From positions 13,950 through 77,949 of the forward strand of contig JAJTED010000003.1 of the NCBI GenBank assembly GCA_021300535.1: a stretch of 64,000 nt of DNA, written 5' to 3'. Numbering within the stretch: position 1 is the first letter of the stretch; each line of letters starts with the position of its first letter. A model generated the notes under the pieces. It did no database searches and had not been told where the DNA came from. It saw only the letters and a list, made by a program, of their open reading frames with translations. Shown piece by piece: positions 1 through 64,000 of this stretch. The position numbers were made by a program, and so were the translations under genes. Origin of the DNA: Planctomycetaceae bacterium (GTDB taxonomy: Bacteria > Planctomycetota > Planctomycetia > Pirellulales > UBA1268).

Positions 1-130
1 TGGGTCACCTCGAGCGGAAAACGCTGCAGGCCCTGATCGGAATTTTGCAGCAGGCCCGCGAACCGCACGAGGATCCGGCGATGGCACAGGCGTGGCCCGG
101 AAACAGGCAATCGAAGCGGGGAGGTGAGCG

Positions 131-1390
131 ATGATCCAGCAAGCCAGTCGCGGCCTGACGCAGCCGGATGTGGTGGTGATCGGGGGCGGCCCCTCCGGTG
201 CGACCACCGCCACGCTCGTCGCGAAGCAGGGGCACTCGGTCCTCCTGCTCGAACGGGAGCATTTTCCGCGGTACCACATCGGCGAGTCGCTGATCCCCGA
301 GACCTTCTGGGTGCTCGAGCGTCTCGGCATGCTCGAAAAACTCCGCGGCAGCAGGTTCGTCAACAAGCACAGCGTGCAGTTCGTGTCGGAGCACGGGCGG
401 CTGTCGGAGCCGTTTTATTTCGCCGACCACAAGCCGCACGAAAGTGCGCGAACCTGGCAGGTGCTGCGTCAGGACTTCGACATGATGATGCTGGAGAACG
501 CGCGGGATCATGGCGTCGAGGTCCAGGAGGGGGTCCGGGTTCTGGACGTCCTGTTCGACGCGGGGCGGGCCGTCGGAGTCCGGGCCGCCGACGAGACCGG
601 AGCCGTCCGGGAGATCCGCTGCCGCGTGGTGGTCGATGCGGCGGGCCAGAGCTGCATGATCCAGGATCGGCTGGGCCTCCGCGAATGGGATCCCGTCCTC
701 AAGAAGGCTGCGATCTGGACCTACTGGAAGGGCGCCCTTCGCGACAGCGGCCGGGACGAGGGGGCCACGATGGTCATGCAAACGCAGGGCAAGCAGGGCT
801 GGTTCTGGTACATCCCGCTGCATGACGACGTGGCGAGCGTAGGTGTCGTCGCCCCGTACGACTACCTCTTCCGCGGCCGTGATACGAAGGACATCGAGAA
901 ACTTTATTTCGAAGAGGTCGGGAGGTGCCCGGGAGTACAGCCGCGGATCGCCGGGGCTGAGCGGAACGGCCCCTTTCGTGTTGCGAAGGAATATTCCTAC
1001 CGCTCGCGCCAGGTGGCCGGCGACGGCTGGGTGCTCGTCGGTGACGCGTTTGGGTTTCTCGACCCGCTCTACTCGTCCGGCGTGCTCTTGGCGCTCAAGT
1101 CGGGTGCCTGTGCCGCCGACGCGATCTCCGAGGGCTTGTCGAAGGGGGACACCTCGGCGGCCCAGCTGGGCAAGTGGGGCCCGGAGTTCATCGCGGGCAT
1201 GGATCGGATGCGGAGGCTCGTCTGCGAGTTCTACGACGGGCTCAACTTCGGGCAGTTCGTCCGCAAACATTCCGACCGCAAGGGGCTCATCACCGACGTG
1301 CTGATCGGTGATCTCTTCAAGGAAGATATCGACACCCTCTGGCCGCTCATGGATGAACTGAAGGCCGAGCAGTCGGTGGCTGTGTCATAG
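131..1390 (+). CDS. FAD-dependent oxidoreductase, flavin-dependent halogenase family
   Basis: GGGPSG dinucleotide motif, FPRYHIGESL, WFWYIP (WxWxIP halogenase motif), GDAFGFLDPLYSSGV. Confidence 0.85.
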   Translation: MIQQASRGLTQPDVVVIGGGPSGATTATLVAKQGHSVLLLEREHFPRYHIGESLIPETFWVLERLGMLEKLRGSRFVNKHSVQFVSEHGRLSEPFYFADHKPHESARTWQVLRQDFDMMMLENARDHGVEVQEGVRVLDVLFDAGRAVGVRAADETGAVREIRCRVVVDAAGQSCMIQDRLGLREWDPVLKKAAIWTYWKGALRDSGRDEGATMVMQTQGKQGWFWYIPLHDDVASVGVVAPYDYLFRGRDTKDIEKLYFEEVGRCPGVQPRIAGAERNGPFRVAKEYSYRSRQVAGDGWVLVGDAFGFLDPLYSSGVLLALKSGACAADAISEGLSKGDTSAAQLGKWGPEFIAGMDRMRRLVCEFYDGLNFGQFVRKHSDRKGLITDVLIGDLFKEDIDTLWPLMDELKAEQSVAVS

Positions 1391-1500
1391 GGGCCTGGCC
1401 CACAAGGTGGGCGTCGATATACCCCACGCGATCATCCGTCGGCCTTCTGTCGAACACACTCGCATCGTCGTGCCAATCCGATAATCCGCCCATCGATATC

Positions 1501-1768
1501 GTGAAGGCGGGCGTTTCCCCAGATCGTTCATCGCGAGACGCCATCGTCACGAACGCCGACGGCTCCGTGGATCTCACGTTCGGCCCCGCGCCCCCCTGCG
1601 GCCTGCCGGAGAGCAACTGGATGAAGACACTCCCCTGCAACGGCTGGTTGAGGTTCGGCTTCGCGAACTCAAATCCTTAGAAGGTTCTGCTCCATCCGCC
1701 TCTGTGGCCCGACCCCGACCTAATTCGACCGCTCCTGGGTGCTGGCAGACATCGAGGTGATCGAGTAG
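1501..1768 (+). pseudogene. Degenerate 3' fragment of a DUF1254/DUF1214 gene
   Basis: Aligns by eye to 26183-26413 (cgttcatcgcgagacgccatcgt...gacatcgaggtgatcgagtag) with an insertion and substitutions. Confidence 0.85.
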
Positions 1769-2754
1769 TCGGGAATGGCCGCAGCGACCCCGGCACGACC
1801 TGCACCGTGAGGCCCGGCCGATGGCTTCTCAGCGTTCGTCTCGGGCGCCGCGTGTGGCGGAGCGTTGAGTCGGAAGATGAGCAGCGGCACCTCGAGCACC
1901 TTCTCGTGATGGATTGCATGACCATACAGCCCCTGCTCACCGAGGCATTCGCCGTGGTCGGCGGTGACGACGACCGTCGTCGGGCGGCCGCGAGCCATGA
2001 AGCACCGGAGCAGGTCAGCCATCTGTGCGTCGAGGAACTCCGCACATGCGACCTGACGGGCCCACAGGTCTGTGTCGATCGTCGCGGTCGCGTCGTGCAG
2101 GCCCGACGCATTGAAGAGCCGACCAAGGCTCATGCGCTCGCCCTGGGGATCGGCTCCGACAGCCATGCCTTCGTGCCGGAAGGGGCTGTGGGTCTCGCCG
2201 AAGTTGGCGAACACGAAGCATGGGCGGTGGCGGGCCCGACGGGTGATTTGCTCGCGGAGCATTTCGACCTGCGTCCGGGCTCGCGTACCGGTGACGCGAA
2301 ACCACTCGAAACCATCCTGCAACGGGCTGGGTCTTTTGAACCAGTCCATCGCCGCCACGCCCAGCGTCGCGTAGCCGCGGCGGCGAAACCCGTTCACGAT
2401 GTTCACCGTGCCTTCCGGGAACGTCACCAGCGGCTTGACGGCAACGTTGCGATGGGAGATCCGCCACAGCTGCTGGACGTAGCGGTTGTAGAACGGCAGG
2501 GGCTCGAACACGTGCGGCAGGAAGCCGTTGAACATGGCCTGATGCGCCGGGAGCGTGTACGTGGCCATGGCCCAGGCACGCCTCGCGGCGGCATGCCCGT
2601 CGAGCACCGGGGTTCGGGCCCGCTCGAAGGTGTCGTGGCGGCACGAATCCCAGGTGACGAGCAGGAAATCCTCGGTGTCGCCGCCGGACTGGAGCCGCCG
2701 ATGCCGCCACTCGTCCCAGGTGCGGCCGATGATGCTGGTGCTGAGCCGGCTCAT
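1720..2754 (-). CDS. Sulfatase/alkaline-phosphatase superfamily hydrolase
   Basis: LLVTWDSCRHD, ATYTLPAH, ETHSPF, VTADHGECLGE..GH motifs; ATG at 2754 overlaps the upstream stop. Confidence 0.8.
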   Translation of the reverse strand: MSRLSTSIIGRTWDEWRHRRLQSGGDTEDFLLVTWDSCRHDTFERARTPVLDGHAAARRAWAMATYTLPAHQAMFNGFLPHVFEPLPFYNRYVQQLWRISHRNVAVKPLVTFPEGTVNIVNGFRRRGYATLGVAAMDWFKRPSPLQDGFEWFRVTGTRARTQVEMLREQITRRARHRPCFVFANFGETHSPFRHEGMAVGADPQGERMSLGRLFNASGLHDATATIDTDLWARQVACAEFLDAQMADLLRCFMARGRPTTVVVTADHGECLGEQGLYGHAIHHEKVLEVPLLIFRLNAPPHAAPETNAEKPSAGPHGAGRAGVAAAIPDYSITSMSASTQERSN

Positions 2755-3548
2755 GGTGAGTCTCCGGACACTGGACGCCGGCAGATGCCGACGTTGAATC
2801 GGGGCGTGCCGTAGACCGTCGCCAGGGCCGCGGGAACGATCGGAAAGTCGGCGAGCCCGGGCGCCGCGAGTCCCTGGAGCCGCGTCCAGCCGCGATCCGC
2901 CTTGCAACGGAACGGCCACTTTCGCCAGGCGAAGGCCGCCACCGGGTTGCAGGCGGTGAGCCCCTCGCGCACGGCGGCCACGGCCGCGGTGCGGGCCTGC
3001 AGTGCCGCGGTCTCCACCTGCACTCGCAGCTCCACTTCGTGGAAGTGGCGGCCAAGCATGGCGACGAAGTCGGCGGTGAACCATTCATGCTCGTGAAACC
3101 GGTTGCGGGGCCGGCCATCCACGAATGCCGGCGTGCTTGCCCGGTCGGGAGTCGATACCAGGAGCACGCCGCCAGTGGCCAGGAGGCGACCGGCCCGGGC
3201 GAGGAAGGTCTCGGGGTGCCGGAGGTGCTCGATGACCTCGAAGCAACAAATCACTTCCCAGCCTTCGTCGACCCGCTCTAACTTCTCGCAGTCGTCCAAC
3301 GCGAACGAGAGGTTCGGCGCCGTGAACTTGTCCCGGGCCGTGGCCACCGCGCCGGCATCCTTGTCGATGCCGAGGACGACGGCCGCGCCACCGTACCGGA
3401 GGATCGTCGCCCCGTAGCCGGCACCCGATCCGGCGTCGAGTACGCGGCGTCCGGTGGTGAACTCCGCCGCCATGAGATAACGGGCCAGATGCGGGGCCGC
3501 TAGATCGGCCCACTCTGCTCCGCCCGGCATGGCACGCTCGCACGTCAT
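2751..3548 (-). CDS. Class I SAM-dependent methyltransferase
   Basis: HLARY, VLDAGSGAGYG, CFEVIEHL, LLVSTP. Confidence 0.88.
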   Translation of the reverse strand: MTCERAMPGGAEWADLAAPHLARYLMAAEFTTGRRVLDAGSGAGYGATILRYGGAAVVLGIDKDAGAVATARDKFTAPNLSFALDDCEKLERVDEGWEVICCFEVIEHLRHPETFLARAGRLLATGGVLLVSTPDRASTPAFVDGRPRNRFHEHEWFTADFVAMLGRHFHEVELRVQVETAALQARTAAVAAVREGLTACNPVAAFAWRKWPFRCKADRGWTRLQGLAAPGLADFPIVPAALATVYGTPRFNVGICRRPVSGDSP

Positions 3549-4573
3549 GCTGCGACTCGCTGTGGGGCCGAACGTGTGCAGGCAGCCGTCACGATCGCGG
3601 CCAGCCTCGGCCCCCAGCCAGCGACGCTCCACTCCCGCTCCACGCGGGCCCGTCCCGCCTGGCCCATGCGGCGACGCAGGTCCGCCGAGGCGGCCAGCGT
3701 GGTGATGGCCCGCCGGCAGGCCTCGGGATCGTCCGCGAGAAATCCTGTTTCGCCGTGAATGACCAGACGAGCGTGAATGCCCACGGAGTTGGCCACCACC
3801 GGGAGGCCGGCCGCCATGTACTGCAGCACCTTAAGCCCGCACTTGCCGAGGCTCCAAGGGTGATCGGGCAGCCAGGAGATGCCGATATCGCCGCCGGCGA
3901 GGTCCGCGGTTTCCGTCGACTCGCGCCAGGGGACGTGCCGCGTCCGCACGCCGGGAAGCTCAGGAACCCAGTCACTGACGAGCGTCAGCCGTGCCGCCGG
4001 CGCGGCCGCGCAGGCCGCACGCAGCCAGGGTATGGCGTCGCCGAGCGAGGCCGCCGTGCTCCGGCTGCCGATCCAGACCATCTCGGGCCCGCCGGCAGGC
4101 CGATCATGCGCCGCGAGTGCGTAGCCCCTCGGATCGATGCAGGTGGGCACGAGTTGCACCCGAGCGGCTGGCGCGGCGCGGAGCGCCTGCGCCACGAGCT
4201 GTGGTGATCCTGCCAAGGACGCATCCGCCATGCGGATCATCCGCCGGAACCTCGACCAGCGAACCGGGTCGTTGGCCGTGGGCCCGCTGTTGCTGTCGCG
4301 CAGGTACACGGAGTCGTCGAAGTCGTAGAGCAGCGTGCGGGCGGCGCGACGGATCAGCCAGGCCTTGCCACCGCTGACGAGTCGCCGTTGGATGACGACG
4401 GCATCCGCGGCGGCGATGGCCTTCAGCGTCCGGACGAACTCGTGCCCGCCGCGTGGCCGCTGCACGTGCTCGAGCCGCCAGCCCGCAGCCGCCAGCGCCG
4501 GGGCGAACGCCGCCCATCGGTAGCGGTAGCAGACGAACTGCTCGCCTTCGCTCATGACCAACAGTCGCCGCAT
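3545..4573 (-). CDS. Glycosyltransferase family 4
   Basis: YDFDDSVY, WIGS, GKCGLKVLQYMAAGLPVVAN. Confidence 0.85.
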   Translation of the reverse strand: MRRLLVMSEGEQFVCYRYRWAAFAPALAAAGWRLEHVQRPRGGHEFVRTLKAIAAADAVVIQRRLVSGGKAWLIRRAARTLLYDFDDSVYLRDSNSGPTANDPVRWSRFRRMIRMADASLAGSPQLVAQALRAAPAARVQLVPTCIDPRGYALAAHDRPAGGPEMVWIGSRSTAASLGDAIPWLRAACAAAPAARLTLVSDWVPELPGVRTRHVPWRESTETADLAGGDIGISWLPDHPWSLGKCGLKVLQYMAAGLPVVANSVGIHARLVIHGETGFLADDPEACRRAITTLAASADLRRRMGQAGRARVEREWSVAGWGPRLAAIVTAACTRSAPQRVAA

Positions 4574-4853
4574 CACGTGCGTGCCCCGTGAAATCCACGC
4601 CGTGCGCACGTTCAGCCTGCGCGCGGCCCGACTCGTAAGGCCTTTGGTATCGGCTGCCGGACTGACAGCGATGGAGACCGGGCGGAAGAAATCTCGCTCC
4701 GTGAATCCGTCGCTTAGCCATCCTTTGCAGCTTCTGCCGGGAGCCGGCAGGCTGGGAGAGCTGTGGACGCGGGGCAACGGCCGGGCCTCAGCGGCGACGG
4801 GTGCCTGGTACATCAGGTGTGGGAGCGGCGGCCCCGCAGCCGAAAGAACACGT

Positions 4854-6101
4854 ATGTCAGTTCCCGCCGAGCAGCAACGGTTCGCAATCCAGGACAGTGA
4901 CGGCGGCCTGCGGCCGCCACGGGTCGGGGTCATCATCGACAAGTTTGATGCCGCCCGCGGAGGCGCCGCGGTCTACACCCGGGACCTCGTCGCCTGGTTG
5001 GTCGACCGCTGCTTCGAGGTGCACGTGGTGGCCCGCAACGTGGGCGAGCAGGAACGCAGGCTGCCGTGCGTATGCCACGAGGTCCGCTCGCGGTACGGCG
5101 GGCACGACTTCGCGGCCGCCGGGAGTGAATGCCTCGCCGCCTTGGCGATCGACGTCAGTCACGACATGGGCGTGGCCGTCGGTTGCGACGTCTTTCAGTC
5201 GCACGTCGGGTCACCGGTGGCCTGCCAAATGGGCATGGATGCCGCCATGCCGTGGTGGTATCGGCATGCTCGCCGCCTCGTGCAGGGGCCCCGTCGCCGG
5301 CGAATCCGCGGGCTGGCCGCGCAGCAGTTCGGAAGCCCCAACTCGCTGTTCATCGCCGTGTCGCAGCGGGTGGCGAACGATCTGCAGCGGCTTCAAGGCG
5401 TGCCACCGAACCGCATTCGCATCATCCACAACGGAGTCGACATCGATCACTTCGATTCCCAGCGGCATGTGGCGGCTGGTGTCGCCATCCGCCGGCGACT
5501 CGGCATCGACGCTGACGACGTGATCGTGATCGTCGTCGCCCACAATCATCGGCTCAAAGGCGTCCACGTGGTTTCGCACGCGGTGCGCCGCCTGCGTCGG
5601 GAGGGGCTGCCCGTCCGTCTGCTGGTCTGCGGCACGCCGCAGCCGGGATCGAGTTGCGGTCGAGCCGTGTCTGACTGGGTTCTCCAGGCGGGCAGCGTCA
5701 TCGACACCGCCCCCTTCTATGCCGCCGCGGACATTGCGGTGCAGGCCTCCTTCTACGACGCCTGCAGTCTCGCAACGCTCGAGTCACTGGCCAGCGGACT
5801 GCCGGTGATCACGACCCGCGCGAACGGCGCGGCCGAATTGATCACGCCCGGGCGCGACGGCATCGTGCTCGACGATCCGGCCGACGTCACGGCCCTGACC
5901 GCGGCCCTCCGGACGCTGGCTGTCGATCGGTTGGGCCGGATGTCAATGGGCCGGGCGGCGCGTCGCTCGGCAGCCGCCCACGCGCGCGAGGGGACCTTCG
6001 CGGCGGTGGTGGGCGTCTACGCGGAAGTGCTCGCGTCAAAGGGCCGAACGCTCGTGACCCTGGCGGCGCCCGACCGACTGCTGAGACCGTGGGCCGCCTG
6101 A
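4854..6101 (+). CDS. Glycosyltransferase family 4 (RfaG/WaaG-like)
   Basis: RGGAAVY, IHNGVD, HNHRLKGV, YDACSLATLESLASGLPVITT. Confidence 0.85.
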   Translation: MSVPAEQQRFAIQDSDGGLRPPRVGVIIDKFDAARGGAAVYTRDLVAWLVDRCFEVHVVARNVGEQERRLPCVCHEVRSRYGGHDFAAAGSECLAALAIDVSHDMGVAVGCDVFQSHVGSPVACQMGMDAAMPWWYRHARRLVQGPRRRRIRGLAAQQFGSPNSLFIAVSQRVANDLQRLQGVPPNRIRIIHNGVDIDHFDSQRHVAAGVAIRRRLGIDADDVIVIVVAHNHRLKGVHVVSHAVRRLRREGLPVRLLVCGTPQPGSSCGRAVSDWVLQAGSVIDTAPFYAAADIAVQASFYDACSLATLESLASGLPVITTRANGAAELITPGRDGIVLDDPADVTALTAALRTLAVDRLGRMSMGRAARRSAAAHAREGTFAAVVGVYAEVLASKGRTLVTLAAPDRLLRPWAA

Positions 6102-6155
6102 ACTGCGATGCCTCCCGACGTGCCCACCACGGCAGGTGATGGCTCTTGGAGGCAG

Positions 6156-6210
6156 GCGTCGCAGAATCTGACGGAGCGGGAACTTCGCACGGAGCCGCAG
6201 GCGGTCGCAC
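6156..6210. repeat. Core-less cassette end (type A arm pair plus phased CGCA boxes)
   Basis: gcgtcgca-gaat-ctgacgga then CGCA at 6186/6196/6206; similar to 27475-27530. Confidence 0.7.
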
Positions 6211-6259
6211 GCTGGTGGCGGTGGCATGAGTTCATCATCTGATCACCAAGGAAACTACC

Positions 6260-6535
6260 GTGATCGCGTTCCGAGTACTCGCTGAACTCACGGAACGGCT
6301 TTCGGTGGCCTAGGGGGACGGGCTGCACGCGGTGGTGCTCTTCGGTTCCAATGCCCGTGGGAGTTCAAGGCCGGAAAGCGCCATCGACGTCCTGGCCGTT
6401 CTCGAGACCCTGGCCGGCGACTACGGCGACGAACTGGAGCGGGGGCTGACGGCGGTCTATCCGGTCGCCCTGCGGCTCGGTCGCCGCGTGAGCGTGAAAC
6501 CCCTGGCACGCGACGAGGATGACAGGACGCTTTGA
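6260..6535 (+). pseudogene. MNT antitoxin pseudogene
   Basis: Paralog of 27579-27896 with an in-frame TAG at 6311, the DID motif changed to AID, and a truncated end. Confidence 0.85.
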
Positions 6536-6621
6536 GCGAGTGCGACGCGGTATCGTCGGGGCGATGATCCGGGGAGCGTCCTGTGACTTGACGCGAGCCG
6601 TTGCGGCACCCTGCGGAAAAA

Positions 6622-6740
6622 ATCTCCGCGTAAGATTTGTAACCTCCCCGTTTTTCTTCGGGGAACCAATGGGGTTGGCGAGAAAGCGACTCAGAAAAGA
6701 CTCACCTTCCAATCCGCAGGAGGACGCATGAGTTCGCACG
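6622..6740. mobile_element. Degenerate att junction (tRNA-Asn 3' core plus type B arms)
   Basis: atctccgcgtaagatttgtaac matches ctccccgagtaggattcgtaac at 17/22; arm gcgactca at +64; phased TGCG/CGCA boxes on both sides. Confidence 0.75.
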
Positions 6741-6751
6741 GGTCGCCCTCA

Positions 6752-6888
6752 CAGTGCTCGTTGGCGAGCCGGAAGCAGAACTGCGTGAATCAGTCGGGTT
6801 CGATGGAAGAGAGCGGTCGCGAGCGGAGGACCTCATCGATGATCACCTCGAACTCATCAAACAAAAATGGGCTGAGCACCTTGGCTGG
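6752..6888 (+). pseudogene. DUF4160 remnant
   Basis: Matches the 3' half of 26705-26938 with deletions. Confidence 0.75.
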
Positions 6889-7108
6889 CCGTGCCCCGAA
6901 GGCATGGCATGAGCAAGAAATGATCTTTGTCAGATTCGCGAGCGGCCATGAGGCGGGTTTTTCCACCAAGGGTAACCCGCGGCTGGAATCCGCTACCGAG
7001 GAAGATGTGGGCCGTATCGAAATCTCTCCGTTCGGGCTGCACTGGCCGACGCGCGATGAAGACCTTTCGTTTGCGGGAATCCTCGAGGAGCGTTACGGTC
7101 AACGGTGA
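6881..7108 (+). CDS. DUF2442 family protein (putative antitoxin)
   Basis: TTG start; GLHWPTRDEDLSFAGIL; same length as and near-identical to 26931-27158. Confidence 0.75.
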   Translation: MAGRAPKAWHEQEMIFVRFASGHEAGFSTKGNPRLESATEEDVGRIEISPFGLHWPTRDEDLSFAGILEERYGQR

Positions 7109-7157
7109 CTAGTTGGACTCATTTGATTGGGGATCGCCCTCACCGCCGAATCCTCTT

Positions 7158-7276
7158 TCAGTCGGCCCGCATGACGGGTCAGTGATCGGCGCTGATCCCG
7201 GCCGGCATCGCGGTGCATTCCGACCCACAGGTCTTTCGGCAGCGTTCCCGCTGGTCGCCTGCAGAACGAGGCCACC
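7158..7276. repeat. About 120-bp repeat, second copy at 14335-14454
   Basis: cagtcggc...gtgatcggcgc.tgatcccggccg...cgacccacag...cagcgttcccgctggtcgcc...gccacc in both places. Confidence 0.8.
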
Positions 7277-7842
7277 GGACGAGGCAGACCACCACCCTGC
7301 AAACGGTCAAAAAGGTGGAAGGGCCGGCAACCTTTCGGTGCCACGCAACGCAGGCAAACCCTGCCGTGCTCGGGCCTCGGTAGCCGGATGACGCTGCTGG
7401 CAACGCTTGATCGAAGGTGCTGGGTGGGGCGCCATGCAAGTCAGTGTGGTGTGCTGGCACGAAAGCGCCCCGACAGGGATCGCGCACAAGTGCTTTTTCA
7501 TGCGGGAATCAACTGGTGCCCGGCCCCAGGTGCCGCAAAATCCGAAACAGCGGGAACTCCGCCAGGAGCCGCATGTGCTCTGGAAGCGGGGCATTCCAAG
7601 GACGGCCCGGCCCGGCCCGCTATCAAGCACCGCTCGATAATCCGTCCCCCGGAGTCGACCACGAGCATTTTCTCGGTGTGCCGTCGGTTTGGCCTGACGC
7701 TGGGCGGCGGGATCGCCGTGATGCTGATGCTGGCCCGTAACGCGGACGCGCGGGTGGGGAATAAACGCAGGCTCGGCCGGCGAATGGATCTGCGAGCGTC
7801 GGGACCCAGCGGGCCGCCATACTATCGCGGAGCTGTCGGCTC

Positions 7843-9321
7843 GTGCACGGACTGATCTTCTTCTACATGCAGAAGTTCGCCGACCTGCTCGCCACGGCGA
7901 CGCACGCGGGCCGGCGATCATCGGTCTTCTGCGGCACGGCCCGCTACCTCCCCACGGGCGTCTATGACGACGCGGATGCGGTTGCCGTCCTCCAGGCGAT
8001 CGCCGACGGCATCGACGAGCCGTTGCCCGGGCTGCTGCCCCGGTTCGGCGAGTTCCTCGCGCCGCATCTGATCAAGGTCGCCGGGCCGCTCGTGGATCCG
8101 ACCTGGCGATCGCTCGACATCATCGAGCACACCGAGCCGCTCATCCACGCGATGGTGCGGAAGAGCCAGCCCGGCGCCGAGCCCCCGGTCCTCGAGGCCT
8201 TGCGGGTCGGCGTCGATGAACTGCATCTGGTCTACAGTTCACGACGGCGGCTGTGCCGGCTGGCAGCCGGCGTGATCCGCGGAGTGGGCCGGCATTTTGG
8301 CGAGACACTGGAACTCGACGAGACCAGCTGCATGCTCCGCGGCGACCCGTTCTGCGCGTTCACCGTGCGGCGCACGGCCGCCGACACGCGGCCCGCCTTG
8401 GGGCACCTCGGCGAGACCGTCGTCGCGACCCCGGTGCCAGTCGGCTCGCCGCCGCCCGCCCCGCCTGACCTGCTCGTCGCCGACGCCATGCCGGATCGGA
8501 TCGGCGACTACGAGATCCTCGGCCTCGCCGGCAGCGGCGCGATGGGCCGGGTCTACATGGCCCACGACGCCCGGCTCGACCGTCGGGTCGCGATCAAGGT
8601 CATGAATTCCGGCTCGGCCCGCGACCCCTTGGCTCGCCAGCGGTTCCTCCGCGAAAGCCGGGCCGCAGCTGCGGTCGAGCATCCTCATGTGATGACGATT
8701 TATCAGGTCGGCGAGGATCGCGGGCTGCCGTTCATCGTCATGCGATACCTCGAGGGCTGCACGCTGGCGGAATATTGCCGGGCCGGAAACCCGTGCCCGC
8801 TGCGGGAGGTGCTGCGGATCGGCCGGGAAGTTGCGGCGGGTCTGGCGGCGGCCCACCGCCGCAGCCTGGTACACCGCGACATCAAGCCCGCCAATATCTT
8901 TCTCGACGGCGACGACCGCAGTGTGCGAATCATTGACTTCGGGCTCGCACGGGAGTTCGGGCGCGGATCGGCACAGGTCACGGTGGACGGGGCCGTGATC
9001 GGCACGCCGGCCTACATGCCGCCGGAGCGGATTGCCGGCCAGGACGTGGACGGGTCCAGCGACCTTTTCGGTCTCGGGGTCGTTCTCTACGAACTGCTCG
9101 CCGGCCGGCTGCCGTTCGAGGGCACCACTATGGTGTCGATGCTGGCGTCGATCTCGCGGGGCCGACCCCTGCCGCTTCGGGAGGTCGCCCCGGACCTGCC
9201 CATACCGGTGGCCGATTTGGTGATGCGGCTCATCGCTCACGACAAGTCCGATCGACCCTCCGCTGCGGAGACCATAGTCGACACGATCGCGACGCTGGAA
9301 CGCGACCTGCCGGCAGGATAG
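7843..9321 (+). CDS. H-NOX (HNOB)/V4R domain fused to Hanks-type Ser/Thr kinase
   Basis: N-terminal MHGLIF, VYDD, FGEF, IH, YSSRR, CMLRGDPFC; C-terminal GSGAMGRV, VAIK, HRDIKPAN, DFG, GTPAYM. Confidence 0.85.
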   Translation: MHGLIFFYMQKFADLLATATHAGRRSSVFCGTARYLPTGVYDDADAVAVLQAIADGIDEPLPGLLPRFGEFLAPHLIKVAGPLVDPTWRSLDIIEHTEPLIHAMVRKSQPGAEPPVLEALRVGVDELHLVYSSRRRLCRLAAGVIRGVGRHFGETLELDETSCMLRGDPFCAFTVRRTAADTRPALGHLGETVVATPVPVGSPPPAPPDLLVADAMPDRIGDYEILGLAGSGAMGRVYMAHDARLDRRVAIKVMNSGSARDPLARQRFLRESRAAAAVEHPHVMTIYQVGEDRGLPFIVMRYLEGCTLAEYCRAGNPCPLREVLRIGREVAAGLAAAHRRSLVHRDIKPANIFLDGDDRSVRIIDFGLAREFGRGSAQVTVDGAVIGTPAYMPPERIAGQDVDGSSDLFGLGVVLYELLAGRLPFEGTTMVSMLASISRGRPLPLREVAPDLPIPVADLVMRLIAHDKSDRPSAAETIVDTIATLERDLPAG

Positions 9322-9424
9322 AGCAACCCCTCTTCTGTAGTTGCCGGGCTGAGCGGGTGGGTCATCTGGCTTCCATGGTCAGGTCGGCACGTTCGGTTTC
9401 CCCATCGTCACTGATTTCCGAGTG

Positions 9425-9572
9425 GACGGCCGATCTGCTCGTAGAACTCCTGCTCATCCGTCGCCTGCTCAGTGCGACGCTGTCGCCCATCGGCGAACAA
9501 CTCGGCCGCCTGGGCCATGAGCTGCTTCTTTCAAGCCGTGACCCGGCTCGTTTGGATGCTAAACTGGCCCGC
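9425..9572 (-). pseudogene. IS3-family transposase OrfA remnant
   Basis: Reverse translation GQFSIQTSRVTA*KKQLMAQAAELFADGR...FYEQIGR; the stop falls at the conserved W of WKKQL. Confidence 0.7.
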
Positions 9573-9574
9573 AG

Positions 9575-9958
9575 TTTATCCGCAGTCAATGGGCGAAGTC
9601 GAAGCGTTCGCTTGCTGCGGCTGAGGCGATCTTCGAGACCGACCCGGACTCAGCGGCATCGAGGGCGTACTATGCGGCCTTTCACGGTGTGACCGCGGTC
9701 CTCGCAGGACGCGGCATGGAATTCACGAAGCACACGGCGGTGCGGGCGGCCCTGCATCGGGATCTCATTCAGTCTGGGGCGCTCTCTGTGGACCTCGGTC
9801 GTGATTACGACTTCTTGTTGGATCTTCGCGAGACCGCCGACTACGGCGGCGTCGCCGAGGCCTCGCTGGCGAGTGCGAGGCAGGCGATCGAGAAGGCGAG
9901 GGCGATCTTGGCCGCGCTCAAGACGCTTTTGCCGAATGACGCTCCCGGTAATGCTTGA
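9575..9958 (+). pseudogene. HEPN gene lacking its start codon and its MNT partner
   Basis: FIRSQWAKSKRSL...SRAYYAAFH...DLRETADYG near-identical to 13593-13976; an in-frame TAA lies just upstream at the IS remnant. Confidence 0.85.
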
Positions 9959-9994
9959 GGGACGCTGCTCGGTGCGGTTCGATACGAGCCCGTG

Positions 9995-10396
9995 CGTAGG
10001 CCCGAAGTGCGCAGGGAATGGCACCACCCGGCAGGGAGCACCCTGGGGCTCCAGACCGCTTGCGTCATGGGTTCCCGTCCAGCACTGGCTTCCCAAGAGA
10101 AACCCCCGCCCGATGAGCCGAGGACGATGCGTTTTTGGGAATCTTCAGAGCGGCGGCCGCTCCACGATCCGCAGATGATCGACATCCACAGTCTCTGACC
10201 GGTGCCGGACGCGAGGCACCGAAGCCCCGGGATCGGCGGACTGCGAGCCGGTCTGCGCCGAGGCGAGAAAATCGCCATCGCAGGGGGTGAGTGGCGTTTC
10301 GGAAAACCGTCTCTGGACGCCCAAGCTGCTCCCCCCTGCGCTCATGAGTCGCTCGTCAGCCGGGAGATCCTTGCCGAAGTGCCATTGACCGGGCTA
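9995..10396. repeat. Type C cassette leader (core lost); copies at 17596-17902 and 28412-28563
   Basis: Shared ggcccgaagt..cccggcagggagcac..tggggctc; also tgatcgacatccacag and ttgaccgggcta with the 17.6-17.9 kb copy. Confidence 0.8.
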
Positions 10397-10442
10397 AACC
10401 TTCCCGAAGCGATTCTTCCAGCACTCAAGAGAGCCTCACCGC

Positions 10443-12170
10443 ATGGCATCCTCCGCCGGGCAGCGACCCTTCAATGACGGCCCATCGATTCTCAATCAGC
10501 CGCGGGTGATTCCCGGCGCGGGGCCAGCGCCCCACAACGATTCGCGGCATGGGTGGGCCTACGAGAAGCCACTCAACGATCCGGCGATCGCCGAGATCTG
10601 GTGCTACACCCCACGGTACGGATACCGCGTTGGCGAGACAATCGACTTCCACGTCCACTCGACGCGCACGGTGTTCGAGATCGAGATCTATCGGGAAGGG
10701 CCCACGCCGGAGGTGGTCTACCGGCAGGCCGGTATTTCGGCGACGGCGGCGACCACGCCTGCCAATCCCCACGTGGTGGGCTGCAGCTGGCCCGTGGCCT
10801 TGCAGGTGAAGGTCCCGAGTGAGTGGCGATCGGGCTTCTACGTCGTGATGGTCCGCGTCCACGATGAAGACGGAGGCATCTTCGAGCGGGAGCATTTCTT
10901 CGTGGTCAAGCCGACGACACCCGCGCGCGCGACCAGCATCGCTTTCGTGGTCTCGACCGCGACGATGAACGCCTACAACGACTGGGGTGGCGGCAACAGC
11001 TATCACGGCGAGGGGGGCACGCCCCGCTTCAAGAAGGCGTTTCCGCGCACCTCACTGCTCCGGCCCTGGTCCCGTGGCCTGATCAAACTGCCCGGCGGCG
11101 CTCCACGCGCCGTTTCAACCGCCGAACTGGCTCCCTTCGCGGTGCCCAGCCTGCCAGCCCACGCCTATGCGCACCATTACGGATTCGCCCGTGACTACGG
11201 CGATGCCAGCTGGGCCCTCTACGGCAAGCTCTTCATCGAATGGGCGGAGGCCGCGGGCTACACACTCGACTACTACACCCTGCACGATCTCCACGACGAT
11301 CCCCATGCGCTCGAGCCCTATCGGCTCTCGATCGTGGTCGGACACGACGAGTATTCGAGCTGGCCGATGCGGCAGGCGATCGAGCACCAACTCGCGGTAG
11401 GGGGCAATCATGCCCGCTTTGCGGGCAACAACATCTGGCAGGTGCGCTACGAGGACGGCGGCACCACCTTCGTCAACCATAAGGATGAGACCACAGACCC
11501 TCTCCTCGGCACGGACCAGGACCGCTTCGTGAGCAACGCGTGGGACCTCCCCTGCGTCGGCTGGCCGCTCGCGCACACCTTCGGCCTCACCGGCTCCAAC
11601 GTCATCCACGCGATGTACGGAGGGGCCGCGCCCCGGTCCAGCGGCGGATTCACAATCTACCGCCCGTGGCACTGGAGCCTCGAGGGGAGCGACCTGTACT
11701 TCGGCGACCTGATCGGCGGTCGGCCCGATTGCATCGCCGCGTACGAGATCGACGGCTGCGACTTCACCATGCGGGACGGCCTTCCCTATCCGACGGGTAA
11801 GGACGGAGCCCCGGCAAACCTCACGATCATCGCCATGGCCCCTGCGGTGCAGCACGAAGAGGATCACTTCAACGGCACCACCGCCACGACGATGAACTCC
11901 GTCGCCAACCCATCCATCAAGGGTGACGGAATGGGGCTGCCGCATTTGGAGGAGCATGAGGGAGCGCGGCACCCGAAATACGGAGCGGGCATGATCGCCA
12001 GCTACGACCGCGGTGTAGCGCCGGGCGATGGCACGATGTTCGTCGCCGGAGCCACCGACTGGGTGGTGGGCCTCCAGCGGCGGAACTGGTTCGTCGAGAA
12101 GATCACGCGTAACGTGCTCGACCGTCTCTCGGACTCCCGACCGCAGGCACCGGCGCCCCGTCGCGGTTAA
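10443..12170 (+). CDS. N,N-dimethylformamidase beta-subunit family protein
   Basis: WRSGFY, TMNAYNDWGG, VGHDEYSS, FAGNNIWQVR, AYEIDG; start uncertain. Confidence 0.8.
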   Translation: MASSAGQRPFNDGPSILNQPRVIPGAGPAPHNDSRHGWAYEKPLNDPAIAEIWCYTPRYGYRVGETIDFHVHSTRTVFEIEIYREGPTPEVVYRQAGISATAATTPANPHVVGCSWPVALQVKVPSEWRSGFYVVMVRVHDEDGGIFEREHFFVVKPTTPARATSIAFVVSTATMNAYNDWGGGNSYHGEGGTPRFKKAFPRTSLLRPWSRGLIKLPGGAPRAVSTAELAPFAVPSLPAHAYAHHYGFARDYGDASWALYGKLFIEWAEAAGYTLDYYTLHDLHDDPHALEPYRLSIVVGHDEYSSWPMRQAIEHQLAVGGNHARFAGNNIWQVRYEDGGTTFVNHKDETTDPLLGTDQDRFVSNAWDLPCVGWPLAHTFGLTGSNVIHAMYGGAAPRSSGGFTIYRPWHWSLEGSDLYFGDLIGGRPDCIAAYEIDGCDFTMRDGLPYPTGKDGAPANLTIIAMAPAVQHEEDHFNGTTATTMNSVANPSIKGDGMGLPHLEEHEGARHPKYGAGMIASYDRGVAPGDGTMFVAGATDWVVGLQRRNWFVEKITRNVLDRLSDSRPQAPAPRRG

Positions 12171-12325
12171 GGAGCTTGCTCAGGGCTCCCTGCGACGGCC
12201 AGCAACTCGAATCTCGGCACCGTCCCCAAGGCACACGGCCGAGGTCACTTGCATGCGACCAAGGGGTGACCCGTACCGAGGGACGCCCTTTGCGCTCGAA
12301 CGGCTCAGGATTTAGGAAGGGGGGC

Positions 12326-12538
12326 AGGACGGGGCCGGTGTTTCGCCTCGAAGGTTGGCAGGGACGGTACCGCGACTGGGAGGTGTCGAAGATCGTCTCG
12401 AAGATCGGCAAGGCGGCGGGCGTGTGCGCTTGGCTTGGGAATACGCCGAAAGTGGCGGAAAAGCACTATCTCCAAGTCACCGACGAAGACTTTCAGCGGG
12501 CGTTGTTGCGATGTGTTCCCGAGCAGCGCGCTGGATAG
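12326..12538 (+). pseudogene. Tyrosine recombinase/integrase C-terminal remnant
   Basis: RTGPVF...VSKIVSKIGKAAGV joined directly to VCAWLGNTPKVAEKHYLQVTDEDFQRA (box II with catalytic Tyr); the HxxR segment is missing. Confidence 0.7.
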
Positions 12539-12563
12539 TGTCGGCTTACCTGACCATCAAAGA

Positions 12564-12610
12564 GCCACCCGACCGAGTTCCGAGAAGACCGGTCGGGTGG
12601 TTTTGTTTTT
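12564..12610 (+). terminator. Intrinsic terminator
   Basis: ccacccgaccg / cggtcgggtgg stem followed by ttttgttttt. Confidence 0.7.
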
Positions 12611-12627
12611 GCTGCTGGTCGCCGCGC

Positions 12628-12906
12628 CTACCCGAGAGCGTTCTTTATCGCCTCGTCGTCCATGCCGTTGATGGTGATCACCTTGGATGCTGACGAGTGA
12701 CCGCTCACGACGCTGACGGCATCAGTGGGTAGCCTGAGCTTTTCGGCGAGAAGTGATACCACCGCCTCATTGGTTCGCCCCTTCTCTGGCGGTGCCATCA
12801 CCTTGATCTTCAAGGCTTCTCCAAGCCAGCCCACGATCCTGTCCCGTGATGACCCTGGAACCACCTTGACCTTAAGGCGGACAAACGGTTCGGGAGCCTT
12901 CGTCAC
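12628..12906 (-). CDS. DUF167 (YggU/UPF0235) protein
   Basis: LKVKVVPGSSRD, LKIKVMAPPEKGRTNEA, GHSSASK; GTG start inferred. Confidence 0.85.
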   Translation of the reverse strand: MTKAPEPFVRLKVKVVPGSSRDRIVGWLGEALKIKVMAPPEKGRTNEAVVSLLAEKLRLPTDAVSVVSGHSSASKVITINGMDDEAIKNALG

Positions 12907-12941
12907 GGTGCCTGCGATCCCGTATGTGTTCGCTTTTGAGG

Positions 12942-13230
12942 GCGACTCAAAAAGCGACTCAAAACCCGACTCACTCTCTGCCCGCAGGAGGTCGCAGGGC
13001 ACCGCACCGACAAAACGGCATACCCATCAAAAGAGCAGGCCGCAGAACGACTTGCGTCATCCTGCGGCCTGATGCGATCTCTTGCGAAAAGTGGCGTAGC
13101 TCCCCGAGTAGGATTCGTCACAACCGCTGTTTTCTTTGTGAATAAACGGGGATCGGCAAGAAAGTGACTCAAAAAACGACTCACTCGGTAGAGTCGGGAA
13201 GTCCGCAGGGAGCTGCAGGAGGCCGCATGC
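12942..13230. mobile_element. Complete attP-like junction: triple arm, phased boxes, tRNA core (13100-13117), double arm, phased boxes
   Basis: (g/c)cgactca at 12942/12954/12966; TGCG at 13053/63/73/83; ctccccgagtaggattcg; gtgactca-aaaa-acgactca at 13164. Confidence 0.85.
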
Positions 13231-13278
13231 TGGTGACGGTAGAATGTAGAGATGAAATTGCTGGCTGAGGAAACTGCC

Positions 13279-13596
13279 ATGATCGCGTCCCGTGTAATCG
13301 ATGAACTCAAGGAACGACTGTCGGCGGTCTACGGCGACCGCCTGTACGCGGTTGTCCTGTTCGGCTCCGAAGCTCGGGGAAATGCCGGGCCAGACAGCGA
13401 CATCGACGTCTTGGCAGTTCTCGAGACTCTGGCCGGCGACTACGGTGAGGAATTGGAGCGGGGACTTGCGGCGGTGTATCCGATCGCCCTGCGGCTTGGC
13501 CGCCGCGTGAGCGTGAAACCGCTGGCACGAGAGGAGTATGATCGCGGCGATAGCCCATTGCTCCGCGAGGTGCGTCGCTCAGGCGTGGCGGCATGA
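13279..13596 (+). CDS. MNT (minimal nucleotidyltransferase) antitoxin
   Basis: FGSEARGNAGPDSDID is the GS-x10-DxD motif; overlaps the HEPN start (ATGA). Confidence 0.9.
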   Translation: MIASRVIDELKERLSAVYGDRLYAVVLFGSEARGNAGPDSDIDVLAVLETLAGDYGEELERGLAAVYPIALRLGRRVSVKPLAREEYDRGDSPLLREVRRSGVAA

Positions 13597-13976
13597 ACGA
13601 GTTCATCCGCAGTCAATGGGCAAAGTCCAAGCGTTCGCTTGCTGCGGCTGAGGTGATCTTCGAGACCGATCCGGACTCAGCAGCATCGAGGGCTTACTAC
13701 GCTGCGTTTCATGGTGTGACCGCGGTCCTCGCAGGACGCGGCATGGAATTCACGAAGCACACGGCGGTGCGGGCGGCCCTGCATCGGGATCTCATCCAGT
13801 CTGGCGCGATCTCTGCGGATCTCGGTCGTGATTACGACTTCTTGCTCGATCTCCGCGAGACCGCCGATTATGGCGGAGTTGCCGAGGCATCCCTGGCGAG
13901 TGCGACAAAGGCGATCGAAAAGGCAAGGAAGATCCTGGCCTCGATCGAGCCACTTTTGCCCGATAGCGCCGCCTGA
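13593..13976 (+). CDS. HEPN domain protein (UPF0332/COG1895-like)
   Basis: AASRAYYAAFH, KHTAV, LRETADY. Confidence 0.9.
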   Translation: MNEFIRSQWAKSKRSLAAAEVIFETDPDSAASRAYYAAFHGVTAVLAGRGMEFTKHTAVRAALHRDLIQSGAISADLGRDYDFLLDLRETADYGGVAEASLASATKAIEKARKILASIEPLLPDSAA

Positions 13977-14031
13977 AAAACGGTGCTGCATTCGGCTCAG
14001 TGCGAGCCGGTGCGGCCCCCTGCATAAGAAG

Positions 14032-14150
14032 CTCCCCGAGTAGGATGCGTAACATCCGCCGTTATCTCCGAGAAAAGACATGGGTCGGCGACAAAGCGAC
14101 TTAAAAAACGACTCACGTTCCAGTCCATAGGAGGACGCATGACCTCGCAC
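14032..14150. mobile_element. att junction (tRNA core plus type B arms)
   Basis: ctccccgagtaggat at 14032; gcgactta-aaaa-acgactca at 14096. Confidence 0.88.
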
Positions 14151-14271
14151 CAGGCCCCCGGGCGGTGTTCGACAAAGGGCTGCGGCAGACGAACCCCCAC
14201 CCCGGCATCTGCCCAGCAATCACGCCACGCGGAGCCGGGCTCCGAGACCGCAGCACGGTACACTCGAACGT

Positions 14272-14332
14272 CAATGACCATGCCCCCATCCACGTCCATG
14301 TTCGCCGGGGCGGGCCTCATCGATGACCACCT
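14272..14332 (+). pseudogene. DUF4160 remnant (collapsed by deletions)
   Basis: caatgaccatgcccccatccacgtccatgttcgc and cctcatcgatgaccacct match 26752-26785 and 26881-26898. Confidence 0.75.
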
Positions 14333-14596
14333 TGTCAGTCGGCGCGCATAACCGGCCAGTGATCGGCGCCTGATCCCGGCCGTCATCACGGTGCATCCCG
14401 ACCCACAGATCCTCCAGCAGCGTTCCCGCTGGTCGCCCGCTGAACGAAGCCACCAGGTGATTAATTACGACATCCCGACGGCATGCATCCGATCAACGGA
14501 TTTTAGCGAATCCACCGGGTAGTTTCCCTGCACCGGCACCATCGGCGGCGGCCGTAGGCGCACCATTGTGATGCGTTTGTCTCGAGGAGAGCCGGT

Positions 14597-17428
14597 ATGA
14601 ATCGCGGAAGCAAAGATCGATACGGAGGTTGGAGACGCCGGTGTGTCGGCCTTGTTTGCGGACTGGTCTGGATCTGCCTCCCGGCACAGTCCCACGCCAT
14701 CTGTGGTCTCGATGCGGCAGCCTTCGATCAAGTCCGCGATGTCGACGACCTCGACGCCCGGCAGGCGTGGGCGCGGCAGGTTACGCGGCAGGGGGGCGCG
14801 TCGTGCGTCGTCTGCCATGTGGCCGACTATAGTCCCCGGAATCGGTACGGAACCGCGATCAACATGCTGGTGACCGGTTACGACCGGGAAAATTCCGCCC
14901 GCAAGCGCGAGGCGGGGCGGCGGGTCAACGACATTCCGGCCGATCCGTCGCTCCCCAACTCACCGACCTTCGGCGAACTAATCCGCCGCGGCCTGCCGCC
15001 TGCCGCCGATCTCGCGGCCAACCGTGCCGCGATCCAAAACCTCCCGGCCGATCCGCCCCAGGAGGTCACGGTCGAGCAGGCCCGCGAACTGGTGTGGCAG
15101 GCGGAGGAGAAATCGGATTATGCGATCCTCCAGCTCAGCCGGACGCCCGACGTGAGCCCGGAAGTCGCGGCCGTGCTTGCCGGGTTTCGGGGCGAGATGT
15201 TGATCCTGGGGCTGCGGTCGCTTTCGCCGGAGGTCGCCCAGGCGCTCGGAAATAGCCGGGCGGCCACGGTCTGGCTGCACTCGGTCACGGCGGTCACTCC
15301 CGAGGCGGCCGCGGCCATCGCGGAGGTGCCGGGCCATCTGGTGCTCTCCGGCCTGGTGGAACTCGAGTCGGTGCCGCTGGCGCGGAAACTGGCCGGGCGA
15401 CCGGCGGCGTTGTCGCTCCCCTACCTGAAAAAGATCGGGCCCGAGGTCGCCGCGGCGCTGGCGGAGGCCCCCCGCGGCCTGACACTGGCCGCCCTGGCCG
15501 ATGTGCCGGTGGAGGTTCAGGAGGCGCTCGCCAAGACCGCCACATCCCTCTCGTTGCCGAGCCTTAAGTCGTTGGACTCGCTGCCGCTCACCAGGAAACT
15601 CGCCGCCGGCTATGCATCGTCGGTCCTGCTACCGGGCATCCGGGCGCTGTCCGTGGAACAGGCGGAGGTGATCGCCGCGGTGGATCGTGTTTTCTTCCTG
15701 GGAGGCACCTTCCTGCCGCTGTCCGTGATGTCCGAGGAAGTCGCGACCGTGTTCGCGAAGCGTCCGGCGGCGGGCCGGCTGGCGCTCGGGGCTGGGTCGA
15801 TCGCCGATCCGGCCTTCAAGATCCTGGTCGAGTCTCCCGTGCGCATCGAGTTGCTGGACACGGCCTCATTCAGTGCCGAACAGGTGCGGATCATGGCCGC
15901 GGCGGTGGATCGCGTTCCGGGCGGCCCAGCCGGGACGCGCTCGAAATTCAACGTGCCGATGGTGACGACGCTCGACTCCGCCCTGCTGGCCGAGACGCTG
16001 CTGCGATCCTCGGACGGTCTTTTCGGGGTGACGAGCATCTCGCCCGCGGTGGCCGAGGCGCTGGGCCGCAATCCGGAAGCGGCGGCCGGCAAGCCGAACG
16101 CCGGGCTGAACTTTCCCAGCCTCGAGGAACTCAGCCCCGAGACGGCCCGGCTGCTCATGAACCGGCGTTGGAACGGGATCTCGCTGCCGGCGCTACGGGA
16201 TGCGAAGCCGGAGACCGTCCGCAGCCTCGTGTGTCAGGCTTCGTGTGTGACGTTGGGCCTCACGGCCATCACGCCCGAAGTGGCTGCCGCGTTCGGCGAA
16301 ATGGCCAGCGATACCTTCAATTTGGGAGGCGGTACCCTTGCGTTTCCCTGCCTGTCCGAACTTTCCCCGGAGGCCGCCCGGGTGCTGGTGGCGGCGCTGA
16401 ACCGCGGAAAGGAGGTGCCGACGTGGGGCGGTCTCGACCGGACGCCGCAATTATTCATCGGCGGACGTGGTCTGGCGGGCATAGCTCCGCCGTTGACCCC
16501 GGCACTGGCTCGTGAACTGGCGCAGTATCGGGGCCGGCTCTCGATCGCCGGCCTGCGGGGGGAGCTTTCGCCGGAGGCGGCCGCCGCGTTGCAGGCGTAT
16601 CGCGGCCCGTTCATCGATCTCTCCGGCCCCGCGATCGACAGGCCGTCGCCCGAAACGGCGGCGGAACTGGCCAAGATCCCCGTGAAGCTCGACCTGCCGC
16701 TCCGGGTGCTCGACTCGGTGCCGCTGGCCGAGAAGCTCGCCGGTCAAAGCAGTATGTCGCTCAACGACCTGACCGTGCTCTCCGACGAAGCGGCCAAGGC
16801 ACTGGCGAGGCACGAGCGTGACCTGTCCCTGAACGGCCTGACCACGCTCTCTGCCGAAGCCGCACAGGCGCTGGCGCGGCACCAGGCCCTTGGCCTGCGG
16901 CTCAACGGCCTGACCACGCTCTCCGAAGAGGCGGCCAAGGCATTGGCGCAGTACAAGGGCTTCCTGTCGCTGAACGGCCTGACCAAGCTGCCTGATGACG
17001 CGGCCGAGGCATTGGCGCAGCACAAGGGCAGCCTGGTCCTCAACGGCCTGACCACGTTGTCTGCTGACGCGGCCCAGGCCTTGGGGCAGCATCAGGGCGA
17101 TTTGTCCCTCGCCGGCCTGACCAGGCTCTCGGCCGAGGCGACCAAAGCACTCGCTGCCGCCGATAAGTGGTCCGGCTTTCTTCCTCGGGTCGCCGCGCTC
17201 GACTCCCCGGATGCGGTCGCCGTCGCCGAAGCCCTCGCCACGAAGAAAGGCCCGCTGAATCTCCCCAGCCTCAGGAAAATCTCTCCCAAGACGCTCACGG
17301 CCCTGATCCAGAAGGGAGACGTCGAAATCCCGCTCATCGAGACGCTCGAACTGATCCCCGAGCCGGACGGTAGCGGCACCGACGACTTCGTGATCCCCGA
17401 GGGCTTCCGGCAGCGGCGGAAGCGGTGA
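14597..17428 (+). CDS. Secreted leucine-rich-repeat-like protein with N-terminal CxxCH
   Basis: Signal-like N-terminus, SCVVCH, many approximately 24-aa repeats LSLNGLTTLSxEAAxALAxH. Confidence 0.75.
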   Translation: MNRGSKDRYGGWRRRCVGLVCGLVWICLPAQSHAICGLDAAAFDQVRDVDDLDARQAWARQVTRQGGASCVVCHVADYSPRNRYGTAINMLVTGYDRENSARKREAGRRVNDIPADPSLPNSPTFGELIRRGLPPAADLAANRAAIQNLPADPPQEVTVEQARELVWQAEEKSDYAILQLSRTPDVSPEVAAVLAGFRGEMLILGLRSLSPEVAQALGNSRAATVWLHSVTAVTPEAAAAIAEVPGHLVLSGLVELESVPLARKLAGRPAALSLPYLKKIGPEVAAALAEAPRGLTLAALADVPVEVQEALAKTATSLSLPSLKSLDSLPLTRKLAAGYASSVLLPGIRALSVEQAEVIAAVDRVFFLGGTFLPLSVMSEEVATVFAKRPAAGRLALGAGSIADPAFKILVESPVRIELLDTASFSAEQVRIMAAAVDRVPGGPAGTRSKFNVPMVTTLDSALLAETLLRSSDGLFGVTSISPAVAEALGRNPEAAAGKPNAGLNFPSLEELSPETARLLMNRRWNGISLPALRDAKPETVRSLVCQASCVTLGLTAITPEVAAAFGEMASDTFNLGGGTLAFPCLSELSPEAARVLVAALNRGKEVPTWGGLDRTPQLFIGGRGLAGIAPPLTPALARELAQYRGRLSIAGLRGELSPEAAAALQAYRGPFIDLSGPAIDRPSPETAAELAKIPVKLDLPLRVLDSVPLAEKLAGQSSMSLNDLTVLSDEAAKALARHERDLSLNGLTTLSAEAAQALARHQALGLRLNGLTTLSEEAAKALAQYKGFLSLNGLTKLPDDAAEALAQHKGSLVLNGLTTLSADAAQALGQHQGDLSLAGLTRLSAEATKALAAADKWSGFLPRVAALDSPDAVAVAEALATKKGPLNLPSLRKISPKTLTALIQKGDVEIPLIETLELIPEPDGSGTDDFVIPEGFRQRRKR

Positions 17429-17515
17429 CTGGACCGCGCCGCCGTTGCTCTGAATCGCCGGCTCAAGGTGGAGTTGCGTTGACCGTTCGTCGGTCTGGCT
17501 CTGTCAGCGGAAAAG

Positions 17516-17640
17516 CTCCCCGAGTAGGAACAGTTCGAATCGCTGTTTTCTGGGGGAATGCCGTAAAACCGGCTCGAACGTGACGTAAAAAGCGACGTAA
17601 GCCCGAAGTACGCCGGGACGGGCACCGCCCGGCAGGGAGC
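17516..17640. mobile_element. att junction (tRNA core plus type C arms)
   Basis: ctccccgagtagga at 17516; gtgacgta-aaaa-gcgacgta at 17580. Confidence 0.88.
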
Positions 17641-17976
17641 ACGCTGGGGCTCGAAACCGCTTCCGTCACGAGTTGCCCGTGATCGACATCCACAGCCTCT
17701 GACCCCTCCGGACGCGAGGCATTACCGAAGCCGCCATGGGGGCGGTCGGGAGAGACTCTACGCCGACGCCAGAAAACCGCCACCAAAGGGAGGAAGGCAA
17801 GCGTTCCGGAAACCGCCCCCGGGAGCCCGAACGGCTTTCCAGCCGACGCGAGAGTCGCTCGCCAGCCGGGAAATCGTTGCGGAGGTGCCGTTGACCGGGC
17901 TATCCTTCTATCCCTTGTGAAAGGCTCGGCAATCTATCGGAAGGTATCATACTGATCCGTTCTCGAGGATCAGGCA

Positions 17977-19095
17977 GTGCGTTTCAACCGGCGATTTCCT
18001 CTACTCTCAGGCCAGACGTTCTGGATCGCCCACGCCTGTTTTTGGCTGACCGCGTTCGCTGGCGCGATGATCGTGATCCGGGCGTTCAAGCCGGCCCTGC
18101 CGGACGCAGCGTGGTTCGTCGGCATGCGGGTGGTGGCGGCCTGCCTGATCACGGCAGCCGTGCGGATGGCCGCCAAGAGCTCGCCGCTGCTCGAGCGGTT
18201 GGGGATTTCCAAGATCGGGCTGACGGTGGGGGGGCCGCTGGCCGGCGCGGTCGTGATGACCCTCGCGTTCATGGTCTACGGCACGCTCTCGGGAGGCTCT
18301 CCGCTGACGATCGACATCTCCGCCGGCGCTCCCAACCGGCTCGGCCTCGCCGCCCGGTTTCTCCTCGATGTGATCCTGCTCGGCACATGGTCGGCGGCCT
18401 ACTTCGGCTCCCACCTGCTCCGCGACCAGCGGGCAGCGGAACTGCGCGCCTTCGAGGCCGAAGCCCTCGCCGCCCGCAACGAGCTCAACCACCTGCAGGC
18501 CCAGATCAGCCCGCACTTTCTCTTCAATTCGCTGAACACGATCCTCGCCTGCAAGCAATCGCCCGACGACATCGAGGTGATCACGCAGTCGCTGGCGAAG
18601 TACCTGCGGTTCATCCTCCGCCCCGTCGCCACGCTCGAGCCGCTAGGCCGGGAGATGGACGCCCTCGAGGATTACCTCACGATCCAATCGTTCCGGTTCG
18701 GCGACCAACTCTCCTGCCGGATCGACTGCGACACCGACATCCGCCGCATTCCGGTGCTGCCCGCCATGATCCAGCCGCTCGTGGAAAACGCGCTCAAGTA
18801 CGGACGCCACGCCGACGATCAGCCGCTGGAGGTGACAGTGCGTGCCCGCCGCGATCACGACAAGCTCTTCATCGAGGTCGCCAACACGGGCCACTGGGTG
18901 CCCGCAGACCAGGCCCAGTCGACCAACACGGGCCTCCACACGCTCCGCCGCAGGCTGCTCATCCATGGCGGCCCTGAAGCCACCGTCACCATGTCGGAAC
19001 ACGACGGCTGGGTGCAGGTCGTCATCCAGATTCCCCTTACGGCGGAGTATGCTCTCCCCTCCGTCGCGCCGGAGCCCACGGAGATTGCCGGATGA
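17977..19095 (+). CDS. LytS/YehU-type sensor histidine kinase
   Basis: TM segments, LQAQISPHFLFNSLN, IQPLVENALKYG. Confidence 0.9.
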   Translation: MRFNRRFPLLSGQTFWIAHACFWLTAFAGAMIVIRAFKPALPDAAWFVGMRVVAACLITAAVRMAAKSSPLLERLGISKIGLTVGGPLAGAVVMTLAFMVYGTLSGGSPLTIDISAGAPNRLGLAARFLLDVILLGTWSAAYFGSHLLRDQRAAELRAFEAEALAARNELNHLQAQISPHFLFNSLNTILACKQSPDDIEVITQSLAKYLRFILRPVATLEPLGREMDALEDYLTIQSFRFGDQLSCRIDCDTDIRRIPVLPAMIQPLVENALKYGRHADDQPLEVTVRARRDHDKLFIEVANTGHWVPADQAQSTNTGLHTLRRRLLIHGGPEATVTMSEHDGWVQVVIQIPLTAEYALPSVAPEPTEIAG

Positions 19096-19871
19096 TCACT
19101 GCCCTGCTCGTCGACGACGAACCCAAGGCGATCGACCGCCTCTCCGAGATGCTCGAAGCGGTCGAATCGATCGACGTGATCGGCCGTGCGAGCAGCGTCG
19201 ACGAAGCCGAGAGATTTCTCCGGGGCAGGGCTCCGGACGTCGTGTTTCTCGACATCACGATGCCTGGCCGGCTCGGTGTCGACCTCCTCGGCAGCATCCC
19301 CCAGGGTACGGCGGTGGTCTTCGTGACGGCCCGTGAGGGCTACGCGGTCGAGGCGTTCCGATCCGGAGCCGTCGACTACGTGCTCAAGCCGTTCGACCAC
19401 GACCGCCTCGCGATCACGGTGGAGCGGCTTGAAAAGCGGTTCGCCGCCAACGAGGGCCGGGGCACGGGCGAGCCGGCTGCGGCAGACCTCGGCGGCGACC
19501 GGACCAAAGCCCGGGAAATCTCCGGCGACGAGGGGCAGGCGGTGCGGCTCGCGAGCGGCCGCGGCGCCGGTTTCGTCGTGGTGCCCTACGCCACCATTGC
19601 TTGGATCGAGGCCGTGCAAAACTACACGCGGGTCCAGATCATCGGGGAACAGCTGACGGTGGTGCGCCGCACGATGCAGGAGTGGGAGGCGATATTGCCC
19701 CCGGCGTTCGCGCGGATCAGCCGCTCGCTGATCGTGCAGGTTCCGATGATCCGCTCCACGCAGTGGCAGTCGCGCGACCAGATGCTCGTCTTCTTCGCCG
19801 GGCTCGACGAGCCGCTACCGATCGGCCGCACGCCGATGGCCCGTCTCAAGGATCTCTTGCGGCTCTCCTGA
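19092..19871 (+). CDS. LytTR-family response regulator
   Basis: LVDDE, FLDITMP, VTA, DYVLKP; C-terminal NYTRV, FARISRS. Confidence 0.9.
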   Translation: MITALLVDDEPKAIDRLSEMLEAVESIDVIGRASSVDEAERFLRGRAPDVVFLDITMPGRLGVDLLGSIPQGTAVVFVTAREGYAVEAFRSGAVDYVLKPFDHDRLAITVERLEKRFAANEGRGTGEPAAADLGGDRTKAREISGDEGQAVRLASGRGAGFVVVPYATIAWIEAVQNYTRVQIIGEQLTVVRRTMQEWEAILPPAFARISRSLIVQVPMIRSTQWQSRDQMLVFFAGLDEPLPIGRTPMARLKDLLRLS

Positions 19872-20021
19872 GGCGTTCCAGCCTTCGGCCGCCGCCTCGG
19901 GATGGAGCCGCAGTCGTGATCGCACGTCGTCATCACCCGCCGATGCAGAGCAGGCGGAGAGGAGCAGGCCCTTGATGGCGACCTGCTCCCCTTGCGTTGG
20001 AATCACGTTGGCGGGTTGGTG

Positions 20022-21932
20022 TCAGACCTGCTTGCGACGGCGGAACACGACATAGCCGCCACAGGCCAGACCGGCGAGGGCCATGGCCCACGTTGAAGGC
20101 TCGGGCACCGCGACGAAGTTGAGCATCACGTCCTGCCCGGCGAGCGAGGTCGTGAAGGAGCCTCGCGCCGTGGGCGAGAGCGAGTTGCCCTGCGAGTCGA
20201 GGAGTGAGCCGCCGAGGGCGAGGTTCGACAGGTTGCTGGTCGTACCGCCCGAGAGGTCGTAGACCATCCAGGAACGGTTGACGTTCCAGAACGCATTCGT
20301 CCAGTCGACCGAACTGCCCGCGCCGTTGAACGAGAGGGCGAGCGTCGTCGAACCCGAGAACGTGAGGTTGCCCGCGGGGAGGATGATCTGGTCGTAGTTC
20401 GAGCCGGCGCCGCCCGTCGTATTGGCGTTCAGCTCCCAGTTCACGACCGCGCCAGCCTCGTAGGTGAGGTTGCCGCTGAAGGTCTGGGCTCCCGGGGAGT
20501 TGCCCGGGGAGTGGGTGCCGATGATCGTGGCGTTGCCACCCACCGTGCCCGTGCCGCTCAGGCTCGCGACCAATGCCACATTCAGGCCGCCTGCGATCGA
20601 GCCGTTGAGCGCGAGTTCGCCGTCGCTGACGTTCGTGGCGCCCGAAAACGTGTTCGCCCCGGCGAGTTGCAGGGTACCCCCGCCGACCTTCGAGAAGCCG
20701 CCCGAACCGGAGATGCCGCCGGAGTAGGTCGTGCTCTGGCCGTTGCCGCCGGCCGTGAGCGTGCTCGAGCCGAGGGCTACGTCCAACGAGCCGGCGAGCG
20801 AGCCGATCGTCTCGTTGCCGCCGAGCGCGAACACGGCGCCGGCGGTGCCGGTGACCGCCGACGAGTCGGAGAGCAGGTTCGCCGCCGCGAGCGAGAGCCG
20901 TCCAGCGCTCACCGTCGTCGTTCCCGTGTAGCTGCTCGCAGCCGAGAGCGTAAACGTGCCGCTGCCCACCTTCGTGAAGCCGCCGCTGCCCGTGATCGAG
21001 CCGGCGTAGGACGTCGAGTTGGCGTTGCCCGCCGTAAGCGTGGCGCCGGAGGCGATATCGATCGTGCCGCCGGATCCGGCGAGCGAGGCCACGGTGTCGC
21101 TGCCGCCGATCGAGAGGCGGCCGGTGTTGACTGTCAGCGAGGCCGTGTCGGCGAGCGTGTTGGCCGAGGTCGTGGCGACCGTGCCCCCTCCGACGACGAT
21201 CGCCGTCGAGGCGAGCGTGACGCCGTTCGCCGCCGTGAAGGCACCCGAGTTGACGGTCGTCGTGCCGGCCCATAACTGGCTGGCGTTCACCTGCACCGCC
21301 GTGTTGCGACCGCCGGCGACGGTGAAGTCGACGTTGGCCTGCGTGGCGTTGGGACCGAGGGCGGTGTTTAGCGTGAGATTCGTGGTGGTGCCCGTGTCGC
21401 TTCCGTAGACCACGTAATCCTTGCTGTTGTCGTTGTAGATGGGCCCGCTCAGGATCAGACTGCCCTTGACGGGGTTGAGTTGGATGTCAGAGGCGCCGTC
21501 CGAACCGCCCGACAGGTCCATGTTCACAGTCTGGGTGAACGAGCTGTTGTTCTCGATCCGCGTCTTGAAGCCGATGCCGCCGCCGTTGCTTTGCGAAAGC
21601 GTACGGGACACGGTGAACGACGAGTCCCAGAAGATGTCGTTTACCTGCCGCCAATCACCCCAGTTGTAGTTCAGCCCGGTGACGTTCGAGTTTTGGTTTT
21701 GGCTGAACCTGAGGCTGTTGCCATAGCCCCACGAGGGCAGCGTGTTGCCCTGCCAGTTGCCGGAGTTGCTGAAGTTGCTGGTGTTTGCACCATCGTTCCC
21801 GACCCACACCAGGTCGGCCGCCGCGGCAAACGGCGGCAGCGCTACGATCAACGCGAGCAAGCTCACAGCTTTGAGGGTGAGCATCGGCATTAGGCGAGCG
21901 AGCGAGCGGACTGCGAAGGAGTGGTTTTTCAT
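20022..21932 (-). CDS. Autotransporter-associated beta-strand repeat protein with PEP-CTERM
   Basis: Signal peptide; repeats FTKVGSGTFTL..SYTGTTTVSAG; HSPGNSPG; VPEPST, TM segment, RRRK. Confidence 0.9.
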   Translation of the reverse strand: MKNHSFAVRSLARLMPMLTLKAVSLLALIVALPPFAAAADLVWVGNDGANTSNFSNSGNWQGNTLPSWGYGNSLRFSQNQNSNVTGLNYNWGDWRQVNDIFWDSSFTVSRTLSQSNGGGIGFKTRIENNSSFTQTVNMDLSGGSDGASDIQLNPVKGSLILSGPIYNDNSKDYVVYGSDTGTTTNLTLNTALGPNATQANVDFTVAGGRNTAVQVNASQLWAGTTTVNSGAFTAANGVTLASTAIVVGGGTVATTSANTLADTASLTVNTGRLSIGGSDTVASLAGSGGTIDIASGATLTAGNANSTSYAGSITGSGGFTKVGSGTFTLSAASSYTGTTTVSAGRLSLAAANLLSDSSAVTGTAGAVFALGGNETIGSLAGSLDVALGSSTLTAGGNGQSTTYSGGISGSGGFSKVGGGTLQLAGANTFSGATNVSDGELALNGSIAGGLNVALVASLSGTGTVGGNATIIGTHSPGNSPGAQTFSGNLTYEAGAVVNWELNANTTGGAGSNYDQIILPAGNLTFSGSTTLALSFNGAGSSVDWTNAFWNVNRSWMVYDLSGGTTSNLSNLALGGSLLDSQGNSLSPTARGSFTTSLAGQDVMLNFVAVPEPSTWAMALAGLACGGYVVFRRRKQV

Positions 21933-22018
21933 GGCACTGCTGTGGGGGGGGCACCCCGATGGGGGCCCCTTGAAAATAATCCGTTTCCGCCAGAAATCAA
22001 CGATCCGGCCGAAAAAGT

Positions 22019-22092
22019 GACGAATCGGGATTGGGTAGGGACGAATCGGGCGCGCCCCTGGGACGAATCGGGATTGGGTAGGGACGAATCGG
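22019..22092. promoter_or_regulatory. Four direct repeats GACGAATCGG (period 21/22/21), probable LytTR operator
   Basis: Copies at 22019, 22040, 22062, 22083, upstream of the PEP-CTERM gene. Confidence 0.7.
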
Positions 22093-22099
22093 CCGCGCG

Positions 22100-22555
22100 T
22101 CAGGCGACGCGCCGAGGTGCGCCAGGCTCTGCCGGATCGGAGCCGGCGTTGAGCCGGAAGATCAGCAGCGGCACCTCCATCACCTTCTCATGGTGGAAGG
22201 CATGTCCATACAAGCCCTCCTCGCCGAGGCACTCACCATGGTCCGCGGTGACCACCACCGTCGTCGGGCGTGCGCGCGCCGCGAAGCAGGCCAGCAGGTC
22301 GGCCCCTTGCTCAGCCAGCTCATCGCGTCGCCTCCGCGCTGAGCACGGACGGCGGCGACCCGGCACTGGAGCGCCGTGCTCTCCACCCGCACGCCGTCGG
22401 CCGTCAACTGCGTGCCTGCCCGAGCGAGAAACGACTCGGGACGCCGGAGGTGCTCGATCACCTCGAAGCAGGTGATCACCCGCCATCCGCCGTCGACGCT
22501 CCGCAGCTCCTCGCAGTCGTCGACGGTGAAGGCGATCCCTGCGGCGGCGAATCGT
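22100..22555 (-). pseudogene. Collapsed remnant of the methyltransferase + sulfatase pair
   Basis: Fragments CFEVIEHLRRPESFLARAG and RPTTVVVTADHGECLGEEGLYGH match the genes at 1720-3548. Confidence 0.85.
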
Positions 22556-22696
22556 CGGGCCGCCTCCTGTCTCTCCCGCCCGGGGCCCGCCGAACGACTG
22601 GGCAGAGCTCGTGCAGGTCACCTTCAAAAACGACGAGAGGCAGAAGGTTTTGCAACCCCCTGCCTCCTGGTGCCACTCTAGACATGAGTGGCGTAG

Positions 22697-22815
22697 CTCC
22701 CCGAGTAGGATCACGCACGACTGCGTTTTCCTGCTGGAAACCGGGGAATGGCGTAGGAAGGCGACGCGGAATCCGACGCAGTGGGGACTTCGCAGGGAGC
22801 CGCATGGGGCCGCAG
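22697..22815. mobile_element. att junction (tRNA core plus type A arms)
   Basis: ctccccgagtaggat at 22697; gcgacgcg-gaat-ccgacgca at 22761; CGCA at 22791/22801/22811. Confidence 0.88.
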
Positions 22816-22864
22816 GCTTGTGGCGGTAGAATGAAACTCACAACTGCTGTCCAAGGAAAATCCC

Positions 22865-23059
22865 GTGATCGCGTCCCGTGTGCTCGACGAACTCAAGGAA
22901 CGGCTGTCGGCAGCCTACGGCGAACGCCTGCACGCGGTTGTCCTCTTCGGCTCCGAAGCCCGCGGGGATGCAAGACCGGATAGCGACATCGACGTCCTCG
23001 TCGTTCTCGAGACTCTGACCGGTGACTACGGCGAAGAACTAGAGCGGGGACTTGCGGCG
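22865..23059 (+). pseudogene. 3'-truncated MNT antitoxin
   Basis: Matches the 13279 paralog up to ELERGLAA, then diverges; no HEPN follows. Confidence 0.8.
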
Positions 23060-23096
23060 CGAGAAGCTGTTTCGGAAGCGAGGGCGTTGTATGAGG

Positions 23097-23438
23097 ATGG
23101 CGAAGCGTTCGGTATGCCCGGTTGCCTGTGCGCTGGATCTCCTGGGTGACAAGTGGACGCTGCTCGTCGTGCGGGACATGGCCTGTGGCAAGACGCTCTT
23201 CAAGGAGTTCTCCGCATCCCCTGAGCGGATCGCCTCGAACATCCTGTCCGATCGGCTGCAACGCCTCGTCCGCTCTGGATTGGCCGAGTCTTTCAGCCCA
23301 ACGCCAGCGACTGGCTGGAACGGCTATCGCCTGACCCCAAAGGGCAAGTCACTGCTGCCCATCCTCGGAGTGCTCCGAGACTGGGGCCTTGGGCACATCA
23401 AGGGCACCGAGGCCCGGATGAAGCCCGTCATCTGGTGA
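23097..23438 (+). CDS. HxlR-family winged-helix transcriptional regulator
   Basis: RSVCPVACALDLLGDKWTLLVVRD, NILSDRL, YRLTPKG. Confidence 0.88.
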   Translation: MAKRSVCPVACALDLLGDKWTLLVVRDMACGKTLFKEFSASPERIASNILSDRLQRLVRSGLAESFSPTPATGWNGYRLTPKGKSLLPILGVLRDWGLGHIKGTEARMKPVIW

Positions 23439-23510
23439 TGCCAAGGTCAAAAAAACCTAACCTCTCGGATGGATCCAGAAATGTGGAGAACATCAAGAGA
23501 GACGAAACCC

Positions 23511-25028
23511 ATGCAGAGACTCATCTCGGTCGCCCTCGCCGCTGTGCTCATGCACGCTGGGTCGGCCTCCGCGCAGGTCGCCCGCTTCGAGGCCTTGAGC
23601 AATCTTCCGTTCGCGGAGAACCGGCCCACAGCGGAGAGCGCACAGACCCTGCGCGACGAGCTGCTGTTCCAGCGGGCGACGCAGACGTATCTCTGGGCCC
23701 TGCCGTTGATCAACACACTCGGGATGAAGGTCGGCTCGGAAAAGGTCTTCGGCGCCGGTTACAACGTCCTGCCGGTCTGGAAGAAACGCCTCGACTCGAA
23801 GACCCGGATAACGACCCCCAATTCCGATGTCATCTATGCCATGGGCTACGTCGACCTCGGCAAAGATGGCCCGCTGGTGTTCGAGGCTCCGCCCAACCTG
23901 CAGGGCATCCTGCTTGATGCCTGGCAGCGGCCCATTCCGGTGGATGGCGGCAGGTTCTTCGGGGACGTCGGCCTGCCGGGCCCCGACGGCGGCAAGGGCG
24001 GGAAGTTTCTGCTGCTACCGCCCGGCTACGAAGGAGCGGTGCCGGACGATTGTTTCGTCTACCGCTCGCCGACCAACAATGTGTTCGTTTTCCTGCGCGC
24101 GTTCTATCAAGATCCGAAAAATCTGACACCGGCCGTTGCGCTCATCGAACAGTCCAAAATCTATCCGCTCAACGGCCGGGAAACCGCGCGGCCGATGCAG
24201 TTTCCCGATGCCTCCGGTGTGCCGGTCAACATGCTGCCGATCAGCGACGGCAGCGCCTTCGATGCGCTCAAGAAACTGGTGGAGAGCGAGGGCACTGCTC
24301 TTGCCGACTCCGATTCGCTCGGCATGCTGGCATCGATCGGCATCGCCAAGGGCCGGCCCTTCGAGCCCGACGCCAAGACACGGGCGATCCTCGATCACGC
24401 CGCGCGGACGGCCTACAAGATGAGCCGCGTCATCGGCTTCGAGGAGGTGATCGCCGGCCGGTCCCTGCGGATCTATCCCGATCGCCGGTGGATCAACCCC
24501 ATGGCCGACGCGACCCCCGAGAATGTCGGGGGGCCTTTCGACCTCGGCTGGCGCAGGGTGGCCGGTGGCTATCTCGATCTCGACGCCCGGATCTGGTTTT
24601 TCACCAACTACTATTCGGTCAGTCCGGGCATGCTGTCGCAGACGCCCGGCCGGGGCGCCAAATACATGATCGTCTTTGTCGACAGCGAGGGCGCAAACCT
24701 CTCGGGCGGCAGCAGCTACCGGCTCCATCTGCCGCCTGACATCCCAGCCGCCAACTTCTGGTCGGTGACGCTGTACGAGGCCGAAAACGGCTCGGGACTC
24801 GCCAACGGCCAGCCGTTCCCGTCGCTCGGTTCGCGCGACACGCCGACGCAGAACGCCGACGGCAGCACGGACCTCTATCTGGGCCCCGAGACGCCCGCAG
24901 GCAAGGAGCGGAACTGGCTCGCGACGGTGCCTGGCAAGGGATATTTCGCCGTCCTTCGGCTCTACGGGCCGACTGAAGCTGCCATCGACAAGCGTTGGAA
25001 ACCCGGCGACATCGAGAAGGTGCCCTGA
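23511..25028 (+). CDS. DUF1254/DUF1214 domain secreted protein
   Basis: Signal peptide, QRATQTYLWALP, TPNSDVIY, FWSVTLY, LRLYGP. Confidence 0.88.
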   Translation: MQRLISVALAAVLMHAGSASAQVARFEALSNLPFAENRPTAESAQTLRDELLFQRATQTYLWALPLINTLGMKVGSEKVFGAGYNVLPVWKKRLDSKTRITTPNSDVIYAMGYVDLGKDGPLVFEAPPNLQGILLDAWQRPIPVDGGRFFGDVGLPGPDGGKGGKFLLLPPGYEGAVPDDCFVYRSPTNNVFVFLRAFYQDPKNLTPAVALIEQSKIYPLNGRETARPMQFPDASGVPVNMLPISDGSAFDALKKLVESEGTALADSDSLGMLASIGIAKGRPFEPDAKTRAILDHAARTAYKMSRVIGFEEVIAGRSLRIYPDRRWINPMADATPENVGGPFDLGWRRVAGGYLDLDARIWFFTNYYSVSPGMLSQTPGRGAKYMIVFVDSEGANLSGGSSYRLHLPPDIPAANFWSVTLYEAENGSGLANGQPFPSLGSRDTPTQNADGSTDLYLGPETPAGKERNWLATVPGKGYFAVLRLYGPTEAAIDKRWKPGDIEKVP

Positions 25029-25030
25029 CC

Positions 25031-26413
25031 ATGACACGACTTGCATCCCGGCTCGGCCCGCTCGAACTGGAGAATGGCTATCCCACCGATGCCACCGTCG
25101 TGAAGATCTTCGACGACATCGATTACCAGAGGGCGTGCCAGGCCTACCTCTGGGCCTTGCCGCTCATGGCGATGCAGCAATGGCAGAGCGAGCACCTCGC
25201 CAGGTTCGGCGCCGGAAAGCTCGACTATGTCGACTACATCACCTTCCAGGACAAGCTCGGCCTCCTCACGGCAAATGCCACGACGCCGTACATCATGGCG
25301 TTCCCCAACCTGCAGGAAACCGGTCCGCTGGTGTTCGAGGTTCCCGCCGGCCCCACGGCGGGCGGCTTCACCGATTTCTGGCAGCGGCCCATCACCGATT
25401 CGGGCCAAACCGGCCCCGACAAGGGCGCCGGCGGCCGGTATCTGATCCTCGGCCCCGACGACCCGGAACTGAAGCCGGAAGGGTATTACGTCTTCCGTTC
25501 GCCCACGGTGAACGTCTGGTCTGCCCACCGCGCGCTCGACCCCGATCCAGCCAAAGCCAAGCAGCTTATCGAGGGGTTGAAGATCTATCCCTTCAGCCAG
25601 CGTGAAAACCCCGCCCCAACCCGTCACGTTTCGCCGGCTGGTCGCCCGTGGAGCGGCGAACAACCGCGTGGCCTCGCCTACTGGGAAGGCCTGTCGAAGA
25701 TCATCCAGGAAGAACCCGTCCATGAGCGCGACAGGATCATGATGGGGATGCTGCAGCCCTTGGGAATCGAGAAGGGCAAGCCGTTCACGCCGACTGAACG
25801 GCAGAAGGAAATCCTCATCGACGCCGCGCAGACGGGGGAGGTGATGGCCCGGGCGATCGCCTATCGAAAGCGGTTCGAAGGCGCGAAAGTCTGGCCGGGC
25901 AGGAACTGGGAGCTGTCGCTGTTGCTTGCCGAGACCAATCAGGAAGCGCCGCACCATACGCAGTTGGATGAGCGCACGAGTTGGTTTTACGAAGCGGTCG
26001 GTGTCTCCGTGGGCATGATGGGCCGCGCCGTCGGAGTCGGGCAGGTCTACCTCGAGGCCGCGAAGGACAGCCAGGGCCACTGGCTCGATGGTGCCAAGAC
26101 CTATCGCCTCACGGTCCCGAAGGACGTTCCCGTAACGCAATTCTGGTCTGTCACCGTGTACGACAACGAGACCCGCTGCTTCGTGAAGTCGGGCGTTTCG
26201 CCGGATCGTTCATCGCGAGACGCCATCGTTACGAACGCCGACGGCTCCGTGGACCTCACGTTCGGCCCCGCGGTTCCCGCCGGCACGCCGGAGAGCAACT
26301 GGATCAAGACGCTCCCGGGCAAAGGCTGGTTCAGCTACTTCCGCCTCTACGGCCCGACCCAGACCTACTTCGACCGCTCCTGGGTGCTTTCGGACATCGA
26401 GGTGATCGAGTAG
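25031..26413 (+). CDS. DUF1254/DUF1214 domain protein
   Basis: QRACQAYLWALP, TANATTPY, FWSVTVYD, FRLYGP. Confidence 0.88.
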   Translation: MTRLASRLGPLELENGYPTDATVVKIFDDIDYQRACQAYLWALPLMAMQQWQSEHLARFGAGKLDYVDYITFQDKLGLLTANATTPYIMAFPNLQETGPLVFEVPAGPTAGGFTDFWQRPITDSGQTGPDKGAGGRYLILGPDDPELKPEGYYVFRSPTVNVWSAHRALDPDPAKAKQLIEGLKIYPFSQRENPAPTRHVSPAGRPWSGEQPRGLAYWEGLSKIIQEEPVHERDRIMMGMLQPLGIEKGKPFTPTERQKEILIDAAQTGEVMARAIAYRKRFEGAKVWPGRNWELSLLLAETNQEAPHHTQLDERTSWFYEAVGVSVGMMGRAVGVGQVYLEAAKDSQGHWLDGAKTYRLTVPKDVPVTQFWSVTVYDNETRCFVKSGVSPDRSSRDAIVTNADGSVDLTFGPAVPAGTPESNWIKTLPGKGWFSYFRLYGPTQTYFDRSWVLSDIEVIE

Positions 26414-26464
26414 TCCGGAATGGCCGCGGCGGGCTCGTAGGGCCACTTTCAAAAAGAGCCAAAG

Positions 26465-26585
26465 CTCCCCGAGTAGGATTCGTAACAACCGCCGCTTTCT
26501 TCGCGAAAAACTGGGTGTCGGTAAGAAAGCGACTCAAAAAACGACTCACTCCCCAATCCGCATGATCCCGCAGGAGGTCGCACCG
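26465..26585. mobile_element. att junction (tRNA core plus type B arms)
   Basis: ctccccgagtaggattcg at 26465; gcgactca-aaaa-acgactca at 26529; CGCA at 26559/69/79. Confidence 0.9.
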
Positions 26586-26704
26586 GGCCCCCGAGCGGTG
26601 TTCGGCAAAGGGCCGCGGCAGCGAACCCGCCTGCCCGGCACCCGCTGAGCAATCAGGCCACGGCGGGGAGGGCCTCCGAAACCGCGGTCATGTACACTTG
26701 AATG

Positions 26705-26938
26705 ATGCCGAAGATTTTCGAACAAGATGGCTATTCGTTTTTCTTCTACAGCAATGACCATGCCCCCATCCACGTCCATGTTCGCAGGGGCGGGGGCGAA
26801 GCGGTGTTCGTTGTCGAACCGGAAGTAGAACTGCGTGAATCAGTCGGGTTCAATGTAAGAGAACTTTCGCGAGCGGAGGACCTCATCGATGACCACCTCG
26901 AACTCATCAAACAAAAATGGGCCGAGCACCTTGGCTGA
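26705..26938 (+). CDS. DUF4160 family protein (putative toxin)
   Basis: MPKIFEQDGYSFFFYSNDHAPIHVHV...KWAEHLG. Confidence 0.88.
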   Translation: MPKIFEQDGYSFFFYSNDHAPIHVHVRRGGGEAVFVVEPEVELRESVGFNVRELSRAEDLIDDHLELIKQKWAEHLG

Positions 26939-27158
26939 CCGTGCCCTGAAGGCATGGCATGAGCGAGGAATGATCTTTATCAGGTTCGCCAGCGGCCATG
27001 AGGTGAGTTTTCCCACCAAGGGCAACCCGCGGCTGGAATCCGCTGCCGAGGAAGATGTGGGCCGTATCGAAATCTCTCCATTTGGGCTGCACTGGCCGAC
27101 GCTCGACGAAGACCTGTCGTTCACGGGAATCTTGGAGGGGCGTTGCGGTCAACGGTGA
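26931..27158 (+). CDS. DUF2442 family protein (putative antitoxin)
   Basis: PRLESA, GLHWPTLDEDLS; TTG start overlaps the DUF4160 stop. Confidence 0.85.
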   Translation: MADRALKAWHERGMIFIRFASGHEVSFPTKGNPRLESAAEEDVGRIEISPFGLHWPTLDEDLSFTGILEGRCGQR

Positions 27159-27409
27159 CCGTGCGGTTCATGTGAGGCAGCAGACTTTGGGTCCGCGCAG
27201 CCAGCCATAAGTGTTACGCGGTTCCGTAGAAACACGAGTGAGCGAGAGACACACTGCACGAAATGCTCTCGTGGCTTGCGGATCGCGGGCTTGATGGGCC
27301 TCCGCATCAACAAAATGGCTTCCCCATCAAAAGACCAAGCCGCAGAACGACTTGCGTCACTCTGCGGCTCCGTGCGATCTCGTGCGGCCACTTTCAAAAA
27401 GAGCCAAAA

Positions 27410-27530
27410 CTCCCCGAGTAGGATTGCGCACAATCGCGTTTTCCCGCCAGAAAAACAGGGCTTGCCGAGTCAAAGCGACGCAGAATCCGACGCAGCGTGA
27501 ACTTCGCACGGAGCCGCAGGAGGTCACACG
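27410..27530. mobile_element. att junction (tRNA core plus type A arms)
   Basis: TGCG at 27353/63/73/83; ctccccgagtaggatt at 27410; gcgacgca-gaat-ccgacgca at 27475. Confidence 0.9.
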
Positions 27531-27578
27531 CGGGTGGCGGTAGAATGAGTTCATCATCTGATCGTCAGGGAAACTGCC

Positions 27579-27896
27579 GTGAGAGCGTCCCGGATACTCG
27601 CTGAACTCAAGGAACGGCTTTCGGAGGCCTACGGCGAACGGCTGCACGCGGTTGTCCTCTTCGGTTCTGAAGCCCGAGGAGATGCCAGGCCGGATAGCGA
27701 CATCGACGTCGTGGCCGTTCTCGATAAATTGGCCGGCGACTACGGCGATGAACTGGAGAGAGGACTAGCAGCGGTGTATCCGGTTGCCCTACGAATCGGT
27801 CGTCGCGTCAGCGTGAAACCCCTGGCACGCGATGAGTATGAACAGGGCGACAGCCCGCTGCTTCGCGAGGTGCGTCGCTCGGGTGTTGCGGCATGA
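27579..27896 (+). CDS. MNT antitoxin
   Basis: FGSEARGDARPDSDID. Confidence 0.9.
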   Translation: MRASRILAELKERLSEAYGERLHAVVLFGSEARGDARPDSDIDVVAVLDKLAGDYGDELERGLAAVYPVALRIGRRVSVKPLARDEYEQGDSPLLREVRRSGVAA

Positions 27897-28276
27897 AGGA
27901 GTTCATCCGCAGTCAATGGATGAAGGCGATGCGTTCGCTTGCTGCCGCCGAGGCAACTCTCGACACCGACCCAGACTCAGCGGCATCACGAGCGTACTAT
28001 GCCGCGTTTCACGGGGTAACCGCAACGCTCGCGGGGCGAGGCATGGAATTCACGAAGCACACGGCGGTGCGGGCGGCCCTCCATCGGGATCTCATTCAGT
28101 CCGGTGCGCTCTCTGCGCATCTCGGTCGTGATTACGACTTCCTGCTCGATCTTCGCGAGACCGCCGACTACGGCGGCGTCGCCGAGGCGTCCCTCGCGAG
28201 TGCGACGAAGGCGATCGAGAAGGCGCGGGCGATCCTGGCCGCGCTCCAGCCTCTGTTGCCGGATGGCGCTGTCTGA
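27893..28276 (+). CDS. HEPN domain protein
   Basis: AASRAYYAAFH, LRETADY. Confidence 0.9.
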   Translation: MKEFIRSQWMKAMRSLAAAEATLDTDPDSAASRAYYAAFHGVTATLAGRGMEFTKHTAVRAALHRDLIQSGALSAHLGRDYDFLLDLRETADYGGVAEASLASATKAIEKARAILAALQPLLPDGAV

Positions 28277-28331
28277 AAGATGCCGCCTGGTGCGGCCCTA
28301 GGCGAGCGGGTGCGGCACGCTGCGAAGAAAG

Positions 28332-28455
28332 CTCCCCGAGTAGGAACAGTGCGAATCGTTGTTTTCGCGGAGAATACGGCAAAGCCGGCTTGGACGTGAC
28401 GTAAAAAGCGACGTAGGCCCGGAGTGCGCAGGGAACGGCACTACCCGGCAGGGAG
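28332..28455. mobile_element. att junction (tRNA core plus type C arms); distal end of the tRNA-proximal 9.5-kb unit
   Basis: ctccccgagtagga at 28332; gtgacgta-aaaa-gcgacgta at 28396. Confidence 0.9.
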
Positions 28456-28616
28456 CACCTTGGGGCTCGGTACCGCCTACGTCACGGGAACCTAGTCAGC
28501 GCGTGTACTCATCCAGAAGAACCCCTATCCGATGGGCCGAGGACGATGCGTTTTCGGGAATCGCCAGCCCGTGGGCCGGCAACGACCGCGTCGTCCCGGG
28601 CTATTCCCGGGCTATC

Positions 28617-30044
28617 ATGAGCGATATGCCACCCCTGGAATACTTTCCCGTCATCGACGTCGGCCCGCTCATGAAGGGGCTCGTGATCGGCGGCCTGGGC
28701 ATCTTCCACGTCTTTCTCGCCCAGTTCGCCATCGGCGGGGGCATGCTGCTCTGCTACCTGCAGTGGCTCCACATGCGGGGTGCTTGCCGGCTGGCCCGCC
28801 GATTCGCCGACGACTACTTCAAGGTGCTCGTGCTCGTGAGCTTCGTGCTCGGCGCCGTTACGGGCGTGGCGATGTGGTTTACGAGCATTCAGGTCAGCCC
28901 CCGCACGATCGCCACGATGGTGCGGGAGTTCCACTGGGTGTGGGCCACCGAGTGGACGTTCTTCTGCCTGGAGGTCGTGGCCGGGTATCTCTTCTACCGC
29001 TACGGGCCGCGGCTCACCGACCCGGCGCGGCTGCAGCTGCTCCTGCTCTACTCGGGCGCCTCGTGGATGAGCCTGTTCTGGATCAACGGGATCCTGTCCT
29101 GGCAGCTGACCCCCGGCGGCTGGCTGGAATCGCACGACGTGTGGGCCGGGTTTTTCAATCCTGGATTCCTGCCCTCGCTCATTTTTCGCACGATCTCCGC
29201 GGCGGCGATCGCGGCGCTGGCAGCCTGCGTGCTCGTCAACGCGGTGGGGGGGTTTTCCCGCGAGGAGCGGCACGAGCTGGTGGCCGTGTGTGCCCGGCCG
29301 CTGGTCGCCATGCTGGCGATGCCGTTGGTGGGGGCCTGGTATCTGGCGACCATGCCCGCCGACAGCCGCGGCTGGACGACGGGCGGCAGCGTGCCGATGA
29401 CGCTGTTTCTCACGATGGCCGTGGGTAGTTCGACGCTTGTCGGCCTGTACGCGGTCGTGGCCATCCTGCGCCAGCGGTTGTGCGTCAACGGCGCCACCGC
29501 CACGCTGCTGCTGGCCCTGGCGTTCGCCGCCACGGCCGGGGGCGAGTTCGTGCGCGAAGGCGTGCGGAAGCCGTTCACGATTCGTGAGTATCTCTACTCC
29601 AACTCGATCGCCCGCGACGGGATCGGGCAGCTCCGGCAGAGGGGCTGTGCCACCGACGACCCCTATCCGCTGCGGGATGCGGCGGCGTATCCCAACGCCC
29701 AGCTCGCCCTCGGCGCGAAGGTGTTTCGGGTCCAGTGCTCCGTGTGCCATACGCTCGAGGGCATGAACGCCGTGTGCGAGCTGGCGGCGACCTGGTCGAT
29801 CGACCAGCGGCGGCTCAACATCGCGCAGCTCCAGCGGACGAAGCCCTTCATGCCGCCCTTCGCCGGCACGCCGGCGGAGGTCGAGGCGGTCGTGCAACTG
29901 ATCGGCTGGATCCGGGCCGGCAGGCCTCCGGACTGGGAGGAGGCGCACGATGCCGCGGTGCTCGCGCAGATCGGTCGCTGGCTCGACGAGGCGGGCACGG
30001 GCCCTGGTGACGCGCGACTTGCCGCAACGGGGCCACTGCGATGA
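28617..30044 (+). CDS. Cytochrome bd subunit I-like membrane protein fused to cytochrome c
   Basis: FHVFLAQFAIGGG, GAVTGVAMW, FHWVWATEW, EFVREGVRKP, C-terminal CSVCH and FMPPF. Confidence 0.8.
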   Translation: MSDMPPLEYFPVIDVGPLMKGLVIGGLGIFHVFLAQFAIGGGMLLCYLQWLHMRGACRLARRFADDYFKVLVLVSFVLGAVTGVAMWFTSIQVSPRTIATMVREFHWVWATEWTFFCLEVVAGYLFYRYGPRLTDPARLQLLLLYSGASWMSLFWINGILSWQLTPGGWLESHDVWAGFFNPGFLPSLIFRTISAAAIAALAACVLVNAVGGFSREERHELVAVCARPLVAMLAMPLVGAWYLATMPADSRGWTTGGSVPMTLFLTMAVGSSTLVGLYAVVAILRQRLCVNGATATLLLALAFAATAGGEFVREGVRKPFTIREYLYSNSIARDGIGQLRQRGCATDDPYPLRDAAAYPNAQLALGAKVFRVQCSVCHTLEGMNAVCELAATWSIDQRRLNIAQLQRTKPFMPPFAGTPAEVEAVVQLIGWIRAGRPPDWEEAHDAAVLAQIGRWLDEAGTGPGDARLAATGPLR

Positions 30045-31174
30045 ACGCGGCCCTTCCCTTCGGCCTGCCCGGTGCCACCGCCTTCTATCTCGCGCTCTAC
30101 CTGGCGACCTTCGTGGTGCACATGGTGTTCATGCACTACGTGCTGGCCGGAGCGACGTATCTCGCCTGCGGGCGGTTGCTGGGAAAAGCCCGCTGTGCGG
30201 CCTGTGAGTGGCAGGGGATCCTGCTCGACTGGCTGCCGTTTGCCACGGGGCTGGCCATCACGGCCGGAGTGGCACCGCTGTTGTTCGTCCAGATGCTCTA
30301 CGGCCGGGAGTTCGCCACGGCCAATCTGCTGCTTTCGCATCGCTGGATGGCGATCCTGCCGGTGCTGATTGTCTGCTTCTACCTGCTCTACCTGCAAAAA
30401 TCGGCCTGGATCAGCAGGCGCCAGTGGGTCTGGCGGCCGCTCGTCTCCGTCGCCGTTTGCGCAGGATTCCTGTTCATCGCCCTGAGCTGGACGGAGAATC
30501 ACCTGCTCATGCTCGACCAGGCGGCGTGGCCGCGGCTGTATGAATCCGGAGGCCTGCGGTACGAATCCGCCGGCCTCCTGCCGCGGCTGGCCGCCTGGTT
30601 TTTCCTGGCATTTCCAAGCCTGGCGATCGAGCTGGCATGGCAGGGCAGGCTCACCGGCGTCGGCACCCACGCCGTCCCGCAGCCCACCGCGGCGGTGGCG
30701 GGGCTGTCGCCGGTGAGACGGCTGGCCCTGACGGCCGGTGCCGGGTTGGTCGGTTGCGTGACCGCTGCGGTGCTCTACTGGTCGACGCTTTCGGCTGCCG
30801 TCCGGGCCGCCGTGGCGGGGCCACTGGCCGGTCCGTGGCTGGCCATCCTCGGCGGGGCGGTGGCCGTGCAGGCAGCAGTCTGGTTCATTGCGGCGATCCG
30901 TGGCCGGCTGTCGTGGCCCCTGCTGGTCGCGGCGACCGCCGGCTGGATCGTCGGCCTCGTCGCCGTCGCGGTCGTTCGCGAAGCGATCCGCCTCACTGCC
31001 GTCGATCTTGCCGCGTCGGCCGCATCCCATGCCGCGGCGCTCCGGATCGGGGGATTGCCGGTATTCCTGGTGTTTGCGGTGCTCAACGCCGCAGCCATCA
31101 TCTGGTGCATCTATCTCGTCCGCATGACGACACACTCGCCAATGAAGGACAAGGTCATCGATCGAGGCGGGTAG
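30041..31174 (+). CDS. CydA'-like polytopic membrane partner
   Basis: TFVVHMVFMHYVL, AITAGVAPLLFVQ, REAIR; translationally coupled to the upstream gene. Confidence 0.65.
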   Translation: MNAALPFGLPGATAFYLALYLATFVVHMVFMHYVLAGATYLACGRLLGKARCAACEWQGILLDWLPFATGLAITAGVAPLLFVQMLYGREFATANLLLSHRWMAILPVLIVCFYLLYLQKSAWISRRQWVWRPLVSVAVCAGFLFIALSWTENHLLMLDQAAWPRLYESGGLRYESAGLLPRLAAWFFLAFPSLAIELAWQGRLTGVGTHAVPQPTAAVAGLSPVRRLALTAGAGLVGCVTAAVLYWSTLSAAVRAAVAGPLAGPWLAILGGAVAVQAAVWFIAAIRGRLSWPLLVAATAGWIVGLVAVAVVREAIRLTAVDLAASAASHAAALRIGGLPVFLVFAVLNAAAIIWCIYLVRMTTHSPMKDKVIDRGG

Positions 31175-31234
31175 TCGGGACGAAGGCACCTCGCGACGAA
31201 ACGCCGCGGAGCATGCGAACGTCCCGCACGGGAT

Positions 31235-32422
31235 TCAGACCCTCCCGCGGAGCATGCCGTACCAGTAGAGCCGCGGCAGCACCTGTGTTTTCAGAAGCCA
31301 CATGCTGTAGCGCTCCTTCGACTGGTCGATGGGAAACGATTCCTTCGGCTTGTTGTCGTAGTCGAACTCGGCGAGCACCATCCGGCCGTAGCCAGTGACC
31401 ACCGGGCACGACGTGTAGCCGTCATAGGCCGCATCGCACGGCTTCCCCCCCATTGCAGCAAGCAGGTTATGCACGAGCACCGGCGCCTGCTTGCGGATCG
31501 CGGCGCCGGTCTTCGAGGTGGGCAGGCCCGCCGCGTCGCCCAGGGCGAAGACGTCGGGATAGGTCGGGTGTCGCAGCGTGAACTTGTCGGCCGCGCACCA
31601 GCCCTGCTCGTTGGCGAGCGGGCTGCGCTTGATCACGTCGGGGGCGCTCATCGGCGGTGTCACATGGATCATGTCGTAGGAGACGACGCTCCGCTCGTGG
31701 GTGTCGAGATGCTCGAGGACCGCCTCGTGGGCGTCGGGTCGCAGTTCGACGAGATTCTGGCGGAACCGGGCGTCGATGCCTTTGCGGGCCACGACCTGCT
31801 CGAGCGTCTTGCGATACTTCTCCACCGCGAAGATCGCCTTGGCCGGGGAGGCGAACACGATCTGCGTGCGGTCGCGCACCCCCTGGCGTCGAAACGCGTC
31901 ATCGGCGAGATACATGATCTTTTGGGGCGCGCCGCCGCACTTCACGGCCGTGTTGGGCACGGTGAAGAGGGCCGTGCCTCCTTTGAAGCCGCGGATCGTC
32001 TCCCAGGTGTAGGCGACGTGCTCGAAGGAATAGTTGCTGCAGATGCCGCGGGTGCCGATGCCCCCGGCGAGGCCCGGGATCGCCGTCCAGTCGATCTGGA
32101 TGCCCAAGGCGACGACGAGCCAATCGTAGGTGAGCCGTCGGCCCGAGGCCGTGGCGACCGCCTTCTGGTCGGGCAGGATCTCGGTCACGCGGTCCCGGAT
32201 CCAGTCGACCCCGGCGGGGATGAAGTCGGCCTCCTGGCGGCGACTGGCCTCCGGCGGGAAAACGCCGGCCCCCACGAGCGTCCAGAGCGGCTGGTAGAAG
32301 TGGCTCTCGGAGGGCTCGACGATCCCGATGTCGAGGCGGGCGGCGGCCCTCCGCAGCCGGGCGGCCACGGTGATTCCGGCGGTGCCGCCCCCAAGAATAA
32401 GGACGCGATGGTGGTCAGGCAT
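31235..32422 (-). CDS. sqr: Sulfide:quinone oxidoreductase
   Basis: GGGTAG, HFYQPLWTLVG, VKCGGAPQK, YDGYTSCP, LAEFDY. Confidence 0.88.
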   Translation of the reverse strand: MPDHHRVLILGGGTAGITVAARLRRAAARLDIGIVEPSESHFYQPLWTLVGAGVFPPEASRRQEADFIPAGVDWIRDRVTEILPDQKAVATASGRRLTYDWLVVALGIQIDWTAIPGLAGGIGTRGICSNYSFEHVAYTWETIRGFKGGTALFTVPNTAVKCGGAPQKIMYLADDAFRRQGVRDRTQIVFASPAKAIFAVEKYRKTLEQVVARKGIDARFRQNLVELRPDAHEAVLEHLDTHERSVVSYDMIHVTPPMSAPDVIKRSPLANEQGWCAADKFTLRHPTYPDVFALGDAAGLPTSKTGAAIRKQAPVLVHNLLAAMGGKPCDAAYDGYTSCPVVTGYGRMVLAEFDYDNKPKESFPIDQSKERYSMWLLKTQVLPRLYWYGMLRGRV

Positions 32423-32511
32423 GGCTGTCGATGCTCCGTTGGGATACGTCGAGTATATATCGACTCATCGCGATATTTCCATTACTGTTGTGGCCCCGCT
32501 GGAAAAACTCA

Positions 32512-32539
32512 TTGACACATCGGAATGTTCCGATATGAT
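32512..32539 (+). promoter_or_regulatory. Sigma70-type promoter with a palindromic ArsR-type operator
   Basis: TTGACA-16 bp-TATGAT, with ATCGGAA-TG-TTCCGAT (32519-32534) in the spacer. Confidence 0.65.
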
Positions 32540-32605
32540 TCCCAGGCGCTGGGAGTTCCGGCGCGAGTTCAGGCCCCCCAGCCCGCCACCGTCAGAGCCG
32601 TGGTC

Positions 32606-32959
32606 ATGGTCGACACGAAGCGCAAACCCGCCCGTCCGCCGAAGCTCACGAGCCTCGAAAACCTGGGCCAGGCGGCCGAATGCCTGAAGACCCTCGCCCA
32701 TCCCCACCGGCTCCGCATCGTGCAGATGCTGCTCGGCGGCCGCTACACGGTGGGCGAATTGGCCGAGGCTTGCGAGATTCCGAGCCACATGGCTTCCGAG
32801 CACCTGCGGCTGATGCAGCGGTGCGGCTTCCTCGACGTGGAGAAGGAGGGGCGGTGTGTCTATTACACGATCGCCGAGCCCCACCTCGCCAGCATCATGG
32901 CCTGCATCGAGTCCCGCTTCGGCGGCCCGAAGTCCCAGCGAACCGGGGTGTCCACCTAG
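32606..32959 (+). CDS. ArsR/SmtB-family repressor (BigR/SqrR-like)
   Basis: AECLKTLAHPHRLRI, SEHLRLM, IMACIE. Confidence 0.85.
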   Translation: MVDTKRKPARPPKLTSLENLGQAAECLKTLAHPHRLRIVQMLLGGRYTVGELAEACEIPSHMASEHLRLMQRCGFLDVEKEGRCVYYTIAEPHLASIMACIESRFGGPKSQRTGVST

Positions 32960-33061
32960 GCGTCGTGCCGCTACGGTCCCGCTGCCGGTTTCAAAACGTA
33001 TCGTAATATCACGACACCGCGACTCAAGTGATTCGTTCCTGACCCCACGGAGGATGATTTC

Positions 33062-34021
33062 ATGGTTGCCACGATTTCCCCGACGACGCTCGCCGATCTT
33101 CGCCGCAAGGGCGACAAGTTGACCCTCATCGACGTCCGCACGCCCGCCGAGTTCGGCGAGGTGCATGTCGATTTCGCCCACAACATCCCGCTCGACCGGC
33201 TCGATGCACAGGCCGTGACGTCGCTCGCAGGCAGTGGGCCCGTGTACTTCGTCTGCAAGTCGGGCACCCGCAGTCAGAAGGCCTGCGAAAAGCTGCTCGC
33301 CGCGGGCATCAAGGACGTGGTCAGTGTCGAAGGGGGCACGGCCGCCTGCGAGGCTGCCGGGGTGCCGGTCGTCCGCGGCCGCAAGGTGATGTCGCTCGAA
33401 CGGCAGGTGCGGATCGCCGCCGGCGCGCTCGTCGCCGTCGGTGCGGCGCTGGCCGCCTTCGGCCCGGAATCGCCGGTCAACTGGCAGGCGATCGGCGCGG
33501 GCTTGGCCGGCTTCGTGGGCTGCGGCCTCGTGTTCGCCGGGATCACCGATACCTGCGGCATGGCGATGCTGATCGCCCGTATGCCGTGGAACCAGGCGTC
33601 GGGTGGGGCCTGCCGTACGGCCACGACCTGTTCCCGCGCCATCCTGCTCGGGCTCGTGCTCGGAGCGGCGTCCGGCACTGCGGTCGCCGAGCACACGAAG
33701 GACTCGCTCGACGTCGTGAAGCAGGCCGTGCGCGAGCAGAAAGCGGTGATCATCGACGTGCGCGAGCCGGATGAGTGGCAGCAGGGACATCTGGCCGGGG
33801 CCGGCCTGCTTCCGTTGAGCGTGCTCGAGCGCGGCGTGCCCCCGCAGGAACTCGCGAAGACCCTGCCCAAGGACAAGGTCATCTACTGCTACTGCCTCGC
33901 GGGCGGCCGCTGCGCCGAGGCCGCCGCGATCCTCAAGCCGCTCGGGTACGACGTCCGGGCGATCAAGCCCGGCTATCCGCAGCTCGTGAAGGCCGGCTTT
34001 CCTGCCGTCGTCGGCAAGTGA
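33062..34021 (+). CDS. Rhodanese-DUF2892-rhodanese sulfurtransferase
   Basis: IDVRTPAEF..CKSGTRS, SLERQVRIAAG, GITDTCGM, second domain IDVREPDEW..CLAGGR. Confidence 0.85.
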   Translation: MVATISPTTLADLRRKGDKLTLIDVRTPAEFGEVHVDFAHNIPLDRLDAQAVTSLAGSGPVYFVCKSGTRSQKACEKLLAAGIKDVVSVEGGTAACEAAGVPVVRGRKVMSLERQVRIAAGALVAVGAALAAFGPESPVNWQAIGAGLAGFVGCGLVFAGITDTCGMAMLIARMPWNQASGGACRTATTCSRAILLGLVLGAASGTAVAEHTKDSLDVVKQAVREQKAVIIDVREPDEWQQGHLAGAGLLPLSVLERGVPPQELAKTLPKDKVIYCYCLAGGRCAEAAAILKPLGYDVRAIKPGYPQLVKAGFPAVVGK

Positions 34022-34064
34022 CGCGCCGGCTACCCGTTCCCCCAACATCACTGGAGACATCGCC

Positions 34065-35468
34065 ATGAAGATCCAGCAGTATTACCTCGCATGCCTGTCG
34101 CACGCGTCGTACATGATCACCGACGAGAAGACGAAGACGGCCGCGGTGGTCGATCCCCAGCGCGACATCGATCAATACCTCGCCGACGCCAAGGCCGGCG
34201 GGTACACGATCAAGCACGTCTTCCTCACGCACTTCCACGCCGACTTCATCGCCGGGCACATCGAGCTGCGCGACAAGGCCGGGGCGACGATCCACCTCGG
34301 CCGGCAGGCGGAGGCGGAATTCGAATGCGTCCACATGAAGGACGGTGACATCGTCGAGTTCGGCGACGTGAAGCTTGAGATCATGGAGACGCCGGGCCAC
34401 ACGCCGGAAGGCATCTCGATCCTCGTCTACGACCTGGCGAAGAGCCGCACCGAGCCGCTGGCCGTGCTCACCGGCGACACGCTCTTCATCGGCGATGTGG
34501 GCCGGCCCGACCTGCTGGCGAGCATCGGCGTGACCGCCGACGAACTGGCCGACATGCTCTACGACAGCATCACCAACAAGCTTGTGAAGCTGCCCGACGC
34601 CACGCTCGTCTATCCGGCCCACGGGGCGGGCAGCATGTGCGGCAAGAGCCTGTCGAAGGAGACGGTCTCCACAATCGGCGAGCAGAAGAAGTTCAATTAC
34701 GCCCTCCAGCCGATGAGCCGCGAGGCGTTCAAGGCGATCGTCACGGCTGACCAACCGGAGGCGCCGGACTACTTCGTGCACGACGCGATTCTCAACCGCA
34801 AGGAGCGGGCATCGCTCGGCGCGGCGATGGAGAAGACACTCAAGCCGCTGTCGCTCGACGAGGTGCTCGCGCTCGAAAAGTCGGACGGCCAGCTGCTCGA
34901 CGTCCGCGACGGCATCGACTTCGAAGGGGGGCACCTGAAGGGATCCCTCAACATCGCCTTGAACGGCAAGTATGCGACCTGGGCGGGATCGATGCTCTCT
35001 CATGACAGGCCGATCGTCGTGATCGCCGAGGAAGGTGGCGAGGAAGAAGCCGTGATGCGGCTCGGCCGGATCGGCTTCGACAACGTTGCGGGCTACCTCG
35101 CCGGCGGCATGAACGCCCTGGCAAAGCGAGACGATCTCGTGGAGCGGACGGCGCGGATCACCGCGCCGGCCCTCGGCGAATGGCTCGCCGGAAAGCGGCC
35201 CGACGCCGGTGCGGCGCCGATCGTCGTGGACGTGCGGAGCGAGGCGGAGCATGCAGGCGGGCATATCGCAGGGAGCCTCAACATCCCGCTCACGCATCTC
35301 GACGAACGAATGAGTGAGATCCCGGCCGGCCGGCCCGTGGCCGTGCACTGTGAAGGAGGCTACCGCTCCGCGATCGCCGCAAGCCTGCTGCAGAAGCTGG
35401 GCCGCCGTGACGTGCACGACATCGTGGGCGGTTACAAGGCCTGGCTCGCCGCGAAGCTCCCCGCATGA
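34065..35468 (+). CDS. MBL-fold hydrolase with two rhodanese domains (persulfide dioxygenase/CstB-like)
   Basis: THFHADF, TPGHTPE, GDTLFIGDVGRPDL, PAHGAGSMCG, CEGGYRS. Confidence 0.88.
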   Translation: MKIQQYYLACLSHASYMITDEKTKTAAVVDPQRDIDQYLADAKAGGYTIKHVFLTHFHADFIAGHIELRDKAGATIHLGRQAEAEFECVHMKDGDIVEFGDVKLEIMETPGHTPEGISILVYDLAKSRTEPLAVLTGDTLFIGDVGRPDLLASIGVTADELADMLYDSITNKLVKLPDATLVYPAHGAGSMCGKSLSKETVSTIGEQKKFNYALQPMSREAFKAIVTADQPEAPDYFVHDAILNRKERASLGAAMEKTLKPLSLDEVLALEKSDGQLLDVRDGIDFEGGHLKGSLNIALNGKYATWAGSMLSHDRPIVVIAEEGGEEEAVMRLGRIGFDNVAGYLAGGMNALAKRDDLVERTARITAPALGEWLAGKRPDAGAAPIVVDVRSEAEHAGGHIAGSLNIPLTHLDERMSEIPAGRPVAVHCEGGYRSAIAASLLQKLGRRDVHDIVGGYKAWLAAKLPA

Positions 35469-36343
35469 TCGCCTCCCTCCTGGCGACCATCGACGCCGTT
35501 GCGGTCACGACTCCCCCCACGTGGGCAGCGGCGGCGTCGGTGGCGGCCGGTGGCATCGTCGGCCTGTCGCTCGGCCTCACCGGCGGCGGCGGCGCGATCT
35601 TCGCCGTGCCGCTGCTCGTCTACTGGATCGGCGTCGATCCGCGGACGGCCGTGAGCATCTCGCTCGTCACGGTGGCGGCGACGGCGCTCTTCGGTGCAGT
35701 CGAGCGGTGGTGGTATGGCCAGGTCGAAGTTCGCACGGGGCTGCTCTTCGCGGCGGCTGGGATGCTGACCGCTCCGGCCGGCAGCTGGCTCGGCGGGCAC
35801 GTGCCGCCGCAGACACTCATGGCCGCGTTTGCGGGACTCATGCTGCTGATCGCCGCCAGGATGTGGCGCAAGGCGGCGGATCGCACCGAGAGGGCGGCGG
35901 CCGGGGTGTTTGCCACGGGGGTCGGCCCGACCTGCAGTCGCGATGCCGAGGGCCGGCTGCGGATGACCACGCGCTGCTTCGTGCTCCTCACGCTCGTCGG
36001 GCTCTTGGTCGGGCTGCTCTCCGGCCTGTTCGGTGTCGGGGGCGGGTTCCTGATCGTGCCGGCGCTCGTCGCCTTCGCCACGATGGACGTGTTTCGCGCG
36101 GTCGGCACGTCGCTCTTCGTGATGACGCTCGTGGGCGCCGCGGCCGTAGCCGCCCAGGTTGCCGCCGGTCGCAGCATTCCGCTCGACATCGCCGGCAGCT
36201 TCGTGGGGGGCGGTGTCCCCGCCCTGTTCGTCGGCTCGTGGATCGGCCGCAAGATCGGCGGCCCGACGCTCGCCCGTGTGTTCGCCGTGGCGATCGTCAT
36301 CGTCGCGGCCTTCATCATCTTCAAGACGTTCCTTCGCTTCTGA
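35465..36343 (+). CDS. TauE/SafE sulfite exporter
   Basis: GLTGGGGAIFAVP, GLFGVGGGFLIVP, AVGTSL. Confidence 0.88.
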   Translation: MIASLLATIDAVAVTTPPTWAAAASVAAGGIVGLSLGLTGGGGAIFAVPLLVYWIGVDPRTAVSISLVTVAATALFGAVERWWYGQVEVRTGLLFAAAGMLTAPAGSWLGGHVPPQTLMAAFAGLMLLIAARMWRKAADRTERAAAGVFATGVGPTCSRDAEGRLRMTTRCFVLLTLVGLLVGLLSGLFGVGGGFLIVPALVAFATMDVFRAVGTSLFVMTLVGAAAVAAQVAAGRSIPLDIAGSFVGGGVPALFVGSWIGRKIGGPTLARVFAVAIVIVAAFIIFKTFLRF

Positions 36344-36372
36344 TCGCCTCGTATCCCCAGGAGAGAACACTG

Positions 36373-36948
36373 ATGAGTTCTTTGCATCGCCGCCTCCCAT
36401 TCGTACTCCTCGCCGTCGTCTATGCCTCGCTCGTCACGTCTTTGTCTCCAGCGGCGGAACCGGGCGCCGGGCTGCCGTCCCTCCAGTTTCCGCAGATCGA
36501 AAAGTATGGTTCGGTCGTCGCGCTGCCGGACGCCGGCGAGCGGATCCGAAGTGGAGGAAAGATCTACTTCGACACAACGGCGGCGGCACCGGCCGGCAAA
36601 CCGAATCGGGGGCTTGAGAGTGCAGCCCGCCTGGTCAACCTCCATGCCCTCCAGGGCCTGTCGGGCCCACGGCCCCAGATTGCCGTGATTCTCCATTTCA
36701 ACGCGACCGTGGCGGCGCTCAAGGACGAAGCCCATGAGAAGTCCCCAGCCGGCGGCTCCAATCCGAACCGCGAACTGGTCGAAAAACTGGTTGCCAATGG
36801 CGTGGAAGTGTGGGTGTGCGGCCAGTCTGTCATTCGTGGCGGCAATCCGCTGTCGGACGTGCTGCCCGGCATCCGCATCGCGCAGTCCGCCATGACGTTC
36901 AACATCAACCGCCCCGCCGACGGCTGGACCGCGATCGGCGTCTACTGA
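36373..36948 (+). CDS. Secreted DsrE-family protein
   Basis: Signal peptide, ARLVNLH, NPNRELV, VWVCGQS. Confidence 0.8.
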   Translation: MSSLHRRLPFVLLAVVYASLVTSLSPAAEPGAGLPSLQFPQIEKYGSVVALPDAGERIRSGGKIYFDTTAAAPAGKPNRGLESAARLVNLHALQGLSGPRPQIAVILHFNATVAALKDEAHEKSPAGGSNPNRELVEKLVANGVEVWVCGQSVIRGGNPLSDVLPGIRIAQSAMTFNINRPADGWTAIGVY

Positions 36949-36959
36949 CCGGAAGCCAC

Positions 36960-37763
36960 ATGCCGACAAGCCGAGGGCTGCGACACGCGATCGTGCTGGC
37001 AACGCTGATTGCCGGATCGCCGGCCCGCGGTCAGGAGCTTCAGGAGCTCGATACCGACCGCGATGCATTCACCCCCGCCACACGGCCTGTGGCGGTGGGC
37101 CACGTGCTCACGGAGGCCTCCTACTCGTTCATCGACAACCGCGGCACACCGGCCACGAACAGCTTTCCGGAACTGCTCATTCGCCGCGGGGCCACCGAGC
37201 GTTTCGAGTGGCGGCTCGGTTTCAATTACGAATCGGGCTCGGGAGGCAGTGTCGTGACGGCCGTCGAGGGGGGCGAGGGCGTCGAGGGAGACGAACTCGC
37301 CTCGGAGTCGAACATCCTCTACGGCTTCAAGGCGCTGGTGACTGAGCAGGGCGGTTGGGCGCCGCGATCGAGCGTGATCGTCGAGGCGTTCACGCCGCTC
37401 TCGGGTGATGTGTGGGGCACGGAGCCGGCGATCACCTATGCGTTCGGCTGGGAGTTGCCGCGCACATGGCGGCTGGACGCCGCGATCCGCTACGTGCTTG
37501 CCGACAGCGCGGAGGGGCTCTTCGACAAGTGGTTGCCCTCGGCCGTGCTCCGCATGCCGGTCACCGAACGCTGGGAGGTTCACGCCGAGTGGTTCGGCAG
37601 TTGGACCGACGGCCTCGAGGACGAGAAAGTACGGCCCTTCGTGGGCCCCGGCACGCACTTCATGATCACGCCCAGCCTCGAGATCGGCTGCCGCATGGGC
37701 TGGGGCCTCACTCAGGATGCGGCGGCGTACTTCGTGGACTCTGGCCTCGGGTGGCGGTTCTGA
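36960..37763 (+). CDS. Putative outer-membrane beta-barrel/transporter
   Basis: Signal peptide, LDTDRDAFTP, C-terminal GLGWRF. Confidence 0.7.
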   Translation: MPTSRGLRHAIVLATLIAGSPARGQELQELDTDRDAFTPATRPVAVGHVLTEASYSFIDNRGTPATNSFPELLIRRGATERFEWRLGFNYESGSGGSVVTAVEGGEGVEGDELASESNILYGFKALVTEQGGWAPRSSVIVEAFTPLSGDVWGTEPAITYAFGWELPRTWRLDAAIRYVLADSAEGLFDKWLPSAVLRMPVTERWEVHAEWFGSWTDGLEDEKVRPFVGPGTHFMITPSLEIGCRMGWGLTQDAAAYFVDSGLGWRF

Positions 37764-37876
37764 AGTTCGCCGCACCCCTGCATGGATGCGACGCAATCCG
37801 TGCGGCCGTGCCCGCACGACTCCCGGTTGGCGTGGAGCCCCAGACGCCGCACTGGACTCGACAGTTGGCCGGCAAA

Positions 37877-49192: not shown

Positions 49193-49314
49193 CGCCGCCG
49201 CGCGGGCGGCCGACTGCCGTTGACCCGCGCGACGCCGGCGGCGTACGGTGCCCGTGGTCAGTGGGGCGGCCAGCGCGGAAGCCCCGTTTCCTGCCACCTT
49301 TCTGGAGACGTTTC

Positions 49315-49929
49315 ATGGGCAACATCGGCAAACTCGTCGCCGAGGCGATCGGCACCTTTTGGCTCGTGCTCGGCGGCTGCGGCAGCGCCGTGCTCGCGGC
49401 CGCCTGGGCCGCCGACCCGCACCTCGGCATCGGCTTCGTGGGCGTGTCGCTGGCCTTCGGCCTGACGGTGCTCCTGCCGGGCTACGTCGTCGCCCAAGTG
49501 ATCGGCGGCATTCTCGGGGCGCTGGTCCTCCACCTGGTCGCCTCGGGGCTGCCCGGCTTCGATGCCGCCGCCGGTGGCTTCGCCTCCAACGGTTATGGAG
49601 CCCATTCGCCGGGCGGCTACTCCTGGCAAAGCTGTTTCATCATCGAGGTCGTGCTCACGGCCGTGTTCCTGTTCGTGATCCACGGCGCCACCGACCGCAA
49701 GGCCGGCAGCGTGATCGCCCCGATCGCGATCGGCCTGTGCCTGACCCTCATCCACCTGGTGAGCATCCCCGTCACCAACACCTCGGTGAACCCGGCCCGG
49801 AGCACGGCGACGGCCGTGTTCGCCGGCGGCTGGGCGCTCTCCCAGCTGTGGATGTTCTGGGTGGCGCCGCTGGTGGGCGGCATCGTGGGCGGCCTGCTCT
49901 ACAAGGCCGTGGACGATTGCGCCGACTGA
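49315..49929 (+). pseudogene. aqpZ: Aquaporin Z with an in-frame deletion removing the first NPA loop
   Basis: [14 protein letters not shown]...AFGLTVL joins directly to LPGYVVAQ; only the second NPA (SVNPARS) is present. Confidence 0.8.
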
Positions 49930-49971
49930 TCCGGCAGGCGACGTGGGGACGGCCGGGCCGCCGTCCCCGCG

Positions 49972-51255
49972 TCACTGCGCCCGGATGTCGTAGCAGAGGA
50001 GCGCGTCGCCCTCGCGCAGATACAGCCGGCCGTCGGCGATCACCGGGTGGGCCCAACTGGGCCGGTCGCCGCTGCCGGGAACCTTGAACGCCGCCACCTC
50101 GGCGTAGCCTGCCGGCTCGGCCTTCACCAGGGCCAGCGTGCCGTCGGCGTAGCGGATGTAGAGATGCCCGTCGGCGGCGGCGATGGCCATCGAGTTCTTG
50201 CCGCTGCCGCGCTGCTTCCACACGATCTTGCCGGTGGCCAGTTCGGCGCAGAACGGGATCGGTTGATCGTCGGAGCCGCCGTAGAGGTGATCGCCGATGA
50301 GCACCACGCCGCCGTGCTTGTTGGCCAGCTCGGGCTTCAGGCCGTAGACCTCCTCCACCGTCACCGTGCCGCCCGGTCCCGGCTTCTGCCGCAACAGCGC
50401 GCCGCCCCGCTTGTAGCCGGCCGAGAAGAAGACGAGGTCGTCGCGGACGATGGGCGTGGGGACGACCGCGGGCGTCTTGTCGATCGGGTAGGTCCATAGG
50501 AGCGTGCCGGTCTTGGCATCCACTCCCAGGGCTGACGAGGCCGTGGTCTGCACGTAGATCTCCCGGCCCGCCACCTTCGCCTTCACGATCGAGGCGTGGC
50601 CCGCGCCGCGGTCGCCCGGCACCGGGCAGCTCCACAGCGGGCGGCCCGTCTTCTTGTCGAGGGCCACCATCGTCGCCTTTTCGCCGCCGGGCGTGCAGAC
50701 GAGCTGGTTGCCGTCGATGAGCACCGACTCGCTGTAGCCCCAACTATCCCCCTTCTTGCCGCCGAACTGGGTCTTGAGATCGACGCGGAAGACCTCCTTG
50801 CCGGTCGCGGCGACGCAGGCCACGAGCTGGCCATGGGGCGCGAGCACGTAGACCATGTCGCCGTCAACCGTGGGCGTGCTCCGGGAGCTCTGCCACGACT
50901 CCTGCCCGCTGGCCCACGGCTGGCCCGTCTTCGTCTTCCACAACTGCCGGCCGGTGGCTCGGTCGAAGCAGGTCAGATATTCATCGGCGTCGTCGGCCGT
51001 GGACAGGCCGTCGCCGAGCGTGAAAATGTGCTTCCCCGCGACCGCCGGGCTGGCGTAGCCGCGGCCCGCTCCCTTCGTCTCCCACACGAGCGTCGGGCCG
51101 TCGGCGGGCCAGGCTTCGAGGAGGTCGGTATCGGGCGCCACGGCCGTGCGGGCCGCGCCCCGGAACGTGGGCCAGTCGGCCGCGGGCACCGCCGCGGCCG
51201 GGACTGCGAGCGAAAGAACGGCGAACAGGGTGAGCCACGGGCGAGACGCTGGCAT
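49972..51255 (-). CDS. PQQ-binding-like beta-propeller protein
   Basis: Signal peptide, ADWPTFRG, SRSTPTVDG, SWAHPVIADGRLYLR. Confidence 0.85.
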   Translation of the reverse strand: MPASRPWLTLFAVLSLAVPAAAVPAADWPTFRGAARTAVAPDTDLLEAWPADGPTLVWETKGAGRGYASPAVAGKHIFTLGDGLSTADDADEYLTCFDRATGRQLWKTKTGQPWASGQESWQSSRSTPTVDGDMVYVLAPHGQLVACVAATGKEVFRVDLKTQFGGKKGDSWGYSESVLIDGNQLVCTPGGEKATMVALDKKTGRPLWSCPVPGDRGAGHASIVKAKVAGREIYVQTTASSALGVDAKTGTLLWTYPIDKTPAVVPTPIVRDDLVFFSAGYKRGGALLRQKPGPGGTVTVEEVYGLKPELANKHGGVVLIGDHLYGGSDDQPIPFCAELATGKIVWKQRGSGKNSMAIAAADGHLYIRYADGTLALVKAEPAGYAEVAAFKVPGSGDRPSWAHPVIADGRLYLREGDALLCYDIRAQ

Positions 51256-51329
51256 GGGGAGACTCCGATGAGGCCGTAGGACCGGTGGTATAGTAACGCG
51301 CAGAGCCGCGTATCTTGAAGGAGGATCAC

Positions 51330-51806
51330 GTGTCGGAGTCGTTGTTTGGCAGCCGGGTGACCGTCGAGCAGGTGGAGGAGGGTCAGGAACTGGCCCCCAA
51401 GTTCGACGCCGCGGGGCTGATTCCCTGCGTGACCACCGACTTCCACTCGGGCGAGGTGCTGATGGTCGCCGTGATGAATCGCGAGGCCCTCGCCAGGACG
51501 ATCGAGACCGGGGAGGCCCACTACTGGAGCCGCAGCCGCCGGCAGCTGTGGCACAAGGGGGCGACCAGCGGCCTGGTGCAGAAGGTCGTCGAGATGCGGA
51601 TCGACGACGATCAGGACTGCGTCTGGCTGCGGGTGGAGATCGCCGGCGGGGCCAGCTGCCACGTCGGCTACCGATCATGCTTCTACCGCAAGGTGCCGGT
51701 CGGGGCCGCGCGGGCCCAGGGCACGGCGCTGGAGTTCCTCGAGCATGAGAAGGCCTTCGATCCCAAGGCCGTCTACGGCGACGCGCCGAATCCGACGCAG
51801 CTCTAG
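51330..51806 (+). CDS. hisI: Phosphoribosyl-AMP cyclohydrolase
   Basis: [32 protein letters not shown]. Confidence 0.92.
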
Positions 51807-52036
51807 GGTGCATCCGACTTTTGTGTAGCACCGGCTGCGGGGGCGGCAAAAGTCGCCGCTGCGCAGTCTTGCAGATTCTCGCTGTGGCCGCGGCGGCCAC
51901 ACGCTCGTCGAGCGTTCGCCGACCCCCTTGCCTCCCGGTCCCGATGAGTCCGGGCAACGCTACTCGTATGCAAGAACCGCTGTAGCGTCGGGTCTCTTGC
52001 ACGATGGTCACACCGGCGTAGCCCGGCGGTCCGCCT

Positions 52037-52579
52037 TCACCGGCGCACGCTCTCCGCCAGCGTCGCTCCCTGGGCATCCTTCGCCGAGATCACCGGCGGC
52101 GCCGTGAGCGGCCAGTCGATGGCGAGCGTCGGGTCGTTCCAGAGGATGCACCGTTCGCAGTCCGGGGCGTAGTAGTCGGTGGTCTTGTAGAGAAACTCGG
52201 CCGCGTCGGAGAGCACCAGGAACCCGTGGGCCAGCCCCGGCGGCACCCACAGCTGCCGGTGGTTCTCGGCCGAGAGTTCGACGCCCACCCAACGGCCGAA
52301 CGTCGCCGACTCCGGCCGGATGTCGACGGCCACGTCGAACACGGTGCCTTTGACCACGCGGACGAGTTTTCCCTGGGGTTGCTCGACCTGGTAGTGGAGG
52401 CCCCGGAGGACGTGCCTGTGGCTGAAGCTGTGGTTGTCCTGGACGAATGTCACCGGTCCGCCCACGGCCGCCTCGAACACCCGCTGGTTGAAGCTCTCGA
52501 AGAAGTGCCCGCGGGCGTCCTCGTAGACCCGCGGCGTCAGGATCAGCACACCGTCGATGGCCGTCGGCGTCACATTCAT
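52037..52579 (-). CDS. rfbC: dTDP-4-dehydrorhamnose 3,5-epimerase
   Basis: [22 protein letters not shown]. Confidence 0.95.
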
Positions 52580-53463
52580 GGGCGGCGGCCCTCGCGGACC
52601 AGGCCCAGGAGATACTCGCCGTAGCCGCTCTTGGCCAGCGGCGCCGCCAGCCGCTCGAGCTGCGCGGAGTCGATCCAGCCGTTTCGCCAGGCGATCTCCT
52701 CCGGGCAGCAGATCCGCAGCCCCTGCCGCTTCTCCAGCGTCTGGATGAACTGCGACGCCTCGATCAGGCTGTCGTGGGTGCCGGTGTCGAGCCAGGCGTC
52801 GCCCCGGCCCATCGTGTGTACGGTGAGTTGGCCACGCTGGAGGTACACGCGGTTGACGTCGGTGATCTCGAGTTCGCCGCGGGCCGAAGGCTTCATCGTG
52901 GCGGCGATGTCGACGACCTGCTCGTCGTAGAAATAAAGGCCGGTGACGGCGTAGCGGCTGCGCGGCTGGCGGGGTTTCTCCTCGAGGGAGATCGCCCGGC
53001 CCGCCGCGTCGAACTCGACGACGCCGTACCGCTCCGGATCGGCGACGGGATAGGCGAACACACTCGCGCCGTGCCGCTGGGCGTCGGCTGCCTGGAGCCG
53101 TGCGGCGAGCTCGTGGCCGTAGAAGATGTTGTCGCCGAGGACGAGCACCGACGGGCCACCGGCCACGAAGTCGGCGCCGATGACGAAGGCCTGCGCGAGG
53201 CCCTCGGGCCGGGGCTGCACCGCGTAGTGGAATCGCAGCCCCCAGGCCTCTCCGTCGCCGAGCAGTTCCTGGAACCGCGGGGTGTCCTGGGGCGTGGAGA
53301 TGACGAGGATCTCCCGCACGCCAGCGAGCATGAGCGCCCCGAGCGGATAGTAGATCATCGGCTTGTCGTACACAGGCAGGAGCTGCTTCGACATGGCCCG
53401 CGTGGCGGGGTGCAGCCGCGTGCCGCTGCCACCGGCGAGGATGATGCCTTTGCGTGCCGTCAT
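52576..53463 (-). CDS. rfbA: Glucose-1-phosphate thymidylyltransferase
   Basis: [33 protein letters not shown]. Confidence 0.96.
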
Positions 53464-54392
53464 GGGAGGGCTCGGGGGGAGACCGGCGCAGCGTGGAGCA
53501 GCACGTCGGCCAGGGCGTCCACCACCGGAGCCGCATCATCCTGCCAGGCAGGGAGCGCGACGCCGAGGGCGGCGGTGAGTTTGCCGGTGTCGAGCCGGGA
53601 GTTGTGCGGCCGGCGGGCCGGCGTCGGGTAGGCGGACGATGGAATCGCTTCTACGGCCTCGGGCTGGACACGCAGCGGCAGGCCACGGTCGCGGGCCCGC
53701 TCCAGGATGAACCGCGCAAAGCCGTGCCACGTGGTGTGGCCACCGGGCACGGCGTGGTAGATGCCCGTCTCGGGGGCCGCACCGGTCCGCGTCGCGCGGT
53801 CGATCAGCCTGGCCGTCATGTCGGCCAGGAGCGCGGCGGCCGTCGGTGCGCCGGTCTGGTCGTCGACCACCCGCAGCTCGTCCCGCTCGCGGGCCAGGCG
53901 GAGGATCGTGCGCACGAAGTTGGCGCCATGCACGCCGTAGACCCAGCTGGTGCGGAGCACGTAGTGGCGGCCCGCGGCGGCGGCGGCCCGCTCGCCGGCG
54001 AGCTTGGTGGCCCCGTAGACGCCCAGCGGCGCGGGGGTGTCGGTCTCGACGTAGTGACCGGTCTTCGTGCCGTCGAAGACGTAGTCGGTGGAATAGTGGA
54101 CCAGCAGTGCCCCGCGTCGCGCGACCGCGGCGGCGAGGGCGGCCACGGCGTCGGCGTTGACCATGCGGGCGCGGTCGGGCTCCGCCTCGGCCCGGTCGAC
54201 GGCGGTGTAGGCAGCGGCGTTGACGACGACGTCGGGAGCCTCGCGATCGACCAGCGCGGCCAGGTCGGCGGTCCGCTCGAAGTCGATTTCCGGGTAGTCG
54301 AGGGCTACCATGCTTCCCAGCGCCGGCAGCGTGCGGCACAGCTCGTGTCCCACTTGCCCGTTCTTGCCCAGCAGCAGGATCTTGAGGCTCAT
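53460..54392 (-). CDS. rfbD: dTDP-4-dehydrorhamnose reductase
   Basis: [29 protein letters not shown]. Confidence 0.95.
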
Positions 54393-55447
54393 GACGCGTA
54401 GTGCTTCGCCATCCAGTCGCGGTACGAGCCGCTGGTCACGTCGGCGACCCAGTCCTGGTGGTCCAGATACCAGCGGACCGTGCGGCGGATGCCGCTGGCA
54501 AACGTTTCCGCCGGCCGCCAGCCGAGGGTCGTGGCGATCTTGGTGGCGTCGATCGCGTATCGCCGGTCGTGGCCGGGCCGGTCCTTCACGAACGTGATCT
54601 GCTCGCGGTAGGAACGTCCGTCGGCCCGGGGCTGCAGCTCGTCGAGAATGCCGCACAGCGTGTGCACGACGTCGATGTTGGCCATCTCGCTCGCCCCGCC
54701 GACGTTGTAGACCTCGCCCGGCACGCCCGCTTCGAGCACCCGGCGGATGGCAGCGCAGTGGTCGCCGACGTACAGCCAGTCGCGCACCTGCCGGCCGTCG
54801 CCGTAGATCGGCAGCGGCTTGCCCGCCAGCGCGTTGTGGATGACCAGCGGGATCAGCTTCTCTGGAAATTGGTACGGCCCGTAGTTGTTCGAGCAGTTGG
54901 TCGTCACCACCGGCAGGCCGTAGGTGTGGTGGTAGCCGCGGACCAGGTGGTCGCTCGCCGCCTTGGTCGCCGCGTAGGGGCTGTTGGGCTGGTAGGGGTT
55001 GGTCTCGGTGAACGCGGGATCGGCGGGGCCGAGCGAACCGTAGACCTCGTCGGTGGAAATGTGCACGAAGCGGAACGCGCCGCGGTCCGCGGCGGGCAGG
55101 GCCGCCCAGTGGGCCCGGGCCGCCTCGAGGAGCCGGAACGTGCCGACGACGTTGGTCGCCACGAAATCCTCGGGGCCGTGGATTGAACGGTCGACGTGGC
55201 TCTCGGCGGCGAAGTGCACGATCGCCCGCACGGCCTGATCGGCCAGCAGCCGCTCGACCAGATCGCGGTCGCGGATGTCGCCGTGGACGAACCGGTATCG
55301 TCCATCGCCGGCGATGGGCTGGAGGTTCTGCAGGTTGCCGGCGTACGTCAGCGCATCGAGATTCACGACCGGCTCGCCGCCGTGAGCGAGCCAGTCGAGG
55401 ACGAAGTTGGCACCGATGAAGCCGGCACCGCCGGTGACGAGGATCAT
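54389..55447 (-). CDS. rfbB: dTDP-glucose 4,6-dehydratase
   Basis: TGGAGFIG, FAAESHVDRS, STDEVYG, NCSNNYGP. Confidence 0.96.
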   Translation of the reverse strand: MILVTGGAGFIGANFVLDWLAHGGEPVVNLDALTYAGNLQNLQPIAGDGRYRFVHGDIRDRDLVERLLADQAVRAIVHFAAESHVDRSIHGPEDFVATNVVGTFRLLEAARAHWAALPAADRGAFRFVHISTDEVYGSLGPADPAFTETNPYQPNSPYAATKAASDHLVRGYHHTYGLPVVTTNCSNNYGPYQFPEKLIPLVIHNALAGKPLPIYGDGRQVRDWLYVGDHCAAIRRVLEAGVPGEVYNVGGASEMANIDVVHTLCGILDELQPRADGRSYREQITFVKDRPGHDRRYAIDATKIATTLGWRPAETFASGIRRTVRWYLDHQDWVADVTSGSYRDWMAKHYAS

Positions 55448-55655
55448 GACAGGGGTGCGGCCGGCCTGGGGCGACAGGGGTTCGGGGCGTGTACGGTTCG
55501 CCGGGGGCAGTCGGCCGACCGGCGGATTCCGGGCTATGATACAAGGCAAACGCCCAGTCCGCGGGACCCGTCATGCTCACGCCCAACCCGAAGTTCGACA
55601 TCCGGCCGATCCGGATCGAGACGGCCGTCGCGGAGTCCGCCTGCGGGTGACCACG

Positions 55656-56042
55656 ATGGCCGCGACCCACCTCGCCCTCATCCGCCGGCTCTCGTTCTGC
55701 GCCGGGCACCGGCTCTACGGCCACGAGGGCCGGTGCGCGTTTCTCCACGGCCACAACTATCGTGTGGACATCGAGGTCGAGGCCGAAGGCGGGGGGGCCG
55801 CGGTCGATGCCGTGGGTCGCGTTGTCGACTTCTCGCTCATCAAGAAGCGGATGCTCGGCTGGCTCGACGAGCACTGGGACCACGCCTTCATCCTCTTCGA
55901 GGAGGATGCGACGGCGCTGGCCGCGGTGCGGGCGGCCTGGGAGACCGACGAGGCCTGCGCGGTGGCCAGCCGCGGCGCCGGCCCGGCCGCGCCGCCGGTG
56001 CCGATCGCCGCCGCGGTGTGCGTGGATCGGAGGCCGACGTGA
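55656..56042 (+). pseudogene. queD: 6-carboxytetrahydropterin synthase-like gene apparently missing the NPTAE segment
   Basis: FCAGHRL, CAFLHGHNY, VDFS, WDH, then jumps to WET with no PTAEN motif. Confidence 0.7.
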
Positions 56043-56996
56043 CGGGCGAATCGTTCCCAGGGCGTTTTCCGCAGACGCGGCTGCGGCGGCTGCGGCGGCA
56101 CGCATGGCTCCGCCGAGCGGTGGCCGAGACGCGGCTGGCCGCCGCCGACCTCGTCTGGCCGCTGTTCGTCCACGACCATCGTGAGCCGGCGGCGGTGCCG
56201 AGCATGCCCGGCGTGGAGCGACTGTCGATCGAGGGCGTGGTGCGGGCCGCGGAAGAGGCCGCCCGGCTCGGCATCCCGGCGATCGCGGTTTTTCCCGTGA
56301 CGGAGCCGGCCCTCAAGACCGACGACGGCCGGCTGGCCACCGATCCCGACAACCTCGTGTGCCGCACGCTGCATGCCCTGAAGCGGGAACTGGGTGACGC
56401 GGTGGGCGTGATCTGCGACGTGGCCCTCGACCCCTACACGACCCACGGCCACGACGGGCTGTTGCGCGACGGCAAGATCCTCAACGACGAGACGGTGGCA
56501 GTGCTCGTCCGGCAGGCCGTTGTGCTCGCCGCGGCGGGCTGCCACGTCGTCGCGCCGTCCGACATGATGGACGGCCGCGTGGGGGCGATCCGCGCGGCCC
56601 TCGACGCCGCCGGCCACGAGGACGTGAGCATCCTGTCGTACGCCGCAAAATATGCCTCGGCCTTTTACGGCCCCTTCCGTGACGCCGTCGGCAGCCGCGT
56701 GGCGCTGGGCACGGCCGCCGCCCACGGTGTGGCCGACAAGCAGACCTACCAGATGGACCCGGCCAACACCGCCGAGGCCCTGCGGGAGGTGGCCCTCGAC
56801 ATCGCCGAGGGGGCCGACATGGTGATGGTGAAGCCCGCCGGCACGGCGCTCGACATCATCCATCGCGTGAAGGCGGCGTTCGGCCTGCCCACGTTCGCCT
56901 ACCAGGTGGGAGAGCGTGCTGGTGATCAAGCGGGCCGGCGCCGACGGCATCCTCACCTACTTCGCTCCCGAGATCGCCCGCAGCCTCGGGTCATGA
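56039..56996 (+). pseudogene. hemB: Porphobilinogen synthase with a deletion/frameshift near the C-terminus
   Basis: DVALDPYTTHGHDG, APSDMMDGR, YASAFYGPFRDA, MVKP, AYQV; SGEY segment absent and ESVLVIKRAGADGILTYFA continues in another frame from 56910. Confidence 0.85.
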
Positions 56997-57539
56997 CTTC
57001 GGGCGGAAGGCGACGAGCCGCTCGGGTCGCGTTTCCAGCCGGGGAGGATCGTCTACGCCCGTGTGGATGAGGTCCACGCAGTACGGGATCGCGGGGAACA
57101 CCGCGTCGAGGCACTCGCGGATGCTCTTCGGCCGGCCCGGCAGGTTGACGACGAGCGCCAGCCCGCAGACGCCGGCCGTCTGCCGGGAGAGGATCGCCGT
57201 GGGCACGTATTGCAGCGACACCTGTCGCATCCGCTCGCCGAACCCCGGCAGCAGTTTCGTGCACACCCGCTCCGTGGCCTCGGGCGTGACGTCGCGCGGC
57301 GCCGGGCCGGTGCCGCCGGTCGTGACGACCAGGCAGCAGCCCGCCGCCGCCAGGTCGCGGATCGCGGCGGCGATGTCGTCGATGTCGTCGGGCACGATCC
57401 GCTCACTGGCCTCCCACGGGGAGGCGAGCACCTCGGCGAGATAGGACCGGATCGCGGGGCCCCCCTCGTCGGCATATTCGCCGCGGCTGGCCCGGTCGGA
57501 GACCGTCAGGATGCCGATGTGTGCGGGTGGATGTGACAT
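56991..57539 (-). CDS. mog: Molybdopterin adenylyltransferase
   Basis: TVSDRAS, TTGGTGPAPRDVTPEA, LSRQ, NLPG. Confidence 0.93.
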   Translation of the reverse strand: MSHPPAHIGILTVSDRASRGEYADEGGPAIRSYLAEVLASPWEASERIVPDDIDDIAAAIRDLAAAGCCLVVTTGGTGPAPRDVTPEATERVCTKLLPGFGERMRQVSLQYVPTAILSRQTAGVCGLALVVNLPGRPKSIRECLDAVFPAIPYCVDLIHTGVDDPPRLETRPERLVAFRPKS

Positions 57540-57847
57540 AGCGTGTGCCGAAGGTTTGGCCCAAGCCGGTTCGCAGGCGGCATGAGTTCGCTCGCTGCGG
57601 CGCAGCGCCGTCACGCTCGCGATCCTCACGCCGACCCGCTCACCTCCCGTTGCAGGGAGCGACTCGGGAAAAGCGTGGCGCGCGGCAGCCCGCGACGCAA
57701 CTCATGCCGTCCCCGAGCGGGGTTCAGCCGATGCGGCTCAATCCTCGATCATCCAAGCGTCGTTCGCAGACTGTGGAACAAGTCTTCCCGAGCAGGATGC
57801 GAGGAATGCCGACCGGGGAAATCCTCGGCGTTTCCACCGGTCGGCCA

Positions 57848-57880
57848 AGTGGACAAAGGCCATGGAGGGCTTTGTCCACT
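57848..57880. terminator. Hairpin downstream of cysNC
   Basis: AGTGGACAAAG / CTTTGTCCACT 11-bp inverted repeat 5 bp beyond the stop. Confidence 0.55.
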
Positions 57881-57885
57881 GACAG

Positions 57886-59820
57886 TTAGATGATTCCCCG
57901 CGCCTCGAGCAGGGCCACGACGGCGTCCACGCACTTCGCGACCGGCCACTCGTGGGTCGGCAGGACGAGGTCGGGGCCGGCGGGTGGCTCATAGGGGGCG
58001 GAGATGCCGGGGAAGTTTGCGATCTCGCCGGCGTCGGCGAGCGGGTAATGCCCGTCGGTGTCGCGGGTGCGGCAGACCTCCAGCGGCGCGGAGAGGTGGA
58101 CGACGAGAAATCGGTCGCTCCCCACCCGCTCGGCGGCCTTGTGCCGCACGGCCTCGTCGGGGGCCACGAACGCCGCGAGCACCACGATCCCCGAGTCGTT
58201 GAACAGCCGCGCCACCTCGACGCCGCGGCGCAGGTTCTCGCTGCGCTCCTCGGCGGTGAAGCCGAGGTCGCGGCTGATGCCCAGCCGCAGCGACTGGCCG
58301 TCGAGCACCGCCACCGCCCGGCCGAGGTCGAAGAGCCGCCGCTCCACCGCCTGGGCGAGCGTCGTCTTGCCCGATCCCGTGAGGCCCGTGAACAGGATGG
58401 TGGCCGGCTTCTGGCCGAAGCGGGCCTCGCGCTCCGCGGCCGTGACCGTGCTGGCGGTGCCGTGGAGGCCGGCCGCGGCCGGCGGGTCGTCCCAGTGGGC
58501 CTTGCCGCCATCCTCCTGCTCCCGGTCGAGGATCATGCCGGCGGCCACCGTGGCGTTGGTGAGCCGGTCGATCATGATGAACGAGCCGGTGGCACGGTTG
58601 CGGCGGTAGGCGTCGTAGGCGATCGGGCTGGTGAGCGTGATCGCGCAGCGGCCGATCTCGTTCAGGGCCAGCGTCGGCGCGGGCTGCCGGTGGAGCGTGT
58701 TGATGTCGACGCGGTAGCGGAGGGAGCCCACGGCCCCGGGCGCCACCTTGCTCGTCTGCTTGAAGAGATACTGCTTGCCGGGCACGAGCGGCTCCTCGGC
58801 CATCCACACGACCATGGCCTCGAACCGGTGGTCCACCTTGGGCACGTTGCCCGGCCGCACGAGCATGTCGCCGCGGCTGGAGTCGATCTCGTCCTCGAGC
58901 GTGAGCGTGACCGACTGCGGGGCGAAGGCCTCGGTGAGCTCGCCGTCGAACGTGACGATGCTCTTCACGCGGCTCTTCTTCCGGGACGGGAGGCTCATCA
59001 CCTCGTCTCCCTGGCGGATGATGCCGGAGGCGATCGTGCCGGAGAAGCCGCGGAAGTCGAGGTTCGGTCGGAGCACGAGCTGCACCGGGAAGCGGAAGTC
59101 CTCCAGGTTGCGGTCGGAGCCGATGTACACCGTCTCGAGCAGCGGCATCAGCGGGGAGCCCGTGTACCAGGGCATGTTTGGGCTCGGGGCCACGACGTTG
59201 TCGCCCTTGAGGGCCGAGATCGGCATGAAGTGGAGGTCGGGCAGCTCGAGGCGGCCGGCAAAGTCGACGTAATCCTGCCGGATCCGCTCGAACACCGCCT
59301 GGTCGTAGCCGACGATGTCCATCTTGTTGATGGCCACGACGATGTGGCGGATGCCGAGGAGCGACACGATGAACGAGTGCCGCTTCGTCTGCGGGAGCAC
59401 GCCGTGGCGGGCATCGATGAGGATGATGGCCAGGTCGGCCGTCGAGGCCCCGGTGGCCATGTTGCGGGTGTACTGCTCGTGGCCGGGCGTGTCGGCGATG
59501 ATGAACTTGCGCTTGTCGGTGGAGAAGTAGCGGTAGGCGACGTCGATCGTGATCCCCTGCTGCCGCTCGTCCTCCAGCCCGTCGGTGAACAGGGCGAGAT
59601 CGACCTCCTCGCCGGTCGTACCGTAGCGGGAGGTGTCTTTCTTGATCGCCGCCAGCTGGTCCTCGTAGATCATCTTCGACTCGTAGAACAGCCGGCCGAT
59701 GAGCGTGCTCTTGCCGTCGTCCACGCTGCCGCAGGTGATGAACCGCAGCAGCTCCTTGCGCTCGTGCTGCGCGAGGTATTCGTCGATGTTCGTGGCGATC
59801 AGTGCTGATTGGTGTGACAT
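57886..59820 (-). CDS. cysNC: Sulfate adenylyltransferase subunit 1 / APS kinase fusion
   Basis: [22 protein letters not shown]; C-terminal [12 protein letters not shown]-kinase-like domain. Confidence 0.95.
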
Positions 59821-60151
59821 GGGTGTCTAGCGTTTTCGGCAAGGGCTGGAGTGGGCTGCGATGGATGACACGTGCGACTCGGGTGGTGCCGCAGCTCGGG
59901 GCTGCCCGTGCCCTCTCGCCGGACGTTCGCCTCGGCCCTCCCGGCCTCGGCTCTCTGCATGTCCGCTTCGCTTCGCCATCCCTGGCTCCGCTCGCTTCCA
60001 TAGCCCGCTCGAAGGCACGGGCAGCCCCTCGCGGGTCTTCGTTCGGGAGGACATGAGTCTGGTCACACCGCACCTGTCCGCGGCCGCAAGGGCCGTTCTG
60101 CGGCCGCGGCTTGTGCCGCGGTCCGGAGCAACGGCTGGCGAAGGGGTGGCT

Positions 60152-61063
60152 TCAAAAGTAGCCCTCTTTCTTTTTCTTTTCCATGCTGCCCGCCTCGTCG
60201 GTGTCGATGAGCCGGCCCTGCCGCTCGGAGAACGTCGTCAGGAGCATCTCCTGGATGATCTCGGGGAGGGTGGTGGCACTGGAGTCGACGGCGCCCGACA
60301 GCGGGTAGCAGCCGAGCGTGCGGAACCGCACCCGCCGCATCTCGGGCTGCTCGCCCGGCTTCAGGGGCAGCCGCTCGTCGTCCACCATGATCATCACGCC
60401 GTCGCGCCACACGATCGGCCGCTCGGCGGCGAAGTACAGCGGCACGATCGGGATCTGCTCCAGGTGGATGTACTGCCAGACGTCGAGCTCGGTCCAGTTG
60501 GAGAGCGGGAAGACGCGGATGCTTTCGCCCTTGCGGACCTTCGTGTTGTAGAGGTTCCACAGCTCGGGTCGCTGGTTCTTTGGATCCCAGCGGTGGAACT
60601 CGTCACGGAAGGAGAACACCCGCTCCTTGGCCCGGCTCTTTTCCTCGTCGCGTCGCGCGCCGCCGAAGGCGACGTCGAAGCGGTACTTGTCGAGCGCCTG
60701 CCGCAGGGCCTGCGTCTTCATGACGTCGGTGTGGACCTTGCTGCCATGGGTGATCGGGTTGACGCCCGCCGCCCGGCCCTCCTCGTTGGTGTGGACGAGC
60801 AGCTTGAAGCCCAGTTCCTTGGCCACGTATTCGTCGCGGAGCCGGTACATGTCCTTGAACTTCCACGTCGTGTCGATGTGCATCAACGGGAAGGGAGGCT
60901 TGGCCGGATAGAAGGCCTTCTCGGCGAGGCGGACCATGACCGCCGAATCCTTGCCGATGGAGTAGAGCATCACCGGGTTTTCGAACTCGGCAGCCACCTC
61001 GCGAATGATGTGGATGCTCTCGGCTTCGAGCTGGCGGAGGTGGGTGAGGTTGTAGGTCGTCAT
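60152..61063 (-). CDS. cysD: Sulfate adenylyltransferase subunit 2
   Basis: [37 protein letters not shown]. Confidence 0.96.
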
Positions 61064-61154
61064 CGGCCGCTGCAGGGATGGTTGGCGGGTTGAAATTTCA
61101 ATGTACCGCCACGATGAAACCCGAGTCCACGCCGGTTTTCGCCGGGTCCGCGGC

Positions 61155-62711
61155 TCACGACAGCCGCTCGCGGACGGCGTCGGCCTGGCGGCGGATCGCC
61201 CGCAGGTCGGCCGCATCCTTGCGGCCCACGTTCTTGAGCTGCATCGTCATTCGCTGATTCTTCGCCAGCAGCTTCTGGTGGCGGGCGAGAAAGTCCCAGT
61301 AGAGTGTCGTGAACGGGCAGGCGTCGGGGCCTGTGGACTGTTTGGGATCGTAGCGGCAGCCTTTGCAGGCGTTGCTCATGCGGTCGATGTAGGCGCCCGT
61401 GGCACAGTAGGGCTTGGAGGCCATCACGCCGCCATCGGCGAACTGGCTCATGCCGAGCGTGTTGGGGAGTTCCACCCACTCGACCGCGTCGACGTAGACG
61501 GCGAGATACCACTCGTGGACCCGCTGCGGCGCGACGCCGAAGAGGAGCGCAAACAGCCCCGTCACCATCAGCCGCTGGATGTGGTGGGCGTAGCCATATG
61601 CGAGCGTCTGCCCGACGGCATCCCGGAGACAGTTCATGTCGGTGTCGCCCGTCCAATACAGGTTCGGCAATGGCATTGCCGCGTTCAGCGCGTTGCGGTC
61701 GAGGTATTCCGGCATGAACTGCCAGTACACACCGCGGACATACTCCCGCCAGCCGATCACCTGGCGGATGAAGCCCTCGGCCGCCTCCAGCGGCGCTTTG
61801 CCTTGTCGCCAGGCCCGCTCCGCGCCGGCGACGACGTCGCGGGGGTCGAGGAGCTTCATGTTCATGGCCTGCGCGAGCCGCGAGTGGTAGAGCCAGGGCT
61901 CGCCGGTCCAGATCGCGTCTTGGTAGCGGCCGAAGAGGGGCAGCCGGTGCGACAGAAAATCGTCGAGTGCGGCCTGGGCGTCGGCGGGTGTCACCGGCCA
62001 GTCGAAGTGGGCGAGGCTGCCGGGGTGCTTGGCGAACCGGGCGTTCACGAGGTCGAGCACGCCGCGGGTGGTGGCGTCGGGCGCGAACCGTACCGGAGCA
62101 GGAAGTTTTCCCGGGCCAGTCTTCGGGAACGCGCCACGGTTCTCGGCGTCGTAGTTCCATTGGCCGCCGGCCGGCTCGCCGTCATCCATGAGCACGCCGA
62201 ACTTTTCCCGCAGCGGCCGGTAGAAGTATTCAAGCCGCAGCTGCTTGCGACCCGTGGCGTGCGCGGCGAACTCCTCACGCGAGGAAAAGAAGTGGCGGTC
62301 GGGCCGGATCTCAAGTGGAAGGCCGGCGGCCTGGGCCGCCGCGCGGAACGCCTCCTGCACCCGCCATTCGCCTGGTTCGACGACGACGAGTTTTTCGGGG
62401 CCGGCCTGCTCCTGCTTCAGGCGGGCCAGACTCGCGGCGAGGGCCGCGGCGAGCGTGCCCGGCTCCTGGGGCCGCGGCTGCGCGGCGAGCTCCGTGTAAT
62501 CGACAGCGATTCGCTCCTCGAGCAGGGCGTCGCGAAAATGCCGCATTGCCGCCAGGAAGACGGCGATCCGCGCCTTGTGCGACCAGACGTGCGTGCTTTC
62601 CTCGGCCACCTCCGCCATCCAGACGGTGTCGCGGGCCGCATCGAAGCCGTCGAAGGCGGCGCTCGAACGGTCGAGCTGGTCGCCGAGCACGATGACGAGA
62701 TGCCGCGGCAT
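61155..62711 (-). CDS. FeS-cluster cryptochrome/(6-4) photolyase (PhrB-like)
   Basis: [39 protein letters not shown]. Confidence 0.9.
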
Positions 62712-62890
62712 GCGGACGAGCCCGGGGGGAGGAGGGAAGGGAAACCGGAGAACCGCGGTATGGTATGCCGCCGCCGGCGGGCACGAGTCGCCGCCGGTGG
62801 ATGCGGCAGGGTAGATGCTCGGGTTTTCGCGGGGATTTTCCGCAACCCAGGGCGCCTCGCCGGTGCCGCCAAAAAATTTTGGCCGACCGC

Positions 62891-62935
62891 TTGACGGGCG
62901 CGGAGGGCCTGTCTATCTTCTGCAACAGTGATGCA
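62891..62935 (+). promoter_or_regulatory. Sigma70 promoter followed by a TGCAAC-N3-GTTGCA-like operator
   Basis: TTGACG-17 bp-TATCTT then TGCAAC-AGT-GATGCA; similar boxes at 63107 and 63124. Confidence 0.6.
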
Positions 62936-63122
62936 AAAAGGCTCGAGGCGGTGTGCCGGGGCCCAAGCATCACGTCTTCGAGACTGCTCGTGAGCGCGTC
63001 CTGATCCGTGGTGCCCGGCGTCCCCGTTAGGGGAAGCGTGCGCCTCGTCGATCGTCGCCCGGCAGTTCCCCAGGTTCGGCCCACCGGATCAAGACCGCTC
63101 ATGTTTTGCAACCGGCTTGCAA

Positions 63123-63926
63123 ATGCAACACAAGTGCAATACCATCCGGGTGGTCCGTGGATTCACGCTCGTGGAGCTCCTGGTCGTGGTCGCCATCATC
63201 GGCACGCTCGTCGCCCTGCTCTTGCCGGCCGTGCAGTCGGTGCGGGCGGCCGCGCGGCGGACGCAGTGTGCCAGCAACATGCGGCAGGTCGCTCTCGGCG
63301 TCATCACCTACGCCGATGCCCACCGCGGCCGCTTTCCGTCCCGCACCCACACCGAGGACGTCTCCCGTCACCTGCATTGGATCCAGCAACTCGCCCCGTT
63401 CGTGGAGAGCGTCGACTCGATCAGGCTCTGCCCGGACGACCCGCTCGGCAGCGTGCGAATGAACGGGCTGCCGGGATCAGGTGTGGCCTTCGCCGATCCT
63501 CAGCATCCCGACCCGACGAAGCGGTTCACGCCACAGACCAGTTTTGTGGCCAATGGCTACCTGTCGTTCGATGATACGGTGCTCAACTCCAAGGGTGTCA
63601 ACAACCTCAACAAGATTCAGGCCCGCTCCAAGGCCGTGATGCTCTTCGAGAAGTATTCCGATCCGGCCGTAGTCGCCGATCGAACGAAACAGATCGATGA
63701 GTTGCTGGAGTCGCACTTCGATCACACTCACTCACCCGACTGGTTCCGCTGGTATCCATCGCGGAAGGATCGGGTGCTGCGAACTATCGCGGCTGACATT
63801 CAGGTCGACCGTCATGGCAATGGCGGGCACTTCGCCTACGCCGACGGTCACGTGGAGCTGGTGGCAGAGACACAGGTCAACGACTGGGTGAACGAGGGCT
63901 TCGAGTTCGCGAAGCCCAATCGGTGA
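63123..63926 (+). CDS. DUF1559 prepilin-type / H-X9-DG protein
   Basis: [48 protein letters not shown]; start uncertain. Confidence 0.9.
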
Positions 63927-64000
63927 CGGAACGACGGAAACGATTTATCACGAACGACGAAAGGTGACGCGATGCGCGGAATGAACACGGGTCCGGACGG

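Follow-up and report, generated by a model that had tools for sequence, protein, structure and literature searches.

The short repeats flanking a 14-bp core sequence in the window (the whole 64,000-nucleotide stretch of planctomycete DNA analyzed here) are probably the protein-binding arms of attachment sites of a lambda-like integrase, at which small cassettes are stacked at a planctomycete tRNA-Asn gene. The first-pass annotation had proposed att sites with integrase arm sites, and comparison with related genomes supports this proposal: the core corresponds to the 3' end of tRNA-Asn, the lambda-like integrases of relatives, with their predicted arm-binding N-domain, converge on tRNA genes, an 8-mer pair of 12-bp period accompanies each such integrase and is particular to it, the repeats change in concert within and between arms, and the similarity of the N-domains tracks the type of 8-mer. 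To our knowledge, the anatomy of attachment sites has been worked out in detail for only a few integrases of phages and ICEs, none of them from Planctomycetota. The natural variation at this locus provides an unusually clean map, in that the core–arm distance is fixed, the repeats change in concert and the N-domain changes to match; together these predict which part of the protein reads which DNA.

Anatomy and conservation of the core and arm motifs

The eight cores of the array are copies of the last 14 bases of the tRNA-Asn gene; seven are identical to its 3' end and the one at 6622 is degenerate. Exact copies of the core, CTCCCCGAGTAGGA, were restricted to the window's contig when the whole assembly was searched; within the window they are these seven and the copy at 37877, which is the reverse complement of the tRNA-Asn(gtt) 3' end. 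All copies are in one orientation, on the 3' side of the tRNA gene, and an Rfam scan of the window gave no match other than tRNA. The features of the locus are as follows:

37877..37948, minus strand: tRNA-Asn(gtt), attB; its last 14 nt (37877-37890 on the plus strand) are the common core (ARAGORN, Rfam, sequence)
13100..13113, plus strand: core copy, 14 bp; also at 14032, 17516, 22697, 26465, 27410 and 28332; degenerate at 6622-6635 (sequence)
13164..13183, plus strand: direct repeat of two 8-mers (period 12) at +64/+76 from the core; candidate arm-type integrase sites of the P arm (sequence)
6686-6704, 14096-14115, 17580-17599, 22761-22780, 26529-26548, 27475-27494, 28396-28415, plus strand: further 8-mer pairs (sequence)
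22791..22814, plus strand: right-arm phased boxes, CGCA/GGCA, in 10-bp steps at about +94/+104/+114 (sequence)
6715-6738, 13204-13227, 14136-14149, 17621-17634, 26559-26582, 27505-27518, 28427-28450, plus strand: further right-arm boxes (sequence)
13053..13086, plus strand: left-arm phased boxes, TGCG or TGCC variant, in 10-bp steps (sequence)
6592-6615, 14001-14024, 22651-22674, 27353-27386, 28291-28324, plus strand: further left-arm boxes (sequence)
13036..13071, minus strand: terminator-like hairpin (14-16 pairs, then a T run) in the left arm, overlapping two boxes; also at 27337-27370 and 22636-22667 (hairpin scan)
13128..13147, plus strand: TTTTC-N5-6-GAA(AA) inverted repeat, core +30 to +45, conserved in 8/8 copies (sequence)
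26465..27423, plus strand: example cassette, a DUF4160 + DUF2442 pair between two cores (Pfam, blastn)

The cores bound a tandem array of small cassettes without integrase, and Pfam scans of the 30 ORFs between 4554 and 37763 identified no recombinase and no replication module. The cassette at 26465..27423 has a 99.4% identical counterpart in a second species of the genus; the flanks of the two are only 66-84% identical, the high identity stopping at the cores, and the order of neighboring cassettes varies between genomes. The first gene of a cassette starts between +106 and +565 relative to the core.

An 8-mer pair with a 4-bp spacer starting 64 bp after the core start was confirmed at each position claimed for it, the copy at 6686 having a period of 11 and that at 27475 lying at +65. 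The pairs of the window fall into three sequence types (GCGACTCA, GCGACGCA and GTGACGTA), and a loose pattern for the pair matched the genome 26 times, 10 of these matches being the window's pair and triple sites. Pair type is uncoupled from cargo, as MNT-HEPN cassettes occur with both TCA and GCA types. In a wider sample of 42 non-tRNA core copies (the window plus loci L008-L030, from 18 genomes of the genus), which are related by descent so that counts over them are not independent events, the pair is exactly at +64/+76 in 32 copies and within 1 bp of this in 36. Expressed as the GAC..GAC motif at +66/+78, it is present in 32/42, with a 1-bp shift or shortening in 4; among the remainder one box is mutated in 4 copies and deleted in 1, and in 1 copy a different 8-mer occupies the place of the pair. 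The idea that spacing is conserved despite sequence drift held up in the alignment: conservation is higher in the pair and in the boxes than in the spacers, the pair having 1.1-1.4 bits per column versus 0.66 in the spacer from 36 to 63, the offset is the same even for the unrelated 8-mer, and there is no codon periodicity. No pair beyond the +64 site was found on the integrase-less cassettes, so that their 8-mer pair is on one arm only.

The 10-bp recurrence of the right boxes was likewise borne out; CGCA, GGCA or TGCA is found at +93 to +95, +104/105 and +114/115 across all eight window copies, with two boxes in three copies and three in the other five. Each left box proposed earlier is TGCG or a one-letter variant of it (CGCG, GGCG, TGCA, TGCC), and a left-box array is absent at cores 17516 and 26465, two of the eight in the window. 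CGCA spacings in 42 right arms were 10 bp (41 times), 20 bp (21 times) and other distances of 4-25 bp (4 times), and TGCG spacings in 57 left arms were 10 bp (61 times), 20 bp (34 times) and other distances of 4-25 bp (4 times). Boxes number about two per arm, versus 0.26-0.34 per 61 nt elsewhere in the window. Conservation in the left arm was 1.52 versus 0.90 bits, a difference that is biased upward by being taken from the 23 of 57 arms picked for G-C in register. Box type (CGCA/TGCG or GGCA/TGCC) was concordant between the two ends of a cassette in 18/18 classifiable cases, only three of which are GGCA/TGCC, and in 14/22 arm pairs flanking one core. The TGCG array begins 7 bp from the core. 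The terminator-like hairpins of the left arms are on the strand of the tRNA, downstream of the core, and one compensatory change in them was seen in the relative G023. A separate hairpin with a T run at core +14 to +35, considered as a plus-strand terminator, was not called by the terminator scan.

Integrases of related genomes and the remnant in the window

Intact integrases in the relatives G023 and G030 converge on tRNA-Asn, and both have PF00589 and a SAM-like domain by Pfam. The AlphaFold model of the integrase has strands at residues 3-6, 12-16 and 25-30 followed by a helix at 34-52 (pLDDT 84-90 there), and its top Foldseek matches are full-length lambda Int (1z1b, 372 aligned columns). 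The integrase is thus predicted to fold like full-length lambda Int, with the arm-binding N-domain included. In 9/9 family integrases having a tRNA within 900 bp, the stretch from int to the tRNA gene contains two 8-mers repeated at a 12-bp period, with a sequence that is element-specific in these nine loci. Genome contigs were searched for the family with a single protein as query, and such a repeat is present in 27/41 family loci, other Planctomycetota included. A HTH_17-like, excisionase-like ORF lies directly upstream of int in five loci, its HTH_17 match scoring 24 bits, under the Pfam cut-off of 27.

G030 has a 20-kb integrase-bearing element within the same array, with GGCCCTAA at +64/+76 (P arm) and GGCCCT(AA/GC) at -153/-141 (P' arm); its 8-mer is unrelated to the types of the window and is present on both arms. 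For elements at tRNA-Glu, tRNA-Ser and tRNA-Arg, the terminal 11-14 nt of the tRNA were not repeated in the stretches examined; with distal ends not found for them, the +64 rule is checkable on the P arm of one integrase-bearing element, that of G030. Among long P' arms that are otherwise alike, the triples differ in all three copies together (GCGACTCA, GCGACGCA and GCGCCGCA). In a comparison of seven proteins, the ratio of N-domain identity to identity of the rest was highest (1.43, 1.17 and 1.12) in the three pairs sharing CGGCACA, and was 0.80 and 0.78 for pairs with a common tRNA target and a different 8-mer. The L064 integrase, 84% identical to that of G023 and with the triple GCGCCGCA, was set aside as a test of the N-domain because its N-terminus is missing or replaced.

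The window itself contains the following relevant features:

12311..12535, plus strand: remnant of the C-terminal part of an integrase, matching that of G030 at 35% identity over 85 aa (tblastn, sequence)
12628..12936, minus strand: DUF167 (YggU) ORF separating the long P' arm from the integrase remnant; in the same place in G023 (Pfam, E 1.3e-20)
12942..12973, plus strand: 8-mer triple, period 12 (12942/12954/12966), at -158/-146/-134 of core 13100 (sequence)

There is no core 64 bp before the triple, which is followed by CGCA at 12983/12993/13003, and its layout is that found beside the intact integrase of G023 (L028). From this sequence we assign the triple to a decayed integrase-bearing element, whose long P' arm it would form. 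Arm repeats unlike the core are accordingly seen on both arms of core 13100 (triple at -158, pair at +64), as in G030. A hairpin follows the integrase remnant at ~12565-12610. No full-length family integrase was matched at E<=1e-20 in the window's assembly (86% complete), PF00589 had no match on the window's contig, and no Xis-like ORF was among the tblastn matches listed for the assembly at E<=0.01. With only the integrase remnant left, the system in this genome looks orphaned. The coordinates of the integrase remnant and of core-less arm remnants are 12311-12535 and 9995-10076.

Possible directionality-factor boxes and alternative explanations for the motifs

The first-pass annotation had also described the phased boxes as arrays for a directionality factor, a part of its reading that stands as plausible from the sequence but not as firmly as the arm sites. 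In its favor are the excisionase-like HTH ORFs before int in five loci and the one-turn spacing of the boxes, which is compatible with published descriptions of Xis-type filaments (PMC11963761). Against it, boxes are present both left and right of the core, and the minus-strand terminator hairpin takes in two of them in three arms of the window. The near invariance of TGCG/CGCA across integrases that are 35-45% identical and Xis-like proteins that are only 27-41% identical is better fitted by a host factor or by weak specificity than by a co-evolving directionality factor. We consider it unlikely that the roles are swapped, such that the boxes are the integrase arm-type sites and the 8-mer pair binds an excisionase-like or other element-specific factor. 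The P and P' arm sites of lambda are inverted relative to each other, and the boxes likewise occur on both arms in opposite orientation; their type agrees between cassette ends, and integrase-less cassettes have the 8-mer pair on one arm. However, it is the 8-mers that change with the integrase and track its N-domain, while the boxes barely change, and the 8-mers are on both arms of integrase-bearing elements. The TGCG array would also be too close to the core for an arm site bridged back to it. That the arms are conserved by descent only, as functionless motifs in a frozen pile of decayed elements, seems quite improbable. This genome does have no intact integrase, an integrase remnant and core-less arm remnants, and some copies have mutated or deleted boxes (6/42), but over three sequence families conservation is clearly higher in the motif columns than in the spacers, even an unrelated 8-mer stands at the same offset, the near-identical cassette shared between species breaks from its diverged flanks at the cores, and neighbor order is unlike between genomes.

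A coding origin would make the motifs relics of an integrase ORF that can cross an att site, the 12-bp repeat being a four-codon tail repeat, A-x-Q-N-P-x-Q. The G030 integrase ORF does run through its P' arm and core, the arms in that frame give ATQNPTQ-like strings homologous to the AAQNPAQ of other integrase tails, and the homologous repeat inside the C-terminal tail of other family members implies that part of the history of the repeat was coding. As an explanation of the present motifs this is nevertheless very improbable: that frame has a stop before +90 in 17/42 copies and, in the GTA type, inside each box; conservation is even over the three codon positions (0.75/0.80/0.75 bits), without 3-base periodicity; an element uses one codon for the variable triplet of its two repeats, more than selection on the protein would demand; and the triple persists beside the G023-type integrase, the type closest to that of the window's remnant, although this integrase ends 550 bp short of the core. 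We give least credence to the motifs being expression signals of the cassette genes (operators, promoters or terminators) and not recombination sites. Direct repeats are frequent binding sites of TA antitoxins, the three left-arm hairpins, two boxes included, are strong and terminator-like, and in MNT-HEPN cassettes the boxes are followed by TAGAAT, a -10-like hexamer. The positions of the motifs, however, are fixed to the core and not to the variably placed first gene, one arm type precedes unrelated cargo and one cargo follows different arm types, and integrase genes that are followed by no other gene have the same motifs downstream.

Proposed mechanism and comparison with known systems

[quoted passage not shown] The recombinase would be a lambda-type (heterobivalent) tyrosine integrase, with its catalytic and core-binding domains on the 14-bp core and its N-terminal three-stranded-sheet domain on the 8-mer pair 64-83 bp to the right (P arm) and, in integrase-bearing elements, also on a further pair or triple in the long P' arm, ~155 bp left of the core. 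At the CGCA boxes beyond the pair and the inverted TGCG boxes left of the core, one helical turn apart, a small accessory protein would be lined up on one face of the DNA and bend the arms; this would most likely be the excisionase-like HTH protein encoded upstream of int, or otherwise a host factor. The integrase-less cassettes, from which the distal P' arm sites are absent, retain the core together with the P-arm pair and the two box arrays, and would be moved in trans. We infer both these binding assignments and the continued movement of cassettes. Contigs of four of the 23 listed public runs, which are available as contigs, contain joints at 90% likeness between homologous arms, such as 13171 to 14103 (skipping 931) and 14016 to 28321, which were rejected as evidence of excision or circles because the arm sequence in which they lie is itself repeated and related organisms may be their source.

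Heterobivalent-integrase attachment sites are known from phage lambda, L5, P2 and Tn916. The locus resembles such sites in its short common core shared with attB (seven window copies and the tRNA-Asn 3' end), its proposed arm-type direct repeats tens of bp away, on both arms of integrase-bearing elements, its phased candidate accessory sites, the small putative excisionase-like gene beside int, and an integrase with a predicted N-terminal arm-binding domain, its model matching full-length lambda Int, present in G023 and G030 and reduced to the 85-aa remnant in the window's assembly. The site of ICEMlSymR7A has five arm-type sites (PMC11963761). Unlike these systems, the planctomycete sites have a strict 12-bp period at +64 and phased boxes on both arms with one array abutting the core, and many units are without integrase and have a partial arm set. 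The locus, unusually tidy and integron-like in its setting, is a solid example of a familiar mechanism and not a new one.

The ssrA islands of Dehalococcoides and cis-mobilizable elements likewise integrate one after another at a small-RNA gene, leaving direct repeats of its 3' end, and accretion has been proposed as their route; those islands are many kb long and use a CcrB-like serine recombinase (PMC3146451). As there, some units without an integration module keep att sites: integrase-less units, candidates for mobilization, lie between att sites here, and in G030 the integrase-bearing element is in the same array. In contrast to what that account describes, the enzyme would be a lambda-type tyrosine integrase, the arms are elaborate, and several of the cassettes span just ~0.9 kb and hold one or two genes. 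The tycheposons of Prochlorococcus, which as defined are 10-20 kb with an integrase and often replication modules (10.1101/2020.12.28.424599), share tRNA-targeting tyrosine recombinases, stacked integrations, scattered partial tRNAs and adaptive or defense cargo with this locus, but the cassettes here have neither integrase nor replication module. Like integron arrays, the locus has co-oriented small cassettes, often toxin–antitoxin pairs, at one chromosomal place with a recombination site between them. Unlike integrons, it has no IntI on the contig, its platform is a tRNA gene and not attI, and, as judged from the junction sequences, it has tRNA-derived 14-bp cores with asymmetric direct-repeat arms versus folded attC hairpins.

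We tentatively suggest that the tRNA-Asn of this genus may be an integron-like gene-collecting platform, where sub-kb integrase-less cassettes (TA pairs, regulators and metabolic genes) with a reduced attP are exchanged between species in trans by the integrases of occasional larger elements, at least three arm-site 'dialects' (GCGACTCA, GCGACGCA, GTGACGTA, GGCCCTAA) matching cassettes to integrases. If the cassettes do move in this way, the locus would parallel integron-like gene stacking, with a tyrosine integrase at work, and could help to explain the spread of small defense and TA modules among uncultured freshwater planctomycetes. The core was present in 37 of the 47 other genomes of the genus, many of them with arrays at ~0.9-kb spacing.

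Cores and units of the tRNA-Asn array

The 14-mer CTCCCCGAGTAGGA, a copy of the 3′ end of tRNA-Asn, occurs in eight exact copies within the window, and a search of the whole assembly (G000; 4.0 Mb, 67% G+C, 86% complete) gave no exact copy elsewhere. All core copies have the orientation of the tRNA-Asn and lie on its 3′ side.

Core copies in the window (start positions)
13100, 14032, 17516, 22697, 26465, 27410, 28332: exact cores of the array, by sequence search
37877: eighth exact core, reverse complement of the last 14 nt of tRNA-Asn(gtt), 37877-37948, minus strand
6622: degenerate core copy, from the sequence

The core-to-core units are 0.9-9.5 kb long and carry MNT-HEPN pairs, DUF4160-DUF2442 pairs, a LytTR two-component pair, an HxlR regulator with DUF1254/DUF1214 proteins, a 943-aa repeat protein and sulfur-metabolism genes, with no integrase among this cargo. 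Such an anatomy is what repeated site-specific integration into a tRNA gene leaves behind. The 943-aa ORF (14597-17428), which is the cargo of one cassette and has no Pfam match, contains 69-bp (23-aa) tandem repeats at 16900-17165. In the 6622-13100 unit, a copy of the right arm of the GTA type (one of three sequence families of arms, the others being the TCA and GCA types) covers offsets +80 to +161 at 9995-10076 behind a truncated HEPN ORF (9689-9958); lacking core and 8-mer pair, it is a decayed junction.

The sites have the architecture of a lambda-type attP, combining a core in common with a tRNA, arm-type repeats and putative accessory sites in helical phase with, in relatives, a xis-int-like module. 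Tandem accretion with integrase-less members is also a trait of the Dehalococcoides ssrA islands and cis-mobilizable elements, as outlined in PMC3146451. The array is akin to tycheposon islands, yet lacks the defining features of tycheposons as sketched in 10.1101/2020.12.28.424599, and those of integrons are likewise absent. The arm motifs are real and well explained, and constitute a further case of the known lambda-type attP combined with tandem accretion.

Geometry of the probable attachment-site arms

The arm motifs that the first-pass annotation had placed around eight cores were all found in the sequence at its coordinates. The direct 8-mer pair starts at +64/+76 from the core start, the exceptions being +65 for core 27410 and a period of 11 bp at 6686; right boxes of CGCA or GGCA follow at about +94/+104/+114 in all eight copies, and TGCG-like left boxes recur at 10-bp steps beside six cores, with none at cores 17516 and 26465. 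An additional 8-mer triple is present at 12942-12973, with no core 64 bp before it.

The exact core was found in 37 of 47 other genomes of the genus, often in arrays with ~0.9-kb spacing, versus 1 of 32 genomes outside it; the relatives' records are labelled Planctomycetia or Planctomycetota MAGs. Twenty-one stretches from 18 core-bearing genus genomes were compared together with the window, giving 57 distinct core copies, of which 15 belong to real tRNA genes and 42 lie elsewhere. Among the latter 42, which are relatives by descent so that the counts are not independent trials, the pair lay exactly at +64/+76 in 32, was shifted or shortened by one base in four, had a point change in one box in four and had lost one box in one; the last copy had an unrelated 8-mer, GGCCCTAA, at exactly +64/+76. 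Spacings between motifs within 25 bp of each other were 10 or 20 bp in 62 of 66 CGCA pairs of the right arm and in 95 of 99 TGCG pairs of the left arm. The density of CGCA/TGCG in the arms was ~8-times that in the remainder of the window, and the motif in opposite orientation was nearly absent.

Information content of the core and right arm (mean bits per column; 39 in-register copies, effective number 34)
Core: 1.95
8-mer box 1: 1.38
Four bases separating the 8-mer boxes: 1.27
8-mer box 2: 1.13
Columns +14 to +35: 0.91
Columns +36 to +63: 0.66
Columns past the 8-mer pair: 0.53

In this alignment the 8-mer boxes exceed the spacers in bits per column (1.13-1.38 versus 0.66 for +36 to +63), and one geometry is kept in three arm families (8-mers GCGACTCA, GCGACGCA and GTGACGTA) despite their differing spacers, which bears out the proposal that spacing is conserved through sequence drift. 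The best-kept part of the spacer is a TTTTC-N5-6-GAA(AA) inverted repeat, which occurs at 13128-13147, recurs with this offset (+28 to +47) beside every core and may be a host-factor or core-type site. At core 8191 of a locus from a relative (L017, G044:C133), the pair is a hybrid of a TCA-type box 1 and a GCA-type box 2, which suggests recombination between arm families.

Integrases and the 8-mer pair

No integrase was found on the window's contig, and G000 has no relative of the integrase at E<=1e-20, whereas 33 of 60 genus genomes do. A tblastn search with the integrase of a relative, G030, identified an 85-aa C-terminal remnant at 12311-12535, followed in order by a hairpin, an opposite-strand DUF167 ORF, the 8-mer triple, three CGCA, a hairpin, four TGCG and core 13100. 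Another relative, G023, has the same layout but with an intact 383-aa integrase, of the type encoded at L028:7254-8408, beside a real tRNA-Asn. The G030 integrase, 40% identical to that of G023 and also at tRNA-Asn, stands at the head of a 20-kb element that includes a type I restriction gene, and integrase-less cassettes come after this element. A tRNA gene faces the integrase 3′ end in 9 of 29 downstream stretches (Asn 2, Glu 4, Arg 2, Ser 1) and likewise in 9 of 10 loci from other Planctomycetota and beyond. The integrase is predicted to be of the heterobivalent, lambda type, because in its AlphaFold model (mean pLDDT 82) a three-stranded sheet plus helix forms the N-terminus, and the top structural matches of the model were full-length lambda integrase chains (372 columns). 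In the G023-type integrase the N-domain comprises about residues 1-60.

Elsewhere in G000, a GCGACGCG pair lies immediately downstream of a second C-terminal integrase fragment (C125:16275-16564, minus strand; 38% over 79 aa), and a core with one mismatch lies at C125:11280. A fourfold ACGACGCA-like repeat of period 11-12 (C47:42886-42930) lies ~110 bp from sequence resembling, by eye, a tRNA 3′ half (43040-43090), in which ARAGORN called no tRNA; this is probably a further attachment site of the same integrase family, close to a contig end.

The 8-mer pair is most likely the arm site of the integrase, as the first-pass annotation had proposed, based on several lines of comparative evidence. 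For all nine tRNA-adjoining integrases, the DNA from int to the tRNA contains an 8-mer direct repeat whose period is exactly 12 bp and whose sequence varies by element (GCGACTCA, GGCCCTAA, CGGCACAG, CCGGACCA, ACTTCCCT and others); a 12-bp-period repeat was present in 27 of 41 family loci, a count in which L034 and L065 are a single record and one or two matches may be due to chance. The G030 element, the only integrase-bearing one examined at both ends, has the same unusual 8-mer on both arms (-153/-141 and +64/+76). In long left (P′) arms that are otherwise alike, all three copies of the triple are altered in concert.

8-mer of the P′ triple
GCGACTCA: G023 and the window
GCGACGCA: G086
GCGCCGCA: L064

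Further support came from seven aligned integrases, for which identity in the N-domain was divided by identity in the remaining protein: the ratio was highest (1.43, 1.17, 1.12) for three CGGCACA-sharing pairs with different tRNA targets and low (0.80, 0.78) for pairs with a common tRNA and different 8-mers. The GCGACGCG group has H or Y ahead of a conserved LG, where the others have R. Lastly, the type of pair is independent of the cargo, whose first gene begins at a variable distance (+106 to +565). In a Tepidisphaeraceae MAG record from another class of the phylum (L070), an integrase only 40% identical and targeting tRNA-Val has downstream the pair GCGACGCAGAATCCGACGCAG, the exact GCA-type pair of window cassettes 22697 and 27410.

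In some members of the family, G030 among them, the integrase ORF extends across the attachment site, and the 12-bp repeat could alternatively be a coding relic of such an ORF. The repeat in these members translates as A-x-Q-N-P-x-Q, and the cassette arms are homologous to it, but 17 of the 42 copies have stops before +90, including within both GTA-type boxes, and conservation of the cassette arms has no codon periodicity (no three-base periodicity in the 39 in-register copies). Moreover, both repeats have an identical codon at the variable triplet, an indication that selection acts on the 8-mers at the level of DNA. We therefore consider a coding relic very improbable; judged by their sequence, the cassette arms are non-coding at present.

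Phased boxes and probable exchange of cassettes

Right boxes have the consensus YCGCAGG and left boxes its complement, CCTGCGR; GTA-type arms have variants (GGCA right, TGCC left). Box type agreed between the two ends in all 18 classifiable cassettes (15 CGCA/TGCG, 3 GGCA/TGCC), versus only 14 of 22 arm pairs flanking one core, which belong to neighbouring cassettes; the boxes therefore belong to the cassette, and one factor seems to read them at both ends.

The boxes had been interpreted as directionality-factor arrays, a reading that is no more than plausible. Their 10-bp phasing fits, because Xis, BldC and RdfS are described (PMC11963761) as forming filaments in which head-to-tail subunits each take up one turn of DNA. 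In G023, the int start overlaps with a small ORF whose HTH is of the excisionase type (HTH_17, E 4.7e-5, under the Pfam cut-off), and relatives of this ORF lie upstream of int in G030, G045, G005 and L066. Against a simple directionality role, the boxes are nearly constant though the integrases and Xis-like proteins differ greatly, they are present on both arms, and in the left arms of 13100, 27410 and 22697 two of them make up the stem of a 14-16-pair hairpin. Given these three points, our best guess, to which we give less than an even chance, is that the boxes are read by an accessory bending protein, an RDF or a host factor. On the strand of the tRNA a T run comes after each hairpin, and G023 has one compensatory change; the hairpins could plausibly serve as a terminator for the tRNA when the element adjoins it.

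Cassette 26465-27410 (window 26463-27425; two genes, DUF4160/DUF2442) is 99.4% identical over 963 bp to a cassette of another species, G047 (L019, G047:C3), while the flanking chromosome is 66-84% identical. The high identity stops at the two cores, and this suggests that the cassette was recently exchanged horizontally as a core-to-core unit. The G047 copy adjoins the tRNA, and its left neighbour is a different one. Other window cassettes have 75-93% identical copies in many genomes, in differing order. That identity ends at cores while neighbours and order vary argues for exchange of whole core-to-core units between genomes. Contigs of public runs, whose joints fall in the repeated arms, showed no circle junctions or empty sites. 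Movement of sub-kilobase cassettes in trans is a possibility, and this, with the natural 'mutagenesis' that would assign 8-mers to the integrase N-domain, is the most interesting aspect of the system.

The tRNA-adjoining unit (28332-37877, 9.5 kb) encodes a cytochrome c, a pyridine-nucleotide-disulphide oxidoreductase, two rhodanese proteins, an MBL-fold protein, TauE and an outer-membrane channel. Phased boxes are absent from its tRNA-side arm. Because the unit opens with a GTA-type arm, this sulfur-metabolism block may have arrived as a cassette.
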